A DNA stretch of 64,000 nucleotides from Gemmatimonadota bacterium (GCA_041500125.1 JBGQLP010000009.1:2767-66766), one strand, 5' to 3'. Counted from the first letter of the stretch, positions 1 through 64,000 are shown. Made by a program: numbers and translations. The notes: generated by a model not told the origin, from the letters alone.

Positions 1-865
1 AGTGAGCCGTGGCGGCAACCAGCACTGCACCTGCGGGAAGCGGGTCGCCGTAGTCCTGCGCGAGACGGCGGCTGTACTCCTGATAGCCGATGGTGGCGAG
101 CGAGTGATTGGCCAGCGCGCGCTGTACATCCGGGTGCGAGGCGGATTGCCAGAGCAGCTCCCAGAGGTCAATGCTCGCCCTGCCCGGAATGTTCAACAGC
201 TCCCATAGCGACAGCTCGGTCGCAGGGGCGAACGTGCCCCCGGCGAGCCGAACCGGTAGCTCCAGTCCCAGCTCGCCGGCCGCTCCCGCGGCAGCCACTG
301 CGAGATACCGCACGCTTCGGGCAAGCCAGAGCGCCTCGAAGTTGGCGATGGTCCCGCCGGAGGTGAGATGCCCCCAGCTGGTCGCGGGGTCGTATCCGAT
401 CATGCGGGCGAGATCGGCGGCCACTTCCAGCTCGAGCCGGGTGGTGACCGGAGATATTTCGGCGGCGATGTTGTTGGGATTGTACAGCATGGTGGCGAAG
501 TAGCCGATCTGCGACGCAATCGTCTGCTCCGCCACCATATGGCCCTTATACCTGCCGCTGAAGAAGGGAACATCCCGCTTGAGCTCGGCCAGAAGACCCA
601 TGAGCTCCTGAGTCAGGACCGCTACGCTCTCCTCGTAACCTTCCTGTCGCTTGTCGGTTTCCCGAATGGTAAAGCCATCCTCCGGATGATAGTTCCGCCT
701 CCAGAAGACGTGGTCCCGCAGAGCTTCGACCACCAGCCGCTCGAGCAGGTCGGCGTTCTCCGCCCGCGGGCCCAGGAACCAAGCGCGCAGAGCCGCGCCA
801 GCATCCCCGGAGGATGACGCTCTGGGGCGGCCGGCCCGGTGGCGTTCCGACGCCAGGGCGCTCAT
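1..865 (-). CDS. PLP-dependent group II amino-acid decarboxylase (tyrosine decarboxylase-like), partial, runs off left edge
   Basis: Not in the ORF track; translated by hand from ATG 865, which overlaps the upstream TGA: ...WFLGPRAEN...PFFSGRYKGHM...MLYNPNNIAAEISPVTTRLE...WGHLTSGGTIANFEALW. Confidence 0.85.
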   Translation of the reverse strand, partial: MSALASERHRAGRPRASSSGDAGAALRAWFLGPRAENADLLERLVVEALRDHVFWRRNYHPEDGFTIRETDKRQEGYEESVAVLTQELMGLLAELKRDVPFFSGRYKGHMVAEQTIASQIGYFATMLYNPNNIAAEISPVTTRLELEVAADLARMIGYDPATSWGHLTSGGTIANFEALWLARSVRYLAVAAAGAAGELGLELPVRLAGGTFAPATELSLWELLNIPGRASIDLWELLWQSASHPDVQRALANHSLATIGYQEYSRRLAQDYGDPLPAGAVLVAATAH

Positions 866-1929
866 GCTATTCCGGGCTTCTGCACGATCAACGCGGTCAC
901 CATCCCGAACATGCCGTGCTCCGACTCCGCGTGCGGCAGGATGTGACAGTGAAACGCCCAGGTGCCGGGATTGGTGGCCTTTACCAGCACGTCCCACCGC
1001 TCGCCCGGCGCAATGTTCAGGGTGTCGCATTTCCACGGGGCCGGCTGGTCCCAGCCATCTTTGGCGATCACGGTCATATGCATGCCGTGGAGGTGCATCG
1101 GATGGATCATCATGCCCTCGTTCATGAACCGGAGCCGGACGGTCTGACCCTGCTTGCACACGACCGGCTCGGTGGCGGGAAAGCCCTTGCCATTGAGGGT
1201 GTAGCCATGGGAGCCGTCGTTCAGCACCATCACGTAGTCGACATCGGCGCGGTGCGCGGCCATCGGCCGTCTGGGCTCCACGATGAACGCACCCAGCAGT
1301 CCCTGGCCCACTTGCACCGCCGCGTTATGGTGCGAGTGGTACATGTGTGAGCCGGCATTCGGAACCGTGAACTCGTAGGTGTAGGACTCTCCCGGCTTGA
1401 CCGGAGGCTGGGTGATGAACGGCACGCCGTCCTGGTCGTTTGGCAACTCGAGCCCATGGAAATGAATCGCCGTGGACTCCGGCAGTTTATTGGTGAGGTT
1501 CACCCGAACCCGATCGCCTTCACGAACCCGGATTTGCGGGCCGGGAACTTGATGGTTGTAGGCCCATGCCTTCACTCGCCGGCCGGGCTCCACCTCCCAC
1601 TGGATTTCCTCGCAGGTCAGGTCGTATACCTTGACTCCCTTCTCGACTCGGGGATGGAGGAGCTGATTGCCCTTCCCATCCGTCTTCGCGGGAAAGGCCT
1701 TCACGCCTCTTTCGTGCATCGCATCCATGGCGTCGGCCTGGGTCCGGCGCGCGACCGCCGGATCTGCCGGCGGCAGGGAATCTAGTGTCCTGGCGCCGGT
1801 GTTCGCCGCCTTGGTCTCGGCACACGAGCCCAGGCTCGAGACGATAGCCGGCAGTGCGATGGCGGCGGCGGCTCCCCGGCGAAGAAAATCGCGGCGAGCA
1901 GTGCCTGCAGCGTTCCAGGTCTCCGACAC
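862..1929 (-). CDS. Tat-exported two-domain multicopper oxidase (small laccase, type B-like)
   Basis: RRDFL twin-arginine signal; HFHG, YHSH, HPMHLHG and HCHILPH...M motifs; T1 Cys only in domain 2. Confidence 0.9.
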   Translation of the reverse strand: MSETWNAAGTARRDFLRRGAAAAIALPAIVSSLGSCAETKAANTGARTLDSLPPADPAVARRTQADAMDAMHERGVKAFPAKTDGKGNQLLHPRVEKGVKVYDLTCEEIQWEVEPGRRVKAWAYNHQVPGPQIRVREGDRVRVNLTNKLPESTAIHFHGLELPNDQDGVPFITQPPVKPGESYTYEFTVPNAGSHMYHSHHNAAVQVGQGLLGAFIVEPRRPMAAHRADVDYVMVLNDGSHGYTLNGKGFPATEPVVCKQGQTVRLRFMNEGMMIHPMHLHGMHMTVIAKDGWDQPAPWKCDTLNIAPGERWDVLVKATNPGTWAFHCHILPHAESEHGMFGMVTALIVQKPGIA

Positions 1930-1974
1930 GGGATCCTCGGGCGTATGAGTGACGTGTAGCGGGGGGATGATGCA

Positions 1975-2028
1975 ACTCTATTCCCGGCTCGTGAAGCCTG
2001 TGTGGGGGAAGTATGAAGCTTGCTTCAT
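1975..2028 (-). promoter_or_regulatory. CTTCA-box array plus -10 for the multicopper oxidase/decarboxylase operon
   Basis: TGAAG at 1992 and 2014 (22 bp apart); palindrome ATGAAGCTTGCTTCAT at 2013-2028; TAGAGT (minus) at 1980-1975. Confidence 0.65.
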
Positions 2029-2053
2029 GGATGGGGTAGCGGTTCTTTCTCTC

Positions 2054-2536
2054 TCAGTCCCGTTCCACCGACTTGGATCCCTGCACTCCTGGGGCACCCG
2101 CTCGAAGCTCGGCATGCCGAATGGGCCCTCCGGTCCAAGCCGCAAGACCGAACAGCCCAGAGCTGACGATCAGTCCCAGGAGCACCAGCACCGAGAGGAC
2201 GCGCGTGCGGCGGGGCCTGTGCCTCTCTCCCCACAAGGCGAGGGCGGCCAACGCTCCGGTTGCGAGCACGGCGATCAGTCCAACCTTGGCATTTTCCTCA
2301 TGATCCTCTATGGTTGCCTTCTCAACCCCGATCATATCCTCGACCTGTTCCTCTGCCGGTTCTCCGGTCAGATAGACCGGTACCGTCAACACCGCCAGGA
2401 CTACCGTAGCCCACAGGGTGGTCCGGATCAGGCTGGGTGAGCTGCGTATCAGCCCCACTGCCAGGAGCAATACGAGCAGGACGGTACCCAGGACGGGAAT
2501 GTGGTTCGCCATCAGGTGGATATGGGCCCAGTTCAT
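2054..2536 (-). CDS. 4-TM membrane protein with conserved-looking His residues (DUF2231-like, possible heme b binding)
   Basis: HIHLMANHIP, IEDHEE, IRHAE; hydrophobic helices; SD GAGGAG. Confidence 0.7.
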   Translation of the reverse strand: MNWAHIHLMANHIPVLGTVLLVLLLAVGLIRSSPSLIRTTLWATVVLAVLTVPVYLTGEPAEEQVEDMIGVEKATIEDHEENAKVGLIAVLATGALAALALWGERHRPRRTRVLSVLVLLGLIVSSGLFGLAAWTGGPIRHAELRAGAPGVQGSKSVERD

Positions 2537-2572
2537 GTGGTGCTCCTCTCGTTCGCGCCGTATCGCTCTCCC

Positions 2573-2617
2573 AGTTTACACTGCGGTTTGTGAAGAAGCT
2601 CTGACCCAACTGTGAAG
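2573..2617 (-). promoter_or_regulatory. CTTCA-box array plus -10
   Basis: TGAAG/TGACC/TGAAG at 2591/2602/2613; TAAACT (minus) at 2578-2573. Confidence 0.7.
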
Positions 2618-2632
2618 GTCACGTTTGGAGCG

Positions 2633-5344
2633 ATGACCAGCTCAAAACCCTCGGTGTCCTGGCACTCCCTCGCGGCCGCGGAAACCCTGGCCGTCTTGGA
2701 CTCACGACCGGATGGACTGAGTCCGGCAGAAGCCGGGGAACGTCTCGCCCGTTATGGCCCCAATCAGTTTCAAGTGTCCCGCCCAGTATCGGCCTGGACC
2801 GTGCTCCTTGGCCAGCTGCGCAGCGTCATCGTGTTGCTGCTCGGCGCCGCCGGGATGGTCGCGTTCTATACCGGTGATGTCTTGGACGGCGCGGCCATCA
2901 TTGCGGTCCTCGTCCTCAATGTCGGGATCGGTTTTGCCACGGAGCTCCAGGCCCGCCGGGCCATGGCCGCTCTCCTGGCACTCGAGGTAGCCCGAGCCAG
3001 AGTGATCCGGGGAGGCCAGTTGATGGACATCGAAGCGCCCAACCTGGTCCCCGGTGATGTGCTGGAGGTCGCTGCAGGAGACGCCGTGCCTGCCGATGCC
3101 CGATTGCTCGAAGCCATCGAGCTGCGCACGCTGGAAGCGTCACTGACCGGCGAACCGATGCCGGCAGAAAAGGTGGCGGACGCAAAGCTCCATGGTGATG
3201 CCCCGCTGGCAGACCGGACCTCGATGATCTACAAGGCGACCACAGTCGTGGCGGGTCGCGGCCGCGCGGTGGTGGTGGCGACGGGAATGGCCACGGAGGT
3301 CGGCCGTATCGGTGCTTTGGTCAGCGGAATACCTGAGGAGCAAACCCCTCTCGAACGGCGGCTCGACGCGCTGGGCCGACGCCTGGTCGCAGTGGCCCTT
3401 GCCGTCGCCGGGCTGGTCGCCTGGCTCGGTATGCGTCAGGGAATGGCCGTCGGCGAGCTGCTCCAATCCGCGCTCGCCCTCGCCGTCGCCGCCGTCCCTG
3501 AGGGACTTCCCGTTGTCGCCACGATCGCGATGGCCGTGGGGGTCCGGCGGATGGCGCGCCGGCGGGCACTAATCCGGCACCTGCCGGTGGTCGAAACCCT
3601 GGGCTCGGCGACCACCATCTGCACCGATAAGACGGGCACTCTCACCGCCGGCGAGATGACGGCGACCGTAATCCAGCTGGACAATCTCGAGGTGTCGATC
3701 ACCGGAGCCGGTTATGCGCCCGAGGGTGAGTTTCGAGTCAAGGATGGCCGTATCGACCCCCTCGCCGATCCCCGGCTCGAGGCGGCGATCCGGATCTGCG
3801 CCCTGTCGATCAGGGGCGGGGTAAGCCGCGTGGGAGACTCCTGGGCCGCCGTGGGTGATCCGACCGAAGCCGCGCTTGCGGCCCTGGTGGGAAAGGCCGG
3901 ATTGAGCCGCTCTACGCTGCTTGCCGAATGGCCGCAGGTAGGGGAAGTGCCGTTCACCAGCGAACGGATGTTCATGGCCAGCTTTCACCGCACGCCATCC
4001 GGCCTTCTGGCCTGCGTAAAGGGGGCGCCCAGACGGGTACTCCAGCTCAGCAGCCGGGTTCTCACGAACAGCGGTTCCGGGGAGTTGGACGACCCGCAGC
4101 GCCAGCTGCTCCTCAACTGGAACAGCCGGCTCGCTGCCCGAGGATTGCGGGTGTTGGCACTGGCCCAGAAGCAAGTATCCAGTGCCGACGAGGCTGCGCT
4201 GGGCGGACTGACCTGGGTCGCACTGGTGGGCTTGAGTGATCCTCCAGCGCCGGGCGTCCGCGAGACTATCGCCACGTTCAGAGGCGCGGGGATCCGGACC
4301 GTCATGCTCACAGGGGATCAGCGCCTCACCGCCGAACGGATCGCGGAGGAGCTCGGGCTCCGCTCGCCGGGAGACACGATTCTCGATGGCAGTGAGATCG
4401 ACCGCCTGTCGGATCCGGAGCTTCGCGATAGGGTGCAGCGGACGGCAGGATACAGCCGAGTCAGCCCCGAGGCCAAACTGCGAATCATCAGCGCCTACCA
4501 GGCGTGCGGTGAGGTCGTGGCGATGCTGGGAGATGGGGTGAATGACGCAGCCGCGCTGAGGAAGGCGGATATCGGCGTCGCCATGGGCAGGCGGGGCACC
4601 GACATGGCCAAGGAGGCCGCCGATCTCATTCTGGAGGACGATCAGTTTCCCACGATCGCGGTGGCGGTGGAAGAGGGGCGGGTCGTCTTTGACAACATTC
4701 GGAAATTCGTGTTCTATCTTTTCAGCTGCAACCTGGCCGAGATACTGGTGCTCCTCGGCGCGGGGGCAGGGGGATTTCCTCTGCCGCTGCTTCCGCTGCA
4801 GATCCTGTGGCTCAACCTGCTGACCGATACCGTCCCGGCCCTCGCGCTCGCGGTGGAGCCGGCTGAACCCGAAATCATGCGGCAACCACCCCGCAACCCA
4901 CGGGAGGCAATTCTCTCGGCCCCGATGATCAAATCGATCCTCGGCTACGCGCTGCTCATCAGTGGGTGCACCCTCCTGGCCTTCTGGTGGGGACTCACGC
5001 ACTCACTGCACAGCACGCTCCACGCCACCACCCTGGCCTTCATGACGCTGGCCTTTGCCCAGATCTTTCATCTGGGCAACGCACGCAGCGCATCTCCGGT
5101 ACTGGCTCCAGCCCGAGTAGCCAGCAACCGCTTTGCCCTCCTTGCGGTGGTGATCACTGGTGGGTTGCAAGCCCTCGCGGTCAGCCTGCCCCCACTGGCT
5201 CACACGCTACGGCTATCTCCGCTGCGACTCGAGGATTGGGCGATGGTGCTGAGCCTGGCGGCCATCCCAGCGGTACTGGGACAAGGGATCAAAGTGTTCA
5301 GGAGGGCCGCCACCGCTTCGCCTTCTCACTTTAGCGTGTCGTGA
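2633..5344 (+). CDS. P-type IIA cation-transporting ATPase (CtpF/PacL-like)
   Basis: [32 protein letters not shown]; ATG 2633 after GGAG preferred to GTG 2612. Confidence 0.92.
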
Positions 5345-5781
5345 TGCTCGGCATGATCCCCGCTGTCCGCGGCAGGCGACTGCCCCGAAGTTGTGTCAGA
5401 CCCGCTCGGCTGCATGTTCTGCATCATCCCCTGGCGTCCTCCGCCTCCCTGTTCCATCATGCCACCGGCCTGCATCATTTCTGTCATATACGCGTGCATC
5501 TGCCTCCGCTGGGCCACCATCTGGTTGATCACCGCCGCCATCGCCGGGACTTTCTTGCTCCCCGAGCTCTGGTTCATCTGACTGACGAGCCGGTCGAGAC
5601 GGGCGTCGGACTCCTGGATCTTCTGCATCATCATCTGGCGATTCATCTGCATCTGGCGATTCATCTGCGGACCTGGCATGGCCTTGGTCGAGTCACCGTA
5701 GTGCCGGCCCGGTTGTTGAGCCGACGCTCCGCCGGCCAGCAGGAGCGAGCAAGCGAGTGAGAATACAGCCGATCGTATCAT
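5326..5781 (-). CDS. Secreted Met/His-rich protein (possible copper-binding)
   Basis: Signal peptide ending ASA-Q; QMNRQM repeats; C-terminal DHAEHH; ATG 5781 after GAGAGG. Confidence 0.65.
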   Translation of the reverse strand: MIRSAVFSLACSLLLAGGASAQQPGRHYGDSTKAMPGPQMNRQMQMNRQMMMQKIQESDARLDRLVSQMNQSSGSKKVPAMAAVINQMVAQRRQMHAYMTEMMQAGGMMEQGGGGRQGMMQNMQPSGSDTTSGQSPAADSGDHAEHHDTLK

Positions 5782-5809
5782 ACAGAGCCTCTCGGTCAAA
5801 GTCTCCGAC

Positions 5810-8266
5810 TCAGCATTCCGCCGGCCCGGCGGCGATTCGCGTCGCGACCTTGGCCAACGAGTCGGGATTGAGTGAAATGGAATCTATACCTAACTGAACC
5901 AGGTATTCCGCGAACTCGGGATAATCACTGGGTGCCTGCCCGCAGATACCCACCCGGCGGCCCTTCTTGTGCGCGGCTGCGATGACCATTTGAATCAGCC
6001 GCTTCACGCCCAGGTCCCGTTCGTCGAAGAGATGGGCGAGTAGCTCGGAGTCCCGGTCAACCCCGAGCGCAAGCTGGGTGAGGTCGTTGGAGCCGATGGA
6101 GAACCCATCGAATAGGTCGCTGAACTCCTCGGCCAGGATCACGTTGTTCGGGATTTCACACATGACGTAGACCTCGAGGCCGTGCTGCCCTCGGATCAGG
6201 CCGTTCTCCGCCATCTCGCGCAACACCCGCCGTCCTTCCTCGAGGGTCCGGCAGAAGGGCACCATCACCTTGACGTTGGTGAGGCCCATCTCCTCCCGCA
6301 CCCGCCAGATTGCAGCGCACTCCAGCGCAAAGGCGTCGCGGTAGCGTTCGTCGTAATAGCGGGACGCGCCCCGAAATCCGATCATCGGGTTGGACTCAAC
6401 CGGCTCGAACGCGCTCCCACCGAGGAGTCCGGCATATTCGTTGGTCTTGAAGTCGGAGAACCGGACAATTACCGGCCGGGGGTAAAAGGCCGCCGCGATC
6501 TGAGCCAGCCCCATGGTCAGGCGGCTGATGAAGAACTCCCAGGCGGGACGCAGGTCCCCGATCCGCTGCCGGATCTCAGCCAGCGCCTGCGGATCCGTGA
6601 CCCGCTCGGGATGGAGCAGCGCCATGGGATGAATGCCGATCCAGTTCGACACTATGAACTCGATGCGAGCCAACCCGACCCCCTCCGTCGGCAGCTGAGC
6701 CAGATAGAAGGCGCGCTCCGGGTTGGCCAGGTTGAGCATCAAGGGTACCGCGGGTGTGGGCAGGGTCGCGGGGTCGATTTCTTCACGGTCAAAAGGCACG
6801 ATGCCGGCGTACACCTTCCCGTCGTCTCCTTCAGCACAGGAGATGGTCACCTCCTGGCCATCCGTCAGGGTGTGGGTCGCCCGGACGGTGCCCACGACAC
6901 ACGGTATTCCCAATTCACGGGCAACGATGGCGGCATGACAGGTCCGGCCTCCTTCGTCGGTAACCACCGCCGCGGCTGCCTTCAGCACCGGCTCCCAGTC
7001 AGGATCGGTCATCGGTGCCACCAGAACCTCGCCGGGGCGAAACGCGCTCAACTCCTCGGCAGAGTGGATGACCCGTACCCGCCCGCTCGTCACCCGGTTG
7101 CCCACGGCCTGACCGGTCAGCAGCACCTCGCCCGCGCCCTGGCGGCGGAAGAACTCGAGCTTCGGACGAGTGACCTGGGAGTGAACGGTCTCCGGCCGAG
7201 CCTGGAGGATGAACAGCTCGCCGGTGTGACCATCTTTGGCCCACTCGATATCCATCGGGGTGGGACGTCCAGCCCGCTCGGAGTAGTGATCTTCGATGGC
7301 GAGGGACCAGTGAGCGAGGGTCAAGACGTCGTCGTCACTCAGCACCGCGCGCCGGCGGTCCCGCCGGGGCACCCGGACCTCTTTCACCGTCTTCGCGCTT
7401 TCCTCGGCATACACCAGCTTCACCGCCTTCTCCGGCACCTCCCGGCGGATGATGGACCGGTGTCCCGCACGAAGCGTCGGCTTGTGGACCCAGAACTCAT
7501 CCGGCCGTACTCGTCCCTGGACCACCGTTTCGCCCAGACCCCAGGCGCCGGTGATGAGGATTACATCGCGGAATCCGCTTTCCGTATCCAGCGTGAAGAT
7601 CACCCCGGCCGAGCCGAGGTCGCTGCGGACCATCTTCTGAACGCCGACCGACAGGGCCACGTCACGGTGAGCGAACCCGCGCTGAGCGCGATAGACGATG
7701 GCGCGGTCGGTGAAGAGGGACGCCATGCAGCCGCGAATCGACCGGTCCAGCGCCTCGCGGCCTCGGATGTTCAGAAAGGTCTCCTGCTGTCCCGCGAACG
7801 AGGCGCTCGGCAGGTCCTCCGCGGTTGCGCTGGAGCGAACCGCCACGTCGGTGCCTTCATCGTTCGAACCGGCGGAGAGTGCGGTGTAGGCCGCGTCGAC
7901 CGCCGCGGCCACCGGTGCCGGGAGCGGGGCGCCCGCGATCCGGGCGCGGATAGAGCGAGCCGCCGATGCCAGTGCGGTAATATCCGTAACATCGAGATGA
8001 TCCAGCTCGGCATAGATGGCGGAATCCAGTCCCGCTTCCTTCAGATGGAGTCGGAAGGCGTCGGACGTCAGAGCAAAGCCGTCGGGTATCCGGATTCCTT
8101 TCGGCGCCAACGCTCCGATCATCTCGCCCAGAGACGCGTTCTTGCCCCCGACCCGCGGCAAATCGTCCAGATTGAGCTTGCTAAACGGTACGACGTACTC
8201 AGGCACCGTGCTCGGCTCGGACTTCGAGATCTGCCGGCCCTGAATGGCCACAGTGGCGTGTCCCAT
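5810..8266 (-). CDS. ppsA: Phosphoenolpyruvate synthase (pyruvate, water dikinase)
   Basis: VGGKNASLGE, AVRSSATAEDLP, GGRTCHAAI phospho-His, SIGSNDLTQ, ICGQAPSD. Confidence 0.96.
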   Translation of the reverse strand: MGHATVAIQGRQISKSEPSTVPEYVVPFSKLNLDDLPRVGGKNASLGEMIGALAPKGIRIPDGFALTSDAFRLHLKEAGLDSAIYAELDHLDVTDITALASAARSIRARIAGAPLPAPVAAAVDAAYTALSAGSNDEGTDVAVRSSATAEDLPSASFAGQQETFLNIRGREALDRSIRGCMASLFTDRAIVYRAQRGFAHRDVALSVGVQKMVRSDLGSAGVIFTLDTESGFRDVILITGAWGLGETVVQGRVRPDEFWVHKPTLRAGHRSIIRREVPEKAVKLVYAEESAKTVKEVRVPRRDRRRAVLSDDDVLTLAHWSLAIEDHYSERAGRPTPMDIEWAKDGHTGELFILQARPETVHSQVTRPKLEFFRRQGAGEVLLTGQAVGNRVTSGRVRVIHSAEELSAFRPGEVLVAPMTDPDWEPVLKAAAAVVTDEGGRTCHAAIVARELGIPCVVGTVRATHTLTDGQEVTISCAEGDDGKVYAGIVPFDREEIDPATLPTPAVPLMLNLANPERAFYLAQLPTEGVGLARIEFIVSNWIGIHPMALLHPERVTDPQALAEIRQRIGDLRPAWEFFISRLTMGLAQIAAAFYPRPVIVRFSDFKTNEYAGLLGGSAFEPVESNPMIGFRGASRYYDERYRDAFALECAAIWRVREEMGLTNVKVMVPFCRTLEEGRRVLREMAENGLIRGQHGLEVYVMCEIPNNVILAEEFSDLFDGFSIGSNDLTQLALGVDRDSELLAHLFDERDLGVKRLIQMVIAAAHKKGRRVGICGQAPSDYPEFAEYLVQLGIDSISLNPDSLAKVATRIAAGPAEC

Positions 8267-8288
8267 TTCATCGATCCTCCTCGAATGA

Positions 8289-8332
8289 AATGTGACCTGC
8301 CATAGTGAAGGGGATATGAAGGCGAAAGGAAG
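8289..8332 (-). promoter_or_regulatory. CTTCA-box array upstream of ppsA
   Basis: TGAAG/TGAAG/GGAAG at 8306/8317/8328; CACATT (minus) at 8294-8289. Confidence 0.7.
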
Positions 8333-8344
8333 GTCTCTGAATTT

Positions 8345-9310
8345 TTACCTTGGCCCGGATAGCAGCCGCACTATCTCCCGGGTCCCAAGCAGGAAGACCG
8401 CCAGAGCCAGGGGAAGCAGGAAGTAGATGATGCGGTAGGCCACCAGGGCTCCCACCACTGCAGCCGGAGGCATGGTGGAGGAGAGCGATGCTAGCATGAC
8501 CGCCTCGAACACTCCGAGGCCGCCGGGAAGCTGAGCGATGAGAGCGGCTATCTGGCCGAGGAGAAAGACCCCGAAGAACGCCGGATACGACAGCGAGTGT
8601 CTACTGGATAGGAGAACGAAGAGAGCGGCTCCAGAGAGGAGCCAGTCCGCCAGAGAAACCCCGATCTGCCGGAGTGAGGTGGAGAGTGGCGGGGGGGTGA
8701 ACGCCCACTTCCCTACCCCCAGCCGCCCACCTCGCCTGCTCCACGCCAGGTATCCGACCACCAGTGCGGCTGCGGCCAGTCCCAGCGGCCGCGTCGAACG
8801 GAAGGGCAAACCGAGGAGACCCGGCACCGCTTCAGGATAGAGAGTGAATGCCAATGCCGCCGCGGTCACTAGTCCGAGCGAGTAGGTCAGGACATTGAGG
8901 AGCACCAGCGAGGCCGTATCCGCGCCGGAGACTCCCCACCCCGAGTACAGCCGGTAGCGAACCGATCCACCGACAAGGAAGGCAAGCGGAATGTTGTTGG
9001 CCAGGGCATAGCCGACAAAGGAGGCGAAGAACACCCGCCGCCGGGGCAGCGCCAGGCCGAGATGCTGCAGAGCGAGGAGATCGTACCCCGTAAGGGCCCC
9101 GTAGCCCAGGGTGGTGAGGAGGAGCGCTCCACCCAGGCGCACCGGACGGATGGAGCGCAGCTCGCGGACGACATCCTGAAAGGTGACTCTCTGTAGCTCG
9201 TGCCGAAGCACCCACAGCGCCCCAAGAAAGAGGCCCAGCCCCAGGATCGAGCCGAGCAGGCGAACCAGGCGGCTGCGGCCTTTGGCCTGGCGATGTTTGG
9301 CTGACGGCAT
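8345..9310 (-). CDS. MprF-type flippase / lysylphosphatidylglycerol synthase TM domain (UPF0104), without synthase domain
   Basis: LTGYDLLAL, GGSVRYRLYSGWG, PGGLGVFEA, AYRIIYFLLP; ATG 9310 has an SD. Confidence 0.85.
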   Translation of the reverse strand: MPSAKHRQAKGRSRLVRLLGSILGLGLFLGALWVLRHELQRVTFQDVVRELRSIRPVRLGGALLLTTLGYGALTGYDLLALQHLGLALPRRRVFFASFVGYALANNIPLAFLVGGSVRYRLYSGWGVSGADTASLVLLNVLTYSLGLVTAAALAFTLYPEAVPGLLGLPFRSTRPLGLAAAALVVGYLAWSRRGGRLGVGKWAFTPPPLSTSLRQIGVSLADWLLSGAALFVLLSSRHSLSYPAFFGVFLLGQIAALIAQLPGGLGVFEAVMLASLSSTMPPAAVVGALVAYRIIYFLLPLALAVFLLGTREIVRLLSGPR

Positions 9311-9352
9311 GATCTCCCAAGCTGCACGACTGGTGCACGATCGGGAAGAAGC

Positions 9353-9397
9353 CTTCATACAAGCTTCACCTTCGATTCAGCGCGGGACCGGCAGCTT
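9353..9397 (+). promoter_or_regulatory. CTTCA-box array upstream of CBS gene
   Basis: CTTCA/CTTCA/ATTCA at 9353/9364/9375; CAGCTT at 9392. Confidence 0.7.
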
Positions 9398-9427
9398 GCG
9401 AGCATCCTCCTTCCGAGCAGAGTTACC

Positions 9428-9829
9428 ATGAAAGTAGCCGAGCTGATGCAGACCGATGTGCAGACGGTTCGTCCCGACGCCGTGGTGAACGACGCGGTGG
9501 TCAGCCTCGCTGAATCCCATATCACGGGATTGCCCGTGGTGGACGGGCGCGGGCACCTCGTGGGAGTCATTTCCACAACCGACATCCTGGCATCGGAGGA
9601 AGAAGTGGAGGACCAGGCGGCGCGAGAAGCGCTGTTCGAGGAGACGTTCGTGCGGGACCTCATGACCCCGCGACCCCTGACCATCGCTCCGGACGCGACC
9701 GTCAAGGAAGCCGCCCAGGAAATGCTCTACGGGGACGTTCACCGGCTCTTCGTCGTAGACGGGGGACGAGTCGTCGGCGTGATTTCCACGACCGATATCG
9801 TGCGTGCGGTCGCCACTGGCCAGCTGTAA
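9428..9829 (+). CDS. CBS-pair protein
   Basis: Two CBS repeats (GLPVVD..LVGVISTTDI; RLFVVD..VVGVISTTDI). Confidence 0.92.
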   Translation: MKVAELMQTDVQTVRPDAVVNDAVVSLAESHITGLPVVDGRGHLVGVISTTDILASEEEVEDQAAREALFEETFVRDLMTPRPLTIAPDATVKEAAQEMLYGDVHRLFVVDGGRVVGVISTTDIVRAVATGQL

Positions 9830-11495
9830 CCACCGTCGCCGGCGGCTGAGCACCGTACCGGAGATCGCGACCCTCGTCCTGCTCATCCTCTGCGGAGGGT
9901 GCACACCCAGAGCAGCCACGGGGCAGGACGACTTTGCCTCAACCACCCGCGCGCTCATCGCAGCGGGCAGGGCGCCCTGGGCTCGGTGGCCGGACTTTGG
10001 CCGATATCGGGATGAGGTGACGCGGCTGTACGAGCTGGGGGCCAGTGCGCCGGTCTGGCTCGATGGCTTGCACGTCTCTGCCCCCGGGCAGGCAGCCATC
10101 GCGTCGTTGCTCAAGGCTGGCGAGCATGGTCTCGACCCTCGGGATTACGATGCGGATGCGCTCGACCGGCTGGCATACCAGTCCGTGCGCGTACCTCTCA
10201 GCGGAGTTGATCGGGCCCGCTTCGACGTCCTGCTAAGCGTCAATCTGATCCGCTTTCTCGATGACCTTCAATTCGGCCGGCTGCACCCCAGGACCCTGGA
10301 TCGGGGCGGTCTCGACCTCGGCCTCGACCTGGCAGGCGCCATCAGGGACGCGGTCGCCGGTGATTCCATTCCAAGGCTGGTATCCGTCACTGCACCGCAG
10401 TTGGCCCAGTACCGGAACCTCCAGCGTCTCCTGGCCAGCTATCAGCGGCTGGCCGCAGATTCGTCGCCCGGCCTCGTCTCCGAGACGCCTCCGGTGCAGG
10501 TTGGTGACCGGTACGCCGATGCGGTCAGCCTGCGCCGGCGACTCGCTGCCGTCGGTGATCTCCAACCTGATACCACCGCTCTTGCCGAGGTCTACACCGA
10601 GGGCGACGCAGCGGCGGTCCGCCGGTTTCAGACTCGCCATGGGTTGGCTCCGAGCGGAGTGCTGGACTCGGCCACAACCGCCGAGATCGACATTCCATTT
10701 CAGCGGCGGGCGCGGCAGATCGAGCTGGCGCTCGAGCGCCTCCGTTGGCTGCCACCGATCGGACGCCAACGGTTTGTGGTAGTGAACATCCCGGCGTTCC
10801 AGCTGTTTGCCTTCGACTCAGCAGGGGGCACCGGTGCGCCCGGGCTCAGCATGAGAGTCATCGTGGGCAACGCGCTCGACACCAAAACCCCAGTGCTCTT
10901 CGAGCGAATGCGCTACGTGGAGTTCCGGCCTTACTGGAACGTGCCGCTGAGCATTGCAGCCAAGGAGATCATTCCCCTGATGCAGCGCGATCCAGGTTAC
11001 TTGAGCCGGAATGACATGGAGCTGGTGGGCCCGGGGGACAGCGTCATTGGCAGCCCGGTGACATCGGAAACCTTTGAGCGACTGAGCCGGGGAGAGCTCC
11101 GAGTACGGCAGCGCCCGGGGGCCAGGAATCCTCTGGGACTGATCAAGTTCGTGTTTCCGAACTCGGCCGCGGTGTACCTGCACGGAACCCCGCGTCCCGA
11201 TCTCTTCGCTCAAACCCGGCGAGACTTCAGCCATGGCTGCATCCGTGTAGAGCAACCCACCGTTCTCGCGCTCTGGGTCTTGCGGGACCTGCCACGCTGG
11301 AACGACGAGCGCATTGCGGCCGCCCAGGAGGGCACCAGCACCACTCGCGCGTGGCTCAGCCATCCCATGCCCGTGATCGTCTTCTACACCACGGCCGTAG
11401 CCGCACCGAATGGCGATGCCTGGTTTTATAGCGATATCTACGGTCACGATCGTGAGCTCGATGAAGCCCTCCGAGGCGGACCGATTACACCCTGA
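9804..11495 (+). CDS. L,D-transpeptidase, YcbB/LdtD family (probable lipoprotein)
   Basis: PG-binding AVRRFQTRHGL, VNIPAFQL, PYWNVP, YLHGTP...FSHGCIRV; start uncertain. Confidence 0.88.
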   Translation: MRSPLASCNHRRRRLSTVPEIATLVLLILCGGCTPRAATGQDDFASTTRALIAAGRAPWARWPDFGRYRDEVTRLYELGASAPVWLDGLHVSAPGQAAIASLLKAGEHGLDPRDYDADALDRLAYQSVRVPLSGVDRARFDVLLSVNLIRFLDDLQFGRLHPRTLDRGGLDLGLDLAGAIRDAVAGDSIPRLVSVTAPQLAQYRNLQRLLASYQRLAADSSPGLVSETPPVQVGDRYADAVSLRRRLAAVGDLQPDTTALAEVYTEGDAAAVRRFQTRHGLAPSGVLDSATTAEIDIPFQRRARQIELALERLRWLPPIGRQRFVVVNIPAFQLFAFDSAGGTGAPGLSMRVIVGNALDTKTPVLFERMRYVEFRPYWNVPLSIAAKEIIPLMQRDPGYLSRNDMELVGPGDSVIGSPVTSETFERLSRGELRVRQRPGARNPLGLIKFVFPNSAAVYLHGTPRPDLFAQTRRDFSHGCIRVEQPTVLALWVLRDLPRWNDERIAAAQEGTSTTRAWLSHPMPVIVFYTTAVAAPNGDAWFYSDIYGHDRELDEALRGGPITP

Positions 11496-11602
11496 ACTCT
11501 GCGGTACGATTGCAGCTCATCCCTGTCTCCGTGACGCAGCTTGCCCGTCCGACCTCACACTTATCAGACGATCAGGGAGGCACGGCGGACGCACGAGTTG
11601 CG

Positions 11603-14218
11603 TCAGATCCAGCCGCGCCGCAGTAGCACATGCTTCACCATCTGTGTCAGGGCAAGGTAACAAAGCAACGTCAGCGCCAGAATTGGCCAGTACAGCCCCG
11701 GGAGCGGCACGAACCCGAGCGCGGGCGCCAGCGGCGACACCGGCAGCCAGAGTCCCACCGCCATCACGGCGACAGTGGTGGCCGCGAGCGGCCAACTCGC
11801 GTGGCTCTGGAGGAAGGGAATCTTGTTCGTCCGGATGACATGAATGATGAGCGTCTGCGTCATGAGCGACTCTACGAACCACCCGGTCTGGAATAGTGCC
11901 GCTTGGGCGGGGGTGGTCGCGCCGAACAGAAAGTACATGACCGCGTACGTGGTGTAGTCGAAGATGGAGCTGATCGGCCCGATGGCAATGATGAACCGCT
12001 CGATCTCGCCGATGTCCCACGGCCGCGGTCGGGCGAGTTGCTCGAGATCCACATTATCGGTCGGAATCGGCACCTGCGAGAAATCGTAGAGCAGGTTGTT
12101 GGTCAAGATCTGCAGCGGGGCCATAGGCACGAACGGCAGCAGCGCACTTGCCCCGAGCACGCTGAACATGTTGCCAAAGTTCGAGCTCGCCCCCATGCGG
12201 ATGTACTTGAGCACGTTGGAGAACACCTTCCGCCCTTCGAGCACCCCTTCCCCCAGGATGAGGAGACTCTTCTCGAGGAGGATGATGTCGGCCGATTCCT
12301 TTGCCACGTCGACCGCCGTATCGACCGAAATGCCCACGTCGGCCGCTCGGAGAGCTGCCGCGTCGTTGATGCCGTCGCCCAGGAAGCCGACGACGTGCCC
12401 CCGCGCCTGCAGGGTGTGAATGATGCGCTCTTTGTCCGTGGGTGATAGCCGGGCGAAGATCGTGGTCCGCTCGACGGCGTCGCCCAGCTCGACATCGCTG
12501 AGCCGGCCGACGTCGGAGCCGAGCAGCATGCTCTCGCCCAGGAGTCCCACGTGCTTGCAGATGGCGCGGGTGACGAGCTCGTTGTCGCCAGTGAGAATCT
12601 TGATGCTGACCCCGTGGTCCCGGAGCGCAGCGATCGCGGGAGCGGCCGTCTCCTTGGGGGGATCGAGGAAGGCGACGTAGCCGAGGAGAACGAGGTCGCA
12701 CTCGTCCTCCTTGCCGTAGGCCGGCTTGGGGGGCACGACGCGGTGGGCGACCCCCAACACCCGGAACCCATCCGCACTCAGGGCGTCGCATTCCTCGCGG
12801 AGGTCCTCGGCGAACCCCGGCGGACACGGAAACGTCTCGCCCTCGGCCTCGAAAGTCCCGCACCGCCGGAGGATCTCCTCCGGCGCCCCCTTGGCGAGGA
12901 GGCGACGCCGGCCGTCGGGCTCGTCCACCACGATGGACATGATCTTGCGCGAGAAGTCAAACGGCATCTCGTCCACCTTGCGGTAGCCGTCGAAGGACAG
13001 CTGGGGGTGGCGTTCCCTGTGCTTGAGGATCGCCTGATCGAGCGTGCTCTTGAGGCCGGTCTGTAAATGGCTGATCAGCAGGGCGTCGACCAGCACTCGC
13101 TCGCTCTCGGTGCCTTGCACGTCGCAGTGGCGCTCGAGGATGACCGTGTCCATCGTGAGCGTCCCCGTCTTGTCGGTGCAGAGGACGTCCATGGCACCGA
13201 AGTTCTGAATTGCATTTAGCCGCTTCACGATCACGCGCTTGTGCGACATCGCCATGGCCCCCTTGGAGAGGCACACGGAGACGATCATCGGAAGCATCTC
13301 TGGCGTGAGCCCGACGGCGACCGCGAGCGCGAAGAAAAACGCTTCGTGCCAGTTGTGCTTGGTCAGGCCATTGATGAGGAAGACAAGGGGCACCATAACG
13401 GCGATGAACCGGATCATGAGCCAGGTGAACCCGTGAATGCCGCGGTCGAACGCCGTCTCGGGCGCCGCGCCGGCAATTCCCCGCGCCATGGCGCCAAAGA
13501 GCGTGCGAGCCCCGGTCTCGACCACCACGGCCGAGGCCGTCCCGCTCTGCACGCTGGTGCCGAGGAAGCAGAGGTTGGGACATTCAAGCGGCGCGCGATC
13601 GGGCACGCCATGCAGCGCGTCTCCTTTCTCCACCGGTAGGGACTCGCCCGTGAGACTCGATTGGCTGACGAAAAGGTCCTTGGCCGTGAGGAGTCGCACG
13701 TCGGCGGGGATCATGTCACCCGCGGCGAGCACCACGACGTCACCCGGCACGATCTCGCGGAGTGGTACCTCGCGCGGCTTGCCATCCCGCAGCGCGGTCG
13801 CGGTCACCCGGATCATGGCGCGGAGCGCCGCTGCTGCGGCGCCGGCCCGCGATTCCTGCGCGAACCGCAGGGTGACGCCGAGCACGATCATGAGCATGAT
13901 GACGGTGGCAGCGCGGCCATCACCGGTGGCGAGCGACACCGCTGCCAGGACTGCGAGCAGGATCACCAGGGGATTGCGGAGCGTGCGCAGCAGCCGGAGC
14001 GGCCACCCGACGGGGGCTTGGGTGGCAACCTCGTTGGGGCCGTGGAGCTCGAGGCGTCGTTCGGCCTCGGCCTGCGTCAGCCCCTCCATGCCGGAGTCGC
14101 ATAGGCCGAGCGCCTCGTCACTATTGCTGCGGGCGGCTTGCTGCACCCGGGCTGAATCCCAGCGACCAGCGCTGGATGCCGGCGCCGTGCCGCGAGCAAG
14201 GTCTGGGGCAGTGGTCAT
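11603..14218 (-). CDS. mgtA: Mg2+-importing P-type IIIB ATPase
   Basis: [47 protein letters not shown]. Confidence 0.95.
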   Translation of the reverse strand: MTTAPDLARGTAPASSAGRWDSARVQQAARSNSDEALGLCDSGMEGLTQAEAERRLELHGPNEVATQAPVGWPLRLLRTLRNPLVILLAVLAAVSLATGDGRAATVIMLMIVLGVTLRFAQESRAGAAAAALRAMIRVTATALRDGKPREVPLREIVPGDVVVLAAGDMIPADVRLLTAKDLFVSQSSLTGESLPVEKGDALHGVPDRAPLECPNLCFLGTSVQSGTASAVVVETGARTLFGAMARGIAGAAPETAFDRGIHGFTWLMIRFIAVMVPLVFLINGLTKHNWHEAFFFALAVAVGLTPEMLPMIVSVCLSKGAMAMSHKRVIVKRLNAIQNFGAMDVLCTDKTGTLTMDTVILERHCDVQGTESERVLVDALLISHLQTGLKSTLDQAILKHRERHPQLSFDGYRKVDEMPFDFSRKIMSIVVDEPDGRRRLLAKGAPEEILRRCGTFEAEGETFPCPPGFAEDLREECDALSADGFRVLGVAHRVVPPKPAYGKEDECDLVLLGYVAFLDPPKETAAPAIAALRDHGVSIKILTGDNELVTRAICKHVGLLGESMLLGSDVGRLSDVELGDAVERTTIFARLSPTDKERIIHTLQARGHVVGFLGDGINDAAALRAADVGISVDTAVDVAKESADIILLEKSLLILGEGVLEGRKVFSNVLKYIRMGASSNFGNMFSVLGASALLPFVPMAPLQILTNNLLYDFSQVPIPTDNVDLEQLARPRPWDIGEIERFIIAIGPISSIFDYTTYAVMYFLFGATTPAQAALFQTGWFVESLMTQTLIIHVIRTNKIPFLQSHASWPLAATTVAVMAVGLWLPVSPLAPALGFVPLPGLYWPILALTLLCYLALTQMVKHVLLRRGWI

Positions 14219-14368
14219 CGTGGTCTCAAGCTGGGTGCGATCGGGGGCAGCAGTGGCGCAGACTTCAGGATGAAGGTTAGCTCCGACGCGACGTGAATGA
14301 GGGCGGCGAGGAGCGGGTTCAAGACCCCGAAGTTGACGGTGGTTCGCTCTTGAATCAATGTAGCAAGT

Positions 14369-14423
14369 GTGAAGACTCCTTCATGCCGGCTTCAGGCCTA
14401 GTTTGCAGGGGTGGAGGCATAGT
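14369..14423 (+). promoter_or_regulatory. CTTCA-box array upstream of acg-like gene
   Basis: CTTCA at 14379/14390; palindrome GTGAAGACTCCTTCAT at 14369-14384; CATAGT at 14418. Confidence 0.65.
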
Positions 14424-14457
14424 TGGTCCATCGTTTTCGCTGGCTCAGGAGCGGACC

Positions 14458-15468
14458 ATGACCACATTGAACAAGCGCTCTCCGTGGGAGGTTTCGCCCC
14501 ACCAGTTCCCTTCGGTCTTTCCCATCCAGAAGCAACTCGCATTCTTGCTCGAGTATGCGGTTCTGGCGCCCTCAACCAAGAACACCCAACCCTGGCGCTT
14601 CTCGATCGGTGAGAACACGATCGGCGTGTTTGCGGATCTCACTCGGTGGCAACCGGTGGCGGACCGGGGGCGCCGTGAGCTCTACATCAGTCTGGGCTGC
14701 GCGCTGGAGAACCTCCTCGTAGCCGGCGAACAGTTCGGGTTCCGCCCTGAGGTGAGCTACTTCCCCCAGTCCGCCAACGAGGAGCTCGCGGCGACCGTCA
14801 CCTTCCATCCGGATGGCCAGCCGCGGCCTGAACGGGCCGGTCTTGCCCTCGGGAATATCACCGCTCGCCATACCCACCGTGGACTCTATCGCGACGAGCC
14901 GGTGGCGAAGGAAGTACGAAAGCATCTACTGTGCCGCTGCATCGCCCCCGGGCTGCGAGTGGATCTGATCGACGATCCAGCTATCCGGTTCCGAGTGGTC
15001 GAGTTGAATCTGCATGCCGATGAGATGGAGTTCGCCGATCCGGAGTTCCGGAACGAATTGGGTCGCTGGGTGGGACAAGGAGTCTTCGGCACTCCGCGCT
15101 TTCTGTCCCGACTGAGTGGGCTCCTGCTGGCTCGGTTGAATCTGGGTCGAATGATCGGGAACCGGAACGCGGCCCTTCTGTCGAGCGCCCCTTTGGTCGG
15201 CCTGATCAGCGCGCGGACCGATGACCGAGCCTCTCAGGTCCGCACCGGTCAGGCTCTGGAGCGCTTGTGGCTGCATGCAACTGGCATAGGCATCGCACTG
15301 CAGCCGATGAGCCAAGCTCTGGAGATCCCCTCGCTTAGAGCGGAGCTGGCGGGGGTCATCCCGGAGTGTGGATGGGTTCCGGAGCAGGTGTTCCGAATGG
15401 GCTACGCGATGTGTCCCGAGAGGCGGCACACGCCCAGGCGTTCGGCGGACCAAGTACTGCTGGGTTAA
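14458..15468 (+). CDS. Acg-family FMN-binding nitroreductase-like protein
   Basis: AVLAPSTKNTQPWRF, ISLGCALENL, GQALERLWLHAT, FRMGY..HTPRR; ATG 14458 after AGGAG. Confidence 0.88.
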   Translation: MTTLNKRSPWEVSPHQFPSVFPIQKQLAFLLEYAVLAPSTKNTQPWRFSIGENTIGVFADLTRWQPVADRGRRELYISLGCALENLLVAGEQFGFRPEVSYFPQSANEELAATVTFHPDGQPRPERAGLALGNITARHTHRGLYRDEPVAKEVRKHLLCRCIAPGLRVDLIDDPAIRFRVVELNLHADEMEFADPEFRNELGRWVGQGVFGTPRFLSRLSGLLLARLNLGRMIGNRNAALLSSAPLVGLISARTDDRASQVRTGQALERLWLHATGIGIALQPMSQALEIPSLRAELAGVIPECGWVPEQVFRMGYAMCPERRHTPRRSADQVLLG

Positions 15469-15561
15469 GGGAGAGGGCATGGGCGAGAACGCCGAGAGAC
15501 GGCGTGCGGACAGCAATACAGTGAAACAACGGCTTACCATCTATCCCAGGAGCCTCGGCGT

Positions 15562-15843
15562 ATGACCGACAGTCAGAAGCGGTGCGAGGAGCACAAAGTG
15601 AGTGGAGAACGGCTGGTGACGCGGGTCAAGGAGCTGATCAGGGAAGGCAACGTCCGGCGCATCATCGTGAAGAACGAGGACGGTGAAACGATCATGGAGC
15701 TGCCGCTTACTATCGGGGTGGTGAGTGCGCTCCTGCTGCCGGCATTCGTTGCGCTAGGCGCTATCGCGGCTCTGGCGGCGCACTACACGTTGGAGGTGGA
15801 GCGGCAGGAAGCGGAGACCAAGGTGTCAGCATCGGTACCCTGA
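15562..15843 (+). CDS. DUF4342 protein
   Basis: VKELIREGNVRRIIVK...ELPLTIG. Confidence 0.85.
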   Translation: MTDSQKRCEEHKVSGERLVTRVKELIREGNVRRIIVKNEDGETIMELPLTIGVVSALLLPAFVALGAIAALAAHYTLEVERQEAETKVSASVP

Positions 15844-15855
15844 TTCCGTGATTTC

Positions 15856-15985
15856 CCGGCGGATGGCCTGAGATCTCCACATCCGCCGGCGGCCTGCGTG
15901 ACGAACCGCGCCATCACTTAGGCTTCTACTCGCACTCGATCCCGAGCAGTTCCTGATGGAACGGAAGATACTGCTCGGGATCGAG
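15856..15985. terminator. Two hairpins between convergent genes (bidirectional terminator-like)
   Basis: 10-bp stem 15856-15865/15880-15889; perfect 16-bp stem 15935-15950/15970-15985. Confidence 0.65.
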
Positions 15986-16016
15986 AGGCGAGCGGAGAGG
16001 CCAACCCACTAACAGT

Positions 16017-16679
16017 TTACCCGGTTATGGCCAGGTGGTCCTCCACGTTCTGCACGCCAGGCGCTGCCCACGCGGCGCGCTCCGCCTCCTCGCGCTCGGC
16101 CCAGCTACGGACGCTGCCGCGGAGGGTGATCGTGCTGTCCTTGGCCTCTACCTGGATGCCCCGAGCGTCGACCTCCGCGCTCCGGCGCAAAGCCGCTTCG
16201 ATCCGGTCCTTCACCTGGGCTGGCTGCACCGAAGGCTTGACCTGCAGCCGGATCTGGTTGGTGACACCCCGAATTCCACTCAACCGGCGCACTGCGTTCT
16301 CGGCCGCTGCCCGCTGAAACTGCAGGGCTACCTCTCCCTCGAGGGTGACCCAGCCATCATCCACTCGCGCCTTGATCTTCTCGTGGGGGACAGCGATGTC
16401 CCACTCCAGCGCGCGGAGCACCGCTTGTGCAATGTCCGTGTCGGTCCGCTTCATGGACCCCATCGGCCGCACCTCAATATCGTTGGCGACGGCGCGCGCC
16501 CCTGCTACCCGTTTCGCGGCGCGCTCGGCACTGATTTTCTCCACGTAGGTCGCCACCGTGCCGGTGAGGGTGATGACACCGGGCTGGGTGGCAGCGACTC
16601 CGATGTGCGAGGCGTCCACCGAGGGCTCCCACTCCAACTCCTCCTGGACCGCATGCTGTAGCTTGGTCGAATTGGTCAC
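16017..16679 (-). CDS. Triple BON-domain (OsmY-like) protein
   Basis: Three repeats of VTLxGxV...AAxxVxGVxxVxNxI; SD GGAGG, GTG start. Confidence 0.92.
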
Positions 16680-16705
16680 AGCTTCCTCCTGATATGAGTC
16701 GATCT

Positions 16706-16739
16706 AAGATCGCGGGAGGATAGTGAAACGAGTGTGAAC
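16706..16739 (-). promoter_or_regulatory. CTTCA-like array upstream of BON gene
   Basis: TGAAA/TGAAC at 16724/16735; GATCTT (minus) at 16711-16706. Confidence 0.55.
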
Positions 16740-16786
16740 GGCGGGACAAGATTGGTTCATGGGATTGCCCGTGACCGGAGGTCGAC

Positions 16787-17866
16787 ATGCGGCTCCTGGT
16801 GATCAACTGTGGAAGCACCAGCCTCAAGTACAAGCTTTATGAGGCGCAGGAGCACGGCCTCAGCCTACTCGCTGCCGCATCCGTTGCCATGAGACCGGGG
16901 GAGGAGCCTCCGGTTGCCGGCGTGCTGGCTGCACTCCCGGCGAGGCCGGACGCGGTGGCGCACCGTGTGGTCCACGGTGGCGATCGCTTCACTGCCGCCG
17001 TTCGAGTAGATGATGAAGTTCTCCAGGCCCTGACCGAGCTCACACCGCTGGCTCCCTTGCATAACGGCCCGGCGCTGTGCGCGCTCGAGATCACCCGGGC
17101 CCTGGGCATTCCCATCATTGCCGCCTTCGATACCGCCTTCTTTGCTGATCTTCCGGCGCGGGCCCGGCGGTATGCCTTGCCCGCAATACCCGGGGTGCAC
17201 CGCTACGGGTTTCACGGCTGGTCCCATCGCTTTGTGATGAAACGCCTGGCTGCGCTAAGCGGGGACCCGAACCCGACCTTCGTCAGCCTCCACCTGGGCA
17301 GCGGGTGTTCGGCCGCCGCGATTCGGCGGGGGAAGCCGGTCGATATCTCGATGGGCTATTCCCCCCTCGAAGGGCTGATCATGGGGACGAGAGCAGGAGA
17401 CGTGGATCCGGGAGTGCTGCTCCACTTGCTGCAGGAGGGCTGGGACGCAGAGAGAATGAGCCACCTGTTGCACTACGAGGCAGGGTTGAAGGCGCTGGCC
17501 GGCACGGCCACCATGCGGGAGCTGTTGTCCCGAACCGACCCAGAGGCCCAGGAGGCTGTCGAGCTCTTCTGCTACCGGGCAGTGAAATACACCGGGGCGT
17601 ACCTTGCCGCGCTCGAAGGCGAGACCCAGGCTCTTGCCTTCACTGGCGGAATCGGCGAAAACGCCCCGGAGATACGAGCGAGGATATGCCGGTCTCTTGG
17701 ATGGGCGGGTCTGCGGATTGACTCCACGCGTAACGCGCGTGGCGACGAACAGATTTCTCCTCCAGGCTCACCGCTCAGAGTGTACGCCATCCGGACGGAC
17801 GAGGAGGCTGGGATCGCCGAAGAGGCGCTCGGCCTCCTTCAGGACTGGCCCACTCCTCGGAGCTAG
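16787..17866 (+). CDS. ackA: Acetate/propionate kinase
   Basis: VINCGSTSLK, HRVVHGG, APLHN, YGFHGWSH, FTGGIGEN, TDEE. Confidence 0.93.
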   Translation: MRLLVINCGSTSLKYKLYEAQEHGLSLLAAASVAMRPGEEPPVAGVLAALPARPDAVAHRVVHGGDRFTAAVRVDDEVLQALTELTPLAPLHNGPALCALEITRALGIPIIAAFDTAFFADLPARARRYALPAIPGVHRYGFHGWSHRFVMKRLAALSGDPNPTFVSLHLGSGCSAAAIRRGKPVDISMGYSPLEGLIMGTRAGDVDPGVLLHLLQEGWDAERMSHLLHYEAGLKALAGTATMRELLSRTDPEAQEAVELFCYRAVKYTGAYLAALEGETQALAFTGGIGENAPEIRARICRSLGWAGLRIDSTRNARGDEQISPPGSPLRVYAIRTDEEAGIAEEALGLLQDWPTPRS

Positions 17867-17896
17867 GCTCCTGCCTTCTCCATTCTTCGTGGAGCC

Positions 17897-18904
17897 CTAG
17901 CCGGCCGAAGCGGGCACCAGCACCACGGCCCCTCGAACCAGCCCCGCCCTGAGCCGCTCGAGTCCTTCGTTCGCCTGGCCTAAAGGGAGCGTCTCCACCT
18001 CGACCCGAAGTGGGACCTGTTGGGCCAGCTGAAAGAACTCCTCCCCATCCTTTCGAGTCAGATTGGCAACCGAGCGGAGGATTCGTTCGCCCCAGAGTAT
18101 CTCATAGGGAAACGCCGGAATCGGGCTCATGTGGATCCCGGCGCACACCACCGTCCCACCCTTTACCACTGCCCGCAGCGCTGCCGGCACCAGATCCCCC
18201 ACCGGCGCGAAGATGATTGCCCCATCCAGCGGCTCCGGCGGAGGCTCGGTCGAGCTGCCGGCCCATACTGCACCCAGCTCGCGGGCGAAATCCTGCCCTT
18301 GCTGATCCCCTTCACGAGTGAAGGCAAAAACCTGCCGGCCCTCGAAACGGGCGACCTGGGCGATGAGATGGGCGGCCGCTCCGAAGCCGTAGAGGCCAAG
18401 CCGCTCGGCGTCACCCGCTGCCCGCAACGATCGATGTCCGATGAGGCCGGCGCAAAGCAGGGGCGCGGCGCGCGCGTTTTCGTAGTTAGTGGGGAGCGGA
18501 AAGCAGAAGCGCGCGTCAGCCACGGTATACTCGGCATACCCGCCGTCACGATGATACCCGGTGAACTGAGCCCGATCGCAGAGGTTCTCCCGCCCGCTCA
18601 GGCAATAGCGACAGGTCCCGCAAGTCCAGCCCAGCCAAGGCACTCCCACCCGGTCGCCGAGGCTGAAGCGCTCTACCTCCGGTCCAATCTCCAGGACCGT
18701 CCCGACGATTTCGTGTCCCGGGATCAGCGGCAGCTTGGGGTGGGCGAGCTCGCCGGCAACAATGTGCAAATCGGTTCGGCAGATCCCACAGGCTTGGACC
18801 CGGAGGACCACCTCGCCCCTTCCTGGCCGGGGCGGCGGCAGGCGACCCAGTCGGAGGGGGTACTTGGGGCGGTCGAGCACCATCGCGTCCATGGTGTTGG
18901 TCAT
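17897..18904 (-). CDS. Zn-dependent alcohol dehydrogenase (AdhP-like)
   Basis: CGICRTDLH, GHE, CGTCRYC..ENLC, LYGFGAAA. Confidence 0.93.
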   Translation of the reverse strand: MTNTMDAMVLDRPKYPLRLGRLPPPRPGRGEVVLRVQACGICRTDLHIVAGELAHPKLPLIPGHEIVGTVLEIGPEVERFSLGDRVGVPWLGWTCGTCRYCLSGRENLCDRAQFTGYHRDGGYAEYTVADARFCFPLPTNYENARAAPLLCAGLIGHRSLRAAGDAERLGLYGFGAAAHLIAQVARFEGRQVFAFTREGDQQGQDFARELGAVWAGSSTEPPPEPLDGAIIFAPVGDLVPAALRAVVKGGTVVCAGIHMSPIPAFPYEILWGERILRSVANLTRKDGEEFFQLAQQVPLRVEVETLPLGQANEGLERLRAGLVRGAVVLVPASAG

Positions 18905-18920
18905 TCGACGCCCTGGCGGC

Positions 18921-18986
18921 GTGAAGGGATTTTCATCGGTCCTTCATGACTGACTCAAGCCGGGTGGTTCACCTTACTCGTACCAT
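18921..18986 (+). promoter_or_regulatory. CTTCA-box array for the 19029-24741 operon
   Basis: TTTCA/CTTCA/ACTCA at 18931/18942/18953; TACCAT at 18981. Confidence 0.6.
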
Positions 18987-19028
18987 CAAGGGCTCGTCCC
19001 AAGATGGGTATATCTCCCGAGGTAAATC

Positions 19029-19517
19029 ATGACTGCTCATCAACTAGAACCAATTACTCCGGCTGAGGATCAATCCCTGGCTCGGGTGCTGCGGGCCGCT
19101 CACGAGATCTGGATCCGGGAGACGACTCTCTTTCTCTCCCCGGCTACCAAGGAGGATGCAGGATTCTGGGAGCGGTGGACCGCTGTGCGGTACCTCGCTG
19201 ACCAGTTTCAGGGGCCGTTCCACCGCGCGCGTGCGATGGCGGACGAGATGCGACCGTTTCTGCCGACTGAGACTGGTGACCGGCTATCCGGGGAGGGTGA
19301 ACGCATAGCTCAGTTGGGACAAGCCCTCGATAAGGTCGGGCGCCGCCGGGGTACGGCGCGCACGGTTGCGGTCGCAAGCCGCGAGTTTCTTCAGACGCTG
19401 CGGCAATGGTGCTCTGATATCGAGCTCGCTGCCCAGCAAATTCCGCGGGAGGAGCTTCCAGAGGAAGGGGCCCGGCTGGTTACCGAGCTCGAGACCTACG
19501 GACGAACCCACCCATGA
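19029..19517 (+). CDS. Hypothetical helical protein
   Basis: SD GAGG; ATGA overlap with the next gene. Confidence 0.7.
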   Translation: MTAHQLEPITPAEDQSLARVLRAAHEIWIRETTLFLSPATKEDAGFWERWTAVRYLADQFQGPFHRARAMADEMRPFLPTETGDRLSGEGERIAQLGQALDKVGRRRGTARTVAVASREFLQTLRQWCSDIELAAQQIPREELPEEGARLVTELETYGRTHP

Positions 19518-21061
19518 CGCTCGTTGCAGCATCGGCACCCGCGACCGTTGCCGTCACTGCGCTCCCCCGGCACCGGGCCCGGCGCCTCAGCATCGACACC
19601 GGTCAGGAAGCGGTGGTGTATCTCCATCGAAACTCAGAGGTCTGTCGTGCCGAGGGCTTCCAGTCGGAGACTCGGGTCTGGGTCCGGGTCGCGGCGCAGG
19701 CCATCCTCGCCACCTTGAACGTGGTCACCGGGGATCTGTTAGCGATCGACGAGGCTGGACTATCGGAAGGAGCCTGGGCGCGCCTCCAGGCTGCCGAGGG
19801 CGAGGCGGTAGAGTTCGCCCACCCACTTCCACTGGAGTCTCTCGGCCACGTTCGGGCCAAGATCCACGGTCAGCGGTTAGACGCGGCGGCGCTAACGGCC
19901 GTGGTGAATGATATCGCCGCAGGCTACTACTCCGACCTCCATTTGGCGTCGTTCCTCACCGCCTGCGCCGGCGACCGCCTCGACCGGCAGGAGATGATCG
20001 ATCTTACCCGCGCCATGATTGCCACCGGGGAGCGGTTGAGCTGGGAGCGCCGTCCGGTCATGGACAAGCACAGTGTAGGAGGACTGCCGGGCAACCGGAC
20101 CACACTGCTGGTGGTACCGATCGTTACCTCGGCTGGTGTTACCATGCCCAAGACCTCTTCACGCGCAATCACCTCTCCCGCGGGCACCGCGGACACCATG
20201 GAGATGCTGGCGCCCGTGGATCTCGACATCGCGACCATGCGACGTGTCGTCGAACGGGAGGGGGGATGCATCGTTTGGGGTGGCAACGCCCACTTGAGCC
20301 CTGCGGATGACGTGCTCATCCGGGTGGAGCGCCCGCTCGACCTCGACAGCACGGGACAGCTGGTGGCATCGGTCCTGTCGAAGAAAGCGGCGGCGGGTGC
20401 CACCGACGTGCTGATCGATATCCCGGTCGGACCCACGGCCAAGGTGCGGAGCGTCGCGGCAGCAAAGCGCCTTTGCGGGGACTTCCGGGCTGTTGGTCAG
20501 GAGGTCGGCCTGCACGTACTCCCCGTGTTGACCGATGGGACGCAGCCGGTGGGTCGTGGTATCGGCCCGGCGCTGGAGGCGCAAGACGTGCTCGCGGTCC
20601 TGCAAGGGGATCCGGATGCGCCGTCCGACCTTCGCGAAAGGAGCCTGCTGTTGGCCGGACACATTCTCGAGCTGGCCGCGGTCGTTCCCACCGGTGGGGG
20701 ACAGGCGCTGGCGCGCGAGATTCTCCAGGATGGCCGGGCATGGACCAAGTTTCAGGCGATCTGCCGGGCGCAGGGAGGCATGCGCGAGCCGCTGACGGCG
20801 CCATTTGCACGACCCTTTAACGCTGCCTGCGGGGGACGGGTTGCCCGCATTGACAACCGGCGTCTCGCCCGGGTGGCCAAGCTGGCAGGCGCACCTAGGG
20901 ATTCCAGCGCCGGGCTGGTTCTCCACGCGCGAGTCGGCGCGCGAGTAGAGGTCGGGCAACCGCTCTTTACCGTGCATGCCGAGTCCGAGGGAGAACTCGA
21001 CTATGCGCTCGCCCACGCGAGAGAAGCAGGCGAGATCATAGTCATCAAGGAGAACGTATGA
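19514..21061 (+). CDS. Thymidine-phosphorylase family, long AMP-phosphorylase-like type
   Basis: Extra N-terminal domain; DKHSVGGLPGNRTT, KTSSRAITSPAGTADTME, SVLSKK. Confidence 0.9.
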   Translation: MTLVAASAPATVAVTALPRHRARRLSIDTGQEAVVYLHRNSEVCRAEGFQSETRVWVRVAAQAILATLNVVTGDLLAIDEAGLSEGAWARLQAAEGEAVEFAHPLPLESLGHVRAKIHGQRLDAAALTAVVNDIAAGYYSDLHLASFLTACAGDRLDRQEMIDLTRAMIATGERLSWERRPVMDKHSVGGLPGNRTTLLVVPIVTSAGVTMPKTSSRAITSPAGTADTMEMLAPVDLDIATMRRVVEREGGCIVWGGNAHLSPADDVLIRVERPLDLDSTGQLVASVLSKKAAAGATDVLIDIPVGPTAKVRSVAAAKRLCGDFRAVGQEVGLHVLPVLTDGTQPVGRGIGPALEAQDVLAVLQGDPDAPSDLRERSLLLAGHILELAAVVPTGGGQALAREILQDGRAWTKFQAICRAQGGMREPLTAPFARPFNAACGGRVARIDNRRLARVAKLAGAPRDSSAGLVLHARVGARVEVGQPLFTVHAESEGELDYALAHAREAGEIIVIKENV

Positions 21062-21984
21062 GCGCTGTCGTCCTCGTCCTTCCCGAGAATGAGCGGATCG
21101 CCAACCGCATCGGAGCCTACCTCGATCTCGATGTCAGCTCCGTCGTCGTTCACCGATTTCCCGATGGCGAGGCACGGGTGCGGGTGAATCGCAGCGTCGC
21201 CGGGAAAGCGGTAATCCTGGTCGCGACCCTCGACCGAGCGGACCAGAAGGTCCTGCCGCTGCTCTTTACCGCTGCTGCCGCCCGGGACCTCGGTGCCTCG
21301 TCAGTCGGACTGGTAGCCCCATACCTGGCCTATATGCGCCAGGACCGCCGATTCGAGCCCGGCGAAGGGGTGAGCGCACGGCATTTTGCGCAACTCCTTT
21401 CCGGAGCATTGGACTGGCTGGTGACGGTGGATCCTCACCTCCATCGAACGGCCAGCCTGGAGGAGCTCTATTCGATACCGGCACGCGCCGCCGGTACGGC
21501 GCCACTCCTGGCGGATTGGATTGCAGCGCACGTGGAGCGGCCGATTGTCATCGGCCCTGATGGGGAGAGCATCCAATGGGTCCGGAGCGTGGCGGCCCGG
21601 ATCAAAGCACCCCACGCTGTGCTGAACAAGCGGCGGTCGGGGGATGCCAGCGTGACCATCAAGCTTCCCGATCTCAGCGCGGCTGTCGGGCACCACCCGG
21701 TTCTGGTGGATGACATCATCGCCAGCGGGGCCACCATGGTCGAGGCCACCCAGCTCCTCCGGCGCGCAGGTTGGCCGCCGCCGATCTGTCTGGGGGTGCA
21801 TGCGGTCTTCGCGGGCAATGCGTACGCATCGTTGCAAGAGGCGGGCGCCGCCCAGATCGTGACTTGTAACACCATCGCTCATCCCTCAAACCAGATCGAT
21901 GTCTCCGGGCTGGTTGCCGCCGCCGTTGCGCAGTCCCTCGAAATCGATCCAGTCACGGCGGGCCATCACGAGGTGGTCGGATGA
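21058..21984 (+). CDS. prs: Ribose-phosphate diphosphokinase (divergent)
   Basis: RFPDGE, PYLAYMRQD, GPD, LVDDIIASGATM. Confidence 0.88.
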   Translation: MSAVVLVLPENERIANRIGAYLDLDVSSVVVHRFPDGEARVRVNRSVAGKAVILVATLDRADQKVLPLLFTAAAARDLGASSVGLVAPYLAYMRQDRRFEPGEGVSARHFAQLLSGALDWLVTVDPHLHRTASLEELYSIPARAAGTAPLLADWIAAHVERPIVIGPDGESIQWVRSVAARIKAPHAVLNKRRSGDASVTIKLPDLSAAVGHHPVLVDDIIASGATMVEATQLLRRAGWPPPICLGVHAVFAGNAYASLQEAGAAQIVTCNTIAHPSNQIDVSGLVAAAVAQSLEIDPVTAGHHEVVG

Positions 21985-22490
21985 GCCTCGAGCGGGTGCT
22001 GATGCAATGCCTGGCGGTGAATGGGCTCGCCGCCTGCAACCCCTTGACCCAGCCGGCCCCGGTACGGATGGAGGGCGAGGCGGCCGATATCCGCCGGCTC
22101 GCCGGCACCTGGCGGGGGGAGTTTCACAACGCCCAGACCGGGAGAGTGGGGGCGATCTTCTTCGACCTGCGGGCCGACAGTGACACGGCCTACGGCAACG
22201 TCACTTTTGACCGGGTGGTACCGGTCGCGGCATGTACCGATATGGCTCGGCCCCAGGCGACCTCGAGCATCGTGATGCCCGTCGTGCTCCGGTTCGGAGC
22301 ACTGGCGACGTCCAGGGGCAGCCTGGGTGGGTGGCTGAGGCCCTATCGCGATCCGGACCTGGCATGCTGGATGGATACCTGGTTCGAGGGACGGCTGGTT
22401 CGAGACACCCTGGAAGGCAGCTTTTTCTCCCGCCGAACCGACACAGATACCGTGCGCACCGGCACCTGGTGGGCGGCAAGAACGAAATAA
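21981..22490 (+). CDS. Hypothetical lipoprotein
   Basis: LAAC lipobox; ATGA coupling with upstream gene. Confidence 0.65.
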   Translation: MSLERVLMQCLAVNGLAACNPLTQPAPVRMEGEAADIRRLAGTWRGEFHNAQTGRVGAIFFDLRADSDTAYGNVTFDRVVPVAACTDMARPQATSSIVMPVVLRFGALATSRGSLGGWLRPYRDPDLACWMDTWFEGRLVRDTLEGSFFSRRTDTDTVRTGTWWAARTK

Positions 22491-22526
22491 ACTGAGCGGG
22501 GTGACACTCGCGGGCAGGAGGATTGG

Positions 22527-24143
22527 ATGACACATAAACAGGTAGTCTTCGGTTCGGCTGCCCGGGAAAAAGTTCTCCGGGGGGCGACGGCGCTCGCGGA
22601 CGCGCTCCGGGTGACGCTGGGGCCCAAATCCAAGTGCGTGCTCATCGAGCAGAAGTGGGGCCGGCCTCTGGTCTGCAATGACGGAGTGACCATCGCCAAG
22701 CAGTTCGACCTGAAGAGCCCGGAGGAGAATCTTGGGGCTCAGACCTTACGCGAAGCCGCGGAACGCACCGGCGACGCGGTGGGCGATGGAACTACGACGT
22801 CGACCCTGCTCGCCCATGCCATCTTCGCCGACGGAGTGCGTAACATCGCGGCCGGGGCCAGCGCGATCGAGTTGAAGCGCGGCCTCGAGCGCGGACTGCG
22901 GGTGGCGGTAACGGCAATTCGAGCACTTTCCCGCCCGGTCCAGACGTCCCGGGAGCGAACCCAGGTCGCGACCATCTCGGCCCACAATGAACCGGAGATC
23001 GGCCGCCAAGTGGCCGACGCCCTGGACAAGGTGGGACCAGAGGGAGCGATCACGGTGGAAGAGGCCAAAGGTACCGAGACCTCGGTCGAAGTGGTCGAGG
23101 GAATGCAGTTCGACCGGGGGTATCTCTCGCCCTACTTCGTGACCGAGCCGGACAAGATGGAAGCGGTGTTGGAGAACGCCTACATCCTGCTGCACGAGAA
23201 GCGGATTGCCGCCATGAAGGACCTGCTTCCCATTCTGGAACAGGTCGCCAAGTCGGGTCAGCCGCTCCTGGTCGTCGCGGAGGAGGTGGAGGGTGAGGCC
23301 CTCGCCACCCTGGTGGTGAACAAGATCCGCGGCATCCTCGGCTGCGTGGCAGTGAAGGCCCCCGGATTCGGCGACCGGCGGAAGGCGATGCTCGATGACA
23401 TGGCGATTCTCACCAACACGAAGGTTGTCACCGAAGAGTTAGGCATCAAGCTCGAGGGGCTGACTCTGGCTGACCTGGGGCAGGCGAAGCGGGTCATGGT
23501 GCGCCGGGAGGATACAACGATCATCGGCGGAGCCGGCTCGAGAGCGACGATCGAAGGGCGCTGCCGGGAGCTCCGCAAGCAGATCGCCGACGCGACCTCC
23601 GACTATGACAAGGAAAAGCTGGAGGAACGCCTCGCCCGGCTTTCCGGCGGGGTGGGAGTCGTCCGGGTCGGCGCGGCCTCGGAGACTGAAATGAAGAGTC
23701 GCAAAGAGGCGTTCGAAGATGCGATCAGTGCGACCAAGGCAGCCATGGCGGAGGGGATCGTTCCGGGAGGCGGTCTGGCCCTGTTGCGCGCCATCAGCGC
23801 CGTCGCCGAGGAGGAGGCCAAGACCGAAGGGGACGAACGCACCGGCATTCGCATTCTCAAGCGTGCCCTGGAAGCGCCGACCCGGCAGATTGCCGAGAAC
23901 TCCGCAGTGGACGGGGGCGTGGTAGTGGACCGGATGCGTGCGGGGACCGGGAACTACGGCTTCGATGCCGCCACCGGTGTCTATGGAGATCTGGTTGAGG
24001 CTGGGATCATCGATCCGACCAAGGTGGTCCGGCTCGCTCTGGAAAACGCGGTATCGGTGGCCGGCGTTCTCCTGCTCTCGGAGGCGACACTCACCGAGCT
24101 GCCGGAAGCGAAGCCGGAACGGATGCCCACTGAGGAGTTCTGA
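22527..24143 (+). CDS. groL: Chaperonin GroEL paralogue (no adjacent groES, no GGM tail)
   Basis: [42 protein letters not shown]. Confidence 0.96.
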
Positions 24144-24153
24144 AAGGATACCC

Positions 24154-24741
24154 ATGGCACAGGTCCTGATCATCTATGGCACGGCCTACGGTCAGACCGA
24201 ACGCATAGCGCGGCGAATCGCGGGTCAACTGGAGAGTCACGGTCACACCGTCAGCATCTGGAAGGGCGATGCCTTGCCGGCGGACCTATCGCTGGCGCAG
24301 AACGAGGCGTTTGTCGTCGCCGCCTCCGTGATACGTGGTAAGTATCAGCGGTACATCGACGGCTTCATTCGCTGCCATGTATCCCAGCTCAACAGCAGCT
24401 CCTCAGCATTCGTGGCGGTGTCTGGCACAGCGGTGGCGGCGCCGGATGAGGCTCGGGAGCATGCAGCGGCGTTTCTGCGTCGGGTGGGCTGGCGCCCGGA
24501 CTTTATCGAGGTCTTCGGTGGTGCTATGGCCTACACTCGGTACGGATTTGTCCTCCGTTGGATCACGAAACTCATCAGCTGGAGACGGGGGGGTCCGACC
24601 GACACGAGCCGCGATCACGACATGACCGACTGGGGGGCGGTGGACCGATTTGCAAGCCGGCTGGCGGAGACTTTACCGCCTCTCCCCGAACGACACGAGG
24701 GTGCGAGTGTGCCGCTGCAGCGCGGCTCCCCGGCTGTGTAA
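24154..24741 (+). CDS. hemG: HemG-type flavodoxin (menaquinone-dependent protoporphyrinogen oxidase-like)
   Basis: YGTAYGQTERIA, GGAMAYTRYG, TDTSRDHDMTDWGAVDRFA; ATG 24154. Confidence 0.8.
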   Translation: MAQVLIIYGTAYGQTERIARRIAGQLESHGHTVSIWKGDALPADLSLAQNEAFVVAASVIRGKYQRYIDGFIRCHVSQLNSSSSAFVAVSGTAVAAPDEAREHAAAFLRRVGWRPDFIEVFGGAMAYTRYGFVLRWITKLISWRRGGPTDTSRDHDMTDWGAVDRFASRLAETLPPLPERHEGASVPLQRGSPAV

Positions 24742-25034
24742 AACGCCCCGAGCTTCTCATCGCCGGAGCGGTCGAGGGGAAGACATCGCACCAGTTCTGA
24801 ACCCGAGTGAGCGCTTGCGTCGGGCAGGAAATCTTCTGGCGCTGCTGAGGACGTAACACCGCTTTCGCCACGGCTATGGCGTCCAGATGGCCACCTACAC
24901 CACCCCTTGCCTGGCCGCCGCGCTCGGGAGCAAGGCAAGGGAGATAGCGAGGTAGCACCAAGCTACCCTCGCCAACGCGCCTACGCTCATCTTCACCCTG
25001 GTCCTTTCTCGTTGGCAGACTGGTGCGTCCGGCT

Positions 25035-25448
25035 TCATGGCCCTCCCACCCACGCCAGGACCCGCTGCAGCCGGCCACGGACTTCCTCCGCTATCGGTTG
25101 AACGTCCGGGTTACCGCTCAGGCTCAGTGCCTCGACCGGGTCGAGCGCGGCCACCACCGTGTGGACTGGATCGTCCGTCGCGTAGACCACGACGTTGCAG
25201 GGCAGCAGCAGCCCGATGTCCAGCTCGGCCTGGAGCGCGCGGTGCGCCAGGGACGGGTTGCAGGCGCCGAGGATGATGTAGGGCCGGAAATCGATCCCCA
25301 GTTTCTTCTGCAACGTGCCGGTCACGTCGATTTCCGTGAGGATGCCGAACCCTTCGCTGGCCAGGGCCTCGCGGGTCCGCGCCAGGGCCTGGTCGAAGGC
25401 AAGCGGGACGGTAGCACTCATGCCGTATCGGGTGGTGTGCTGAAGCAT
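25035..25448 (-). CDS. DUF302 protein
   Basis: GFGILTEIDV, ILGACNP, IGLLLPCNVVV. Confidence 0.9.
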   Translation of the reverse strand: MLQHTTRYGMSATVPLAFDQALARTREALASEGFGILTEIDVTGTLQKKLGIDFRPYIILGACNPSLAHRALQAELDIGLLLPCNVVVYATDDPVHTVVAALDPVEALSLSGNPDVQPIAEEVRGRLQRVLAWVGGP

Positions 25449-25476
25449 TGGTCTCTCACTTGGAGAAGTCGGGCTG

Positions 25477-25521
25477 AAGTTACTCGGCGGGGGCGTATCC
25501 CAGGGTGAAGCCAGTATGAAG
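25477..25521 (-). promoter_or_regulatory. CTTCA-box array for DUF302
   Basis: TGAAG at 25506/25517; TAACTT (minus) at 25482-25477. Confidence 0.65.
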
Positions 25522-25538
25522 ATTTCTTCGGATGAAGG

Positions 25539-25583
25539 TTTCACGGCAGGTTCAGCGATCCTTCATCTGCGCCGGATTACCAT
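25539..25583 (+). promoter_or_regulatory. CTTCA-box array for the PRTase-hydrolase-EreA-USP operon
   Basis: TTTCA/GTTCA/CTTCA at 25539/25550/25561; TACCAT at 25578. Confidence 0.75.
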
Positions 25584-25612
25584 GGGAGCAAACCTCTTGG
25601 AGGAGTGCTCCC

Positions 25613-26257
25613 ATGATTTTTCGAGACCGGTACGATGCGGGCCGCCGTCTGGCAGCAGCGCTGGAGCAGTATCGGGGCGATCACCCGGTGATCCTGGGAC
25701 TCCCCCGCGGTGGCGTCGTGGTAGGCTATGAGATCGCGAGAGCCCTCGCCGCTCCACTCGATGTTCTCATTGTCCGCAAGCTGGGTGCGCCCGGGGCGGA
25801 GGAATTCGCCATCGGCGCGGTGGCGCCCGGAGCGACGCTGCTCAACCGCCACCTGGTCGCGGCGCTCGGCGTTCCCAACGAGTATCTCGAACGCGTCATT
25901 GCCCGTGAAGCCGATGAGATGGTGCGGCGGGAACGGGTGTACCGCGGCAACCGCCCAGCCATCCCCGTCGAAGGCCGCACCGTCATTCTGGTGGACGACG
26001 GCCTGGCCACCGGTGCAACCGCCCACGCGGCGGTCGAGTCCCTCAGCCGGCGCCACCCCAAGAAGATCATCTTTGCCGCCCCGGTGTGCTCAGTGGATGG
26101 GGCCAAGGCACTCGAGTCGGTGGCTGATACCGTCGTGTGTCTGGAGTGTCCCCTGGATTTTGGCGCGGTAGGCTTCTGGTATCAGGAATTCGCGCCCACC
26201 ACCGACGCCGAGGTGATCGCGTGCCTGCGTGAGGTGGATACCGGGAGGGTCGCATGA
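25613..26257 (+). CDS. Phosphoribosyltransferase (Rv0571c/Rv2030c N-domain-like)
   Basis: FRDRYDAG, GLPRGGV, VRKLGAP, ILVDDGLATGAT. Confidence 0.9.
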   Translation: MIFRDRYDAGRRLAAALEQYRGDHPVILGLPRGGVVVGYEIARALAAPLDVLIVRKLGAPGAEEFAIGAVAPGATLLNRHLVAALGVPNEYLERVIAREADEMVRRERVYRGNRPAIPVEGRTVILVDDGLATGATAHAAVESLSRRHPKKIIFAAPVCSVDGAKALESVADTVVCLECPLDFGAVGFWYQEFAPTTDAEVIACLREVDTGRVA

Positions 26258-26931
26258 CGTCGGTTACCAGTGCCGCGGGCCAGCGCGAGGTATTGATCCC
26301 CGCCGGCGCGGCTCGCCTGCCGGGGACGCTGGCATGGCCGCTTGATCCAGTGGGGGCCGTACTCTTCGTGCATGGCAGCGGCAGTGGACGGCTGAGCCCA
26401 CGTAATGCCGCCGTAGCTCAGCAACTTCGTGGTGCAGGCGTAACCACATTGCTATTTGATCTGCTCACCGAACCCGAGGGCCGGGACCGCAGCAATGTCT
26501 TTGACATCGAATTCCTGGCTGGCCGCCTTCTCGAGGTCACCGAATGGCTTGCCCGCCAGCCGGAGGTGGCCGGGCTCGGATTCGGCTATTTCGGGGCGAG
26601 CACCGGAGCCGCCGCCGCCCTGAAGGCGGCCGCGTCGCGCACCGACATTGGTGCGGTGGTGTCTCGCGGCGGAAGGCCGGATTTGGCCGGCAGCGCGTTG
26701 CGGCGCGTCCTCGCTCCCACGCTGCTCCTGGTAGGAAGCCGCGACCCGATCGTGCTCCAGCTGAACCAAGCGGCATTGGCCCAACTGACCTGCCTCAAGC
26801 AACTGGTGGTGATCCCTGGGGCGAGCCACCTCTTCGAGGAGCCGGGCACCCTCATGGAAGCCGCGGGGTACGCTGCCCGGTGGTTCGTTCATTACCTGGC
26901 CAAGCAGCCCAGCAAGGCGGGTCATTCATGA
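26254..26931 (+). CDS. Dienelactone-hydrolase family alpha/beta hydrolase
   Basis: HGSGSGRLSPRN, GYFGASTG, SRGGRPDLA, GASHLFEE. Confidence 0.9.
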   Translation: MTSVTSAAGQREVLIPAGAARLPGTLAWPLDPVGAVLFVHGSGSGRLSPRNAAVAQQLRGAGVTTLLFDLLTEPEGRDRSNVFDIEFLAGRLLEVTEWLARQPEVAGLGFGYFGASTGAAAALKAAASRTDIGAVVSRGGRPDLAGSALRRVLAPTLLLVGSRDPIVLQLNQAALAQLTCLKQLVVIPGASHLFEEPGTLMEAAGYAARWFVHYLAKQPSKAGHS

Positions 26932-28259
26932 GCGGGCCGATCCCGCATGTCTCCAGCCAGCAGGCCTCGCTGGCCCGGCTGCTCACCGACTCGGTGGAGA
27001 CCTTTGCCGATATCGAGGGGGCGGAGCTGGGCGGTCTCCTGGAGCGAATCGGCGACGCCAAGGTCGTCCTGCTCGGCGAGGCGACCCACGGGACGTCGGA
27101 GTTCTATCAGATGCGGGCGCGGGTCACCCGCGAGCTGGTTACGCGGCTGGGCTTCACGCTGGTGGCCGTCGAGGCCGATTGGCCGGACGCCTGCTGGATC
27201 GATCGCTACGTCCGGCACGCCGAGCGGCCACCGGCCTCTGGAGAGCCGTTCCGCCGCTTTCCCACCTGGATGTGGCGGAACCGGGAAGTCGCCGAATTCG
27301 TCGAGTGGCTGCGGGTGCACAATGCCGCCGTCCCCGATCCCGCCGGCCAGACTGCTTTCTATGGGCTGGACCTCTACAGCATGTACGGCTCCATCGCAGC
27401 AGTCCTGGACTACCTGGATCGGGTGGACCCTTCCGCCGCGCAGATCGCGCGCGAGCGTTACGCCTGCCTCACGCCCTGGTCCGGCGACCCCGCGGCCTAC
27501 GGGCGCGCCGCGCTGACCGAACGCCAGCGGAGTTGCGAGGGTCCGGTGATCGCCATCTTGATGGACTTGCTGGACCAGCGCCTCGAGTATGCCCGTCGGG
27601 ACGGCGAGCGTTTCTTCGACGCGGTGCAGAACGCCAGGCTGGTGGCGAACGCCGAGCGTTACTATCGGGTGATGTACTACGGCTCGGTGGCGTCCTGGAA
27701 CCTCCGAGATCAGCACATGTTCGATACCCTGGCGATGTTGCTCGATGTCCGGCCAGGTGCGAAAGCCGTGGTGTGGGCGCACAACTCGCACATCGGAGAC
27801 GCCGCTGCGACGGAGATGGGTGTTCGGGGCGAGCACAACGTCGGACGGCTCTGCCGCCAGGCGTTCGGCGAGACGGCGTATCTCGTCGGGTTCGGCACCG
27901 ACCACGGCACCGTCGCGGCCGCCACCAATTGGGACGAGCCCATGGAGGTCATGCGAGTGCGTCCCGCCCATCCCGAGAGCTACGAGCGAATCTGTCACCA
28001 GAGTGAGGTGCCCGCGTTCCTGCTGCCGCTGCGTGAGCCAGCGAGGCCCGAGATCCGAGAAGAGCTGATCCCGGCCCGTCTGGAGCGGGCCATCGGCGTG
28101 ATCTACCGTCCCGAGACCGAACTGCAGAGTCATTACTTCCAGGCATCGCTGCCGCACCAGTTCGACGAATACGTCTGGTTCGACCGGACCAATGCCGTCA
28201 CCCCGCTGCGCGCGCGGCCGAGTGGCGGGGTTCCGGACACCTACCCGTTCGGGCTGTGA
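26928..28259 (+). CDS. Erythromycin-esterase (EreA)-like protein
   Basis: LLGEATHGTSEFY, VEADWPD, WNLRDQHM, VWAHNSH, ERAIGVIY; ATG 26928. Confidence 0.9.
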   Translation: MSGPIPHVSSQQASLARLLTDSVETFADIEGAELGGLLERIGDAKVVLLGEATHGTSEFYQMRARVTRELVTRLGFTLVAVEADWPDACWIDRYVRHAERPPASGEPFRRFPTWMWRNREVAEFVEWLRVHNAAVPDPAGQTAFYGLDLYSMYGSIAAVLDYLDRVDPSAAQIARERYACLTPWSGDPAAYGRAALTERQRSCEGPVIAILMDLLDQRLEYARRDGERFFDAVQNARLVANAERYYRVMYYGSVASWNLRDQHMFDTLAMLLDVRPGAKAVVWAHNSHIGDAAATEMGVRGEHNVGRLCRQAFGETAYLVGFGTDHGTVAAATNWDEPMEVMRVRPAHPESYERICHQSEVPAFLLPLREPARPEIREELIPARLERAIGVIYRPETELQSHYFQASLPHQFDEYVWFDRTNAVTPLRARPSGGVPDTYPFGL

Positions 28260-29218
28260 CCCACCCGGCACCCGAGCACCTGGGAGACGCGATGTTCCAC
28301 TCCATTCTTGTTCCCCTTGACGGGACCACGTTCGCGGAACAGGCGGTGCCCCTGGCGGCGGCCATCGCCGAGCGGACCAAGGCCGTGCTCAGTCTGGTCA
28401 TCGTGCATCCGTGTGGCCCTGAGGAGGATGCTCCTCGGCCGGGAACCGCAGCCGACCACGACTTCCGCGAAAGCGAAGGCATCTATCTGAATCGCTTCAT
28501 GCAATTTGTGGCCTCGACCTACCGCGTCCCGGTCTGTGAAGCCGTGCTGGATGGAGCCGCGACGGGACGCACTCTGGTCGAGTACGCCCGGCAGCGCGAC
28601 ATCGACCTGGTGGTGGCCAGCACGCACGAGCACGGAATTGTGGGACACTTCTTGTCGTCAGGCGTCGCACGTCGATTGGTTCGCCTCCTTGGCGCGAGCG
28701 TGCTGCTGGTTAAGCCCCAGGTCCGGGGCGTTCCTCTGAGCCTCGACGGCGGATTCGACCGGATCCTGGTCGCCCTCGACGGCTCGGCGCAGGCAGAGGC
28801 TGCGCTCCAGCCGGCGATGGCGCTGCGCTCAGCTCAGGCGGCCGGGCTTACGCTCATAGGAGTCATCTCTGGGAAGGGACCGGCCCTGGCTCAACGTCGA
28901 GCCCAAGCGGAGACCTACTTCGAAGGACTCGAGTCCCAGTTGCAGGATCGTGGATGTCCCGCCGAGGCCGTAGTGTTGTTCGCCAACAACCCAGCCACCG
29001 GGATCGCAAGATACGCAAAAGAGGAGGGGTTCGAGCTCATCGCGCTCACGACCCGGCCGCGCGGTTCCGCTGCCCGAACCCTGTTTGGCAGCACTGCCGA
29101 TGCCATAATCCGGAAGGCGACCGTGCCAGTGCTGGTTTGCCACGCAGGCCGTACCGAGCCACAACAGGCTCACCCGGCATCACCCGACGTCGCCGCCGCC
29201 CTGTTGCCCAACAGTTAG
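28256..29218 (+). CDS. Tandem universal stress protein (USP)
   Basis: ILVPLDG-type motif twice; FGSTADAIIRKATVPVLV. Confidence 0.9.
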   Translation: MTHPAPEHLGDAMFHSILVPLDGTTFAEQAVPLAAAIAERTKAVLSLVIVHPCGPEEDAPRPGTAADHDFRESEGIYLNRFMQFVASTYRVPVCEAVLDGAATGRTLVEYARQRDIDLVVASTHEHGIVGHFLSSGVARRLVRLLGASVLLVKPQVRGVPLSLDGGFDRILVALDGSAQAEAALQPAMALRSAQAAGLTLIGVISGKGPALAQRRAQAETYFEGLESQLQDRGCPAEAVVLFANNPATGIARYAKEEGFELIALTTRPRGSAARTLFGSTADAIIRKATVPVLVCHAGRTEPQQAHPASPDVAAALLPNS

Positions 29219-29226
29219 CGTCGAAC

Positions 29227-30138
29227 TCACCGCTGCTGCGGTCCGATGAGCACCGGCAGCTCGGCCCGGCGCACGATCCTGTCGGCCTCACTGCCCACGA
29301 CCAGGCGTTCAGCGCCCCGGCGGCTGTGGGTGCCCACCGCGATGCAGTCTGCCCCGAGCGCCTCGGCCAGTTGCAGTACCTGGGTGGCAATATTCCCACC
29401 TACCAGCACTTTGTAGGTCGTCTCCAAGCCGTGGGACCGTAGCTGGCCGCAGATTTTCTCCAGGTAATCCCGGGCTTGGGCCTCCAGCCGTTCGATCCGC
29501 TGGGGCTCGAGGGGACTGGGATAAGGCGCGAGTGGCGTCAGGATGGGCATGGCGGGCTCCACTACCCGGGTCAACGTGTAGTGCGCAGCCGGATAGAGCG
29601 ATCCTAGGGCAGTCGCCGGTCCCAGTACTTCGTCTTCTATCTCTCCATCCAGCGCGATCAGAATCCGCCGGAACTCGGTCGGCTGCGGCAGCTCGCTTGG
29701 ATGCAGAAGGAGCACCGGCACATGGGTGCGCCGGACGAGTTGGTCGGCCACACTCCCGATCAGCCATCGACTCAGGCCTCGACGGCCTCGCGTGGTCATC
29801 ACGATCAGATCTATGGGGTTGGTTTCTGCATACTCGCTGAGCGCGGCGGCTACGGGACCGTGAAGCACGGCGGTCTCGACGGCCCCTCCTTGCGTGTCCC
29901 GCACCGCATAGGCAATCGAGTCCAGGTACTGCCTAAGGTGATCGCATACTTCCAAGTCGACTTCGCTCGCCACGTCTGATGAGCCGGACGCAAGCGCCAG
30001 AGCCGGAAGCGGCGCCTCGACGGACACCAAGCGCAGCCCCGCACCCGAGCGGCGGGCGATCGAGGCCGCGACGGAGACTGCCTGTTCGGCGCAGTTGGAT
30101 TGGTCGAGCGGGACGAGGATGTTATGCAGGCCGTTCAT
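29227..30138 (-). CDS. Tandem universal stress protein
   Basis: MTTRGRRG..IGSVADQL; GTHSRRG..VGSEAD. Confidence 0.92.
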   Translation of the reverse strand: MNGLHNILVPLDQSNCAEQAVSVAASIARRSGAGLRLVSVEAPLPALALASGSSDVASEVDLEVCDHLRQYLDSIAYAVRDTQGGAVETAVLHGPVAAALSEYAETNPIDLIVMTTRGRRGLSRWLIGSVADQLVRRTHVPVLLLHPSELPQPTEFRRILIALDGEIEDEVLGPATALGSLYPAAHYTLTRVVEPAMPILTPLAPYPSPLEPQRIERLEAQARDYLEKICGQLRSHGLETTYKVLVGGNIATQVLQLAEALGADCIAVGTHSRRGAERLVVGSEADRIVRRAELPVLIGPQQR

Positions 30139-30200
30139 GTGACCATCCCTCCTAGGCTGTTCCCGTCTCCTTCAACGGCATGTCCTATCCCACAGACAGC

Positions 30201-30245
30201 ATACTGGTCGCTAAGGGTGGAAGCGGGTGTGAGGGCCAGATGAAG
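30201..30245 (-). promoter_or_regulatory. CTTCA-like array for the minus-strand USP
   Basis: GGAAG/TGAGG/TGAAG at 30219/30230/30241; CAGTAT (minus) at 30206-30201. Confidence 0.6.
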
Positions 30246-30260
30246 ATTCCTTGGTCATGG

Positions 30261-30293
30261 GTTCACGGGAGCTTCACGTCGTCTGGTGATCTT
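30261..30293 (+). promoter_or_regulatory. CTTCA-box array for the USP-archease-rtcB-hpf operon
   Basis: GTTCA/CTTCA at 30261/30272; GATCTT at 30288. Confidence 0.65.
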
Positions 30294-30313
30294 GGGATCG
30301 AAGGGAGCCCTCC

Positions 30314-31279
30314 ATGACACTCACGAAATCATCCCACTCACCCACGGGAGAGAGCGAAGAGCTCGCCGGTCTCCTTCTGGTTCCGCTTGACGGTTCCAGC
30401 ATTGCCGAGGAAGCCCTGCCGGCAGCGGCAGCCATCGCGCATCGAACCCGGGCCCGGCTTCATCTCGCGACCGTTATCCAGCAGGTGCCGGCGTTGCTCG
30501 CCTCGGGCGAGGAGCCAGCGGTCGATGCCGAGCTCGAGCAGGAGCTCCGCGATCAGGCAGGCGAGTACCTGAAGTCAACCGCCGAGGCGCTGGGAACTAC
30601 CCATGGGGTGGAGGTCAGCTACGCCGTGCTCGATGGTCTTGCAGCCCCGGCTCTGGCCGACCATGCCCGTGCTAAACGGGTCGGTCTTATGGTGATGACC
30701 ACGCATGGACACACCGGTCTCAACCGTCTGTGGCTCGGGAGCGTGGCCGACCGGCTGCTGCGTTGGGTCAAGGTGCCGGTCCTGCTGCTGCGCCCCAAGG
30801 CTGGCTCGCTCCAGGCCGAGTTTCGCCACACCGTCGTGGCCCTGGATGGGTTGAGCGAGGGCGAGCGGGTGCTGGATCCTGCCATCGAGCTGGGCTCCTT
30901 GTGCCCCAGCTCTCAATTCACCTTGGTTCAAGTCGTGGAGCCACCGGCCCCCTTGATCACCCGGCTGGCCCTGCAGCCTGCGACGATGCGGCCGCATTGG
31001 CGAGAGCTGCGGGAGAACTGCGCCCGGAGCTATCTCGAGCGGGTGGCAACGCGGATGCGGACCCGCGGCTTGCGGGTGAAGACCCAGATGATCTCCGCCC
31101 GCGGGGTCGCAGAGCAGATCCTCGGGCTGGCGGACGCTATTGGCGCTGACCTGCTCGTCGTCGGGACCCATGGTGCTCGGGGAGTCGAGCGTATGCTGCT
31201 CGGCAGCGTAGCCGACAAAGTCATCCGCGGCGCGTCGCAGGCGGTGCTGGTGGTGCCGACCCGGAGGGAAGAAGAGTGA
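30314..31279 (+). CDS. Tandem universal stress protein
   Basis: [16 protein letters not shown]; [15 protein letters not shown]. Confidence 0.92.
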
Positions 31280-31701
31280 CCGCGACGCCGCTGCTGCCGG
31301 CACACGAGATGCGGCAGCATACCTCGGAGATCGAGCTGCACGTCCGCGCCGGCTCGCTGGGTGATCTCTTAGCCGAAGCCGGCCGGGCTCTGGCCGAAGT
31401 GGAGCTCATCAAAGCTGACTGCGTGCCGGGCGGGCCGGTTCGAACCATTCGGGTCACCTCATCGGACCGGGAAGCATTGCTGGTTGACTGGCTCAATGAG
31501 CTGATCTTCCTGGCGGATTTCGACCGCTGGGTCGCTCTGGATTTCAGCATTAACCTGGCCGAAGAAACGGAGGTACGGGCGGGGGCGTCCGGCGTCACGC
31601 TGGAGTGGGGGCTGAGCCGGGTCAAAGCGGCGACATTCCACCGGCTGCGGGTCGAGGATGTCCCCGGAGGATTGGAAGCCAATGTCATCCTCGACGTCTG
31701 A
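31276..31701 (+). CDS. Archease
   Basis: HTSE, LLVDWLNELIF, VKAATFHRL, C-terminal ILDV; directly upstream of rtcB. Confidence 0.9.
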   Translation: MTATPLLPAHEMRQHTSEIELHVRAGSLGDLLAEAGRALAEVELIKADCVPGGPVRTIRVTSSDREALLVDWLNELIFLADFDRWVALDFSINLAEETEVRAGASGVTLEWGLSRVKAATFHRLRVEDVPGGLEANVILDV

Positions 31702-33136
31702 CGGTTCCTTGTCTGACTATGCCACGGTCTCCGTCAGTCCCCTTATCCGGGAGATCCCCGTGACTGCCCGACCGGATATGCGGGTGCCGGTACGAGTATA
31801 CGCCGACGAATACCTGTGGCAGCAGATCGTGAGGGACCGCTCTCTGGAGCAGGCGGTCAACGTGGCCACGCTTCCCGGCGTAACCGGGTGCGTCTACGCC
31901 ATGCCCGACGTCCATGAAGGCTATGGTTTCCCCGTTGGCGGCGTCGCGGCGCTCGACGTCGAGGAAGGCGTGATCTCCCCGGGCGGGGTGGGCTACGACA
32001 TCAACTGCGGGGTGCGGCTCCTCGCTTCGGACCTGGATCTCTCCGCGGCTCGACCCCGGCTGGAAGCTGTGGTTCACGATCTGAGCCGGAGCATTCCCTC
32101 CGGGCCGGGCCGGAATCCGCAGCTCGATCTCACTGCTACCGATCTCGATCGCGTGCTCGACGAAGGGGGGGCGCTCCTACTGGAGCGCGGGCTCGCACTG
32201 CCTGAGGATCTCCCCAACACCGAAGCCGGCGGCCGGCTCGCGGCCGCTCGGAGCGCGTGCGTCTCCGTCAAGGCAAAGCAGCGGGGTCACAACCAGCTCG
32301 GCACGATCGGCTCGGGGAACCACTTCGTCGAGGTCCAGGTGGTCAACGAGGTGTTCGAGCCAGAGGCCGCGGCCGCGTACGGCCTGCGTCGGGGACAGAT
32401 TACCCTGCTCATCCACACCGGATCACGAGGCCTGGGGCACCAGGTCTGCACCGACTACGTCCGCCAAATGGACCAAGCGATGGCCCGCTACGGCATCCAC
32501 CTGCCGGACCGCCAGCTCGCATGCGCTCCGTTCGACTCGCCCGAAGGGCAGGCGTACTTCGCCGCTATGTGTGCGGCAGCCAACTTCGCCTGGGCCAATC
32601 GGCAGACGATCACCAGCTCGGCTCGGCGGGTATTCGCGCGAGCGTATGGCACGGCCGGACGCCTGAAGCTGGTGTATGACGTCGCCCACAACATCGCCAA
32701 GGTGGAGGAGCATGGCGGTGCCAGCCTCTGTGTCCATCGAAAGGGTGCCACCCGCGCCTTCGGGCCATCCCATCCGGAGACACCAGCGCCGTACCGTGCG
32801 GTCGGGCAGCCGGTCTTCATTCCCGGCAGCATGGGAACGGCATCCTACGTATTGGCGGGCAACGACGCGGCCATGACTCTGAGCTTTGGAAGCACCTGTC
32901 ATGGTGCAGGCCGGGCCATGAGCCGGAGCGAGGCCAAGCGCACCCGTCCCGGCCATGAGGTCCGCCGCGAGCTCGAGCGCCAGGGGATTATCGTGCGCTG
33001 CCCGTCGAGCAGCGAGCTCGCGGAAGAGGCCCCTACCGCATACAAGGACGTCGAGCGGGTGGTCGGCGTCGTACACCAGGCGGGCCTGGCCCGTAAGGTG
33101 GCACGACTCAAACCGCTTGGCGTCGTGAAAGGCTAG
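31682..33136 (+). CDS. rtcB: RNA-splicing/repair ligase RtcB (archaeal/eukaryotic-like type)
   Basis: MPDVHEGYGFPVG, GYDINCG, GSGNHF, HTGSRG, HRKGAT, HGAGR, EEAPTAYK. Confidence 0.96.
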   Translation: MSSSTSDGSLSDYATVSVSPLIREIPVTARPDMRVPVRVYADEYLWQQIVRDRSLEQAVNVATLPGVTGCVYAMPDVHEGYGFPVGGVAALDVEEGVISPGGVGYDINCGVRLLASDLDLSAARPRLEAVVHDLSRSIPSGPGRNPQLDLTATDLDRVLDEGGALLLERGLALPEDLPNTEAGGRLAAARSACVSVKAKQRGHNQLGTIGSGNHFVEVQVVNEVFEPEAAAAYGLRRGQITLLIHTGSRGLGHQVCTDYVRQMDQAMARYGIHLPDRQLACAPFDSPEGQAYFAAMCAAANFAWANRQTITSSARRVFARAYGTAGRLKLVYDVAHNIAKVEEHGGASLCVHRKGATRAFGPSHPETPAPYRAVGQPVFIPGSMGTASYVLAGNDAAMTLSFGSTCHGAGRAMSRSEAKRTRPGHEVRRELERQGIIVRCPSSSELAEEAPTAYKDVERVVGVVHQAGLARKVARLKPLGVVKG

Positions 33137-33142
33137 ACACAT

Positions 33143-33481
33143 ATGGAGCTACCCTTGCAGATCACCGCCCACAATCTCGCCCTGGCTCCGGCCGATGAGC
33201 AGGCGATCAGGGGCGCCGCTACCAAGCTGGACGAGTTCGCGTCTCGCATTCTCAGCTGCCGAGTCGCCATCGAGGGTGAGGGCGGCGGACATAGCGGCCG
33301 CCAATATCGGATCCATATCAAGCTGGATGTTCCGGGCGAGGAGATCGTGGTGCGACGCCGGTCGGACGAGACAATCCCCGTGGCGGTGCAGAAGGCCTTC
33401 AAGGCCGCCGGCCGAAGGCTGCAGGATCACGTGCGGCGGCAGCGAGGAGACGTGAAGCTTTCAGGAGGGCGCCGCAATTGA
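33143..33481 (+). CDS. HPF/RaiA-family ribosome-associated protein
   Basis: LQITAHN, CRVAIE, IKLDVPGEEIVV, AFKAAGRRL. Confidence 0.85.
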   Translation: MELPLQITAHNLALAPADEQAIRGAATKLDEFASRILSCRVAIEGEGGGHSGRQYRIHIKLDVPGEEIVVRRRSDETIPVAVQKAFKAAGRRLQDHVRRQRGDVKLSGGRRN

Positions 33482-33489
33482 CAAGGGAC

Positions 33490-33534
33490 TTTCATCCCAA
33501 CTTCATGATCGCTTCACTAGGTCGACGATACTTT
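33490..33534 (+). promoter_or_regulatory. CTTCA-box array plus -10 leading into a structured non-coding region
   Basis: TTTCA/CTTCA/CTTCA at 33490/33501/33512; TACTTT at 33529. Confidence 0.75.
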
Positions 33535-33540
33535 GAATCT

Positions 33541-33770
33541 GAGAACGTTGCAATGGTGGAGCCAGTCGCGTGCTTCACCCATGTCGCGGCTGGCGTGGCG
33601 ACATGCAGTGCAAGACGACGGTCCGCGACCAGTCCGACTTGCAGCGCCCGCATGAGCGAACCAGACGGTGCGATCACACCGTATGGGAATAGAAGCCGGA
33701 GCTCTCGAGGCTCAACCGCCGAACATCAGATCAGCGGTGCCTAGAGAAGAAGAACAAGGAAGCGATTCTC
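33541..33770 (+). ncRNA. Candidate structured sRNA or long hemJ leader
   Basis: Hairpins at 33580-33605, 33609-33643 and 33665-33682 directly after a box promoter; no recognisable protein. Confidence 0.35.
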
Positions 33771-33836
33771 TGACCCCGGTAACTCGTGCGTAGGGCGGCC
33801 TGCATCCTGAGGTAACTCAGTCTGCGGGTCGCCTTT
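33701..33836 (+). repeat. Direct repeat copy 1 (~135 bp)
   Basis: 33701-33794 matches 40177-40270 at 93/94 nt; weaker similarity continues. Confidence 0.95.
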
Positions 33837-33865
33837 TGTCGGCGCTCATCCATTTATTCGAACGC

Positions 33866-34444
33866 ATGCTCTATCTCTGGCTCAAGACCTTCCACCTTGT
33901 CGGCATCGTGAGTTGGTTCGCCGGGTTGTTCTACCACGGCCGGCTGTTGGTCTATCACGCCGAGGCGCTCACCTCGACCGAGCCGCGGCGTGAGATCCTG
34001 GCCTCCCAGTACCAGATTATGGAATCGCGGTTGTTCCGCATCATCATGAACCCCGCCATGGGACTCAGCCTCGCCACTGCGGCCGCCATGCTTCTGACTC
34101 CCATTGGCCGCGGGTACATCACTCAGCCATGGATGCTGGCCAAGCTGGTCCTGGTGGCGGTCCTCGTCGCTTTCCACTTCTGGATGCGCCGGATCATGCT
34201 GGAGCTCGCGGAGAGTCGCGTGCGGGGGAGCACCGAATGGTTCCGGATGCTAAACGAGGTGCCGACGCTCATTCTCGTCCTTGTCACCCTGCTCGCGGTC
34301 TTCAAGGCTGCTGTCCCCTGGGGCGGTCTCGGCGCAACGGGAGCGGTGCTCGTGGTGGCCATCCTGATCGGCATAAGGGCCTATGGCCGGCATCGCAGGG
34401 AAGGCGAGCTCTCTCGATCCGCGACCTCTCCTGAAGGAACCTGA
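33866..34444 (+). CDS. hemJ: Protoporphyrinogen oxidase HemJ
   Basis: WLKTFHLVGIVSWFAGLFY, MESRLFRIIMNPAM, FRMLNEVPT. Confidence 0.9.
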   Translation: MLYLWLKTFHLVGIVSWFAGLFYHGRLLVYHAEALTSTEPRREILASQYQIMESRLFRIIMNPAMGLSLATAAAMLLTPIGRGYITQPWMLAKLVLVAVLVAFHFWMRRIMLELAESRVRGSTEWFRMLNEVPTLILVLVTLLAVFKAAVPWGGLGATGAVLVVAILIGIRAYGRHRREGELSRSATSPEGT

Positions 34445-34451
34445 CAACTTC

Positions 34452-34484
34452 CTTCACGGACTCTTCACCCTGGATAGTTAGCAT
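34452..34484 (+). promoter_or_regulatory. CTTCA-box array plus -10, probable leaderless hemN promoter
   Basis: CTTCA at 34452/34463; TAGCAT at 34479-34484; ATG 34491 with no SD. Confidence 0.75.
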
Positions 34485-34490
34485 CTGCTT

Positions 34491-35852
34491 ATGCTCGGCA
34501 TCCAGGTCACACCCGACCTCCTGGCCCGCTACGACGTGCCGGCACCCCGCTACACCAGCTACCCTACCGTCCCCGCCTGGAGCGCGCCGTTTGGGCCGGC
34601 GGAATACCGGGAAGCGTTGGGGGAGCTCGCTCGACTCGAGCGGGATCCGGCATCGGTCTACGTGCACCTCCCCTTCTGCGAGTACCGCTGCCACTACTGC
34701 GCCTGCAACGTCACCGTCGCCAAGCGTACCGATGTGGCGGACCGCTATCTCGACCGCTTGGAGCTCGAACTCGATCTGGTCACGGGCATTCTGGGTCGCG
34801 AACGCCGGGCCCTCCAGCTCCACCTGGGTGGCGGCACACCCAATTTCCTCACCGCGGCCCAGTTCGGCCGGCTTACCGACATGCTGGAGCAGCGGCTGGC
34901 CTTGGCGCCGGAGGCCGAGCGTTCGCTGGAGGCCGACCCCCGATTGGTGACCCGGGAGCAGCTCATCTCCGTGCGGGAGCTCGGCTTCCAGCGCATCAGC
35001 TATGGGGTGCAGGACTTGGACCCCCTGGTGCAGGCGGCGATTGGGCGGGTGCAGCCCGCAGCGCTGGTGACGGACGCGGTGGAGCTGGCGCGGGAGACGG
35101 GGTTTGAGGGGGTAAACATCGACTTGATCTACGGTCTCCCCGAGCAAACGGCGGTACGATTCGAGCATACACTCGACGCGGCCCTGGCGCTCATGCCGGA
35201 CCGGATTGCCTGCTACAACTATGCGCACGTGCCCCAGGTGCGACGCAACCAGCGGCTGATTGACGTGTCCGCGCTACCGTCGCGAGAGGACAAGTTCCAT
35301 CTCTTCCGGATGGCGGTGGACAGGTTTACCGGTAGCGGTTACGAGTGGATCGGGCTCGATCACTTCGCCCGGCCGGGGGACGCTCTGACCCGAGCCGCCC
35401 GCGAGCGGCGGCTGCACCGGGACTTCATGGGCTACACTACGCGCGCGACGCCGCACCTGCTGGCGTTCGGCATGAGCGCCATCGGGGATGTCGCGGGCTG
35501 CCTGGTGCAGAATGTGTCCCGCACCGTTCAGTACCAGCGTGTCGTGGACCAGGGGGAGCTTCCGGTCGAGCGCGGCCACCGCCTCACCGACGATGATCGG
35601 GGCCGCCGTCGCGCGATCCTCCACCTGATGTGCAACTTGGATCTACCACATCGCTTGCTTCCGCAGCCCGTGGAGCTGAGCCATATGCGTCTGCAGCCGC
35701 TGGTGAACGACGGGCTGATCGCAGCCGGCAGTGACGCTTATGAGGTGACGCCGACGGGCCGCTGGTTTCTCCGCAACATCGCCATGACGCTCGACGCCTA
35801 TTTCCCCGAGCAGGTCGCAGCGGCCCAGCCGGTCTTCAGCCGGACGGTGTGA
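34491..35852 (+). CDS. hemN: Oxygen-independent coproporphyrinogen III oxidase (radical SAM)
   Basis: PRYTSYPT, YVHLPFCEYRCHYCAC, GGGTP, DLIYGLP, C-terminal FSRTV. Confidence 0.95.
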   Translation: MLGIQVTPDLLARYDVPAPRYTSYPTVPAWSAPFGPAEYREALGELARLERDPASVYVHLPFCEYRCHYCACNVTVAKRTDVADRYLDRLELELDLVTGILGRERRALQLHLGGGTPNFLTAAQFGRLTDMLEQRLALAPEAERSLEADPRLVTREQLISVRELGFQRISYGVQDLDPLVQAAIGRVQPAALVTDAVELARETGFEGVNIDLIYGLPEQTAVRFEHTLDAALALMPDRIACYNYAHVPQVRRNQRLIDVSALPSREDKFHLFRMAVDRFTGSGYEWIGLDHFARPGDALTRAARERRLHRDFMGYTTRATPHLLAFGMSAIGDVAGCLVQNVSRTVQYQRVVDQGELPVERGHRLTDDDRGRRRAILHLMCNLDLPHRLLPQPVELSHMRLQPLVNDGLIAAGSDAYEVTPTGRWFLRNIAMTLDAYFPEQVAAAQPVFSRTV

Positions 35853-35934
35853 CCGCCCTTACCCCTTACCCGTCAGGGCTTCATTCCGTCCTGCGGCTTC
35901 CTTTCTCCCAAGCAGCACCCTTCCATAGGGGCGG

Positions 35935-37017
35935 ATGCGCATGACCAATACGGCGCTCTACCAGTCGTTGCGGGATATCAAGCTGACCACGGTGCGGCGG
36001 GCGATCTCGAGCGGCTGCTACCGGCGCTCCGCGCTCCAGACCTTCGGGTGGTTCGCGTTCGACCTAGCGCTTTACCTCGGCGCGCTCTGGGGGGTGTTCG
36101 CGAGTGAGAGCGCGGGGGCCAAGCTCGCCTTCGGCGTGGGGGCAGGGTGCGCGGTCGCGTTCATGTTCGTGTGGGCACACGATGCGGCGCACGGCGCCCT
36201 CTTCCGCCGCGAGTGGACGGCCGAGCTCTTGGGCACCGCCTTCATGCTCCCCTCGATGAACATGTACCGGCTCTGGTCCCACGGACATAACCGCGTGCAC
36301 CATGGCTTCACCTCGTACACGCCGGTCGACTGGATCTGGCGGCCGCTCACGCCCGAGGCCTACGCCGCGAAGCGCCGGTGGGGCCGGGTACTGTACCGGC
36401 TGGAGCGGAACCTGTTCACCTGCGCCCTGCACTATCTGCTCCGCGTCTGGTGGCCTGGGATGGTAACGTACCGGCCGGACAAGCACTCGCGTGAGCGGGC
36501 GGGATTCATGGTGAACAAGCTGGTGACGCTGGTCTTCGCGGTCGCGTTCACTACAGTGGCCTGGCGGTTCGCCGGTGGGGTGATGGGGGTAGCGGCGGCG
36601 GTGGTCTTGCCGTTCATCATCTTCAACTACTTCATTGCACTCTTCGTCTTCCTCCACCATACCCACCCAGAGGTGCCGTTCTTCGAGAACCGATCGGAAT
36701 GGAGCAACACTATCGGGCAGGTGTACTGCAGCATCGTGGTGCGCTGCTCGCGGCTGAGCGAGCTGCTCATCCACAACATCATGATCCACGTGCCCCATCA
36801 CGTGGACCCCCGGATCCCGTTCTATCGGCTCACGCGCGCCTACGCCGACCTGAAGCGGGAATACAGCGCGTACATCCACGAGTACCGCTTCCGCTGGTCC
36901 ACGGTATGGATGATCTTCCGCCGCTGCCAGCTCTACGATTTCGACAAGAAGACCTGGTACACCTACCGCCAGGCGTCGCAGCGCCGGCCTGAGCCCGCCC
37001 ATTCCGCCGCACCTTGA
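35935..37017 (+). CDS. Membrane fatty-acid desaturase (delta-12/omega-like)
   Basis: His boxes HDAAH, HNRVHH, HVPHH; IPFYRL. Confidence 0.9.
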   Translation: MRMTNTALYQSLRDIKLTTVRRAISSGCYRRSALQTFGWFAFDLALYLGALWGVFASESAGAKLAFGVGAGCAVAFMFVWAHDAAHGALFRREWTAELLGTAFMLPSMNMYRLWSHGHNRVHHGFTSYTPVDWIWRPLTPEAYAAKRRWGRVLYRLERNLFTCALHYLLRVWWPGMVTYRPDKHSRERAGFMVNKLVTLVFAVAFTTVAWRFAGGVMGVAAAVVLPFIIFNYFIALFVFLHHTHPEVPFFENRSEWSNTIGQVYCSIVVRCSRLSELLIHNIMIHVPHHVDPRIPFYRLTRAYADLKREYSAYIHEYRFRWSTVWMIFRRCQLYDFDKKTWYTYRQASQRRPEPAHSAAP

Positions 37018-37026
37018 ACCGCGTCG

Positions 37027-37140
37027 TCATTGTACCACGATCCGACCGGTCATGGGCGCACCGTGGATGTCGCAAAAGGTGGGCGTCCCGGTGGGCACGA
37101 TGTCGTGGGTGCCGCGCTCCATCCAGGTCCAGGTGACGAT
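37027..37140 (-). pseudogene. Cupredoxin (plastocyanin-like) C-terminal remnant
   Basis: VTWTW..GTHDI then FCDIHGAPMTGRIVVQ*: H...CxxH...M type-1 Cu ligands, shortened, no own start. Confidence 0.55.
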
Positions 37141-37175
37141 GCCGGACCACCCAGCTGCGCCGTGAACGAGACGCC

Positions 37176-38864
37176 ATGCGAAGAGACTTGGCAGCACTGA
37201 CGGGCGTGGAATTCGACCTGCTCGTGGTGGGCGGAGGGATCTGCGGCGCTGCGATCGCCTGGGATGCCGTCCAGCGCGGCCTCTCCGTCGCCTTGGTCGA
37301 GCGGGGAGATTTCGGGGCAGCGACTTCGGCAAACTCCCTGAAGATCGTGCACGGCGGGATCCGCTACCTGCAGCACCTTGATCTGCGGCGGCTCAGAGAG
37401 TCAGCGCGGGAGCGAAGGGCGCTGCTCCGAATCGCACCCCATCTGGTACAACCCCTTGCTGTGATGGTCCCCACATTCGGGCATGGCTGGCGTGGGAGCG
37501 GCGTACTCGGGGCAGGATTGCTCCTCTTCAATACGCTCACCTCGGATCGCAATTCCCGGGTCTTTGACCCTGCGCGCCGGATTCCCCCTGCCCGGCTGAT
37601 CTCGCGCCGCGAAGTCCTGGACTGGTATCCCGGTCTCGACCATCCGCAGCTTACCGGCGGCGGAGTGTTCTGGGATGGTCAGCTCTCCAACCCGCCACGT
37701 CTGGTCTGGGAGTTCCTCCGCACCGCTGGCCGGGCGGGAGCGGTCGCCGCGAACTATTGCGAGGTAGTCGGATTCCTCCGCCGCGGGACGCGGATCACTG
37801 GAGTGGCAGTCCATGATCGTCTAGGCGGCGAGCGCTTCGAGGCACGGGCAAGGGTGGTGGTCAACGCCGCTGGGCCATTCGCAGAGCAACTCTACGGGGA
37901 CACCGGGCTTCGGCGTAACGGCCGGGTTCCTCTGTCTCGGGACTTGGCGTTGGTGATCCGGCGGCCACTGGTGCGGGAGCGGGCCCTGGCGATCCAGACA
38001 AGATATTGGGATCCCAACGCCGTGCTGAGCCGTGGGCCCCGCCATCTCTTTGTAGTCCCCTGGCGCGAGGTCACCCTCATAGGCGTCAATAGCACCATCT
38101 ACCGAGGCGACCCGAATGCACTGACGGTGACTCAGCAGGAGGTTCAGGGGTTTCTAGATGAGATCAACGAGGCCGAGCCGTCCCTGGGGCTCACTCCCGA
38201 TGACGTAGCGTTGGTCCTCGCCGGCCTTCTGCCCATCAGCGCGGACCACCTCGTCAACGGGAACGTCAGCTTCGGCAAACGCCCGCTTATCGTGGACAAC
38301 GCGAGGAGCGATGGGGTGGAGGGGCTCATCACCGCCATCACCAACCGGTACACGATCGCGCGGCTCGTGGCGGAACGAGCAGTGGATCTGGTGCTCCGGA
38401 AGCTGGGCAAAGGGGCCCGCTCCTCCCGCACCGCCGAGACTCCACTCTATGGGGCGAATTTCGGTAGTGTCGCCGGGCTGGTGCATGAAGTCGCCGGGAG
38501 GACGAATGGTCAGCTCAACCCCGGGATCGCCGGCCGACTGGCCCGGAATCAAGGGTCCGCCTATGGCGACATACTAGGGGCGATGACCCAGGCGGCTGGG
38601 TGCGAAGGGACAATCGGAACGTCGGAAACACTGAAGGCCGAAGTGGTGCATGCCGTCCGCGCGGAAATGGCCGTGAAGCTCGCGGACTGCGTGTTCCGCC
38701 GGACCGAGCTGGGCACGGCCGGCGATCCGGGCTCTGACGCGGTCGAGACCTGCGCCAAGCTAATGGGTGGGGAGTTGGGGTGGACCGCGGACCGAATCGC
38801 GTCGGAGCTTACCGAGGTGCGGGCGCGGTTTCCCTCCGGCACGACAACCTGGACGACTGCTTGA
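37176..38864 (+). CDS. glpD: FAD-dependent glycerol-3-phosphate dehydrogenase/oxidase
   Basis: VVGGGICG, ATSANSLKIVHGGIRYL, VNAAGP, EMAVKLADCVFRRT. Confidence 0.85.
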   Translation: MRRDLAALTGVEFDLLVVGGGICGAAIAWDAVQRGLSVALVERGDFGAATSANSLKIVHGGIRYLQHLDLRRLRESARERRALLRIAPHLVQPLAVMVPTFGHGWRGSGVLGAGLLLFNTLTSDRNSRVFDPARRIPPARLISRREVLDWYPGLDHPQLTGGGVFWDGQLSNPPRLVWEFLRTAGRAGAVAANYCEVVGFLRRGTRITGVAVHDRLGGERFEARARVVVNAAGPFAEQLYGDTGLRRNGRVPLSRDLALVIRRPLVRERALAIQTRYWDPNAVLSRGPRHLFVVPWREVTLIGVNSTIYRGDPNALTVTQQEVQGFLDEINEAEPSLGLTPDDVALVLAGLLPISADHLVNGNVSFGKRPLIVDNARSDGVEGLITAITNRYTIARLVAERAVDLVLRKLGKGARSSRTAETPLYGANFGSVAGLVHEVAGRTNGQLNPGIAGRLARNQGSAYGDILGAMTQAAGCEGTIGTSETLKAEVVHAVRAEMAVKLADCVFRRTELGTAGDPGSDAVETCAKLMGGELGWTADRIASELTEVRARFPSGTTTWTTA

Positions 38865-38950
38865 TGGCTTGGCTACTCCCAGCAGGTCGGGCTCGGCTGG
38901 AGGCCGCCGCAGCCCGCCCACCCTCCATGGAGGTCACCACTTCACTGAAT

Positions 38951-39916
38951 TCAAATCTGTGCGCAAATGCTGAAGGAGCGCGGCACCACTGCTAAACGTT
39001 GCTGGGGAGCCTTGCGCAGCTGGACCCGGTTTCCCCCTTGGCGTTTTGCCAGATAGCAGGCTACGTCCGCGGCGCGCAAGACGTCGGCCGCTCCGGCGCT
39101 GTGGTCCGGGACTGGCACGATGCCAACGCTCGCTCCTACTCGGTAGGTCCTGGTCCCGCAGGTGAACCGATGACCGCTGATGGCTTTCCTGACGTGTTCC
39201 GCGATCCGGGCCGCCCTCGCCGGTGTACAACGCTCCAGCAGTATCCCAAACTCGTCTCCCCCCAGGCGAGCCACCGTATCGCGCGTGCGTATGCGCTGCC
39301 GAAGAATGCGGCTCAATTGCCGCAACAGCTCGTCCCCGGCGAGGTGGCCGCAGGCGTCATTGATCCGCTTGAAGCCGTCCATGTCCAGGAAGCCAAGCGC
39401 GTGCTCAGCCCCCTCTTCTGCCGCGCTGGCCAGCGCTCGGGCGAGGCGGCGTTCAAACTCGGCGCGATTGACGAGACCGGTGAGGGGGTCGTGAGTCGCC
39501 TCGTGAGTCAACCGCTGCGCCACCTGGCACTTGGTGGTCACATCCCGAGCAATGAGGATCGCCCCGGTTGGCCCCCGCCCGGCATCTCGCACCGGCGCCA
39601 CCGAAATGTCCAATACGCGACGATCGGCCTCGCCACCGTCCAGCAGCCTCGCCTGTAAGGGGCCGAGCGAGGTCTGGGTGCGAAGGCATACAGCGGCAAG
39701 GCTCTCCAGCGGGGTGCCGTCGGTCTCGCTCCCGAGCGGCAAGACGTTCCCCAAGGGGTGGCCTGCCACGGTCTCGCGATTCCGCCCGATCAGCTGTTCG
39801 GCGGCCCGGTTAAGAAACTGGACGTTGCCAGCCTCGTCGGACGTGAAAACGGCGTCAGGCAGTCCGTCGAACAACGCCGGCAACTCGTTGGTGTGGAGGA
39901 GATCGGGGTGCGCCAT
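38951..39916 (-). CDS. PAS-GGDEF diguanylate cyclase
   Basis: PAS (NRAAEQL), DPLTGLVNR, RxxD I-site, ARLGGDEF. Confidence 0.92.
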   Translation of the reverse strand: MAHPDLLHTNELPALFDGLPDAVFTSDEAGNVQFLNRAAEQLIGRNRETVAGHPLGNVLPLGSETDGTPLESLAAVCLRTQTSLGPLQARLLDGGEADRRVLDISVAPVRDAGRGPTGAILIARDVTTKCQVAQRLTHEATHDPLTGLVNRAEFERRLARALASAAEEGAEHALGFLDMDGFKRINDACGHLAGDELLRQLSRILRQRIRTRDTVARLGGDEFGILLERCTPARAARIAEHVRKAISGHRFTCGTRTYRVGASVGIVPVPDHSAGAADVLRAADVACYLAKRQGGNRVQLRKAPQQRLAVVPRSFSICAQI

Positions 39917-39966
39917 ATCGAAGTCCCACCCGGGTTGTTTGGATGCCTAAACTCGGGGTCCACTAA

Positions 39967-39993
39967 TGAGGCAATCATGAAAAGACTGTGAAA
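39967..39993 (-). promoter_or_regulatory. CTTCA-like array for GGDEF gene 1
   Basis: TGAGG/TGAAA/TGAAA at 39967/39978/39989; no clean -10 seen. Confidence 0.55.
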
Positions 39994-40176
39994 GACTGAT
40001 TAGATTAGGGACATCTTTCTTAAAACTTTCGACGCTCCCCCATATCCGGGCCTAGCAAGGCCTCGAATGCTGCTCTTCATTCAGAGCGCGGAAGCGGTGA
40101 TTTACCGACCTCCGGCCCAGGTGCTTGCGGGAACTGAGGTCAGCCTCGGAGCTCTTGCGTGCGTGGTGGTTCATGG

Positions 40177-40310
40177 GCTCTCGAGGCTCAACCGCCGAAC
40201 ATCAGATCAGCGGTGCCTAGAGAAGAAGAACAAGGAAGCGATTCTCTGATCCCGGTAACTCGTGCGTAGGCGGCCCGTAACTGAGGTGACTCAGCGCGGG
40301 TCGCCTTCTT
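40177..40310 (+). repeat. Direct repeat copy 2, overlapping the 3' tip of cls
   Basis: 93/94 nt identical to 33701-33794. Confidence 0.95.
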
Positions 40311-41853
40311 TTTGCTCCACCAGGGGTACCGGCTCGCCGGGGTGGGCCTGGGCTCGAGCCCGACGCTCCCGGCGAAGCTCATAGGCACGGGCGAGCAACG
40401 CGATCCCGACCCAACCGGTCAGCAGGGCGGTGGGAAGGGCAACGAGCAGGGGCCAGCGCACCGCAAGCGCCGCAGCGGCGAGGAGTACCACACCGAGCAT
40501 CGCTGCAATCCACCCTGTGGCCGGCGCCAGGATTCGCTGGTTACCAATCGCCGCCTTCACCGTGTGCCCGATCCGGAGCGCTCCCGCTGCGGCGCGCGAG
40601 GCACTGCCGGTGCTTCTCCCCGCTTTGGCTGTTCGCCGGCCCTGCTCGGCGATCGGCTCGGGTCCTTCCGCGGGAGTCCCGCGCTTGCGCCGTCCGGACT
40701 CCAGTACCAGCTCGGTAGCATGGCCGAGGTCGGCCAGGAACATCCGCTCCATCGTCTCGGCAAAGCGTTCATCCTCGACCACAACGTCCAGCTCGTAGTT
40801 GCCGATCCAGCTCGCGATGTTCAGGTTGCTCGAGCCCACCCGCGCCCAGCGGCCGTCGGCGACCGCGGTCTTGGCATGCATCATCGGGCCGTTCCACTCG
40901 TAGACTCGGACGCCGGCCTCGAGCAGAGGCCGGTACCCGAATCGAGAGAGCGGGCGGAGCCAGGGGAGGTCGCTCACACCCGGAACGAGGAGCCGAACGT
41001 CGACGCCGTCGAGGGCCGCTGCGCGGAGGGCCTGGACGTATGAAGGCATGCCCGCAAAGTAGGCATCTGCCAGCCAAAGGGTTTGCCGGGCGGCGGATGC
41101 GATCAACTGGTCCACCCGAAGCACTCCGGTTCTCCCAGGTGCGCTCGCCACGATCCGCAACGCCGTATCGCCAACGGCTGCGATTGCGCTCCGCTGGTGG
41201 AGCTCGCTCTCGGGAATCGGATCGCCGATAGTGGCCCAGACCTGGGCAAAGGCGCGCTCGATGTCCGCCACTGCGGGCCCGTGCACCTCCACGCCGGTGT
41301 CGCGCCAACCCTCGACTCCGCGCGCCGGATCACCCATCCACATCCGTCCGATGCAGAGTCCCGTGACAAACCCGATCCGACCGTCCACCGCGAGCATCTT
41401 GCGATGGTCTCGATTGACCCAGCCGAAAGGGCTTCCCAGCCGGGGCGGATTGAAGCAACGGACTTCTACACCGGCAGCGCTCAACCGTCGCCAGAAGCGG
41501 CGGGAGGTCTTACCCAAAGCACCCACCCAGTCATAGATGAGGCGGACTTGCACTCCAGCGCGGGCCCGCTCCGCCAGTGCGTCCGCGAACTCGGCGCCGC
41601 TTTCGTCCTCGTGGATGATGTAGCTCTCAAAGAAGATCGTTCGTTTGGCAGTCCGAATGGCCCCGAGCCACGCTGAGTAGTGATCGGCTCCGTCTTGGAG
41701 GACCCGGACTTGGTTGCCGCCAATCAGGGGTGCGCCGGCGGCCCGGGTAAGCGCCCGGTCTAGAAGGCCATCGCCGGGCGACGACTGTACGACGGCCAGG
41801 GCGGGGAGCCTCGTGCGGGCGTAGCTTCTCTGCGAGGAGCTGCTGGGGTGCAT
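40291..41853 (-). CDS. cls: Cardiolipin synthase (PLD family, ClsB-like)
   Basis: Two HKD motifs ([16 protein letters not shown]), GSSNLN; ATG 41853 after GAGGT. Confidence 0.9.
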
Positions 41854-41887
41854 CCCGACCTCACTGGAGGGACCGAATGCCTTAGCA

Positions 41888-41932
41888 AGGCTAGACAAAC
41901 TCGGATGAGGAAATCGTGAAGCAGCGGTGAAG
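41888..41932 (-). promoter_or_regulatory. CTTCA-box array plus -10 for cls
   Basis: TGAGG/TGAAG/TGAAG at 41906/41917/41928; TAGCCT (minus) at 41893-41888. Confidence 0.75.
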
Positions 41933-41951
41933 TTCGGCTTCCCCAGCAGCC

Positions 41952-43001
41952 TCACCATGTTTCAGCTGGCTGGCGCACCGGGCACCCGGACCGAGAGATG
42001 TCGGCATGAGCACCTCCGGGTAAAGGGATCTTCTTGGAACTCTGCGCGGTACTGCGAAGCCGCCGACCCGGCGGTAGGGCCCTATGGTGGATGCCGATGA
42101 GTTGGACCCGGTTGCCTCCCCGGCGTTTCGCTTGGTAACAGGCGGCATCCGCCGCGCGCAGCAGCTGAGTCGGAGAGCGCTCGCGGTCCCGGACCGGCAC
42201 GATGCCGATGCTCGCACCGATGCTGTAGGTCCTTCCGTCGCAGGTGAACTGATGATCACTGATGACCTTTCGGATGTTGTCCGCTATACGAGCGGCCTTC
42301 GCTGGGCTGCAATGCTCGAGGAGTATCCCGAACTCGTCGCCCCCCAAACGGGCCACCGTATCGCGGGCACGCATCAATCCACGGACCAGGCTGCTCAGTT
42401 CCTGCAGCAGTTGGTCGCCTGCGAGGTGGCCGCAGGCGTCGTTGATTCGTTTAAAGCCATCCAGGTCGAGGAAGCCGAGGGCGTGTTTACCGCCTTGCTT
42501 CGTCGCATTCACGACGGCCTGGGTCAGGCGGCGGTCGAACTCGGTGCGGTTCATGAGACCCGTCAGGGCATCGTGCGTGGCCTGGTGTGATAACTGCCAC
42601 GCCACCTGTCGCGCACGGGTGACATCTCGAGCAATCAGGATCGTGCCCGTGGTCGCCCCTGCCGGATTCCGAATCGGCGCCACCGAGACGTCAACCACGC
42701 GGCCGGCGGTGCCAGGGCCGTCCAGCAGTTTCGCCTCGAACGGTCCGAGGGGCCCCTCCCCGCGGAGACACACCCCTACGGGATTCTCCAGGGGAATGCC
42801 GTCGACCTCGTTCCCCAGCGGCAAGACCTCCTCCACCGGGCGGCCCAGAACGGTCTCGCAGCGGTGGCCCGTGAGCCGTTCGGCAGCCCGGTTGAGAAAC
42901 CCGACATTTCCGGCACTGTCGGACGTGAGAACCGCGTCGGGCAGTGCCCCCAGCAACGCCCGGAGGTCCGCTGTGGAGACTGAAGCCTAGGAAGTTGCCA
43001 T
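41952..43001 (-). CDS. PAS-GGDEF diguanylate cyclase 2, with in-frame TAG at codon 5 (or a TTG start at 42956)
   Basis: Paralogue of 38951-39916; ARLGGDEF intact; SD+ATG at 43001 followed by TAG at 42989-42987. Confidence 0.85.
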
Positions 43002-43032
43002 ATGGTCACCTCTGGGATCCGGGGGGCTACCC

Positions 43033-43077
43033 AACCTGGCTGCTCAACCATGAGGCGATCATGAAACCACCGTGAGA
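43033..43077 (-). promoter_or_regulatory. CTTCA-like array for GGDEF gene 2
   Basis: TGAGG/TGAAA/TGAGA at 43051/43062/43073; CAGGTT (minus) at 43038-43033. Confidence 0.55.
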
Positions 43078-43121
43078 CGGCGGATATGAGAGTCATAGCC
43101 CAAGTGGCGGACCACAAGTCT

Positions 43122-44060
43122 TCAGACGTGGATAATGAGATCGCTCAAGGAACGACCCCGATGGAGGCGGGTGATGGCATCCGCGATGAGCGGCGCTACT
43201 GTGACCCGCTGGACCGCCAGGTCCGCCAGCGCGGTATCGCTGACTGTGTCGGTGACCAACAGGTGGGTGATCGGCAGGGTAGCCAGCCGCTCCACCACGG
43301 ACCCGACGAACAAGCCGTGGGTGGCCGCCACCATAACCTCGGGCAGGGCCCCGGCCTCGAGTAGGACAGCGATAGCCGCGGCCAGGGTGCCGCCCGTGCT
43401 TATCATGTCGTCCACGATCAGTGGCCGCAGCCCACGAACCTCGCCGGCCAGACCGTGCGTCTCCACGATGTCGCCGCCGACCCGGATCTTGTGAACCACG
43501 GCCGCCGGAATCTTCATGACCCTGGCCCAGTCATGAGCCAGCTTGATGGCACCGGCATCCGGGGCGACTACCACGCCGGGTTTCTGCGGGAGTGACGCAA
43601 CCGCAGCCGAGAGTGCCGGCAATGCCGTGAGGTGCTCGAGCGGCATCGGGAACATCGCCTCGAGCCCCGCCGAATGCAGATGGACCGCCACCACGCGGTC
43701 GATCTCCGCGCCCCGGAGCATCTCCGCAATCACGTGCGATCCTACCGCTTCGCGGCCGGTGGCACGGCGATCTTGCCGAGCGTAGCCGAAATAGGGCATC
43801 ACCGCAGTCACTCGCATCGCGCCGGCGCGCCGGCAGGCATCGGCCAGCAGCAGCAGTTGAAGCAGGTTGGCTTCGATGGGAGGGGTCGTCGGCTGAAGGA
43901 GGTACACGTCGCCATCCCGTACGCTTCCCCGCACGTCAACGTGCATTTCGCCGTCGGGAAAACGGGATAACTCGCAGTCGGCGAGGGAAACGCCGAGAGC
44001 TCGCGCTATTGCTCGACCAAGCGGTGGATTTCCAAGCCCCGCCAGCAGGATCAGCCGCAT
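43122..44060 (-). CDS. prs: Ribose-phosphate diphosphokinase (second copy)
   Basis: RFPDGE, PYFGYARQDR, VVAPDAG, IVDDMISTGGT. Confidence 0.92.
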   Translation of the reverse strand: MRLILLAGLGNPPLGRAIARALGVSLADCELSRFPDGEMHVDVRGSVRDGDVYLLQPTTPPIEANLLQLLLLADACRRAGAMRVTAVMPYFGYARQDRRATGREAVGSHVIAEMLRGAEIDRVVAVHLHSAGLEAMFPMPLEHLTALPALSAAVASLPQKPGVVVAPDAGAIKLAHDWARVMKIPAAVVHKIRVGGDIVETHGLAGEVRGLRPLIVDDMISTGGTLAAAIAVLLEAGALPEVMVAATHGLFVGSVVERLATLPITHLLVTDTVSDTALADLAVQRVTVAPLIADAITRLHRGRSLSDLIIHV

Positions 44061-44066
44061 GGCGCA

Positions 44067-44110
44067 AATCTACCGGCAAGGTATGAAGTCAGGTTGAAGA
44101 TCGCACGAAA
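44067..44110 (-). promoter_or_regulatory. CTTCA-box array plus -10, probable leaderless prs promoter
   Basis: TGAAG/TGAAG/CGAAA at 44084/44095/44106; TAGATT (minus) at 44072-44067; ATG 44060. Confidence 0.75.
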
Positions 44111-44128
44111 TCTGCATGACTCGAGCGC

Positions 44129-44173
44129 CTTAACCTTGGTTTAACGGAAAACCCATCCCTACAGCTGTACCCT
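44129..44173 (+). promoter_or_regulatory. Variant (CTTAA) array for DUF2267/PRTase
   Basis: CTTAA/TTTAA at 44129/44140; TACCCT at 44168. Confidence 0.5.
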
Positions 44174-44215
44174 ATTCATCGGGTTATTGCCAACAGACTC
44201 TTGCGGGAGGCACCC

Positions 44216-44541
44216 ATGACGTCCCTTGCCCACATCTGGGACAAAGCCATGTCCAAGAGCAACGCGTGGCTTTCGGACTTGAGTTACGAGCTTGGCTCGG
44301 AGAACGCCCACCTCACCCTGGTCGCCTTGCGGGCAGTTCTTCACGCCCTGCGGGACCGCCTACCGCCGGACGAAGCGGTGGACCTTGCCGCCCAGATGCC
44401 GCTCATCATCAAAGGCGTCTACTTCGACGGCTGGGATCCGAGTGCGACACCGGGGAAATCCGCGACGTGCGAGGCGCCCTGACGGCCGAGCTGGCGGCGC
44501 TGTGGCCGGCAACAATCGGTGTGCCCTTGCCCAGTGCATAA
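44216..44541 (+). pseudogene. DUF2267 protein with internal deletion and frameshift
   Basis: N-part LRAVLHALRDRLPPDEAVDLAAQMP..GWDP; C-part GEIRDVRGALTAELAALWP in another frame from ~44452. Confidence 0.75.
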
Positions 44542-44554
44542 AGGGAGAATTGCC

Positions 44555-45223
44555 ATGCCACGTTTTCTGGAGACCGAACCGCTGTTCCATGATCGGCTCG
44601 ACGCCGGCCAGCGGCTGGCCAAGCGCCTCGAGTCGTTCCGCGATGCATCGCCGGTCGTGTTTGCTATTCCCCGCGGGGGTGTTCCGGTTGGCGCAGAGGT
44701 CGCTCGCCAGCTCGACGCTGAGCTCGACGTGGTGGTGGCTCGGAAACTCGGGGCCCCCTTCCGGGCTGAGCTCGCCATTGGGGCGGTGGCGGCCGATGGC
44801 GAACGGTTCCTGAACCAGGACGTCATCAGCCAACTGCGGGTGGACGAGGCTTATATCGAGCAGATCACGAAGGAACAGGGGGAGGAAGCACGGCGGCGGG
44901 AGCAGCGGTTTCGGGGGGGCCGCCCACCGGTGGACATCAAGGGCAGAACCGCCCTGCTGGTGGACGATGGACTCGCGACTGGGGCTACGATGCAGGCGGC
45001 TGCCCGCTCTCTCCGTAAGCGCGAGCCTGGCCGGCTGGTCGTGGCGGTCCCGGTGGGCTCCCGGGAAGCGTGCTGGGCCCTCCTCAAGGATGCCGATGAG
45101 GTGGTATGCCTTGCCCAACCGGATCCTTTCTATGCCATTGGTCTGTATTACGAAGTCTTTGAGCAGGTTGAAGATGCAGAAGTCCTACGCCTGCTGAAGC
45201 AGCCCGCCCCGCTGGGAAGCTGA
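44555..45223 (+). CDS. Phosphoribosyltransferase (paralogue of 25613-26257)
   Basis: AIPRGGVPV, ARKLGAP, LLVDDGLATGATM. Confidence 0.9.
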   Translation: MPRFLETEPLFHDRLDAGQRLAKRLESFRDASPVVFAIPRGGVPVGAEVARQLDAELDVVVARKLGAPFRAELAIGAVAADGERFLNQDVISQLRVDEAYIEQITKEQGEEARRREQRFRGGRPPVDIKGRTALLVDDGLATGATMQAAARSLRKREPGRLVVAVPVGSREACWALLKDADEVVCLAQPDPFYAIGLYYEVFEQVEDAEVLRLLKQPAPLGS

Positions 45224-45278
45224 AGCTTGGGTGCGAGAGCGTCGGGAGCGATATGATCTCCGACGCCCTTCGCGCCAC

Positions 45279-45680
45279 CTACGGTACTCGGCGGTGGCCC
45301 CGGGGCCCATGATGAGTCGGATCTGGTGGATGATCGGCATTGGGTCCCAGCCGATGCTCGGCCGGGTCGCCTTTGCCACGCCCGCGTGACGGATCGTGCA
45401 CCGGCTCGGGGCGACCCGGTCTTCCAGCCTCGACTTCCAGTCGTGCCCGGCTCAGCCAGCGGCGCAGCTCCCCGGGCGCCATGGCAACCACCACCCGGTT
45501 TCCGGCGTGGCTTACTTCGACTTGAACCGGGATGCCGCCCGCCTCAGGGGACGCCGGGCGGTCCGGTGTGAGCCATTGCGCGAGCTCTTCGGAGCCGAGC
45601 TCCAAACCGTAGCGTTCACCACCAGGCAGCCTCAGCGTGACGTGCTGAACGTTATGCGAGAGTTTGTGTGACACCGACAC
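45279..45680 (-). CDS. Hypothetical protein
   Basis: Strong SD GGAGGAGG before GTG; the C-terminal part is low-complexity and may be frameshifted. Confidence 0.5.
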   Translation of the reverse strand: MSVSHKLSHNVQHVTLRLPGGERYGLELGSEELAQWLTPDRPASPEAGGIPVQVEVSHAGNRVVVAMAPGELRRWLSRARLEVEAGRPGRPEPVHDPSRGRGKGDPAEHRLGPNADHPPDPTHHGPRGHRRVP

Positions 45681-45713
45681 CTCCTCCAGGGTTCTCCACC
45701 ACTCCGGGATGAA

Positions 45714-45860
45714 GATGCGCTGCGGGTGACGCGACCGGCTGTTCCGACCGGTCTCGAGAGGCCGATCCCCGACTGCTGGAGCGGTCCCGACGGCATGTAC
45801 CGTTGCTTAGCGACACGGTATACTGAACCGCCGACCTGATGGCGCCAGCCGCAGCGCATC
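45714..45860 (-). ncRNA. Candidate ~147-nt structured RNA (sRNA or leader)
   Basis: Perfect 12-bp terminal stem (45860-45849 with 45725-45714) extended by 6 bp, plus internal hairpins; starts just after TAGAAT -10. Confidence 0.55.
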
Positions 45861-45864
45861 AACC

Positions 45865-45908
45865 ATTCTACACCACCCGCCTGAAGCGCCCGTGAAGACC
45901 GCGCGAAG
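45865..45908 (-). promoter_or_regulatory. CTTCA-box array plus near-consensus -10
   Basis: TGAAG/TGAAG/CGAAG at 45882/45893/45904; TAGAAT (minus) at 45870-45865. Confidence 0.8.
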
Positions 45909-45988
45909 GTTCCGCTCGCTTCGTATTCCGACGCTATCAAATCGTGACTTCCGCGGCGGTCCTATTCACTCAGGCTCCCCCGGTTCCT

Positions 45989-46231
45989 TCACTCCTTATT
46001 TGAATCCGCTTCTGGCTCGGTCAGCTCGGCCTCGTTCTGCAAACCCTGCCGAAAGACCAGGGCCCGGAGTGCGGTTTCATCCAGCCCGCGGAACAACTCG
46101 GCGACCTTTTGCAGCGCCTGGGCTCGCCCGTTCGTGGCGAAAGTTCGCTCAATCTGTTCGGCCAGCAAGCGGACCAAGTGCTCGCGGGATATGACGTCGG
46201 CCTGGGCGCTCTTGCTCACGTGGTGTTTCAT
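45989..46231 (-). CDS. Small hypothetical protein
   Basis: ATG 4 nt after the baeRF stop; amphipathic helical sequence. Confidence 0.6.
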   Translation of the reverse strand: MKHHVSKSAQADVISREHLVRLLAEQIERTFATNGRAQALQKVAELFRGLDETALRALVFRQGLQNEAELTEPEADSNKE

Positions 46232-46235
46232 GGGC

Positions 46236-47432
46236 TCACCGGAATCGGAGTGTGGCTGCAAGACCGTCCACCGCGTCGGCCTCCGCACAGTCAGGGACTA
46301 GGACCACTCGCACTCGCTGGCGCAACGCCTCCTCGATGGCCTCATCAACCAGGTCGCGAACCGGTTTGGGCTGCCCCTCGTTCCGGCAGTCGCCCTTGGC
46401 CAGTACCAACCGGCCGGTGGCAGAACAGCGAAACCCCTGACCCTCGAGATTGTCGCGAAGGAACAGAGTGCGGACCTGGCCTTGGTGAAGCGCCCTCAAC
46501 GTCTCCCGTGCCCCGTTCACCGCCCATCCGCTGCCCACTGCATCATCCAGCCCCCTGAGCTCGGACTCGATGATCTTCCGGCTGTGCTCTTCTGCCAGCG
46601 ACAGGCTAGTCGCCTGGAGCTCGGTCGTACTGATGGCAGTCGGATTGAGCTTGACGGAACCCAACATGCGGTCGGCGATCCCCTCGGGGAGGAAGCGCGT
46701 CAGCGCGGCCGTATGGTCGGTTGATCCGGCGAGAACAACGCCGCGAACCGGGCGCGCCCGAAGAATCTCCTGGGCTCGCTGCACCACATTAGCGTAGTGC
46801 CGGTGGTGTTCCTCCTCCAGCCGGCGGTGATAGTCATGCTCACCCCAGCCGGGGGCGCCACCACGGTCAGAGTGAAACCCTCCACCCCGCGTGCTGGGAG
46901 CCGTCAGACATGCCTGCTCGGTAAGGCCCGCGGCGGTCACTTCGAAGAAGCGAGCATGCGCCCGATCGAACACGATAGTGAGAATGGGCTGGGCTTCCTC
47001 AACTGACGCGACCAGTTCTCCGATCCACGGAGTATCATCCAGCATCAGCCGGGTTCGGTGGACTCGGGTAAGGGCGGCTGCCTCGAACAGGCCCAATTCC
47101 TCGCAAGCAAAGATGGCCAGCCCGGGAGTATGCGGCAGATCGCGCGGATGGCCCAGGTAGCCAAGAATCTGGTTGAGGTCTCTCTCAACGGCCAGGCGCT
47201 CGTCGCGGGCCAAAGCCAGCACCATAGGATCGGCCCGCAAGGCCTTCACCCGGTCCTTGAATTCCGTGATGAGGTAGCTGGCTCGGGTGCGGTCCCGGGG
47301 CTTTAGCCTGATATAGCAGGACAGGATGTGATGACTGCCGGCCGGAATTGCCGTCAGCCGCTGGATCAATCCCGGCACATCGGTGGACACGCTCAGCGTG
47401 GCCGGCGACCTTCCTAATATCTGCCCTGTCAT
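46236..47432 (-). CDS. Bacterial archaeo-eukaryotic release factor-like (baeRF / eRF1-pelota fold) protein
   Basis: GLAIFAC, DRAHARFF, VVLAG, AVNGARETLRALHQGQVRTL, DLVDEAIEEAL, C-terminal GLAATLRFR; ATG 47432. Confidence 0.85.
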   Translation of the reverse strand: MTGQILGRSPATLSVSTDVPGLIQRLTAIPAGSHHILSCYIRLKPRDRTRASYLITEFKDRVKALRADPMVLALARDERLAVERDLNQILGYLGHPRDLPHTPGLAIFACEELGLFEAAALTRVHRTRLMLDDTPWIGELVASVEEAQPILTIVFDRAHARFFEVTAAGLTEQACLTAPSTRGGGFHSDRGGAPGWGEHDYHRRLEEEHHRHYANVVQRAQEILRARPVRGVVLAGSTDHTAALTRFLPEGIADRMLGSVKLNPTAISTTELQATSLSLAEEHSRKIIESELRGLDDAVGSGWAVNGARETLRALHQGQVRTLFLRDNLEGQGFRCSATGRLVLAKGDCRNEGQPKPVRDLVDEAIEEALRQRVRVVLVPDCAEADAVDGLAATLRFR

Positions 47433-47469
47433 GTGTTGCTCCCTCATCTGGTAGATTGATGCCAGATGC

Positions 47470-47907
47470 CTACGCCAGAATGCGGGGCTTCTGCTGCTCG
47501 AGCAGCTGGCCGATCGAGCCCGCCTCCCCCACGACCACCCCCAGAACGTCATCCATACTGAGAAGCCCGACGACCCTATTTTCCTCGCCGGTCACGACCA
47601 AGCGGCGAGTCCCCTGCCGCGCCATGATTGCAACCGCGTCCTCGATGGGGGTGTGCTCGTCCACACAGTGAACCGGGCTCGTCATCACCGCGGCGATTAC
47701 CGTCTCGTCAGGATCCAGGCGTCCGGCAATGCAACGCACTGCGAGATCTCGGTCCGTGAGGATGCCTATCGCCTGCCTGGGATGATCGGTTCCCACGACA
47801 ACCAGGGTTCCAACGTCGTGCTCGGCCATGCGGGCCGCGGCTCTCCTGATACTCTCGCCGCCGGATGCCGTCGCGACGACCCGGCTGCAGATCCTGCCTA
47901 CTGACAT
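47470..47907 (-). CDS. CBS-pair protein
   Basis: VGTLVVV..GILTDRDL; RRLVV..VGLLSMDD. Confidence 0.92.
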   Translation of the reverse strand: MSVGRICSRVVATASGGESIRRAAARMAEHDVGTLVVVGTDHPRQAIGILTDRDLAVRCIAGRLDPDETVIAAVMTSPVHCVDEHTPIEDAVAIMARQGTRRLVVTGEENRVVGLLSMDDVLGVVVGEAGSIGQLLEQQKPRILA

Positions 47908-47970
47908 ATCAGCCTCCTGACTCGATTGAGAACAACGATGTGCCTGCCCTCACCAGCGGACCGGTAGCGT

Positions 47971-48015
47971 AATGTGCTGCCGCGCGAGTGAAGGAATCAT
48001 GAAGTCTGGGGGAAG
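47971..48015 (-). promoter_or_regulatory. CTTCA-box array for the CBS-baeRF operon
   Basis: TGAAG/TGAAG/GGAAG at 47989/48000/48011; CACATT (minus) at 47976-47971. Confidence 0.75.
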
Positions 48016-48042
48016 TTCTGGCTCGCAAGGAGTGAAAGCGAG

Positions 48043-48087
48043 TCTCACGTGGGCTTCACCGTCACCTCAAGCCGGTGCAGCAACATT
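48043..48087 (+). promoter_or_regulatory. CTTCA-box array for hsp20
   Basis: TCTCA/CTTCA/CCTCA at 48043/48054/48065; CAACAT/AACATT at 48081-48087. Confidence 0.65.
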
Positions 48088-48141
48088 AGGGACCATGTCG
48101 CGGTTCTCTGATCGTCACCCCAACGTTTCCAGGAGGTAGAT

Positions 48142-48585
48142 ATGAAACTCACGAAGGCGCTGCCCACCTCGGTCGCCACGGTGCGCGACGAGTTCGATCG
48201 GCTGTTTGACCGATTCTGGAACACCGGCCTGTTCGGACCTACGCCCCGTGTCTTCGAGACGATGTGGCAGCCGAGCCTCGATTTCTCGGAGAATGACAAG
48301 GAGTACATCGTGCGGCTCGAGGTGCCGGGCATTCCCAAAGAGGACCTCGAGGTCAACGTGGATGGCCGGACTCTGACCGTCTCGGGACGGCGGGATTTCG
48401 AACGGGAAGAAAAGACGGAGGAGTACTTCTATCGCGAGCGGGAGGGGGGCAAGTTCGTCCGCACGGTCCAGCTCCCAGGATCGGTCGACCAGTCGAAGGT
48501 GGCAGCCACCTATCAGGATGGAATCATGACGATCCGGCTGCCGAAGACCGAGCCGAGCGCCAAGACGCGGATCCAGATCAAGTAA
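48142..48585 (+). CDS. Hsp20 / alpha-crystallin small heat-shock protein
   Basis: EVPGIPKEDLEV, RER.GGKFVRTVQLP, ATYQDGIMTIRLPK, terminal IQI. Confidence 0.95.
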   Translation: MKLTKALPTSVATVRDEFDRLFDRFWNTGLFGPTPRVFETMWQPSLDFSENDKEYIVRLEVPGIPKEDLEVNVDGRTLTVSGRRDFEREEKTEEYFYREREGGKFVRTVQLPGSVDQSKVAATYQDGIMTIRLPKTEPSAKTRIQIK

Positions 48586-48594
48586 GGGTGCTCT

Positions 48595-48636
48595 GAGACG
48601 GTTCGCGCTTCAGCAACTAGGCTCGCGGACCGTCTC
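48595..48636. terminator. Hairpin after hsp20
   Basis: GAGACGGTTCGCG ... CGCGGACCGTCTC stem. Confidence 0.55.
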
Positions 48637-48747
48637 GTTCCCCAAAACACATGATGCAACTACGGAGGGCCGGATGGACAGCAAGGAACTACAGAGCGGA
48701 GAAGGTAGCCGCGGACCATGCGAGCGGGCGGTCGCTTCACCGCCCGT

Positions 48748-50766
48748 TCAGATCGATCGAGGAGGGAAGGCTGCTCGGAGCGCGTTAAGGATCACGGCGA
48801 CGTCGATCGCCTCCTGCAGCAACGCCCCGGCTACCGGCGGGATGTAGCCGAAGCTTGCGACTACCATCGCCGCTCCACTCAGCCCCAGCCCCGCCCAGAT
48901 GCTCTGCCGGGCCAGTCGCAGGGTGCGGCGGCTGATCGTGATAGCCTCGGCAACCCGACTGGGGTCGTCCGCCAGGATCACCGCGTCGGCAGCCTCGGCG
49001 CTGATGCCTCCGCCGCCGGAGGCCAGCGCGATCCCAACCGTCGCGGTGCTGAGTGCCGGCGCGTCGTTGGTCCCGTCCCCAACCATGAGGACGCGCTCCC
49101 CTTCCTTCATGAGGCGTTGGACGTAGGCGACCTTCTCTTCCGGCAACAGGTCGCCATGCGCCTCTTCGATCCCCACCGCACGTGCCACTGCCGTAGCGTT
49201 GGCCTGATCGTCACCAGAGAGGAGGACGATCTTCGAGAGACCCAGGGAGCGGAGCTCGGGGATGAAGCCGACCAGCTCCGGCCGCAGCCGATCGGCGTAC
49301 TCGATCAATCCGGCTCCCTGCCCATTGACCGTGACGTAGGCTCTAAGTCCAGCGCCCGGTATCTGGGTCAGCAGGCCCTGGAGGGGAAGTTTAGCGGCAG
49401 GATGACGGTGCACCACAAACGACCACCCACCTACCGTCACCTGCTGGCCCTCCACCTGGCCACTGACTCCCTGGCCGGGTGCCTCGATGACGTTCTCCCC
49501 CGGTGGAAGCTCGATGCCGCGTTCGAGTGTTTCCTGGACTAACGTGCGGGCGAGCAGATGCCCGGACCCGTGCTCCACGCTGCCGGCAAGCCGGAGTACC
49601 TCAGGCTCGGTGAACCCAGGTGCGGGGAGCACCCGGGCGACCCGGGGCCGTCCGATCGTCAGGGTTCCTGTCTTGTCGAAGACGGCTACGCCGACCCGGC
49701 CGAGCTGCTCCAGCGCGCTGCCGTGGCGGAAGATGATGCCCCGGCGGGCGGCGCGGTTGATGCCACCGACCACCGCCACCGGCGTGGCGAGAATGAGCGG
49801 GCATGGGGTTGCGACGACCAGCACGGCGAGCACCCGAGTGGGATCGCCGGATAAGAGGTAGGCTCCGACACAAACGGCAAGGGTAATGGGGGTGAACCAG
49901 GCGGCGTATCGGTCGGCCAGCCGCTGGAGCGGCGACTTGCTCCCCTGAGCGGTGCGGACCAGGTCCACAATCCTGGCATATTGGCTTTCACTCGCGGGAG
50001 CCGTCGCGCGAACGGTGAGGGGACTCTCGAGGTTGAGGCTGCCACTGAGCAGCTTGATGCCGGCGTCAGCGCTCACCGGAACCGGCTCTCCCGTGAGCCG
50101 GGATGCGTCCACGTGGGAGCGGCCTTCGAGCACCACGGCATCGCAGGCCAGCAGCTCCCCAGGCCTGAGCAGGAGCTCGTCGCCCACCCTGACCATCTCC
50201 GCCGCCACGTCGGTCACCTCGCCACCCAGCATCCGATGGGCCAGGCGGGGAGCGGCTGCTTCGAGCTCTCGAACCGCCTCCGACGCCCGGCCTTGCGCGT
50301 ATCGCTCGAGCGCCTCGCCGCCGGTCTGCATGAGGACCACGATGAGACCGGCGAGCGGCTCCCGCAGGATCAGCGCGGTGATGATGGCCAGCATCGCCAC
50401 GAGATCCGCGGCGAAACGGCCCCCGGCAATGCCCCGCAGGGTCCGCCAGACGACTGGCGCGCCGGTGAGTGCCAGCCCCGCGCTCCACAGCAGGGACGCC
50501 ATGCCGGGGCGCCCCGCTATATGGAGGAGCAGCCCGGTCAGAATGAAAAGAAGAGCGCCGGCCGGAAGAAGGTAGAAACGGCCCGGCAGGTGGTGGGCTA
50601 GAGCGCGGGCGAGATCTCGGCCCCGTCCCCGCCGCGGCGGAGGCTGAACCCCACGCCCCGGACCGTGGCCAACAGCTGCTCCTTGGCGGCCTCGCTGAGC
50701 TTCCGGCGCAGATTGCCCACGTGGACGTCCACCACGTTGCTCTCCGGATCGAAGTGCATGTCCCAT
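48748..50766 (-). CDS. Heavy-metal P1B-5-type ATPase (start uncertain)
   Basis: ATPCP, DKTGT, QSIWAGLGLSGAAM (QX4GX3SX3M), PVAGALLQEAIDVAVILN. Confidence 0.88.
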   Translation of the reverse strand: MGHALRSGEQRGGRPRGQSAPEAQRGRQGAAVGHGPGRGVQPPPRRGRGRDLARALAHHLPGRFYLLPAGALLFILTGLLLHIAGRPGMASLLWSAGLALTGAPVVWRTLRGIAGGRFAADLVAMLAIITALILREPLAGLIVVLMQTGGEALERYAQGRASEAVRELEAAAPRLAHRMLGGEVTDVAAEMVRVGDELLLRPGELLACDAVVLEGRSHVDASRLTGEPVPVSADAGIKLLSGSLNLESPLTVRATAPASESQYARIVDLVRTAQGSKSPLQRLADRYAAWFTPITLAVCVGAYLLSGDPTRVLAVLVVATPCPLILATPVAVVGGINRAARRGIIFRHGSALEQLGRVGVAVFDKTGTLTIGRPRVARVLPAPGFTEPEVLRLAGSVEHGSGHLLARTLVQETLERGIELPPGENVIEAPGQGVSGQVEGQQVTVGGWSFVVHRHPAAKLPLQGLLTQIPGAGLRAYVTVNGQGAGLIEYADRLRPELVGFIPELRSLGLSKIVLLSGDDQANATAVARAVGIEEAHGDLLPEEKVAYVQRLMKEGERVLMVGDGTNDAPALSTATVGIALASGGGGISAEAADAVILADDPSRVAEAITISRRTLRLARQSIWAGLGLSGAAMVVASFGYIPPVAGALLQEAIDVAVILNALRAAFPPRSI

Positions 50767-51299
50767 ACTTTCTCCAGGAGCGTAGTGCGCCGGACGACTT
50801 CTTCGGGGTGAAGCAGGAAATACTCGAGCAGTTGAAACTCCTTGGGGGTGAGATCCAGCCGCTTTCCATCTATGGTCGCGACATGCCGGAGCCGGTCAAG
50901 CGCAATCGGAGGATAGCGCAGGACTTCCAGCCGCTCGGCACCCCCACGGCGGTGGAGGGCCCGGATGCGGGCCAGGAGCTCGTCAAACTCGAACGGCTTC
51001 GCGAGATAATCGTCGGCCCCGGCATCCAGCCCGCGCACGACGTCCTCCACCGCGTCGCGTGAGGTCAGCATCAGGATGGGCGTAGCCCGTCCCTCCCGCC
51101 TCAGCTCGGTCGCGACCTGGAAGCCGCTCTTCTTGGGGAGCACAATATCGAGCAGGATGACATCGTAATCGTACACGTGAGCCAGCAGGGTGGCCTCGTC
51201 GCCATCCGGCGCCACGTCCACGATATACCCTTCTTCCTTCAGCCCCTGTTCGATGAACCCGGCGACCTTCCGGTCGTCTTCCACCACGAGGATCTTCAT
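50598..51299 (-). CDS. OmpR/PhoB-family response regulator
   Basis: REC (VVEDD, LLD, GADDYLAKPF) plus winged helix (LTPKEFQLLEY, VW, SNVVDVHVGNLRRKL, TVRGVGF). Confidence 0.96.
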   Translation of the reverse strand: MKILVVEDDRKVAGFIEQGLKEEGYIVDVAPDGDEATLLAHVYDYDVILLDIVLPKKSGFQVATELRREGRATPILMLTSRDAVEDVVRGLDAGADDYLAKPFEFDELLARIRALHRRGGAERLEVLRYPPIALDRLRHVATIDGKRLDLTPKEFQLLEYFLLHPEEVVRRTTLLEKVWDMHFDPESNVVDVHVGNLRRKLSEAAKEQLLATVRGVGFSLRRGGDGAEISPAL

Positions 51300-51306
51300 G
51301 CGCGGT

Positions 51307-51361
51307 AATCTGGGGAGTAGTGGTTAAGGTCCTCCGGAAGCCTTCATGAAGCTTTCTTCAC
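51307..51361 (-). promoter_or_regulatory. Autoregulatory box array for the response regulator
   Basis: GGAAG/TGAAG at 51336/51347; palindrome ATGAAGCTTTCTTCAC at 51346-51361; CAGATT (minus) at 51312-51307. Confidence 0.6.
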
Positions 51362-52602
51362 GTTCGTGGGCTAGCGGGAAGCTCGAGCACAAAGCAGCCG
51401 CCGCCGCCGGCGGGCCGGGCCAGCGCCCGTAGCTCCCCGCCGAGCAGTCGGGCCAGCCGCCGGGAGAGAGGTAGCCCCAGCCCCATGCCGCGGGTGTCAC
51501 CCACGTCCTTGCTGATGTAGATGTCGAAAATTCGCTCGATCTCGCTCTCCTCGATCCCGGATCCCTGGTCCAGCAGGGTGTAGATCACGATGGATTCCCG
51601 GCCGGTGACCTCGAGGCGGACTGTGCTCCCCTCCGGCGTATGCTTGATGGCATTGCCCAGCAAGTTGATCAGGATCTGCTCCACCCTGCTGGCGTCGGTC
51701 TCGCAGCTGGGAAGATCCGGGGCGACGTCTACCTGGAGCAGGATCCGTTTGGCCTCTGCTGCTGGTGTGACCCGAGCGACCGCCCGCCCCGCCATGGAGC
51801 CTGGGTCGGTGGCCCGGATCACCGGTCGCAACCGGTCTTCGTCGAGTCGGCTCAGATCGAGCAGGTCGTTGATGAGTCCGACAGCCTGCTTGGCCGAGTC
51901 GAGCACCTCGAATGCGGCTTTGGGGACGGTGGCCGGGTCTTTCTTGCGCACCATCATCTCTGCCCAGCCGTGCACCGCGGCCAGAGAGTTCCTCAGTTCG
52001 TGGTTCACCATGGCGAAGAAGCGCTCCCGGGTTCGATGGAGCTGCTGCACTTCCTCCAGCAGCCGGGCGCTCTCTTCATGCAGCCTCGCGTTCTCGACCG
52101 CCGCAGCAGTGTTGGCCGCAAGGAGCACGGCGATGTGCTCATCCTCGTCGGTGAACCGCTCGCCCCCCAGCTTCTCCGTGAGATACAGATTACCGAAAAT
52201 GCCCCGTTTCCCCACGATCGGGACCCCAAGGAACGATTGCATTGGAGGATGGTGGGGCGGGAAACCGTAGGACTCGGGGTGTTTGGTGAGGTCGGGGAGG
52301 CGAATCGGTCTCGCCGCGCGGATTACCAACCCCAGAATGCCATGGCCCCGCGGCACGTCTCCGATAAGCGCACGTTGCTGGGCATCGATGCCGTGGGTGA
52401 CAAAGCTCTCCAAGAGCCGGCCATCCGGTGCCAGCACCCCAACGGCGGCGAATCGGGCTCCGATGACCTCGGCCGCCACCTCTACTACGCGCTCGAGCAC
52501 CCCTTCCAGGGAGACTTCGGTGATCAAGGAGGAGGCGGCTAAGACCAGCCGCTCCAGCCGTGGGCTGCCCGGAGCCGGACGGGCGATTGATGTCTGAGTC
52601 AC
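51358..52602 (-). CDS. Sensor histidine kinase: DosS-type heme-GAF + HisKA + HATPase
   Basis: GAF with HPESYGFPPHHPPMQSFLGVP..GNLYLTEK; H-box NHELRNSL; NLLGNAIKHT, DQGSGI, GMGLGL; GTG 52602 likely start. Confidence 0.92.
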   Translation of the reverse strand: MTQTSIARPAPGSPRLERLVLAASSLITEVSLEGVLERVVEVAAEVIGARFAAVGVLAPDGRLLESFVTHGIDAQQRALIGDVPRGHGILGLVIRAARPIRLPDLTKHPESYGFPPHHPPMQSFLGVPIVGKRGIFGNLYLTEKLGGERFTDEDEHIAVLLAANTAAAVENARLHEESARLLEEVQQLHRTRERFFAMVNHELRNSLAAVHGWAEMMVRKKDPATVPKAAFEVLDSAKQAVGLINDLLDLSRLDEDRLRPVIRATDPGSMAGRAVARVTPAAEAKRILLQVDVAPDLPSCETDASRVEQILINLLGNAIKHTPEGSTVRLEVTGRESIVIYTLLDQGSGIEESEIERIFDIYISKDVGDTRGMGLGLPLSRRLARLLGGELRALARPAGGGGCFVLELPASPRT

Positions 52603-52648
52603 TCCCAAAGCTATAGCGAAAGCTCGCCCGTCCGAAACCCCGAAAAAC

Positions 52649-52693
52649 ATTCGTACTGCCTTAATGCTTTCTTCACGGCCCCGCCGGTAGGCT
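52649..52693 (+). promoter_or_regulatory. CTTCA-box array plus -10 for the USP operon
   Basis: ATTCG/CTTAA/CTTCA at 52649/52660/52671; TAGGCT at 52688. Confidence 0.7.
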
Positions 52694-52713
52694 GCAAGCA
52701 AAGGAGGAGGCAG

Positions 52714-53574
52714 ATGAGACTACGGCACATTCTGGCAGCGACCGACGAGTCGGACGCGGGGCGGCAGGCGGTCAGGACCGCGACAGCTCTGGCGTCCCGC
52801 GCTTCTGCCCGGGTCACGATCCTGCGGGTGATTGCGGTCGAGGCTACGCGGCGTCTGGTGAGCGTCGGCCACGGCACGGCTCCCACGAATGGGGAGGACG
52901 AGGCTGCGCTGATGTATCTGCGCCGGTGGCTCGAAGCCGATGTCCTCTCGCCGGATGCGACCGAGGCGACCGAGCTTGCCATCGCCTGCGGGATCCCCGG
53001 TATCGAGATCTGCCGCTTTGCCGAGCAGGCCGAGGCCGATCTCCTGGTGCTCGGCCGCAAGCGCCATTCCCCAATGATGCGCCTCCTGTTGGGCGATACC
53101 GCCGACGCGGTGGCCCGGAGGAGCCGATTCCCCTGCCTGTTCGTACCTCCCGCAGCAGCTGAGATCAGGAAGGTGCTGGTGGCGCTGGACGGCTCGGACC
53201 GGGGCCTCAACGTACTGAACCAGGCCTGCGACTTCGCCCGGTACGCGGGCGCTGTGGTGGAAGCAGTCACGGTAGAACGGAGACCGGGGGACGAGCCCTT
53301 ACAGCTTGTTCCCATGCTGCCGGTGGCTCGGAGCTCCTCGCTGGAGATCCGGGTGCGCGAGGTGTTGGCCCGGGACGGGTTCCCCGACGCTGCCCTGGCC
53401 ATCCGGCGAGGGGAAATCCTCGAGCAAGTTGTGACTCAGGCGCAGGAGACTGGAGCCGACGTGCTGGCGATTGGCTATCACCGAGGTGGCCCGCCGGGCG
53501 TGCTCGAGGCCGGCAGCACCGCGCGGCGGCTGGCTCATGCGGCGCCGTGTGCCGTTCTAACCATCCCGCTCTAG
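52714..53574 (+). CDS. Tandem universal stress protein
   Basis: ILAATDES, LLGDTADAV, GSTARRLAHAAPCAVL. Confidence 0.9.
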   Translation: MRLRHILAATDESDAGRQAVRTATALASRASARVTILRVIAVEATRRLVSVGHGTAPTNGEDEAALMYLRRWLEADVLSPDATEATELAIACGIPGIEICRFAEQAEADLLVLGRKRHSPMMRLLLGDTADAVARRSRFPCLFVPPAAAEIRKVLVALDGSDRGLNVLNQACDFARYAGAVVEAVTVERRPGDEPLQLVPMLPVARSSSLEIRVREVLARDGFPDAALAIRRGEILEQVVTQAQETGADVLAIGYHRGGPPGVLEAGSTARRLAHAAPCAVLTIPL

Positions 53575-53582
53575 GAGAGTCC

Positions 53583-53795
53583 ATGACATGCAACGTGGGC
53601 AGGATCGAGCGGATCGCGCGATTGATCGTCGGCGTGATGATCCTCGGCCTCTATGGCGCCCTGACACCCCCGTGGCGTTACCTCACCCTCATCGGCCTTC
53701 TGCCCTTGGGAAGCGCCCTGACTGGCTTTTGCCCCATCTACGCGCGCCTCGGCTGGAACCGTTGCCAGCCACCTGCTGAGAGGAGGACCTCATGA
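53583..53795 (+). CDS. DUF2892 (YgaP-like) small membrane protein
   Basis: CNVGRIERIAR, TGFCPIY. Confidence 0.85.
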   Translation: MTCNVGRIERIARLIVGVMILGLYGALTPPWRYLTLIGLLPLGSALTGFCPIYARLGWNRCQPPAERRTS

Positions 53796-54775
53796 CCGCC
53801 ACCACCCCTGGACGGGTACAGTCCATCCTGGTGCCCCTCGACGGGTCCTCGCTTGCCGAGCAGGCTATACCGATAGCCGTCGCAATTGCCGAGCGTGCTC
53901 GGTGCAAGCTCAAGCTCGTGCTCATCCATGAGCCACTACTGCTGATGGAGCCGGGGCCGGCTTACACCAAGATTGAGCTTGCCATGCAAAAGGCTGATCG
54001 GGAATACCTGAAGTCGGTCACCGCTCGTCTCCGCGAGCGACTCGGGCGGTCCGTTTCGTCGGCGGTGCTTCGGGGGATGCCGCTTGCTCAAACCCTCACC
54101 ACCTACATCCGCGAGCTCGGGGCCGATCTCATAGTCATGACCACCCACGGGCGTGGCGGAATCCGCCGCGCATGGCTCGGCAGTATTACCGACCAACTGA
54201 TTCGCATGTCCGAGGTTCCCATCCTGGTGGTCCGACCTAGCGACGCCAAACCAGCCGAATCTTCTGTCCGTCTGACCGAAATACTGGTACCGCTGGACGG
54301 CTCGCCGCTGGCCGAAGCAGTCCTCGAGCCCGCGGCTGCACTCGCCCGCCTGTGGGATGCCGAAATGTCGCTGGTGCAGGTCGTCCATCCTGTCGTTTTG
54401 ACGAGCGACCCGCCGCTTCCTTTCCCCACCGGCTACGCTGACCAGATAACCAAGATCCGGCGCGAATCGGCTCAGGATTACATCCGGGACGTCGCGGAGC
54501 GCCTGCGGGAGTCAGGGGTAAAGGCTTCCGGGGTGGCGGTGATTGGTGGCGAGGTCGCCGAGACACTGCTCGACCTTGCGCGCCCCGAGCGCACCAGCCT
54601 GGTGGCTGTGGCGACTCACGGTCGGGGAGGTGTCCGCCGCCTGGTGGTCGGTAGCGTTGCCGACAAGCTGGTGCGTGGGGCGGAGGTGCCGGTGCTGGTG
54701 GTGAGGCCCGTTGGCCGGCGTTCACGCCGGACCTCGGAGGAGACCAACGTAACGGTCGGTGCACGTTCGTCCTGA
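53792..54775 (+). CDS. Tandem universal stress protein
   Basis: ILVPLDGS twice; THGRGG..GSVADKL. Confidence 0.93.
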   Translation: MTATTPGRVQSILVPLDGSSLAEQAIPIAVAIAERARCKLKLVLIHEPLLLMEPGPAYTKIELAMQKADREYLKSVTARLRERLGRSVSSAVLRGMPLAQTLTTYIRELGADLIVMTTHGRGGIRRAWLGSITDQLIRMSEVPILVVRPSDAKPAESSVRLTEILVPLDGSPLAEAVLEPAAALARLWDAEMSLVQVVHPVVLTSDPPLPFPTGYADQITKIRRESAQDYIRDVAERLRESGVKASGVAVIGGEVAETLLDLARPERTSLVAVATHGRGGVRRLVVGSVADKLVRGAEVPVLVVRPVGRRSRRTSEETNVTVGARSS

Positions 54776-54834
54776 ACCTCTCGCCCGGTCAGAGCGAACC
54801 ACTCGCTGGAGGCGCTAGGCCAAAGGAGTAGGTC

Positions 54835-55821
54835 ATGTCGCGGAGTACTTCATTCCGCTCTATTCTCGTGCCGGTTGACGGATCTCGGCTGGCCGAGCAG
54901 GCAGTGCCCATCGCGCTCGCGATTGCGGAACGGGCTCACAGCAAGGTGAGCCTGGTGCTGGTCCATCAGATCCACCAGCCGCACGTGTTGATGGAGCCCG
55001 CCCACGTATATACCCGGACTGAAGCGGCGCTTCAGAAGACCGAGCGCGACTACCTCAGGGCCCTGGTTAGTCGGGTGCGGCAGAGCATGGGACGGGCGGT
55101 CTCGTCCGCCATGCTCAAAGGTCGGGTGGCAGTGACCTTGGCGGAGTACGTTAAGGACCTCAGCCCGGATCTCGTCGTCATGACCACCCACGGCCGTGGC
55201 GGAGTAAGACGGGCATGGCTCGGCAGCGTTGCCGACCAGCTGATCCGCTCGTTGGACGTCCCCATTCTCCTGGTGCGCGCTGGCCCACCTGAGTCCACAG
55301 GTAGTCCGGCCAATTTCGGCGAGATTCTGGTACCGCTCGACGGGTCTCCCTTGGCCGAGGCAGCCCTGGAGCCGGCTATGGTCATAGCGCGGCTCTGGGA
55401 TGCTGAAATCTCACTGGTGCAGATTGTACAGCCGGTCCTCCTGGCTACCGATCCCCTGCTGCCGCTTCCCTCATGGTACGATGACCAACTCACGACCGTG
55501 GAGCGTGACGCCGCTCAGGATTATCTCCGGGACGTCGCCGAGCGCCTCCGCGAGCAAGGCGTAAAGGCCTCCGGAGTTGCGGTGATCGGCGGCGGAGTGG
55601 CTGAGGAGCTCCTCAGTCTTGCGCGTCCCGGGCGAGTTGGGCTCCTGGCCATGGCTACTCATGGGCGTGGCGGCGTACGGCGTCTCATGCTCGGCAGCGT
55701 GGCCGACAAGCTGGTGCGCGGGGCGGAAGTGCCGCTGCTGGTCTGCCGGGTTACCGGAAAGCGGGCGAAGCGGGCCCCAGGAAAAGCCAGTGCACCGGCC
55801 CATGCGCGCGCGGGAGTTTGA
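54835..55821 (+). CDS. Tandem universal stress protein (close paralogue of the preceding gene)
   Basis: Shares SAQDY/AAQDY-RDVAERLRE-GVKASGVAVIGG and GSVADKLVRGAEVP with 53792-54775. Confidence 0.93.
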   Translation: MSRSTSFRSILVPVDGSRLAEQAVPIALAIAERAHSKVSLVLVHQIHQPHVLMEPAHVYTRTEAALQKTERDYLRALVSRVRQSMGRAVSSAMLKGRVAVTLAEYVKDLSPDLVVMTTHGRGGVRRAWLGSVADQLIRSLDVPILLVRAGPPESTGSPANFGEILVPLDGSPLAEAALEPAMVIARLWDAEISLVQIVQPVLLATDPLLPLPSWYDDQLTTVERDAAQDYLRDVAERLREQGVKASGVAVIGGGVAEELLSLARPGRVGLLAMATHGRGGVRRLMLGSVADKLVRGAEVPLLVCRVTGKRAKRAPGKASAPAHARAGV

Positions 55822-55857
55822 GCGCTGCCGTGATCTCCGTGTGGATTGGAGGGTAAG

Positions 55858-56518
55858 ATGACCAACTCAAGACGAATCGCAGGACTGCCCGGTCAACGGC
55901 ACCTTGCTCTTTGTTGCCGGCCTCTCGATCGTCCGGGCTCACAATCGGTGGAAGGACGGCTGGCCCGTACTGGTAACCCTGATGGGGTGGTTTGCCATCC
56001 TGGGTGGTCTGGCCCGGATGTTTGCACCGGCGGGAGCATTCGTAGTCGGGGTCGGCCTCCCCTTTGTGTGGGGAGGCGGTGGGGAACGGTCGCTCGCCGG
56101 CCCCTTGGCGATGACCCTGGCGGTTGGCGTGCTACTCACCTTGGCCTTCACCGCGGTGGCGTTTCTGGTCTCTCTCCTGTTCGAGGACCGAGCCACGGGG
56201 CTGGGCGTTGCGATACTGCTCTGGCTTGCCGCAACCGCGCTCTATGACGCGTTCCTCGTGTTCGTGGTGACCGCATTCGCTGACTATCCGCTGGAAACGC
56301 CGCTCATCGGGCTGACCCTGCTCAACCCGGTAGATCTGGGACGGGTGCTTCTCATACTCCAGCTCGACACCGCCGCATTGATGGGATACACCGGCGCCGT
56401 GTTCGAGCGCTTCTTCGGGAGCATGCTCGGAGTTGCCATCGCAGCCTCCGCCCTGACGGCCTGGACGGTGTTGCCCTTTGGTCTGGGATTCACCCGGTTC
56501 CGGGCGAAAGACTTCTAG
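55858..56518 (+). pseudogene. Chimeric remnant: broken small membrane-protein gene fused to the C-terminal half of a NosY-type ABC permease
   Basis: SD+ATG 55858 is out of frame with 55904; from ~56030 YD..FADYPLE..LLNPVDLGRVLLILQLDTAALMGYTGA is NosY-like; N-half missing. Confidence 0.65.
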
Positions 56519-56934
56519 TCCCTGCGAGTCGCGGAGGAGACGCGGGCCCTTGACCAAGCGTGACGGGCAAAGGCGAGCGCCGCGGCCGATTCAGCCGCGC
56601 GGCCGGCTACAGGTACCCAGGAAGGGGCGGCGAATGCCTGCCCCAGACCAGCGGCCAAGACGCCAAGATTGAGAAGCAGGAGGGCAACCCAGGCGAGCCG
56701 TTCGTTGCCGCGCGCTAAAGGACCCCGAAGCCGCGGCAGGATCCAGTACGCCACACCGAACGCGAGCTGTACCACCCACCCTACCAGCAGGATCTCGGCA
56801 TGGACCGGGCGGAGGCGTAAAACTGTGAGGGGAAGTCGTAGTGCCGGAGCCGCCAGCATGATCGCCCCCAGGGTGAAGCCCAGCCCAAGGTAGAGGAGGG
56901 CGGCCCGGACGCACCAGACGCTCAAGCCCTGCAC
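56515..56934 (-). CDS. 4-TM membrane protein (heme-copper oxidase subunit-I-fragment-like)
   Basis: VRAALLYL, HAEILLVGWVVQLAFGVAYWILPR. Confidence 0.75.
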   Translation of the reverse strand: MQGLSVWCVRAALLYLGLGFTLGAIMLAAPALRLPLTVLRLRPVHAEILLVGWVVQLAFGVAYWILPRLRGPLARGNERLAWVALLLLNLGVLAAGLGQAFAAPSWVPVAGRAAESAAALAFARHAWSRARVSSATRRD

Positions 56935-56935
56935 G

Positions 56936-57334
56936 TCAGCGCTCCCTGACGCGAGGCCATGTGTTAATCACAAAGGCCCAGCCGCCCGCGAGCTGCAGGA
57001 GTGCGGCAACAACAAGGAGCCAGCCCGTCGGCGCCCCGATGGCCCGAGCCGGCTCACCGAAGATTCGGAGGAGCAGGCCGGCATTGAGCAGCCAGTAGCT
57101 CGCCCATCCCAGCCGTTGGCTCCCCCGTGATCCCTCGGATGACCGTTTCGGGAACATCCAGAACGCCACTCCGAAGATGAGCTGGGTCAGCCACCCAAGG
57201 ACGAGCATATGCACGTAGGTGGGCCAGAGGACCGAGCTCCAGGTGGTCAAGGCCACCTGGAGAATGCCAGTAAGCAGGGACGCCAACAGGTAAATGAGGG
57301 CGGTACGGATGAACCAGCGACTGAGTCCGGGCAG
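56936..57334 (-). CDS. 4-TM membrane protein, paralogue of the neighbour; CTG or mutated start
   Basis: In-frame extension LPGLSRWFIRTALIYL upstream of 57286; HMLVLGWLTQLIFGVAFWMFP. Confidence 0.65.
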   Translation of the reverse strand: MPGLSRWFIRTALIYLLASLLTGILQVALTTWSSVLWPTYVHMLVLGWLTQLIFGVAFWMFPKRSSEGSRGSQRLGWASYWLLNAGLLLRIFGEPARAIGAPTGWLLVVAALLQLAGGWAFVINTWPRVRER

Positions 57335-57473
57335 GGCGCTAAACCATCAGCTGTAGCAGATTCACTCGACCTCGCGAAGATGTCAGGCCGCGTCAGGTTG
57401 AAGCGCTAGTATAACCAGAAACGCGGTCCTGCCCCACCGGGAAGCTTCCTCACTAAATACCGAGGGACCAAGG

Positions 57474-58169
57474 ATGCCTCAGACGCCACACGTCGAGCGG
57501 CACTTCACCGCCGGCGAAACGGTTCGTGACATCGTCATCGGGATGTCGGATGGGCTTACAGTGCCGTTTGCCCTGGCCGCCGGGCTGTCCGGGGCAGTGG
57601 CTTCGTCACAGATCGTCGTCACCGCCGGATTCGCCGAGGTGGCCGCCGGATCCATCGCCATGGGCCTCGGCGGCTACCTGGCTGCTCGAAGCGATGCCGA
57701 GCACTACGCCAGTGAACTGGCCCGGGAGGAGCGCGAGATTGTCGAGGTCCCGGAGGTGGAGGCCACGGAGGTAACAGCGATCTTGCAATCGTATGGCGTG
57801 GAGCGAAGCGAGGCCGCTGTCGTGGTAGCGGCGATGCGCCGGAAGCCGGACAAGTGGCGGGATTTCATGATGCGCTTTGAGCTCGGGCTCGAGGAGCCGG
57901 ATCCCCGACGCGCTCTCCGGAGCGCGCTCACGATCGCCGGGTCCTATATTGTGGGCGGACTCATCCCGCTTTCGCCCTATCTCATCGCGCGCTCCGTGCC
58001 CCGGGCTCTTGCTGCTTCGGTCAGCCTGACCCTTCTGGCCCTGCTCCTCTTCGGCTACGTCAAGGGGCGGTTCACCGGCGCCGGCCCCTTACGGAGCGCG
58101 TTCCAGACCGCACTGATCGGCAGTCTTGCCGCCGGAGCCGCTTTTGCCATCGCGAGGGCGATCTCATGA
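57474..58169 (+). CDS. VIT1/CCC1-family Fe/Mn transporter
   Basis: RDIVIGMSDGLTVPFALAAGL, SIAMGLGGYL, FMMRFELGL. Confidence 0.93.
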   Translation: MPQTPHVERHFTAGETVRDIVIGMSDGLTVPFALAAGLSGAVASSQIVVTAGFAEVAAGSIAMGLGGYLAARSDAEHYASELAREEREIVEVPEVEATEVTAILQSYGVERSEAAVVVAAMRRKPDKWRDFMMRFELGLEEPDPRRALRSALTIAGSYIVGGLIPLSPYLIARSVPRALAASVSLTLLALLLFGYVKGRFTGAGPLRSAFQTALIGSLAAGAAFAIARAIS

Positions 58170-58216
58170 CAAACCCCGCCGAGCCGGAAGCTCTAGCGGG
58201 CGATCTACATCGAATA

Positions 58217-58258
58217 TGGGCCTGGGTAGAGTTGAACTACCGACCTCACGCTTATCAG
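58217..58258 (-). pseudogene. 3' half of tRNA-Ile(GAT), probable att-site scar
   Basis: Minus strand CTGATAAGCGTGAGGTCGGTAGTTCAACTCTACCCAGGCCCA = anticodon loop, T-arm and 3' acceptor strand; 5' half absent. Confidence 0.85.
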
Positions 58259-58358
58259 CTCGTCGTCGACCAGGACGGTGGCGCCGTGCCAAATCGGCCC
58301 GTGCGGGGACTGCGACTCGATCCATGCGGCCCTCCGGGTACACCGAAATTGCCAGCCC

Positions 58359-58631
58359 TTACTTCTTCTCAGGAGTCCTCTTCGCTGGCGGCTGGTCGCT
58401 CTTGAACACATGACGGTTCTTTGCGATGTACGACTCCCAGTTGGGCGGGACCTCCTCCTCCGTAAAGATCGCCGTGACCGGGCACTCGGGCACGCACGCC
58501 CCGCAGTCGATGCACTCGTCGGGCTCGATGTAGAGCTGGTCTTCGCCCTCGTAGATGCAGTCGACCGGACACACGTCCACACACGACCGGTCTTTAACGC
58601 CAATACAGGGTTCGGCGATCACGTACGTCAT
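58359..58631 (-). CDS. fdxA: FdxA-type dicluster ferredoxin
   Basis: MTYVIAEPC..SCVDVCPVDCIY..ECIDCGACVPECPV. Confidence 0.93.
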   Translation of the reverse strand: MTYVIAEPCIGVKDRSCVDVCPVDCIYEGEDQLYIEPDECIDCGACVPECPVTAIFTEEEVPPNWESYIAKNRHVFKSDQPPAKRTPEKK

Positions 58632-58671
58632 AGGTTGCTCTTCTGGGGTACCCCTGGCCAGCAGGCACCCT

Positions 58672-59022
58672 TCAGCGCAGTCCCCGCCGCTCCGCTGGTT
58701 TGGGGGCGGCTCGCTCGGCGAGGAGCTGCTCGACGCGCACCCACAGCTCCGGCCGGATGCTGTCGGCCAACTCGATGTTCAACTTGCCGAGCATCACGGC
58801 GATGGCCCCCGTGTCGAGCCCGGCGATCCGCGCCTCCTCGATCACTGCCGCGAAGTGGATGCGGGCCTCGCGGATCATACGCCCGAACACGGACCCGTCA
58901 GGGCGTTCGCCCAGAGCCAGCGCCAGGAGATAGAGGTCGCGCGCGCCATCCAGCCGCTGCGCTAAGTAGCCCCGGGTCTCGGGCGGCAGTTCCCTCGGCA
59001 GGTGAGGTGTCGGCTCAGCCAT
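58672..59022 (-). CDS. Hypothetical protein
   Basis: SD AAGGAG before ATG 59022; protein-like composition. Confidence 0.6.
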   Translation of the reverse strand: MAEPTPHLPRELPPETRGYLAQRLDGARDLYLLALALGERPDGSVFGRMIREARIHFAAVIEEARIAGLDTGAIAVMLGKLNIELADSIRPELWVRVEQLLAERAAPKPAERRGLR

Positions 59023-59176
59023 GGCGTGCTCCTTCCCGTGGGCTACTCGTCGCGCATCATGAACGCTGTGGCCAGGGCGAACACGACCGCCCCCGGGGAA
59101 TAACATCAGGGCCCCGGCCAGCTGCAGCTCTGCCAGAGCGGAGAGCCCCGCTGTATGAGCGGGTTAGGCCTCAGTC

Positions 59177-59431
59177 TCACGACAAATCATCAACTGAGCA
59201 ATCCTGCACTTGCCCATCGATGATGCGCCGTCCGCGGTCACAACAACCCGCGATAGCCCCCATTTCGGTGGAGTAGGTGATGGGAGCGCTGAAGGCCCGT
59301 AAACCCCTGCGCCGGCCTATTAGGAGATCTAGGGTCCAGCGTCCGGAGCCACGTATCTGAAACGTGCGCGCCGTGATTGCAAAGCCCTTATAGGAGACAG
59401 GATTCATCGGCATACTCGGGAACAGGGACAC
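59177..59431 (-). CDS. Small hypothetical protein
   Basis: YKGFAITA...W...GRRIIDG pattern. Confidence 0.5.
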   Translation of the reverse strand: MSLFPSMPMNPVSYKGFAITARTFQIRGSGRWTLDLLIGRRRGLRAFSAPITYSTEMGAIAGCCDRGRRIIDGQVQDCSVDDLS

Positions 59432-59767
59432 CCTGGAGTATAGCTAAGTGTTCGGGTGAACGAACTGAGGACTAAGCGATGGCGCGCACGACCGCGCAAC
59501 TGGAGGGCTGGATCGTACGTGGCAGCACAACCGCCGGGGTTCCGGCGGGAGGTGAGCCGGAGGCCAACGGACCGAATGGCCGAAGAGCCACGGAGACCGG
59601 CGATCGCGGGAACGGTCGAGGGAGAGGTCGGCGGAGGAAGGCATGCTTGTGCGGCTCCTGGCGACAAGCCCCCAGGATCGCCAGCCAACTGGCGGCGTTA
59701 GGTAGGTTAGGCGTTCAGCTTCTCCTCCTCCCTGTTAGTACCACCCCATTAACCAAGATTCGGAAGT

Positions 59768-60514
59768 TCACCCCGACTGAGTCCCCAGTAGCCGCTCGAA
59801 CTCTTGGCGGACGATCTCATAGCACTCGCAGGCAGCCCGCTCCAAGCCAGGTCCATTCCGGATCGTAATCACACCGCGCCGATAGCTGATCAGCTTAACC
59901 CGCTGGAGTGCCGCAGCGGTCTCGGATACAGTGGCTCGCCTCACGCCGAGCATTTGCCCCAAGAACTCGTGGGTGAGCAGATACTCGTTGCGCCTTACTC
60001 GATCACGGACGATAAGAAGCCAGCGCGCAAGACGCTGCTCGACGGAATGCGCGCGATTACAGGCGGTGCTCTGCGAGACTTGTGTCACTAACGCTTGAGT
60101 ATAGCGCTCCAGGAGCTGCCGAAGTCGCCCTTCCCTGTGCGCCTCTCGGCGGAAGACCGCAATGTCCAAACGTTCTCCTTCACCGGCGACCTGGACCATC
60201 GCCCTTCCCGTGGAAGTGATGGCGCCGAGGAATACCGGGAGTCCCACCAACCCCTCATTTCCGATGGTGCCGACCTCGACCGACCCGCCGTCAAAGAGGG
60301 CGAGTATCGAGGCGACGGCGTTGATGGGGAAGTACACTGCTTCGATAGGCCGGTTCGGCTCCCAGAGAATCTGCTTCTGTTTCATGGGCACCGTAGCCAG
60401 CTCGGACCGGAGTCGTGCGTAGTCCTTGGGCGGAAGGGCAGCGAGGAGCTGGTTTGCGTTCTGCTCGGCGCGGGGTGGCGGTTTGGTGGTTGACCTTGCT
60501 CTCGTCCTGGGCAT
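59768..60514 (-). CDS. Crp/Fnr-family transcriptional regulator
   Basis: NQLLAALP, EVGTIGNEG, ACNRAHSVEQRLARWLL, LTHEFLGQMLGVRRATV, ACECY. Confidence 0.93.
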   Translation of the reverse strand: MPRTRARSTTKPPPRAEQNANQLLAALPPKDYARLRSELATVPMKQKQILWEPNRPIEAVYFPINAVASILALFDGGSVEVGTIGNEGLVGLPVFLGAITSTGRAMVQVAGEGERLDIAVFRREAHREGRLRQLLERYTQALVTQVSQSTACNRAHSVEQRLARWLLIVRDRVRRNEYLLTHEFLGQMLGVRRATVSETAAALQRVKLISYRRGVITIRNGPGLERAACECYEIVRQEFERLLGTQSG

Positions 60515-60640
60515 CCTGTCGCTCCCTTCGGTACGCTAGCGTACCGAGTTCCGAAGGCGTATTATGTCGGCAAACGTACCGTTCTCCATAGCAGGCGCAA
60601 TATGCAGAACGGCCTACCAGCCGTATGCGGAGCATGCAGT

Positions 60641-60750
60641 TACGCCGTCTTTGATGTGATTGCGGTGGCAGCGTCCGTGGGCGGCCCCGCGGCTCTGGCC
60701 AGACTACCGGGAGCAATCCCATCCAGCCTTCACCACTCCTCGTCCCAAGC
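60641..60750 (+). pseudogene. CheB methylesterase N-terminal remnant
   Basis: FDVIAVAASVGGPAALARL resembles the CheB GxSxGG start; similarity is lost afterwards. Confidence 0.4.
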
Positions 60751-60889
60751 GATCGACAATGCACGTCACGCGGCAGAAGCGAAATGCATCCACCTCGCAC
60801 AGGATTCATGCTTGATGAGGTTACAGGCTCGTCCCCGCGCCTCTCCCCGCCTCGCGCTGGCTCGGCGAATATCGGTTTCGTGACCGGAA

Positions 60890-61330
60890 ATGAGGCAAGT
60901 GTCCGCGGCCGCAACTGAGGCGGCGCGCCAACTCTGGGCGCACGAGGGGCTCGACGCCGGTGGGCCCGAGGAAATGGCTGCGACCGCGGAACAGGGGTGT
61001 GCCCGGCTTCGGGCGGGGTTGACCCGCTGGATAGGGTCCGACGGCTACCGCGCGCTGGTCGATCGCGCGCTCGAGCAGGCGCGGGCGGGACACCCCGCGC
61101 TCACCGGCCTCCAGTGCCAGGCCGGCGACGTGCAGGGAGTCGCGGCGGCCATGGGAGTACATGGTGCCGCCCCGGTGATGGAGGGCATCTTGGCGCTGGT
61201 CGCGCTGCTGATCGAGCTGCTGAGCCGCGTCATCGGAGAGGAGATGGCCGTGCGATTGGTGGAACAGGCATGGGCTGGGAGCGCGCGCGCGACCGCAAGT
61301 GCCGCCACAGAAGGAGTGGGTGATGGTTAA
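60890..61330 (+). CDS. Hypothetical protein overlapping the start of the KaiC-like ATPase
   Basis: LTRWIGSDGYRALVDRAL..LLSRVIGEEMAVRLV; overlaps next start. Confidence 0.75.
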   Translation: MRQVSAAATEAARQLWAHEGLDAGGPEEMAATAEQGCARLRAGLTRWIGSDGYRALVDRALEQARAGHPALTGLQCQAGDVQGVAAAMGVHGAAPVMEGILALVALLIELLSRVIGEEMAVRLVEQAWAGSARATASAATEGVGDG

Positions 61331-63023
61331 GAAGGATGGCCGCACGAAGGCCGCGCCCAAGAAGGTCCCGCTCGATGCGCTAGCGACCGGGGTGCCGGGC
61401 CTCGACGAAGTATTGGGAGGAGGCCTGCCGCAGCTCTCCTTCAACCTGATCGCCGGCGATCCCGGCTCGGGCAAGACCACGCTGGCCATGCAGATGATGT
61501 TCGCCGGCGCCACCGTCGCGCGCCCCGGCCTGTACTTCACCCTCCTGGGCGAGCCGTCGTTGAAGATGCTGCGATACCAGCAGCAGTTCGACTTCTTCGA
61601 TGCGAGCCGCATCGGGTCGGAGGTGCACTTCCTCAACCTCAGCGAGCAGGTCCTGGCCGGGGATCTGAACGCCGTCCTGGAGCGGATCGTCGAGGAGGTC
61701 GGCCGCCTGCACCCTGGCATCGTGGTCATCGACTCGTTCCGGACGCTGGCACGCACGAGCCCGGCGGTCCAAGGAACGGATCCCCAGCTCGAGCACTTCG
61801 TGCAGCGGCTCGCACTCCACCTGACGACCTGGGACATCACGTCGTTCCTCGTCGGGGAGTACACCGAGCAGGAGTTCCGCAACCCGATATTCACCGTGGC
61901 CGACGGTATCGTCTGGCTGACCCAGGCGGTGCACCGAAATTCCGTGGTCCGGAAGCTCCAGGTGCTAAAGATGCGAGGCAGGGCAGGGATGCCCGGGGTC
62001 CACACCCTTCGGATGACCGACAAAGGGGTCCAGGTCTTCCCCCGGATACTCGAGCGTTCGCATGGCGCGCGCGCGAAGACCGATCGCCGACTGTCGACCG
62101 GCGTGCCGGGTCTCGACGAGATGATGGGGGGAGGCGTCCAGGCGGGGGACTCGATGATCTTGGCGGGGCCGACTGGAACGGGCAAGACGACGTTCGCGAC
62201 CCAGTTCGTCGCCGCCGGGCTCCGCCACGGCGAACAGTGCGTGATCGCCGTGTTTGAGGAACACCCGGAGGACTACCTGGAACGGGCGACGAGCTACGGG
62301 GTGGACTTCAGGGAGGCGGTGCGCCAGGGCAAGCTGCGCATCATCTATCTGCGCCCCCTCGATCTCTCGGTGGACGAGACCCTCGAGGAGATCCGCGTGT
62401 CGGTGAAAGAGGTCGGCGCGACCCGCGTCGTCATCGATTCGATCTCCGGCTTCGAGATGGCGCTGGCCCCGACCTTCCGCGAGGACTTCCGCGAGTCGCT
62501 CTACCGGCTGGTCGGCGCGCTCACCGGCCTCGGTGTCACCATGTTCATGACCGTCGAGGTCACGGAGCATGAGGGCCTCCAGTTCACCAACAACCGGGTC
62601 TCGTTCCTGACCGACATCATCGTCATCCAGCGCTACGTGGAAATCGAAGGCCAGCTCCGCAAGGTACTGGCGGTGGTCAAGATGCGCGGGAGCAGCCATA
62701 GTGGTGACTTCCGGGCCTACGAGATCACCGGGAACGGCGTGCTGCTGCGCGAGGGGCTCCGGGACTATCAGGGTATCACCACTGGCGTCCCCACCGGGCG
62801 GTTGCAGCGCCGGCAGCCGGCGTATCCGGGATTGACCGAGCAGGAGGGACGGGTACTCGAAATACTCATCCGGTCGGGGGCAGAGTCGGCGGAAGCGATC
62901 GCGGAGGAGGTGGGGCTGCCGCCAAGCGATCTCGATCCGATTCTGGAGCGTCTGACCCAGCTGGCCTACGTCAGCCGCAAAGGAACCCGCTACCAGGGCG
63001 TGGCGCGTCCCAGCAGTTCCTGA
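61323..63023 (+). CDS. Double-domain KaiC-like (RAD55/GvpD) ATPase with C-terminal wHTH-like extension
   Basis: TGVPGLDE twice; Walker A GDPGSGKT and GPTGTGKT; VIDS twice; KMRG twice. Confidence 0.92.
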   Translation: MVKKDGRTKAAPKKVPLDALATGVPGLDEVLGGGLPQLSFNLIAGDPGSGKTTLAMQMMFAGATVARPGLYFTLLGEPSLKMLRYQQQFDFFDASRIGSEVHFLNLSEQVLAGDLNAVLERIVEEVGRLHPGIVVIDSFRTLARTSPAVQGTDPQLEHFVQRLALHLTTWDITSFLVGEYTEQEFRNPIFTVADGIVWLTQAVHRNSVVRKLQVLKMRGRAGMPGVHTLRMTDKGVQVFPRILERSHGARAKTDRRLSTGVPGLDEMMGGGVQAGDSMILAGPTGTGKTTFATQFVAAGLRHGEQCVIAVFEEHPEDYLERATSYGVDFREAVRQGKLRIIYLRPLDLSVDETLEEIRVSVKEVGATRVVIDSISGFEMALAPTFREDFRESLYRLVGALTGLGVTMFMTVEVTEHEGLQFTNNRVSFLTDIIVIQRYVEIEGQLRKVLAVVKMRGSSHSGDFRAYEITGNGVLLREGLRDYQGITTGVPTGRLQRRQPAYPGLTEQEGRVLEILIRSGAESAEAIAEEVGLPPSDLDPILERLTQLAYVSRKGTRYQGVARPSSS

Positions 63024-63035
63024 AGCGGAGCTGAC

Positions 63036-64000
63036 GTGACCAAGCACGGCGAGAAGCGAGAGGACCCGGACCGGCGCACGGCCACTCGACGTGAAGTGGA
63101 TCGTGACGAGCGCTACGACCGTCTGGTGGAGCTCGCGCCGGACGGGATCCTGATCCACGACGGCGAGCAGATCGTCATGGCCAACACCGCCGCCGTGCGG
63201 CTTGCGGGCGCGGACCATCGCGACCAGCTCATCGGCCGGCCGATCGACACCTTCCTCAACCCGCCCTATTTCAAGGCTGTCCAGGAGCAGCTCGTTAGGT
63301 CCGGAGACCCGGCAGCACTGGTGCCGCCCGTGCGGGACACCTTTCGCCGGCTGAATGGTTCCGAGATCGAGGTCGAAGTGACGGCGATTCCCTTCATGGA
63401 CCGTGGGCGAGCCTCCGCACACCTCGTCATCCGGGACATTACGGAGCGCCTCGCCGCGCAGGAAACGGCGCGGCAGGCGGAGGAGTATCTCCGGCAGGCG
63501 CAGAAGATGGAGGCGGTGGGTGCGCTGGCGGGAGGCGTGGCCCACGAGGTCAACAATATGATGTCGGTGGCACTGGGGTTTGCTGACTTCCTGCTCCATG
63601 ACCCCACCATACCGGAGGACCGGCTTCCGGATGTCCGTGAGATCATGAAGGCGGCCGACCGAGCCGCGGCGGTCACCCGGGAGCTCCTCAACTTCAGCCG
63701 GCGCGCCTTCCACAAACCGGAAGTCCTCGATCTCAATGCGGTGGTGCGCGAGCTCGAGCCGATGATCCGGCGGCTGCTGGGCGAGGGTCGCCAGCTCACC
63801 GTCGCCCTCGGCAGCCCGGGTCGGGTGTGGGCCGACAGAGGACAACTGGAGGAGGTACTCGTCAACCTGGCCCTCAATGCGCGCGATGCCATGCTGTCCG
63901 GTGGCACGCTCACCATCACCACGGCGGAAGCCGCGGTCGAGAGCGGCGTCAGCGGATACCCCGGCGTTTCCATCCCGGGTGGCCACTACGGACTCATCGT
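63036..64000 (+). CDS. PAS sensor histidine kinase (CckA/NtrB type), partial
   Basis: Not in the ORF track; from GTG 63036: PAS (ELAPDGI..MANTAA..RDITER), QAQKMEAVGALAGGVAHEVNN, NLALNARDAM. Confidence 0.9.
   Translation, partial: MTKHGEKREDPDRRTATRREVDRDERYDRLVELAPDGILIHDGEQIVMANTAAVRLAGADHRDQLIGRPIDTFLNPPYFKAVQEQLVRSGDPAALVPPVRDTFRRLNGSEIEVEVTAIPFMDRGRASAHLVIRDITERLAAQETARQAEEYLRQAQKMEAVGALAGGVAHEVNNMMSVALGFADFLLHDPTIPEDRLPDVREIMKAADRAAAVTRELLNFSRRAFHKPEVLDLNAVVRELEPMIRRLLGEGRQLTVALGSPGRVWADRGQLEEVLVNLALNARDAMLSGGTLTITTAEAAVESGVSGYPGVSIPGGHYGLI

Follow-up and report, generated by a model that had tools for sequence, protein, structure and literature searches.

A block of stress-survival genes in a Gemmatimonadales genome, apparently switched on by a tuberculosis-type oxygen sensor and an OmpR-family regulator

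Do the stress-survival genes that crowd one stretch of a Gemmatimonadota genome form a single regulon and, if so, which sensor and regulator would command it? The window analysed here is a stretch of 64,000 nt, or 1.8% of a 3.48-Mb genome (99.3% complete) from a bacterium of soil or sediment according to the run labels. A preliminary description had seen in it a dormancy island of 58 kb or more with its own sensor and regulator, similar in content to the dormancy regulon of ~48 genes governed by DosS(DevS)/DosT and DosR(DevR) in M. tuberculosis. We found that the stress-survival genes of this member of the Gemmatimonadales are nearly all gathered in one block of ~56 kb. The block is apparently switched on as one unit by an oxygen sensor of the M. 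tuberculosis type together with a regulator from a different class of DNA-binding proteins, and the dormancy-island interpretation is supported. Our preferred reading, to which we assign a probability of about 0.6, is that the window holds a clustered regulon for survival of low oxygen or gas stress, under the control of a Dos-type two-component system that has been rewired.

Families were assigned with Pfam on 67 candidate ORFs and with NCBIfam on 60 (Table 1), and all those named in the preliminary description were found where it had placed them, as were the YcbB-type L,D-transpeptidase, BON, HemG, HemJ and HemN proteins. The NCBIfam cut-offs were passed by HemN, Acg, PEP synthase, MgtA and GroEL. 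Twelve of the 13 Usp-domain matches found by domain search of the genome fall in the window and the clustering is therefore more than chance. All six stand-alone USPs of the genome are encoded here, in units carrying the CTTCA box described below, and they match Rv2623 at E 5e-11 only. Only two Hsp20 genes are present in the genome and both are boxed. The Acg-family protein scored 246.7 bits with NF047509 (cut-off 199) and its sole PDB match is Acg (2YMV), while the erythromycin-esterase-like protein matches PF05139 at E 1e-135. The protein described as a dienelactone hydrolase is an alpha/beta hydrolase, but its DLH match is weak (E 6e-4, under the cut-off). Matches of the baeRF protein to the Rv2629/MSMEG_1130 'ribosome hibernation factor' models are also weak (E 1e-14 to 1e-16, far under the cut-off) and it is a distant relative of the Rv2629 family. 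The two CBS proteins, which had been taken as counterparts of Hrp1, are generic CBS pairs without a particular link to it; none of their 52 PDB matches at E<=1e-5 named an M. tuberculosis protein.

Table 1. Coordinates of the genes and CTTCA boxes in the window.
Feature	Position	Strand	CTTCA box	Remarks
Multicopper oxidase, TgpA_N-like membrane protein	862..2536	-	1989-2032, 2588-2620	leftmost boxed genes
P-IIA (Ca-type) ATPase	2612..5344	+		TIGR01522, 609.7 bits < 798 cut-off; no own box >=18 bits
PEP synthase	5810..8266	-	8303-8335	NF005057, 1133 bits
CBS1 (CBS pair, Pfam)	9428-9826	+	9339..9382 (+)	example box, three repeats, 11-bp period, 45 nt ahead of start
MgtA-type Mg2+ P-type ATPase	11603..14218	-	14356-14388	TIGR01524, 1121.9 bits > 610.75 cut-off
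Acg-family FMN-binding oxidoreductase	14458..15468	+	14365-14397	ORF open from 14293
162-aa ORF, thymidine/AMP-phosphorylase-like, PRPP-synthase-like, 169-aa ORF, GroEL paralogue, HemG operon	19029..24741	+	18917-18960	
PRTase (25532-26254), alpha/beta hydrolase (26254-26928), erythromycin-esterase-like protein (to 28256)	25532..28259	+	25536-25568	
USP1, USP2, USP3	28256..31279		30216-30248 (-), 30247-30279 (+)	divergent boxes between USP2 and USP3
USP1	28256-29215	+		two Usp domains (Pfam); last in PRTase operon
USP2	29230-30138	-		two Usp domains (Pfam)
USP3	30314-31276	+		two Usp domains (Pfam); first in RtcB operon
Archease (31276-31698), RtcB (31658-33133), HPF (33143-33478)	31276..33481	+		co-directional with USP3; RtcB E 3e-169 (Pfam)
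HemJ, oxygen-independent coproporphyrinogen oxidase HemN	33836..35852	+	33476-33519, 34438-34470	TIGR00701, TIGR00538, both above cut-off; first box strongest of all (33.5-34.4 bits)
PAS-GGDEF 1, cardiolipin-synthase-like PLD, PAS-GGDEF 2, Prs	38951..44060	-	39964-40007, 41903-41935, 43048-43080, 44081-44113	one own box each
CBS2 (47473-47907; CBS pair, Pfam), baeRF (46239-47552), 99-aa ORF	45989..47907	-	47975-48018	
Hsp20 (alpha-crystallin family)	48142..48585	+	48040-48072	
P1B-type heavy-metal ATPase, no HMA domain	48748..50766	-		directly downstream of regulator; TIGR01525, 506.7 bits > 346.25 cut-off
OmpR-family response regulator	50598..51299	-	51322..51365 (-)	receiver + Trans_reg_C (Pfam); proposed CTTCA-box binder; box 22 nt ahead of start codon
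Sensor histidine kinase	51358..52701	-		one DosT/DosS-type GAF-A, then HisKA (PF00512), HATPase_c (Pfam)
USP4, YgaP-like TM protein, USP5, USP6 operon	52714..55821	+	52646-52678	divergent from kinase
USP4	52714-53571	+		two Usp domains (Pfam)
USP5	53792-54772	+		two Usp domains (Pfam)
USP6	54835-55818	+		two Usp domains (Pfam)
FdxA-type ferredoxin	58359..58631	-		NF045480, 123.6 bits vs 125 cut-off; outside boxed region

The co-regulated genes end on the right at ~55.8 kb with USP6, not at 58.2 kb. The left limit was not reached because the contig stops 2,766 bp left of the window. Decarboxylase and Na+/H+ exchanger genes were seen in this flank, co-directional genes run on past the window edge and a boundary was not met before the contig end. 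FdxA carries no CTTCA box at >=18 bits. A fragment that resembles the 3' half of a tRNA-Ile(GAU), with the anticodon loop and everything 3' of it, was recognised by eye at 58217..58260 on the minus strand; ARAGORN called no tRNA at this position and no tRNA-Ile anywhere in the assembly. Loose contig ends were also noticed at 58217 in three runs.

The element found at these genes is the direct repeat CTTCA-N6-CTTCA(-N6-CTTCA), with two or three units at an 11-bp period, which ends ~12 nt ahead of a TAnnnT -10 box. No recognisable -35 element was observed at the boxed promoters, where the repeats stand directly upstream of the -10 box. Twenty-four promoter-proximal sites were located in the window with a PWM (>=18 bits), all of them intergenic or at the 5' ends of ORFs, and ~22 transcription units carry one. 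A called gene starts 4 to 137 nt downstream of 21 of these boxes (68 nt for the hyp162 operon, by our own gene call) and the target is less certain for the other three: one box lies 316 nt from HemJ, another 198 nt from an unannotated ORF, and the third, at 2009-2041, is a mirror-image reading. A spacing of 6 was observed in 28 of the 33 matches at spacings 5-7, where ten shuffles gave 2 to 8 matches. Neither an own box at >=18 bits nor an immediately upstream boxed gene in the same direction was found for the island genes encoding the P-IIA ATPase, the MprF-like protein, AckA, ADH, the kinase, PRTase2 and DUF2267.

Only consensus counts are free of PWM training bias. The pair TGAAG-N6-TGAAG (<=1 mismatch) occurs 28 times in the window and 174 times genome-wide (0.44 per kb in the window vs 0.043 per kb in the rest of the genome), and the triple repeat (<=2 mismatches) 12 and 21 times respectively. 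The PWM predicted 38 sites in the genome, 24 in the window and 14 on other contigs, a split that is circular because the matrix was trained on the window sites. The package had been called self-contained; it does have its own sensor and regulator, but the regulon is not wholly in the island because the 14 outlying sites include boxes ahead of the genome's only other Hsp20 gene and of a third CBS gene, both on one contig (C45).

Relatives, 376 in number, were searched for the same arrangement. Of these, 80 loci with regulator orthologues (80-95% identity) were retained, with Gemmatimonad taxa named for 78 of them. The kinase is adjacent in 67 of the 80 loci and a kinase-divergent, USP4-like USP is present in 59. 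Matches to the simple consensus cluster between USP and kinase (67+8) and in the 500 nt that precede the regulator (32). Sixty distinct sequences of this intergenic region were compared; in 48 of them the best triple register shows no more than 3 mismatches in 15 and is followed by the TAnnnT box. Among five regulator-bearing congeners the triple repeat was counted 48 times vs 13 for the reversed-pattern control, and among five genomes without a regulator orthologue 14 vs 12. USP-domain matches numbered 14 and 7 in two regulator bearers vs 0, 0 and 2 in three non-bearers. The module is accessory: genomes of the genus either have the kinase, regulator, box and USPs together or lack them together, which bears out the claim of a dedicated sensor and regulator. 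The island as a whole is not conserved as a unit because a near-complete congener has two smaller kinase-regulator clusters (all 11 PWM matches across 220 kb fall inside them), RtcB was found in none of five same-genus genomes at E<=1e-30 and Acg in one of the five. In one genome (G013), the Hsp20 orthologue has a 24.6-bit site ~85 nt upstream.

The kinase probably starts at 52650 to give a protein of 430 residues, and a 430-aa form was seen. Its GAF domain, the only one of the DosT/DosS type in the source genome, was found to be closest in the PDB to DosT GAF-A (2VZW, E 3.9e-43, 151 bits) and DevS GAF-A (2W3D, E 7e-35), both ahead of all other chains. Alignment with the haem-binding GAF-A domains of M. 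tuberculosis DosT/DosS showed ~50% identity, and the GFPPHHPPM and FGNLYLTEK stretches are kept. His149 and Tyr171, the proximal haem ligand and the distal residue of DosS respectively (as given in PMC9062744), are also retained. Position 87 is a glycine as in DosT, and the Glu87/His89 relay residues of DosS are replaced by Gly/Leu; two mutant chains, 2Y8H (E87G) and 2Y79 (E87A), served to verify the DosS numbering offset. The kinase also departs from DosS/DosT in that it has no GAF-B and carries HisKA (PF00512) instead of HisKA_3. Its signalling logic may therefore differ. The kinase is predicted to bind haem and to sense a gas (O2, NO or CO).

The same box and regulator might instead serve a signal other than oxygen, with the GAF haem or cofactor reporting redox state, sulfide or energy status, or with the regulon acting as a general stationary-phase/desiccation programme. 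We consider this unlikely, though the loss of the Glu87-His89 relay would be consistent with it, and reported responses of DosS include those to H2S and to the redox state of the haem (described in PMC9062744). USPs, Hsp20, HPF and BON/OsmY are general stress genes, and drying and starvation are common in soil and sediment. The conserved haem-ligand histidine and distal tyrosine, the DosT-like Gly87 and the presence of oxygen-independent HemN and of HemJ among the boxed genes speak against it.

The regulator has an aspartate at residue 51 within an LLD motif, a position at which a phospho-acceptor would be expected. Its box predicts autoregulation, and the regulator is the candidate to bind the CTTCA repeats. 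The best NCBIfam model for it is the CopR/CusR/CzcR heavy-metal subfamily (235.2 bits), and the P1B ATPase (which probably starts at 50502 and has its TPC motif at residue 320) stands beside and after the regulator in 57 of the 80 loci. A multicopper oxidase is boxed, and on another contig (C42) a box precedes an LTXXQ protein adjoining HlyD/OEP efflux genes and another P-type ATPase. These features would suit a metal homeostasis system of the CopRS/CusRS kind, with the P1B ATPase and multicopper oxidase as primary targets and the stress genes as secondary ones, but such a system is improbable: the regulator score lies under the 279.2 family cut-off, the kinase could not accommodate a periplasmic sensor domain and has a cytoplasmic DosT-type GAF instead, and most of the boxed genes are unrelated to metals.

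It is likewise improbable that the repeat is bound by a protein encoded elsewhere, or is an alternative-sigma promoter element, with the kinase-regulator pair being only one of its targets. OmpR-family paralogues are indeed many in the genome (77 candidates at first look, three at E<=1e-40), but box enrichment was observed to track this regulator orthologue among congeners and the box is found ahead of the regulator in related loci. Furthermore, a tandem direct repeat at an 11-bp period is the classic site geometry of the OmpR/PhoB family. A gathering of genes by chance or shared ancestry, without co-regulation, is disfavoured and very improbable in view of a box density ten times that of the rest of the genome, 12 of 13 USP domains in the window and a box conserved across 80 loci, even though gene order is not kept in relatives.

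Under the preferred reading of a rewired Dos-type regulon, the soluble kinase would sense O2, NO or CO through haem in its DosT-like GAF-A domain and, on a 'no oxygen' signal, would phosphorylate the adjacent OmpR-family regulator. The phosphorylated regulator would then bind the tandem CTTCA repeats in the -35 region, ~12 nt upstream of the TAnnnT -10 box, and activate transcription in the manner of PhoB at the pho box. The ~22 boxed units that would respond include the USPs, Hsp20, CBS, Acg, USP3-archease-RtcB-HPF, baeRF, PEP synthase, HemN/HemJ, the GroEL paralogue, ion pumps and two diguanylate cyclases, besides the regulator. Such a response is predicted to arrest growth while ribosomes, RNA and proteins are protected and haem is made without oxygen. 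Contigs 92-99% alike were observed in three RNA libraries from two studies; two of the libraries are metatranscriptomes of flooded rice paddies and the third is a soil metatranscriptome. The contigs cover baeRF, CBS2, Hsp20 and the regulator as well as USP4 to USP6, with spans at 46642-47155 and 47487-47939 (baeRF/CBS2) and at 53013-53929 and 54545-55510 (USP4-USP6 operon), and they stand for presence only, giving no level, strand or start, with DNA possible in RNA libraries.

Activation of the PhoB/OmpR type offers a close mechanical parallel. There too, a regulator with a receiver and a winged helix acts at two or three direct repeats, spaced at an 11-bp period, which take the place of the -35 element before a -10 box. 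The island differs in its repeat unit (CTTCA) and its signal, and binding by its regulator is predicted. Some Rv genes are counted here as members of the DosR regulon from general background. The likeness by family to that regulon extends to tandem USPs, Hsp20, the Acg nitroreductase, the P-IIA ATPase, CBS and HPF, a nearby ferredoxin and the baeRF/archease/RtcB and PRTase/esterase-like sets. The membership of the other Rv genes follows the accounts in PMC3721108 and PMC5069765. The GAF-A domains are homologous and the regulator gene is autoregulated, as the box predicts for the island. What had been called a DosR-like regulon is like it in family content and sensor, but DosR is of the NarL/LuxR family whereas the island regulator is a winged-helix OmpR-family protein, and the palindromic Dev box is replaced by the direct repeat (1 Dev-box-like match vs 1.37 expected). 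The M. tuberculosis kinases have two GAFs and HisKA_3 where the island kinase has one GAF and HisKA, and the island host is a diderm of the phylum Gemmatimonadota. No counterparts of NarK2/NarX, NrdZ, Tgs1 or PfkB were seen in the window.

Clustered low-oxygen regulons are already known from Streptomyces and Burkholderia, as described in PMC5069765 and PMC3721108. In Streptomyces coelicolor, a Dos-type regulon is concentrated around its own two-component system OsdK/OsdR (SCO0167-SCO0219), with 8 of 11 USP genes near osdRK and an autoregulated regulator; OsdR of this actinobacterium is described as a genuine orthologue of DevR, paired with a palindrome that resembles the Dev box (PMC5069765), whereas regulator family and operator differ in the island. 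The lxa locus of Burkholderia cenocepacia J2315 (Sass et al. 2013), explicitly likened to the DosR regulon by its authors, is a co-regulated, low-oxygen-activated region of ~50 kb, with ~50 genes, in an aerobic Gram-negative bacterium (PMC3721108). The families described for it include six USPs, alpha-crystallin, a nitroreductase, acetate kinase, alcohol dehydrogenases, a cation ATPase and two-component systems, and its strain variability and genome-typical G+C content are further likenesses (PMC3721108). It is reported to use the Fnr/Anr-type inverted repeat TGA-N6-TCA (PMC3721108); in the window TTGA-N6-TCAA gave 0 matches, and 17 of 19 TGA-N6-TCA matches lie inside genes. The lxa locus is also described as holding PHA synthesis genes, a class II RNR and a ribokinase (PMC3721108), where the island has RtcB/archease/HPF/baeRF, HemN/J/G and GroEL instead. 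On the Burkholderia precedent as described in PMC3721108, the idea that a Gram-negative bacterium may keep a DosR-like regulon in one cluster is not new; what is distinct here is a tuberculosis-type GAF-A sensor apparently wired to an OmpR-family regulator and a direct-repeat operator.

The window is best read as a survival regulon responsive to low oxygen or to a gas, in which a DosT-type haem sensor has been rewired to an OmpR-family regulator and a new operator, the CTTCA box (the direct repeat CTTCA-N6-CTTCA, with or without a third CTTCA at the same spacing; TGAAG on the other strand). The CTTCA/TGAAG pentamer was observed 45 times in the intergenic 9% of the window against 11.6 occurrences expected from the remainder. 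With at most one mismatch, TGAAG-N5-7-TGAAG has 33 matches in the window, 28 of them at spacing 6, which corresponds to an 11-bp period; ten shuffles gave 2 to 8. Genome-wide, 28 of the 174 matches to TGAAG-N6-TGAAG are found in the window (0.44 per kb vs 0.043 per kb), as are 12 of the 21 triple repeats with at most two mismatches. A position weight matrix for the box, applied at a threshold of 18 bits, located 24 loci in the window and 14 on other contigs, with none on the remaining 11 kb of the window's own contig; as the matrix was trained on window sites, the window share of 24/38 is circular. All 24 loci are intergenic or at the 5' ends of over-long ORFs. Twenty-one of these boxes point to a called gene that starts 4 to 137 nt downstream. 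Of the other three, one is in the HemJ leader, 316 nt from the gene start, one is 198 nt from a 133-aa ORF without annotation, and one is the multicopper-oxidase site read in mirror image. The multicopper-oxidase promoter site is a perfect palindrome, ATGAAGCTTGCTTCAT, and is therefore read by the matrix on both strands; its half-sites may be inverted rather than direct. The last repeat is followed by a spacing of ~12 nt and a TAnnnT box, with no -35-like hexamer, and this layout matches the geometry of PhoB-type activation.

The boxed units are the multicopper oxidase, a TgpA_N-like protein, PpsA, CBS1-LDT, MgtA, Acg and BON; then a six-gene GroEL/HemG operon, DUF302, PRTase-hydrolase-esterase-USP1, USP2, USP3-archease-RtcB-HPF, the HemJ leader and HemN; and then both GGDEF genes, PLD, Prs, CBS2-baeRF, Hsp20, regulator-P1B ATPase and USP4-YgaP-USP5-USP6. 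Compared at the family level only, the DosR-regulon families that are boxed or located in boxed operons are USP, Hsp20, Acg, CBS, those of USP3-archease-RtcB-HPF, baeRF and PRTase/esterase-like. The P-IIA ATPase, VIT1 and FdxA were observed to have no CTTCA box. Two other kinds of operator were considered and rejected. Control by an Fnr/Anr-like protein, as at the Burkholderia lxa locus, would call for TGA-N6-TCA sites, of which the window holds 19; 17 of them are inside genes, the 2 intergenic ones are both in a duplicated element, and the fuller form TTGA-N6-TCAA has 0 matches in the window. Control through a Dev-box-like palindrome can be dismissed, as GGGMC-N4-GKCCC has a single match in the window against 1.37 expected and this match is inside ppsA.

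Genes were called by third-position G+C in a window of 63-67% G+C without compositional break over its 64 kb; 67 ORFs were scanned against Pfam and 60 against NCBIfam. The assembly comprises 3.48 Mb in 155 contigs and is 99.3% complete, and the window occupies 2767-66766 of its contig C9. Every gene family listed in the preliminary description was recovered by these searches. The six USPs carry two Usp domains apiece (Pfam), and they are accompanied by two CBS-pair proteins, one Hsp20 and a Ca-type P-IIA ATPase. The Acg assignment is borne out by a score of 246.7 bits for the Acg-family FMN oxidoreductase model NF047509 (cut-off 199) and by Acg itself (2YMV) as the sole PDB match. PRTase, alpha/beta hydrolase and erythromycin-esterase-like protein follow one another as described; archease, RtcB and HPF are consecutive genes; YcbB-type L,D-transpeptidase, BON, HemG, HemJ and HemN are all present, and FdxA is located just past the proposed boundary. 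The baeRF protein is also there, but its match to the Rv2629/MSMEG_1130 "ribosome hibernation factor" models is distant. Further genes encode PEP synthase, acetate kinase, Zn-ADH, Prs, a multicopper oxidase, an MgtA-type and a P1B metal pump, a GroEL paralogue, two PAS-GGDEF proteins, a cardiolipin-synthase-like PLD and a thymidine/AMP-phosphorylase-like plus PRPP-synthase-like pair. With this pair, Prs and two stand-alone PRTases among its genes, the programme seems to include salvage of nucleotides or ribose, comparable to pentose turnover in lxa. No Rfam family was found in the window and no tRNA was called in it.

Coordinates of features (window positions unless a contig is named)
Feature	Position	Strand	Remarks
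Multicopper-oxidase promoter site	1989-2041		
tRNA-Ile-like piece, left	~11545-11565	-	18/20 bases match anticodon-loop/variable-region part of the right piece; ~46.7 kb to its left, same orientation
Phosphorylase/diphosphokinase pair	19514-21984	+	Thymidine/AMP-phosphorylase-like protein (NF003338, 686.6 bits); partner a PRK07199-type ribose-phosphate diphosphokinase; boxed operon
94-nt repeat, copy 1	33701-33794		Between strongest CTTCA box and HemJ start
94-nt repeat, copy 2	40177-40270		Abuts PLD stop codon
DUF2267 ORF	44201-44482	+	E 2.6e-16; immediately upstream of PRTase2
P1B ATPase	48748-50766	-	After the regulator; TPC replaces usual CPC/SPC membrane motif; no HMA domain
Regulator	50598-51299	-	OmpR family
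Kinase	51358-52701	-	
Two short ORFs	56518-57286	-	139 and 116 aa; weak partial cytochrome oxidase subunit I matches, below cut-off
tRNA-Ile-like piece, right	58217-58260	-	Resembles 3' half of tRNA-Ile(GAU), by eye
FdxA	58.4 kb		
KaiC locus	61299-64000 and contig beyond		KaiC homologue (NF006799, 284.8 bits, below cut-off of 408), then PAS histidine kinase with C-terminal receiver, then ArsA-type ATPase; no CTTCA box
NapA-like locus	contig C45, ~13.0-25.6 kb		Boxed NapA-like molybdopterin oxidoreductase beside four multihaem cytochrome genes (MtrC/MtrF-like domains); second multicopper oxidase, then boxed Hsp20-2 and CBS-3

Several smaller features were noted along the window. The TPC motif of the P1B ATPase is, we presume, the mark of the little-studied P1B-5 group. 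Ten of the 80 related loci encode a homologue of one of the two short ORFs close to the kinase-regulator pair, so that these ORFs may be genuine small membrane proteins and not the debris of a gene. The KaiC locus is a possible clock-like or timing module beside the stress island. The copies of the 94-nt direct repeat are 99% identical (~120 nt with small differences), are the only two in the genome and bracket HemJ-HemN-desaturase-GlpD-GGDEF1; the two GGDEF genes are 72-76% identical in DNA. Taken together, this points to duplication of a segment or to a leader RNA common to both places; the repeat has no Rfam match.

The kinase gene is divergent from USP4 and encodes a protein of ~430 aa with a single GAF region (63-203) followed by HisKA (PF00512) and HATPase_c (Pfam). 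When the GAF region was compared with all PDB sequences, DosT GAF-A (2VZW) was the best match (E 3.9e-43) and the DevS/DosS GAF-A chains 2W3D, 2Y79, 2Y8H and 4YNR followed at E ~1e-35, so that Dos chains form the top 5 of 60 PDB matches. About half of the residues are identical in the alignment. PMC9062744 gives His149 as the proximal haem ligand of DosS and Tyr171 as its distal residue, and both are kept in the kinase (PHHPPM and FGNLYLTEK), the chain-to-residue offset having been verified using the E87G and E87A mutant chains. PMC9321153 gives no numbers for the haem residues. The positions of DosS Glu87 and His89 are occupied by Gly and Leu in the kinase and by Gly and Arg in DosT, which places the kinase GAF nearer DosT. 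Although GAF-A is homologous and the haem histidine and distal tyrosine are shared, the kinase differs from DosS and DosT in that it has no second GAF (GAF-B) and carries HisKA PF00512 instead of HisKA_3. In the Dos architecture, GAF-B and a HisKA_3-type dimerisation domain are partnered with a NarL-family regulator. No other Dos-type GAF domain is found in this genome. The kinase family is large, with at least 6,766 proteins at E<=1e-20 among 8,000 scored candidates; the best 120 members all have GAF and HisKA and nearly all HATPase_c too, and where the sources name them the names are generic kinase labels, with "DevS" in one JGI record. In the ESM Atlas, the GAF region retrieved generic GAF clusters spread over several phyla, a result that was not decisive.

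The regulator consists of an intact receiver (PF00072, E 9e-30) and a Trans_reg_C domain (PF00486, E 9e-27), and its nearest NCBIfam model is the CopR/CusR subfamily with a score below cut-off. Asp 51 (in LLD) and Lys 101 (in AKPF) are taken here to be the phospho-acceptor and the conserved lysine of the receiver. The repeat geometry fits the tandem direct repeats, roughly one helical turn apart, that OmpR/PhoB-type proteins bind, and the box co-occurs with the regulator gene. The sequences show the operator's anatomy and its conservation directly; we infer the identity of the protein that binds it, and likewise the signal and the physiology.

The association of box and regulator was followed in the 80 best regulator-encoding loci (regulator 80-95% identical), whose titles name Gemmatimonadales, Gemmatimonadota or Gemmatimonadaceae in 78 cases and actinobacterial bin labels in 2. 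The regulator has the kinase next to it in 67/80, a divergent USP in 59/80 and the P1B ATPase in 57/80. Consensus box matches occur at 0.21 per kb overall and concentrate at the USP/kinase intergenic region (67+8) and directly upstream of the regulator (32). Of 60 distinct USP/kinase intergenic sequences, 48 show no more than 3/15 mismatches in the best triple register, with the TAnnnT box after it; four of the twelve failing sequences were shortened at extraction. A regulator orthologue of at least 85% identity is present in 14 of 18 same-genus genomes including one unpublished genome (13 of 17 without it). Counts of the triple repeat and of its reversed-pattern control were 6/1, 10/1, 10/7, 10/1 and 12/3 in five genomes bearing the regulator and 0/2, 3/4, 3/1, 4/3 and 4/2 in four non-bearers plus one genome of another family, while two bearers had 14 and 7 USP-domain matches, against 0, 0 and 2 for three non-bearers (89-96% complete); the genomes are related and not independent, so these counts are indications rather than statistics. 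The near-complete congener G004 divides the system between two clusters (~11 and ~19 kb) that have a kinase-regulator pair apiece and contain all 11 matrix matches within the 220 kb examined and 12 of the 14 USP domains. The Hsp20 orthologue of another relative (G013) has a 24.6-bit site, and no box of at least 15 bits was found in the 4-kb locus of its Acg homologue. More distant regulator homologues (65-77% identity, in G022, G024 and G030) have other gene contexts with few or no box matches, and only in G030 does a GAF kinase adjoin. The system is therefore not traceable past the close clade.

The preliminary description had proposed a regulon gathered into one package of 58 kb or more. Twelve of the 13 Usp-domain matches in the genome are indeed in the window, the thirteenth being in a 924-aa open frame elsewhere, and most predicted sites are there too; the 14 sites on other contigs do not agree with a single package. 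The predicted targets outside are Hsp20-2, CBS-3, cytochromes c, YceI, a carboxylesterase and an LTXXQ protein beside metal-efflux genes. As an example, the only other Hsp20 gene and the third CBS gene of the genome are adjacent on contig C45 and each boxed. The NapA-like locus on this contig may belong to the same regulon, as its branch for anaerobic respiration. The proposed extent needs amending on the right, where the last boxed operon stops at 55.8 kb. On the left, boxed genes reach the first kilobases of the window, and a co-directional PLP decarboxylase and Na+/H+ exchanger run to the contig end, so no left limit is set.

The expected synteny in relatives held for a core of USP(s), kinase, regulator and P1B ATPase but not beyond it: among five congeners searched, RtcB was found in none and Acg and a close Hsp20 orthologue in one each, and in G004 the system is split in two. 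The island is unusually large for the clade, the other genes having probably accreted here. In congeners without the system, flank synteny was limited to a KaiC orthologue in G005 (70%), and the left-flank decarboxylase was found in 0/5 genomes at E<=1e-60; the whole contig is placed in variable DNA and no boundary is drawn. A plasmid collection yielded no DNA similar to 28256-33478. Recent integration as a classic genomic island is unlikely, given the even G+C (0.63-0.67) and no integrase family in the 67 ORFs. The two tRNA-Ile-like pieces could be old attachment-site remnants; ARAGORN and the Rfam gathering search made no call at either, and no tRNA-Ile was called in the assembly.

DNA of this kind is present in runs labelled sediment and soil metagenomes. 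Three RNA libraries of two studies, a pair of rice-paddy metatranscriptomes and a soil metatranscriptome, have contigs 92-99% alike over baeRF, CBS2, Hsp20, the regulator and USP4 to USP6. As these are assembled contigs, not reads, and derive from relatives, and as DNA can occur in RNA libraries, they demonstrate no more than the presence of such sequences in wet-soil RNA preparations, not induction. Little or no RNA cover was observed for the kinase gene (51.3-52.7 kb), 56.0-57.3 kb and most of 59.3-62.0 kb, an absence that proves nothing, and a DNA run covers all 30 bins including those sparse in RNA-library contigs.

To our knowledge, half of the M. tuberculosis DosR regulon is still without known function and has been studied mostly inside one phylum. 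The Dos sensor domain and many gene families of that regulon recur here in an unrelated phylum of diderms, paired with another regulator and operator and packed so densely that the regulon can be read straight from the DNA. This offers an independent comparative handle on the core of the programme for surviving oxygen limitation (USPs, Hsp20, Acg, ribosome hibernation and RNA repair) and a clean natural case of a sensor module rewired to a new output family. Gemmatimonadales are, as far as we know, abundant in soils, and their regulation has hardly been studied; an operator and a regulon are now predicted for them, and the regulon is a plausible reason for their persistence in periodically flooded soils. 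Among the papers listed in literature searches, none links Gemmatimonad taxa with Dos systems, which is absence of evidence only. A broader scenario, tentative and in our estimate less likely than not, is that the Dos dormancy toolkit did not originate with Actinobacteria. It would be an ancient or laterally shared module: the DosT-type haem GAF sensor would move together with genes for USP, Hsp20, Acg, RtcB/archease/baeRF and PRTase/esterase, and could be connected to a regulator of another family. In Gemmatimonadales, one accessory unit, gained or lost within a genus, would then comprise the sensor, the OmpR-type regulator, the CTTCA operator and all stand-alone USP genes. Here it would have grown by accretion to a single regulon island of ~56 kb, for which an element inserted at a tRNA-Ile gene may have been the seed.

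Clustered regulons of this kind have precedents. Sass et al. 2013 (PMC3721108) describe the lxa locus of Burkholderia cenocepacia as a co-regulated block of 50.7 kb and 50 genes, among them six USPs, alpha-crystallin, nitroreductase, acetate kinase, ADHs and a cation ATPase, which is induced at 6% O2, is required for anoxic survival and is explicitly likened to the DosR regulon. In Streptomyces, the regulon of the DevR orthologue OsdR is concentrated round its own gene (SCO0167-SCO0219), a region with 8 of the 11 USP genes, according to Urem et al. 2016 (PMC5069765). The gathering of a DosR-like regulon in an island is therefore already known. The control differs in each comparison: lxa is driven by an Fnr/Anr-like TGA-N6-TCA motif (PMC3721108) that is not used here, its place being taken by the CTTCA direct repeat. 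The DosR/DevR regulon shares gene families with the island, whereas a NarL/LuxR-family regulator and palindromic Dev boxes are found there and an OmpR-family Trans_reg_C regulator and CTTCA direct repeats here.

What the first reader, a model, noticed from the sequence alone, without database searches (positions are those of the whole stretch)
1975..52693. About 23 promoter arrays of a CTTCA pentamer at an 11-bp period define the regulon
Seen: CTTCA-like boxes (TGAAG on the plus strand for minus-strand genes) start at 2591/2602/2613, 8306/17/28, 9353/64/75, 14379/90, 16724/35, 18931/42/53, 25506/17, 25539/50/61, 30219/30/41, 30261/72, 33490/501/512, 34452/63, 39967/78/89, 41906/17/28, 43051/62/73, 44084/95/106, 44129/40, 45882/93/904, 47989/48000/11, 48043/54/65, 51336/47 and 52649/60/71, plus 1992/2014 at 22 bp. 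All are intergenic and read CTTCA in the direction of transcription. Most have an xAxxxT hexamer 16-17 or 28 nt after the start of the last box (TAGAAT, TAGCAT, TAGATT, TAGCCT, TAGGCT, TAAACT, TACCAT, TACTTT). Established: PhoB/OmpR regulators bind ~11-bp tandem repeats that replace the -35. Inference: these are the sites of the 50598-51299 regulator.
Basis: partly seen in the sequence, partly recalled or inferred. Interest (0 to 1): 0.92.

Follow-up and report, generated by a model that had tools for sequence, protein, structure and literature searches.

The report
Hypoxia-type regulon with tandem CTTCA promoters
About twenty neighbouring promoters in an uncultured soil and sediment bacterium carry the same three-fold CTTCA repeat, most likely the landing site of a local oxygen/NO-sensing two-component system that switches on a dormancy-like gene set.

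Summary
Exact CTTCA-N6-CTTCA occurs 10 times in the window against 0.07 expected. That is 10 of the 19 copies in the 3.48-Mb genome.

The unit is three head-to-tail yTTCAy boxes at an 11-bp period. A TAnnnT -10 hexamer starts 17 nt after the start of the proximal box, and there is no canonical -35. I count 19-20 robust arrays, 3-4 weak ones and 1 doubtful one (44129).

They front about 20 transcription units. The genes overlap the mycobacterial DevR/DosR and Streptomyces OsdR dormancy sets: tandem USPs, Acg nitroreductase, HSP20, CBS pairs, HPF, RtcB, P-type ATPase and a PEP/pyruvate dikinase.

The organism is an uncultured Gemmatimonadales MAG.

- The array plus -10 module is conserved beside regulator orthologues in 80 other genomes.
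- A conserved three-box promoter sits directly in front of the regulator gene.
- Genomes of the family with the orthologue average 8.7 triple boxes; those without average 2.4.

The partner kinase carries a DosT/DevS-type haem GAF-A domain (E 3.9e-43), but on a HisKA transmitter. This looks like a rewired DosS-like sensor driving an OmpR-type regulon. No binding or transcription-start data exist.

The parts
1986..2018 (-). Array (middle box degenerate) plus TAGAGT -10. Reads to the multicopper oxidase (NirK-like) gene 862-1929.
   Evidence: 17.3 bits with the external matrix; Pfam.
2585..2617 (-). Array plus TAAACT -10. Reads to membrane protein 2054-2536.
   Evidence: 17.2 bits.
8300..8332 (-). 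Array. Reads to PEP synthase / pyruvate phosphate dikinase-like gene 5810-8266.
   Evidence: 22.2 bits; Pfam.
9353..9385 (+). Array. Reads to CBS-pair protein 9428-9829 and L,D-transpeptidase 9804-11495.
   Evidence: 25.2 bits.
14368..14411 (+). Two-box array, weaker. Reads to Acg-type nitroreductase (ORF 14293-15468, true start probably near 14450) and DUF4342.
   Evidence: 13.7 bits, no -10 at +16/17; PDB 2ymv E 5.7e-15.
16718..16750 (-). Weaker array (TTTCA, GTTCA). Reads to BON-domain protein 16017-16679.
   Evidence: 11.7 bits.
18931..18963 (+). Array. Reads to operon 19029-24741: unknown protein, nucleoside/AMP phosphorylase-like, PRPP synthase-like, unknown protein, Cpn60/TCP1 chaperonin, flavodoxin-like.
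   Evidence: 19.3 bits.
25489..25532 (-). Two-box array with the -10 28 nt after the last clear box. Reads to DUF302 protein 25035-about 25480.
   Evidence: 11.2 bits.
25539..25571 (+). Array plus TACCAT. Reads to PRTase, alpha/beta hydrolase, erythromycin-esterase-family protein and tandem USP (about 25590-29218).
   Evidence: 24.1 bits.
30213..30245 (-). Weak array. Reads to tandem USP 29227-30138.
   Evidence: 7.6 bits external; 19.3 bits with the window-trained matrix.
30250..30282 (+). Weaker array. Reads to tandem USP, archease, RtcB and HPF (30314-33481).
   Evidence: 13.2 bits.
33490..33522 (+). Strong array plus TACTTT. Reads to a 94-nt repeat element and HemJ-like gene 33836-34444.
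   Evidence: 28.7 bits.
34441..34473 (+). Array plus TAGCAT, with 6 nt to the ATG. Reads to HemN-like radical SAM, fatty-acid desaturase and GlpD-like genes (34491-38864).
   Evidence: 19.5 bits.
39961..39993 (-). Strong array. Reads to PAS-GGDEF 38951-39916.
   Evidence: 28.7 bits.
41900..41932 (-). Strong array plus TAGCCT. Reads to PLD/cardiolipin-synthase-like gene 40291-about 41860.
   Evidence: 32.6 bits.
43045..43077 (-). Strong array. Reads to PAS-GGDEF 41952-42956.
   Evidence: 26.8 bits.
44078..44110 (-). Array plus TAGATT, with 6 nt to the ATG. Reads to PRPP synthase 43122-44060.
   Evidence: 22.7 bits.
44118..44161 (+). Doubtful array (CTTAA/TTTAA). Possibly serves PRTase 44519-45223.
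   Evidence: 2.8 bits; Pfam.
45876..45908 (-). Array plus TAGAAT. Reads to small ORFs of unknown family (45279-45859).
   Evidence: 23.9 bits.
47983..48015 (-). Strong array. Reads to CBS pair 47470-47907, baeRF-family protein 46236-47552 and 45989-46288.
   Evidence: 30.1 bits.
48043..48075 (+). Array. Reads to HSP20 48142-48585.
   Evidence: 17.8 bits.
51319..51351 (-). Autoregulatory array (CTTCA, CTTCC, degenerate third box). CAGATT -10 at 51307-51312, with 7 nt to the regulator's ATG.
   Evidence: Low score here (3.3 bits), but the three boxes, tAGaTT and the 7 nt to ATG are the consensus of 78 unique upstream regions.
52649..52681 (+). Array plus TAGGCT. Reads to tandem USP 52714-53574, YgaP-like protein and two more tandem USPs (to 55821).
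   Evidence: 34.1 bits. The orthologous array is present in 54 of 69 loci with enough upstream DNA.
50598..51299 (-). OmpR/PhoB-family response regulator, the proposed binder. Followed by P-type ATPase (ORF 48748-50766, overlapping it).
   Evidence: Pfam Response_reg 9.3e-30 and Trans_reg_C 8.9e-27; translation; PDB neighbours.
51358..52653 (-). Soluble sensor histidine kinase: one DosT/DevS-like haem GAF-A domain, HisKA and HATPase. The likely start is Met17 of ORF 51358-52701.
   Evidence: Pfam; PDB 2vzw E 3.9e-43 with alignment; translation.

Best explanation
The window holds a 51-kb regulon island of an uncultured Gemmatimonadales bacterium.

Promoter module. About 20 promoters share one architecture. 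Three head-to-tail boxes (yTTCn, yTTCAy, CTTCAy) are spaced 11 bp start to start. A TAnnnT -10 hexamer begins 17 nt after the start of the proximal box. There is no -35 element.

Proposed mechanism. The kinase at 51358-52653 is a soluble sensor. Its single GAF domain is of the DosT/DevS haem-binding type, and by analogy it responds to O2, NO or CO. It phosphorylates the OmpR/PhoB-type regulator at 50598-51299. The phosphorylated regulator binds the tandem boxes head to tail and stands in for the -35 contact, so it recruits the housekeeping sigma factor (class II activation, as with PhoB or PmrA).

Output. The system switches on a dormancy or anoxia programme:
- six tandem USPs, Acg nitroreductase, HSP20, CBS-pair proteins;
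- ribosome hibernation factor, RtcB and archease;
- oxygen-independent haem synthesis (HemN);
- PEP/pyruvate dikinase, PRPP and nucleotide salvage;
- a P-type ATPase (48748-50598, read from the regulator's own promoter), two PAS-GGDEF cyclases, a NirK-like oxidase;
- on other contigs, a molybdopterin oxidoreductase with multihaem cytochrome.

The regulator also activates its own gene from a near-leaderless promoter.

Shown: the motif, its period, strand, position and enrichment; the fixed -10; the gene content; the domain make-up; conservation and co-occurrence across genomes.

Inferred: binding by this regulator, activation, the signal, and the start sites.
For: Motif and enrichment: see the observation check.

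Promoter function.
- In 87 arrays from 80 loci of other genomes, chosen only on the 33-nt array, the flanking positions +40 and +44 are A in 97% and T in 100%.
- After removing the two orthologous site classes, 49 of 53 remaining arrays keep NAnnnT at +16/17 and 26 of 53 keep TAnnnT. Background is 6-7% and about 1%.
- The place where a -35 would lie (array positions 16-21) shows no TTGACA-like consensus.

Link to the regulator.
- 1.11 Mb around regulator orthologues holds 87 arrays of 20 bits or more, against 0 in the reversed control.
- The array on the kinase/USP divergent side is present in 54 of 69 loci.
- The 72 nt before the regulator's ATG have the consensus CTTCA-N6-xTTCC-N6-xTTCA, then tAGaTT, then 7 nt, then ATG, over 78 unique sequences.
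- In the genus, 17 genomes with an orthologue at 86% identity or more total 134 triple-box matches against 15 control matches. Six genomes without one total 8 against 10.
- In the family, 60 genomes with the orthologue average 8.7 against 0.75 control. Eleven without average 2.4 against 0.9.
- Orthologues at 63-67% identity in three other families still have arrays with the -10 nearby in 5 of 5 loci.

Sensor.
- The GAF domain matches DosT GAF-A (2vzw, E 3.9e-43) and DevS (E about 1e-35).
- The alignment keeps the HHPPM histidine and the LYLT tyrosine. These correspond to the proximal His149/147 and distal Tyr171/169 described in PMC4082495 (passages read).
- It is the only such GAF domain in the genome.

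Gene content. It overlaps the DevR regulon table in PMC3177182 (USPs, ctpF ATPase, acg and Rv3131 nitroreductases, hspX, Rv2626c, Rv0079). It also overlaps the OsdR targets in PMC5069765 (USP, alcohol dehydrogenase, nitroreductase, pyruvate phosphate dikinase).

Precedent for the box. The PmrA box is CTTAAT-N5-xTTAAT bound head to tail (PMC3973317, passages read), and BasR/PmrA is among the nearest solved structures.

Expression. Contigs from RNA libraries of rice-paddy and soil samples cover the regulator, HSP20, CBS, baeRF, USP and GGDEF genes at 90-100% identity. This is weak evidence, because contigs cannot show strand or level.
Against: - There is no binding, footprint, start-site or expression-shift data for any site.
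- The arrays and the regulator travel together as one island. Co-occurrence therefore cannot exclude another regulator encoded in the island or elsewhere. Four other canonical OmpR-type regulators exist in the genome.
- Related genomes are not independent, so the Mann-Whitney p of 1e-4 overstates the case.
- Exceptions to co-occurrence: G040 (87% complete) has 7 triple boxes against 0 control but no orthologue was found. G171 (10 against 0) and G078 (5 against 0) also lack an orthologue.
- G036 and G038 have orthologues at 77-78% identity but no array of 14 bits or more within about 8 kb.
- G012 has an orthologue but 0 exact CTTCA pairs, although it has 8 triple-box matches.
- The regulator's own promoter scores only 3.3 bits in this genome. 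At 18 bits or more, such a promoter is seen in only 11 of 79 loci.
- The external logo is dominated by one orthologous site: 54 of the 118 sites of 18 bits or more.
- The kinase lacks the second GAF domain of DosS/DosT. Haem binding is inferred from sequence only.
Confidence: 0.75

Rival explanations
1. The arrays are real activator sites, but a different winged-helix regulator binds them. Candidates are one of the four other OmpR-type response regulators of the genome (contigs C65, C18, C1, C59) or an unrecognised factor. The local regulator would then be just one more regulon member.
For: Five canonical OmpR-type regulators exist. Island-wide co-occurrence does not single out one protein. 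Three genomes have triple boxes above control without a detected orthologue: G040, G171 and G078.
Against: None of the 24 arrays of 22 bits or more lies on C65, C18, C1 or C59. The kinase-regulator pair is flanked on both sides by conserved arrays in most of 80 genomes. The best paralogues are only 41-47% identical. Self-regulation from an own-motif promoter is typical of the cognate regulator (established knowledge, recalled).
Confidence: 0.12
2. The local regulator binds the arrays but acts as a repressor or anti-activator. It would occlude the promoter until the signal removes it.
For: The proximal box overlaps the region RNA polymerase must contact. Some OmpR-family members repress (recalled).
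Against: The promoters lack any -35 consensus. The box-to--10 distance is fixed to within 1 nt in 22 of 23 window arrays and 49 of 53 non-orthologous external arrays. That is expected if the protein replaces the -35 contact and is unnecessary for simple occlusion. The spacing equals the pho-box arrangement (recalled).
Confidence: 0.08
3. The repeats are not regulatory. They would be remnants of a mobile or repetitive element, or a by-product of composition or coding periodicity.
For: Periods 9 and 12 also show raised counts because of codon periodicity. Matrix hits of 16-21 bits elsewhere in the genome mostly fall inside coding regions.
Against: - Period 11 is not a multiple of 3.
- The reversed-genome control gives 0 hits of 20 bits or more against 38.
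- The arrays are intergenic and oriented with the downstream gene.
- Only the boxes and the -10 are conserved, not the spacers.
- Orthologous positions are kept across 80 genomes.
- The repeat search finds no long repeat families at these sites.
Confidence: 0.02

Closest known systems
DosS/DosT-DosR (DevS/DevR) dormancy system of Mycobacterium, and OsdK-OsdR of Streptomyces
   Same: - The sensor domain is a haem-type GAF-A, about 54% identical to DosT, with the proximal His and distal Tyr kept.
- The kinase is soluble, and the kinase and regulator genes lie next to USP genes.
- The regulator is autoregulated.
- The regulon holds USPs, Acg-type nitroreductase, alpha-crystallin/HSP20, a CBS-pair protein, an S30AE/HPF protein, a P-type ATPase, a pyruvate/PEP dikinase and an alcohol dehydrogenase.
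- Several tandem sites occur per promoter.
   Different: - The regulator is OmpR/PhoB-type, not NarL/LuxR-type.
- The kinase has one GAF domain instead of two.
- The kinase has a HisKA (PF00512, HELRN H-box) transmitter. DosS is recalled to use HisKA_3.
- The DNA site is a head-to-tail direct repeat of a pentamer at 11 bp. The OsdR sites printed read as GC-rich inverted repeats, and the Dev box is recalled as a 20-bp palindrome.
- The phylum is different (Gemmatimonadota).
PhoB pho-box promoters and PmrA/BasR boxes (OmpR/PhoB family, class II activation)
   Same: - Head-to-tail hexamer half-sites are separated by 5 bp, giving an 11-bp period.
- The PmrA half-site CTTAAT differs from CTTCAT by one base, and some sites here read CTTAAT.
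- The proximal repeat starts 17 nt before the -10 and replaces the -35. The pho-box distance is recalled.
- BasR/PmrA, PrrA, RegX3, MtrA and PhoP are the nearest solved structures.
   Different: - There are three units per promoter rather than two.
- The sensor is a cytoplasmic haem-GAF kinase, not a membrane PhoR/PmrB.
- The regulon is unrelated to phosphate or lipid A.
- The regulator is only about 40-50% identical to any characterised member.
Streptomyces PhoP PHO boxes and Bacillus PhoP tandem repeats
   Same: Variable numbers (2-4) of 11-nt direct repeat units on one DNA face, read by an OmpR-family regulator in a high-GC or Gram-positive background (recalled, not checked in a paper here).
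   Different: Different core sequence, signal and regulon. No orthology was shown.

Membership tests
OmpR/PhoB-family response regulator (the protein at 50598-51299) | N-terminal receiver domain with the acidic pocket, phospho-acceptor Asp, and conserved Thr and Lys | tested here: met
   Pfam Response_reg covers 1-111 of 111 model positions, E 9.3e-30. The translation shows DD at 8-9, D51 in LLDIVLP, T79 and K101 in AKPF. Residue roles are assigned by position, recalled.
OmpR/PhoB-family response regulator (the protein at 50598-51299) | C-terminal winged-helix Trans_reg_C domain | tested here: met
   PF00486 covers 1-77 of 77 positions, E 8.9e-27. Full-length matches to DrrD, PrrA, RegX3, BasR, MtrA and PhoP structures.
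OmpR/PhoB-family response regulator (the protein at 50598-51299) | Binds tandem direct repeats spaced about one helical turn apart | not testable with these tools
   The sites have this form, but binding was not measured.
PhoB-type (class II, -35-replacing) activated promoter | Direct repeats at an 11-bp period on one DNA face | tested here: met
   Period 11 gives 40 sites against 3-8 for periods 8, 10, 13 and 14. Logo.
PhoB-type (class II, -35-replacing) activated promoter | Proximal repeat at a fixed short distance from a -10 hexamer, with no -35 consensus | tested here: met
   TAnnnT at +17 has A in 97% and T in 100% of 87 external sites. No TTGACA-like signal appears at array positions 16-21. 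22 of 23 window arrays fit. Background is 6-7%.
PhoB-type (class II, -35-replacing) activated promoter | Activator contacts sigma region 4, and transcription depends on it | not testable with these tools
   Needs in vitro transcription or genetics.
DosS/DosT (DevS) haem sensor kinases | Haem-binding GAF-A domain with the proximal His and distal Tyr | tested here: met
   2vzw E 3.9e-43 and DevS GAF-A E about 1e-35. HHPPM and LYLT are aligned. Residue roles come from PMC4082495. Haem binding itself was not tested.
DosS/DosT (DevS) haem sensor kinases | Second GAF domain (GAF-B) between GAF-A and the kinase core | tested here: not met
   One GAF domain at residues 63-203, followed directly by HisKA at 225-288 in a protein of about 430 aa. 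DosS constructs have GAF-A at 63-210 and GAF-B at 231-379.
DosS/DosT (DevS) haem sensor kinases | HisKA_3-type dimerisation/phosphotransfer domain with a NarL-family partner | tested here: not met
   Pfam finds HisKA PF00512 (E 3.2e-13) and no HisKA_3. The H-box is HELRN. The two HisKA_3 kinases of the genome are on other contigs. The partner is OmpR-type. That DosS uses HisKA_3 is recalled.
DevR/DosR dormancy regulon | Controlled by a NarL/LuxR-type regulator through palindromic Dev boxes | tested here: not met
   The regulator is OmpR-type, and the motif is a direct repeat. The OsdR sites are GC-rich inverted repeats as printed.
DevR/DosR dormancy regulon | Characteristic gene set: USPs, Acg nitroreductases, alpha-crystallin, CBS protein, S30AE protein, ctpF-type ATPase | tested here: met
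   Pfam and PDB hits, compared with the tables. The equivalences RtcB = Rv2631 and erythromycin-esterase/PRTase = Rv2030c are recalled, not checked.

The most novel reading that the evidence does not exclude
A whole dormancy/anoxia regulon has been re-tooled at both ends of the signalling path.

The haem GAF-A oxygen/NO sensor known from actinobacterial DosS/DosT was recombined with an EnvZ/PhoR-type transmitter and an OmpR-type regulator. At least 20 promoters of a DosR-like gene set then acquired three-unit CTTCA direct repeats in place of palindromic Dev boxes.

The same physiological programme would thus be run by a non-homologous regulator and cis code in Gemmatimonadales. It is packed into one 51-kb island, which may move or be lost as a unit. 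This would give a sequence-readable marker of anoxia survival in an abundant, mostly uncultured soil and sediment lineage.
Probability: 0.5. Interest if true: 0.75.

Novelty: new variant of a known kind. Interest (0 to 1): 0.62.

Why it matters
Gemmatimonadales are common in soils and sediments, yet almost nothing is known about their gene regulation. This finding gives three things.

- A complete, testable regulatory circuit read from sequence alone: sensor, regulator, DNA code, promoter geometry and about 50 target genes.
- An example of regulon rewiring. A DosS/DosT-type haem sensor is coupled to a different output family, while the downstream gene set stays recognisably dormancy-like. That bears on how regulons evolve and on what the conserved core of the mycobacterial dormancy response is.
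- A practical correction. At least one annotation pipeline labels a homologue of this kinase 'NarL family ... DevS', and that label would mislead regulon prediction.

The motif can be used to predict the regulon in hundreds of metagenome-assembled genomes.

Tried and rejected
Tried and inconclusive or negative

- RNA evidence for start sites. Only assembled contigs of three RNA libraries were available. None of the listed pieces bridges from the regulator gene into the kinase gene. Listed pieces over the regulator stop at 51270 (two runs of one study) and 51288 (another study, with an adapter-like loose end at 51290). The kinase bins had little or no depth. The stops are not at one place and contigs cannot show ends, so I draw nothing from this about a leaderless start or about the kinase not being transcribed.
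- Rfam at gathering threshold and tRNA scan of the window: nothing.
- Fold of the 94-nt repeat: no more stable than shuffles.
- Upstream inverted TGAAG. I looked for an extra inverted TGAAG box upstream of arrays, as seen at 14379, 18931, 1992 and 51336. External sites show only about 0.1-0.2 bits at positions -6 to -1. At 51336 the TGAAG overlaps the kinase's stop codon. I rejected it as a general feature.
- Exact-pair counts across relatives are too insensitive. G012 has an orthologue but 0 exact pairs. I replaced this measure with the triple-box pattern.
- Several triple patterns were mis-spaced by me and gave zeros. They were corrected.
- Regulator homologues at 58-60% identity (G115, G145) have no arrays nearby. 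I treat them as probable paralogues.
- Matrix hits of 16-21 bits outside the island are mostly inside coding regions. I do not count them as regulon members.
- Sites on C23, C51, C4, C91 and C122 precede unrelated genes: galactose-oxidase-like, unknown, GSDH, RHH-PIN and integrase. They are left open.
- Not used: complex prediction, structure prediction, fold search, the protein-atlas search and the search of protein representatives. A textbook kinase-regulator pair would pass by likeness.
- Literature. No paper on a Gemmatimonadota hypoxia or dormancy regulon, or on a DosT-like GAF kinase paired with an OmpR-type regulator, turned up in searches. I read search listings and abstract starts only. 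Subscription journals are not covered.
- Papers read. I saw passages only (find mode) of PMC4082495, PMC2194188, PMC3177182, PMC5069765 and PMC3973317. Supplementary tables of PMC3177182 and PMC5069765, which may list more regulon members, were not requested.

Full report
1. What is there

The window is G000:C9:2767-66766 of a 3.48-Mb, 155-contig genome with 65% G+C. Record titles of the nearest loci name uncultured Gemmatimonadales / Gemmatimonadota MAGs.

The boxes are present. On the strand of the downstream gene they read CTTCA or a one-letter variant.

Exact CTTCA-N6-CTTCA occurs 10 times in the window. The mean over 100 dinucleotide-preserving shuffles is 0.07, and the largest shuffle value is 1. 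In the whole genome the 11-nt period gives 19 exact pairs, 10 of them in the window, which is 1.8% of the genome. Other periods that are not multiples of three give 3-10.

Aligned on the proximal box, the arrays show three 11-nt units, each beginning yTTCAy.

2. Statistics and controls

I rebuilt the seeds by coordinate and made a 33-nt matrix.

- It finds 38 sites of 20 bits or more in the genome and none in the reversed genome. Sixteen of the 38 are in the window.
- Of the 24 sites of 22 bits or more, 14 are in the window.
- Of those 24, 19 have a same-strand gene start within -120 to +300 nt on a crude GC3-based gene map. The five misses include three window sites in front of small or uncalled genes, one site at a contig end, and one on C23.
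- Below about 22 bits, hits outside the island are mostly inside genes, so I do not count them.
- With only the 7-nt cores of the three units and a variable period, sites of 18 bits or more number 40 at period 11. They number 3, 6, 5 and 8 at periods 10, 13, 8 and 14, and 22 and 16 at periods 9 and 12 because of codon periodicity.

That matrix was trained on its own hits.

- 16 score 17 bits or more.
- 4 score 11-14 bits.
- 30219, 51336 and 44129 score 7.6, 3.3 and 2.8 bits.
- The 99th percentile for random window positions is 1.2 bits.

3. The arrays are promoters

The 87 external sites were selected on the 33-nt array alone. Even so, the flank shows a sharp signal. T, A and T at positions 39, 40 and 44 occur in 56%, 97% and 100% of sites. 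This is a TAnnnT hexamer starting 17 nt after the start of the proximal box.

That sample is dominated by one orthologous site, so I split it.

- Among 53 sites that are neither the USP-side nor the regulator-side orthologue, 49 have NAnnnT and 26 have TAnnnT at +16/17.
- Background is 6-7% for NAnnnT and about 1% for TAnnnT.
- In the window, 22 of 23 arrays have NAnnnT at +16/17.
- Where a -35 hexamer would sit (array positions 16-21) there is no TTGACA-like consensus.

Several genes begin 6-7 nt after the hexamer: the regulator, 43122-44060 and 34491. This suggests leaderless or near-leaderless mRNAs.

The spacing equals that of the proximal pho-box repeat in E. coli PhoB promoters. That comparison is recalled, not checked in a paper here.

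4. The genes behind the arrays (Pfam; PDB)

- Six two-domain USPs.
- An Acg-type nitroreductase (2ymv, E 5.7e-15).
- HSP20 and two CBS-pair proteins.
- A BON protein and a DUF302 protein.
- An S30AE/HPF ribosome hibernation factor behind USP-archease-RtcB.
- HemJ-like and HemN-like haem enzymes, a fatty-acid desaturase and a GlpD-like dehydrogenase.
- A PEP synthase / pyruvate phosphate dikinase-like enzyme.
- Two PRPP synthases, a PRTase (a second, at 44519-45223, lies only behind the doubtful 44129 array), a nucleoside/AMP phosphorylase-like protein and a Cpn60/TCP1 chaperonin.
- An erythromycin-esterase-family protein.
- Two PAS-GGDEF proteins and a PLD/cardiolipin-synthase-like protein.
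- A baeRF-family protein.
- One of the island's three P-type ATPases (48748-50598, downstream of the regulator). The ATPases at 2612-5344 and 11603-14218 have no array reading toward them.
- A NirK-like two-domain multicopper oxidase.

On other contigs, strong arrays precede a molybdopterin oxidoreductase with a multihaem cytochrome, a second HSP20, a third CBS pair, a cytochrome c and a YceI protein.

This set overlaps the DevR regulon table of M. tuberculosis: USPs Rv1996, Rv2005c, Rv2623 and Rv3134c; ctpF; nitroreductases acg, Rv3131 and Rv3127; hspX; Rv2626c; Rv0079 (PMC3177182, passages). It also overlaps the OsdR targets of Streptomyces: USPs, alcohol dehydrogenase, nitroreductase and pyruvate phosphate dikinase (PMC5069765, passages). 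That Rv2631 is an RtcB and Rv2030c an erythromycin-esterase/PRTase protein is my recollection.

5. The two-component system

The ORF 50598-51299 (minus strand) is a complete OmpR/PhoB-type regulator, with the usual acidic pocket, D51, T79 and K101. Its nearest solved relatives are DrrD, PrrA, RegX3, BasR/PmrA, MtrA and PhoP.

Directly upstream lies a kinase of about 430 aa with no predicted membrane part. It has one GAF domain, a HisKA domain (PF00512, H-box HELRN) and an ATPase domain.

- The GAF domain matches the haem-binding GAF-A of DosT (2vzw, E 3.9e-43) and of DevS/DosS (E about 1e-35).
- In the printed alignment, the histidine of HHPPM and the tyrosine of LYLT are kept.
- In DosS and DosT these are the proximal ligand His149/His147 and the distal Tyr171/Tyr169 that discriminate O2 from NO and CO (PMC4082495, passages).
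- It is the only such domain in the genome.
- The genome's two HisKA_3 kinases lie elsewhere.

The kinase therefore works like DosS/DosT at its sensing end. It fails two defining features of that family: it has no GAF-B, and it has no HisKA_3 transmitter with a NarL-type partner.

The 120 best homologues of the GAF region in the protein collection carry PF00512 in 119 cases. One is labelled 'NarL family ... DevS' by its source.

6. Is this regulator the binder?

(a) Locus conservation.
- Eighty loci around orthologues at 80-95% identity, from other Gemmatimonadales MAGs and totalling 1.11 Mb, contain 87 arrays of 20 bits or more. The reversed control contains 0.
- An array reading away from the kinase toward the divergent USP gene is present at 18 bits or more in 54 of the 69 loci with enough upstream DNA.
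- The 72 nt before the regulator's ATG were anchored on the ATG without any motif search. Over 78 unique sequences they give the consensus cCTTCAy-N5-xTTCC-N6-xTTCA, then tAGaTT, then 7 nt, then ATG. This is a conserved autoregulatory promoter inside the kinase-regulator junction.

(b) Phyletic pattern in the genus, using the pattern YTC-N8-TTCA-N7-YTCA. In the own genome this pattern gives 20 matches, 12 on C9, against 4 reversed.
- 17 genomes with an orthologue total 134 matches against 15 control matches.
- 6 genomes without one total 8 against 10.

(c) Phyletic pattern in a 150-genome draw from the phylum.
- The orthologue (E of 1e-75 or better) is found in 60 of 71 genomes of the family and in 6 of 79 elsewhere.
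- Within the family, genomes with it average 8.7 matches against 0.75 control.
- The 11 genomes without it average 2.4 against 0.9.

(d) Distant orthologues. Those at 63-67% identity in three other families still have arrays with a correctly spaced -10 nearby: 4 in G117 and one each in G147, G106, G028 and G030.

(e) Other regulators. None of the arrays of 22 bits or more lies on the contigs of the other four OmpR-type regulators.

Against this reading:
- Relatives are not independent.
- The island moves as a block, so co-occurrence cannot single out one protein.
- G040, G171 and G078 have boxes above control without a detected orthologue.
- G036 and G038 have an orthologue but no array within about 8 kb.

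7. Comparison with the known

The DNA code is of the PmrA/PhoB kind. The PmrA box is CTTAAT-N5-xTTAAT, bound head to tail by two effector domains (PMC3973317, passages). Here the half-site is CTTCAy, and sometimes CTTAAT, with three units rather than two.

The physiology and the sensor are of the DosRST kind. The combination was not found in the five literature searches I ran. The combination is a DosT-like haem GAF on a HisKA transmitter, an OmpR-type output, direct-repeat promoters, and a DosR-like gene set packed into 51 kb. I file it as a new variant of known kinds, not as a member of the DosRST family.

8. Expression

Contigs assembled from RNA libraries of rice-paddy (X17, X23) and soil (X24) samples lie on the regulator, HSP20, CBS, baeRF, USP and GGDEF genes at 90-100% identity. 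One HSP20 piece of 233 nt has no mismatch. Other stretches of the same 19 kb have no cover, which argues against plain DNA carry-over. Even so, contigs cannot give strand, ends or levels, so this is only a hint that the genes are transcribed in such habitats.

9. Verdict

30219, 51336 and 44129 are weak, and 44129 is doubtful.
- Confidence that the arrays are activator-dependent promoters is about 0.95.
- Confidence that the local regulator binds them is about 0.8.
- Confidence that the signal is a haem ligand (O2, NO or CO) is about 0.65.
- Confidence in the overall explanation is 0.75.

Noticed in passing
window 33701-33794 and 40177-40270; G000:C46:17718-17865: A 94-nt direct repeat, 99% identical between the two window copies, with a third diverged copy (76%) on C46. 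It has no Rfam family, is not a tRNA, and folds no better than shuffles. In rice-paddy RNA-library contigs, the bin holding the second copy has by far the largest summed depth (318 and 100), with loose ends exactly at the repeat's borders. The first copy lies downstream of the strong 33490 promoter and upstream of the HemJ-like gene. It may be a small RNA or a leader element.
   Followed up: partly
window 51307-51299, 44078-44060, 34473-34491: Several regulon promoters have only 6-7 nt between the -10 hexamer and the ATG. This implies leaderless or near-leaderless mRNAs. For the regulator gene, the spacing is conserved in 78 unique upstream sequences.
   Followed up: partly
window 28256-31279 and 52714-55821: Six paralogous two-domain USP genes lie in two clusters. 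They share 60-80% identical DNA blocks (repeat families D1, D3, D4, D6). This marks a recent expansion inside the island.
   Followed up: no
window 56515-57286 (minus strand): Two short adjacent ORFs (139 and 116 aa) match different parts of haem-copper oxidase subunit I below the Pfam cut-off. They could be a split or decayed oxidase/NorB-like gene, or a divergent small family.
   Followed up: no
window 59768-63998: Just outside the array-bearing region lie a Crp/Fnr-type regulator, a KaiC-like double ATPase with a weak TrmB-type HTH at its end, and a PAS histidine kinase. This may be a second regulatory layer. No CTTCA arrays are found here.
   Followed up: no
window 44360-45223: My GC3-based gene picker chose a minus-strand ORF with no family (44360-45118). 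The overlapping plus-strand ORF 44519-45223 is a clear phosphoribosyltransferase, a paralogue of 25532-26257.
   Followed up: yes
protein P0087: A homologue of the kinase (84% identical in the GAF region, with HisKA PF00512) is labelled by its source as 'two-component system, NarL family, sensor histidine kinase DevS'. The label follows the GAF domain and contradicts the transmitter type.
   Followed up: no
L028 and L045: Two contigs with regulator orthologues at 87-88% identity are filed under Actinomycetes and Acidimicrobiia MAGs. All the others are filed under Gemmatimonadota. This is likely mis-binning rather than transfer.
   Followed up: no
G000:C45:12186-15529 and 23523-25193: A second, smaller cluster of arrays on contig C45 precedes a molybdopterin oxidoreductase with a multihaem cytochrome, an HSP20 and a CBS pair. 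Because the assembly is fragmented, it may be contiguous with the island.
   Followed up: partly

Follow-up and report, generated by a model that had tools for sequence, protein, structure and literature searches.

Bacterial Y RNAs (YrlA and YrlB, encoded in rsr-rtcBA operons) are non-coding RNAs whose two ends are paired in a long stem carrying a conserved irregularity. The stem closes a multi-helix module and the RNAs are genetically linked to rtcB. Paired ends are also found in 6S RNA and in the Ms1-type RNAs, which are abundant in stress or stationary phase and bind RNA polymerase. To our knowledge, almost nothing is known about the RNA biology of Gemmatimonadota. The excerpts of the literature consulted on Gemmatimonadetes sRNAs or RNA motifs, and on baeRF, RtcB and archease, contained nothing relevant. 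The nearest functional analogue of the RNA described here is DrrS (MTS1338), a DosR-regulated sRNA of Mycobacterium tuberculosis. The available text of the DrrS report (PMC5360333) describes an RNA that opens with a 5′ stem, transcription beginning at the first base of this stem, an arrangement that confers unusual stability and that is destabilised when two or more unpaired nucleotides are added at the 5′ end. According to the same text, the 5′ stem-loop has a stabilising effect on the RNA and increases the expression of a fused reporter (PMC5360333).

Here we analyse a 64-kb stretch of Gemmatimonadota DNA (hereafter the window) in which an RNA encoded by the minus strand had been predicted from the sequence, with its two ends locked in a long stem and a promoter of three boxes and TAGAAT in front of it. 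The sections below deal with its fold, its promoter, its relatives and the functions that it may have.

Fold and conservation of the RNA

The outer stem of the original prediction, in which GAUGCGCUGCGG (45860-45849) pairs with CCGCAGCGCAUC (45725-45714) on the minus strand, is found at exactly these coordinates. It is followed, as had been claimed, by a C-C mismatch (45848/45726) and by the pairing of UGGCGC (45847-45842) with GCGUCA (45732-45727). Both inner hairpins lie where they had been placed (UACCGU/ACGGUA, 45820-45815/45803-45798; GACCGG/CCGGUC, 45753-45748/45738-45733), and RNAfold, proposed at the time as a check, returned a closing stem identical to the one described. The minimum free energy of the 147-nt RNA computed by RNAfold is −73.9 kcal/mol against −59.6 ± 4.0 kcal/mol for 200 dinucleotide shuffles (z −3.62), none of which was as stable as the native sequence. 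The features of the locus are listed in Table 1.

Table 1. Features of the RNA locus and of the adjacent downstream ORF (window coordinates)
Feature	Position	Strand	Remarks
Three direct-repeat boxes CCTTCGC, TCTTCAC, GCTTCAG	45881..45909	-	7 nt + 4 nt spacer, 11-nt period
−10 hexamer TAGAAT	45865..45870	-	sole TAGAAT of the 64-kb window
Structured RNA core, 147 nt, four-way junction closed by P1/P1b	45714..45860	-	
P1, 5′ arm	45849..45860	-	partner 45714-45725; predicted transcription start within first nucleotides
P1b, 5′ arm UGGCGC	45842..45847	-	partner 45727-45732
J1/2 strand CAUCAGGU	45834..45841	-	unpaired, near-invariant
P2, base helix CGGCGGU/GCCGUCG and variable covarying tip UACCGU/ACGGUA	45788..45833	-	
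P3 hairpin CCGCUCC/GGAUCGG, loop AGCAGUCGG	45762..45784	-	
J3/4 strand, includes CUCGA	45754..45761	-	CUCGA identical in 14/14 copies
P4 hairpin GACCGG-UCGGAACAG-CCGGUC	45733..45753	-	
131-aa ORF, conserved hypothetical, downstream of the RNA	45279..45674	-	start GVG 45674 (or 45680), preceded by GGAGGAGG

Covariation, a second check proposed earlier, was assessed on 14 sequences and gave compensatory changes above those of all shuffles. In a model-based alignment 94.5% of 566 cells are standard pairs, compensatory changes on both sides are found in 16 of 41 pairs, and none of 500 column shuffles reaches any of five measures. When, as a control, the 3′ partners were displaced by 1-3 columns, pairing fell to 31-46%. 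Because such an alignment is fitted to the structure, the test was repeated on a structure-blind MAFFT alignment with RNAalifold, which recovered P1, P1b, P2, P3 and P4 with 10 of 37 pairs compensatory. The shuffle controls and the covariation across 13 homologues establish that the stems did not arise by chance.

The closing clamp P1/P1b has 18 bp. P1 (9-12 bp) is near-invariant in sequence except for one C-G/U-A switch. The conserved C45848 opposes C45726 as a 1x1 mismatch, with either C or U on the opposite side across copies. P1b (6 bp) has four covarying pairs (16/144, 17/143, 18/142, 19/141). Compensatory changes affect all three pairs of the P2 tip and 4 of the 6 pairs of P3. The P3 loop is kept in most copies and differs in three of the 14, so that it is not a universal contact, and P4 is in one subgroup a 7-bp stem capped by a GGAA tetraloop. 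The alignments describe a four-way junction in which the P1/P1b clamp and P2-P4 are joined by invariant junction strands. The idea that the P3 loop (UCGG) and J3/4 (CUCGA) form a pseudoknot is unsupported: J3/4 is invariant, the loop varies in three copies and there is no covariation between them.

Two readings without a functional RNA were weighed: that the region encodes a small leaderless protein starting at ATG 45859, a possibility raised in the original prediction, or that a palindrome arising by chance in GC-rich DNA accounts for the stems. The reading frame is open for 75 codons in the window genome, but it is interrupted by stops in 8 of 13 homologues and an equivalent ATG exists in only one of the 13. 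Indels shift its phase, such that 36-110 of ~145 columns stay in phase, and its GC content by codon position (0.54/0.68/0.66) is unlike that of real genes of the surrounding island. The chance palindrome is excluded by the covariation and shuffle controls. We give these readings virtually no weight and retain the non-coding assignment.

The Rfam comparison that had been suggested was carried out with the covariance models of Rfam 15, and no family matched: none of 4227 families reached its gathering score in the whole window and none gave a match at E ≤ 10 within 45400-46200. The known self-cleaving ribozymes (hammerhead, twister, twister-sister, hairpin, pistol, hatchet and HDV-like) had no match at E ≤ 10 on either strand. 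We are highly confident that the locus specifies a real, conserved and promoter-coupled RNA of a new family.

Promoter, regulon and stress island

The RNA lies in a genomic island whose content was established by Pfam scans. It encodes six tandem-USP proteins, a USP-archease-RtcB-HPF operon (30314-33481), an eRF1-like baeRF_family10 protein (46236-47552) and, at 50598-52701, an OmpR-type regulator with a GAF histidine kinase. Further genes specify HemN, a desaturase, two PAS-GGDEF proteins, PLD, PRPP synthetase, KaiC, a CBS protein, Hsp20 and a P-type ATPase. This content closely parallels what we take to be the gene content of the mycobacterial DosR regulon, the presumed DosR-like items being Hsp20, USPs, CBS, eRF1-like protein, archease, RtcB, class II ribonucleotide reductase (RNR), PFK, nitroreductase and P-type ATPase.

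The promoter claimed upstream of the structured RNA (TAGAAT and three boxes) is present in the sequence, and its layout is conserved. Three YTTCAY-type boxes with an 11-nt period precede 14 of 14 copies, and in all of them a TAnnnT-like −10 hexamer is found 10-11 nt past the third box. The first paired base of P1 follows 4-6 nt past the −10, again in every copy. A transcription start at the usual distance would then fall in the first bases of the stem, which agrees with the original placement of the 5′ arm at about the predicted start. A generic sigma-70 scan found no full −35/−10 promoter at the RNA, as expected of an activator-dependent promoter. OmpR/PhoB-type regulators use three direct repeats at helical spacing, and the boxes are presumed to be the site of an OmpR-type activator in place of a −35 element; the OmpR-type regulator encoded in the window with the GAF kinase is the candidate. 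Another motif, GAGTGAA (12 occurrences against 5.7 expected), was tried as the box and dropped in favour of the YTTCAY repeats.

Scanned across the genome, a PWM built from the 14 sites at RNA copies scores 14 bits or more at 35 positions, of which 16 fall on the 75-kb island contig of the window; the site in front of the RNA itself ranks first, which is in part a circular result, as this site contributed to the PWM. The matches on the contig precede hsp20, CBS, the two GGDEF genes, USPs, PRPP synthetase and others. The USP-archease-RtcB-HPF operon is preceded by two to three boxes, which makes plausible the co-regulation of RtcB assumed in the original prediction.

Copies, distribution and downstream genes

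At least 14 copies are known, from 11 Gemmatimonadales genomes and one metagenome contig. Each carrier genome has one copy save G273, which has three (G273a, G273b and G273c). The carriers are Gemmatimonadales or Gemmatimonadaceae MAGs, among them the window's own genome G000 (3.48 Mb, 155 contigs, 99.3% complete; 65% GC in the window contig). A DNA search of 60 relatives gave one clear homologue, in G032, with similarity approximately confined to the predicted extent of the RNA and excluding its flanks; this copy sits between a divergent CBS gene and hsp20. A covariance model made from two sequences found 8 copies in 6 of 103 genomes of the genus, and a model made from 11 sequences found the identical six genomes. 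The match at the window's copy covers 45710-45862, and the 14 copies score 92-164 bits. At least six further copies came from pattern scans of public genomes and metagenomes filtered by covariance models. The metagenome scan contributed 1 true copy among at least 120 loci. The second genome scan gave at least 119 loci: model scoring of L249-L287 yielded two new copies and one already known, and L169-L248 were screened by regular expression only, so that the number of copies is a lower bound.

Covariance-model searches found no copy in 147 other genomes of the family, from 77 other genera, and no true copy beyond that of G032 in a sample of the order; a 30-bit match in an order genome (G309) was rejected because it lies inside a coding region and lacks a box promoter. 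The family is small and narrow. The GAF kinase is found in 64 of the 103 genus genomes (a tally that includes the unpublished, RNA-free G003 and G243) and the RNA in 6, which makes the RNA much rarer than the regulatory system.

A stable hairpin lies directly downstream of the RNA in 7 of the 14 copies and has a U-rich tail in five of those. The hairpins of U16330, U191 and U9681 have 14-15-bp stems (z −6.6, −4.1 and −4.5, respectively), those of U1243 and G233 have z-scores of −3.2 and −3.8, and the one of G230 (z −2.7) lacks a U tract and has a CBS gene beyond it. In U2651 the stem overlaps the 3′ tail of the RNA and is followed by UUUCUUUUCC. The next gene is convergent in at least two copies (U9681 and U1243). 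A tRNA-like sequence, judged by eye, follows the G233 copy. In six copies, the window's among them, no terminator intervenes and the RNA leads into a gene: hsp20 (G032, G273c), the class II RNR gene (G273a), a 397-aa ORF of unknown kind (G273b), a CBS gene (G230, past the hairpin that lacks a U tract) and, in the window, the 131-aa ORF. The original prediction had offered an sRNA or a leader as alternatives; both descriptions apply, since the hairpin directly after the RNA in half of the copies marks stand-alone sRNA genes and the six other copies lead into genes.

At the window's copy no terminator and no promoter were found between the RNA and the 131-aa ORF, and the two are presumably co-transcribed. 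The 131-aa protein has relatives in 16 clusters at 69-98% identity, with an almost invariant Pro/His/Arg-rich C-terminal tail. It has no Pfam family and no usable Atlas match, and by its conservation is a real but narrow protein family. The ORF is found behind its own box promoter in G273 and G233, with no RNA in front, and behind the RNR gene that follows the RNA in G273a. RNA-seq run X23, the one such run with part of the stretch, gave one 257-nt contig over 45429-45685, within and just upstream of the 131-aa ORF, and none over the RNA; its depth of ~4 makes it uninformative on expression or processing of the RNA. Run X24, probably DNA, contains a relative of the RNA (over 45716-45874, ~91% alike); what comes after it resembles the start of the RNR gene in G273a.

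The hsp20 genes of G273c and G000 have the same leader; G000 has it without the RNA, and in G273c the RNA sits as a clean insert between this leader and the box promoter. From this arrangement, the unit "box promoter plus RNA" appears to be mobile and to land before other members of one regulon. An hsp20 RNA thermometer (ROSE/fourU) was considered and rejected: the SD lies 20-35 nt beyond the RNA in G032 and G273c, and the hsp20 gene of G000 itself has the same leader without the RNA.

The fused copies would suit a purely cis-acting 5′ module, a structured cap that would shield the mRNAs of the regulon from 5′-end-dependent decay or provide a processing site in the long stem, the stand-alone copies being decayed or incidental. 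In its favour, the predicted start coincides with the beginning of P1 in all 14 copies, and in G273c the RNA is inserted in front of the hsp20 leader. The stabilising and expression-raising effect of the DrrS 5′ stem-loop, as given in the text available (PMC5360333), points the same way, and the six copies that read into genes without a terminator fit a cis role at least as well as one in trans. Against it, the RNA is closed off by a hairpin or terminator of its own in seven copies, with no same-strand gene there to protect, and in these copies both the fold and the invariant junction are fully retained; a simple protective hairpin would not need a conserved four-way junction. We consider an exclusively cis role unlikely, though worth serious attention.

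The position of some copies within 5′ leaders would also suit a ligand-sensing riboswitch or sensor aptamer controlling the genes behind it, as would the closure of a multi-helix junction by P1, the invariant junction nucleotides and the GNRA-type loop of one subgroup. The downstream genes are heterogeneous, however, and in at least two copies (U9681 and U1243) the next gene is convergent. The hairpin present after 7 of the 14 copies is independent and does not overlap P1, an 18-bp P1 makes a poor switch, and no riboswitch of Rfam matched. We regard a sensor of this kind as very unlikely.

Possible functions and comparison with known RNAs

We see roughly an even chance that the RNA is a stable, trans-acting, protein-binding stress RNA. 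The OmpR-type regulator would bind the three YTTCAY boxes and induce transcription that starts at the first nucleotides of P1. In the transcript the P1/P1b clamp would close the four-way junction, with the invariant CAUCAGGU and CUCGA strands and the conserved P4 held in place, and burial of the 5′ triphosphate end in the GC-rich helix would make the RNA long-lived and let it accumulate. Its action would be in trans and would depend on a partner that recognises its shape. A protein encoded by the co-occurring island is the most plausible partner, and the archease-RtcB / island-type baeRF module provides the candidates. In the fused copies, as in the window where the RNA precedes the 131-aa ORF starting at 45674, it may additionally or alternatively serve as a 5′ stabiliser of the mRNA. 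That half of the copies are independent genes, each with a terminator to itself, argues for a primary role in trans. A covarying fold as elaborate as this, together with the invariant junction, favours recognition by a protein or within an RNP over a simple antisense seed.

A base-pairing sRNA would have its seed in one of the conserved unpaired strands or loops (CAUCAGGU, CUCGAGA, UCGGAACAG or AGCAGUCGG). The conserved single-stranded segments and the existence of stand-alone genes with their own promoter and terminator are what such an sRNA would show. But the duplex energies of these segments with 35 box-driven leaders are within the background of 300 random genomic windows, in a screen that was crude, made without genome-wide gene calls, and compatible with base pairing all the same. 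Helices and junctions account for most of the conservation, as is more usual in RNAs that are recognised by their shape. Base pairing as the main activity is, in our view, quite unlikely.

The choice of candidate partners for a protein-binding RNA follows from its distribution. A high-scoring RtcB type (~550-570 bits, split in one genome) is encoded by 10 of the 103 genus genomes, including the unpublished, RNA-free G244, and a low-scoring type (~200-230 bits) by 17 others. The RNA is found in 6 of the 10 genomes with the high-scoring type and in none of the 93 others, a count made on related genomes that are not independent. A more sensitive search of the four remaining high-type genomes, three of which are 73-85% complete, found no RNA. 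Four of five further RNA-bearing MAGs also have the high-scoring type. In G278 the RNA starts 64 nt past the stop of archease-rtcB, and the distance to rtcB is ~3 kb in G032 and 12.6 kb in G000. The island-type baeRF paralogue (≥52% identity) is present in 12 genomes, likewise not independent of each other, that comprise all six RNA carriers and four unpublished RNA-free genomes (G003, G214, G243 and G244). This co-occurrence is a lead to a functional link with RtcB or baeRF and does not amount to evidence of ligation; the shared island alone may also explain it.

The most direct form of such a link, put forward in the original prediction as a speculation, is that the RNA is a dedicated substrate of RtcB-archease: it would be cut from a transcript and then either circularised or removed with splicing of its flanks, the stem holding the ends together. 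P1 does join the two boundaries of the element, the RNA is confined within the genus to one RtcB type, carriers outside that set mostly share it, one copy adjoins rtcB, and RNA and rtcB have the island and the box regulon in common in G000 and G032. The mechanism meets several obstacles. The primary transcript has a 5′ triphosphate and its 3′ side runs on into a terminator or an mRNA, so that two cuts would be needed, leaving 5′-OH and 2′,3′-cyclic phosphate ends. EndA (PF01974) had no match in G000, whereas the control matched in 4 archaea, and a search of the genome for RtcA was negative too. An archaeal bulge-helix-bulge stem was considered and rejected, the only irregularity of the stem being the 1x1 mismatch, and none of the self-cleaving ribozymes searched for was found. 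Shared island content can explain the co-occurrence, and island-type baeRF shows an equal pattern. The idea has gained circumstantial support (co-occurrence, and adjacency in one genome) and none of a mechanistic kind; we regard it as highly unlikely.

More broadly, the RNA could be a dedicated RNA component of the archease-RtcB / baeRF module, which we hold to be very doubtful whichever of two versions is preferred. It may serve RNA repair or ribosome rescue in dormancy as a scaffold that resembles a Y RNA but does not depend on Ro. Otherwise it may be an element that is excised from 5′ leaders and that RtcB seals, its ends being brought into line by the long stem; if true, this second version would be a bacterial counterpart of the archaeal RtcB-dependent circular RNAs or of unconventional mRNA splicing.

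Orthologous hsp20 genes with and without the RNA are natural controls for separating cis from trans roles, and the co-occurrence with one RtcB type offers a concrete candidate for what bacterial RtcB-archease systems act on. Should the RNA prove to be no more than a stable sRNA, Rfam would still gain a useful new family, and the element might find use as a 5′ stabiliser part.

The end-to-end stem of the RNA of the window and its link to rtcB recall the Y RNAs, and the irregularity between P1 and P1b, a conserved C opposite C or U, may have a parallel in the Y RNA stem. Tight linkage to rtcB is found in only 1 of 14 copies, unlike in Y RNAs. Ro60/TROVE (PF05731) had no match in G000, which is 99.3% complete, and the control matched in Deinococcus and Bacteroides; ARAGORN found no tRNA-like gene in 45000-46500, and the P4 loop UCGGAACAG does not look like a T-loop by eye. 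6S RNA and the Ms1-type RNAs are long rods with a central bubble, whereas the consensus fold of the RNA described here is a four-way junction. RF00013 (6S RNA) had no match in the window or in the genome, with a weak model that was found in only 5 of 14 control genomes.

The likeness to DrrS noted in the original prediction holds as an analogy only, in a 5′ end buried in a stem and a stress-regulon promoter, both of them predicted on the side of the window; homology is improbable, judged by description and by the negative Rfam search as a whole. Both RNAs lie in a dormancy-type regulon; DrrS is driven by the regulon's activator, and the same is presumed for the RNA of the window. They differ in fold (a four-way junction with an 18-bp closing stem against serial stem-loops) and in promoter (three direct repeats of OmpR type against a DosR palindrome). 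The RNA of the window also belongs to another phylum and, unlike DrrS, occurs fused to several different mRNAs.

A last resemblance is to the orphan structured motifs of Rfam, such as the raiA motif, which are likewise defined by covariation, narrow in range and of unknown function. Unlike those motifs, the RNA is tied to one activator-dependent promoter and occurs both as a gene and as a 5′ fusion. It is a new RNA family of a familiar general kind, the structured sRNA embedded in a regulon, and is unusual in its obligatory tie to one activator-dependent promoter, in its use as both gene and 5′ fusion, and in its exclusive co-occurrence with one RtcB type.

A possible long leader behind the HPF gene and a dispersed repeat

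The HPF gene of the island, the stress-gene cluster around the structured four-way-junction RNA (window 45714-45860, minus strand), directly precedes a three-box promoter with a high score. No ORF was found in the ~300 nt that separate this promoter from the UPF0093/HemN genes, and the segment folds better than its mononucleotide shuffles (z of about -4). It may represent either a long leader or another non-coding RNA under control of the boxes. A 94-nt repeat lies within it, and a copy with 99% identity, also inside the island, is found immediately upstream of the truncated gene for a small protein, which the opposite strand encodes. The third copy (78% identity) is carried by another contig of the same genome (C46). 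The repeat includes the sequence CAUCAGAUCAGCGG, in which 12 of the 14 positions are the same as in CAUCAGGUCGGCGG of the structured RNA.

Outside the window, the second-best three-box match of the genome is found on contig C78. It is followed by ~125 nt that close, as judged by eye, with a hairpin and a U tract, beyond which a further three-box promoter serves the next gene. This segment is a candidate for a second box-driven sRNA, unrelated to the structured RNA.

Features of the island and of related loci (box scores, in bits, are relative to a matrix built from the promoter sites of the 14 RNA copies)
Feature	Position	Strand	Remark
RtcB gene	31658-33136		
Three-box promoter and possible long leader	33489-33835	+	29.9 bits
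94-nt repeat, copy 1	33701-33794	+	
Truncated 31-codon paralogue of the 80-aa protein	about 40087-40179	-	downstream of PLD gene
94-nt repeat, copy 2	40177-40270	+	
131-aa protein gene	45279-45674	-	behind the RNA
80-aa protein gene	45989-46231	-	between baeRF gene and RNA promoter
baeRF gene	46236-47552		
94-nt repeat, copy 3	G000:C46:17721-17835		outside window
Three-box site and candidate sRNA	G000:C78, about 7890 down to 7740	-	outside window; 32.2 bits

Small proteins encoded beside the RNA

The 80-aa protein belongs to no Pfam family. The first 68 nt of its truncated paralogue are 81% identical to its gene. The 131-aa protein has neither a Pfam family nor an Atlas match. Its 45 C-terminal residues, rich in Pro, His and Arg, are almost invariant among 14 sequences while the N-terminal part is variable and looks like two repeats with a motif resembling V.L..PGEL..WL.

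RtcB and baeRF types and resemblance to the DosR regulon

Two distinct types of RtcB exist in the genus, scoring ~560 and ~210 bits against PF01139, and baeRF paralogues likewise fall into two classes, the island type (52-70% identity) and a near-universal one (43-46%). The island-type RtcB and baeRF have a patchy distribution across the genus. In three related genomes (G032, G230 and G272), the two genes are linked.

The island (window 29227-57000) holds Hsp20, many USPs, CBS, eRF1-like, archease, RtcB, HPF, P-type ATPase and HemN genes, and in other genomes the structured RNA is adjoined by class II RNR, PFK and nitroreductase genes. Together, this gene content presumably mirrors that of the mycobacterial DosR regulon, with an OmpR-type regulator and direct-repeat boxes apparently exerting control in place of DosR.
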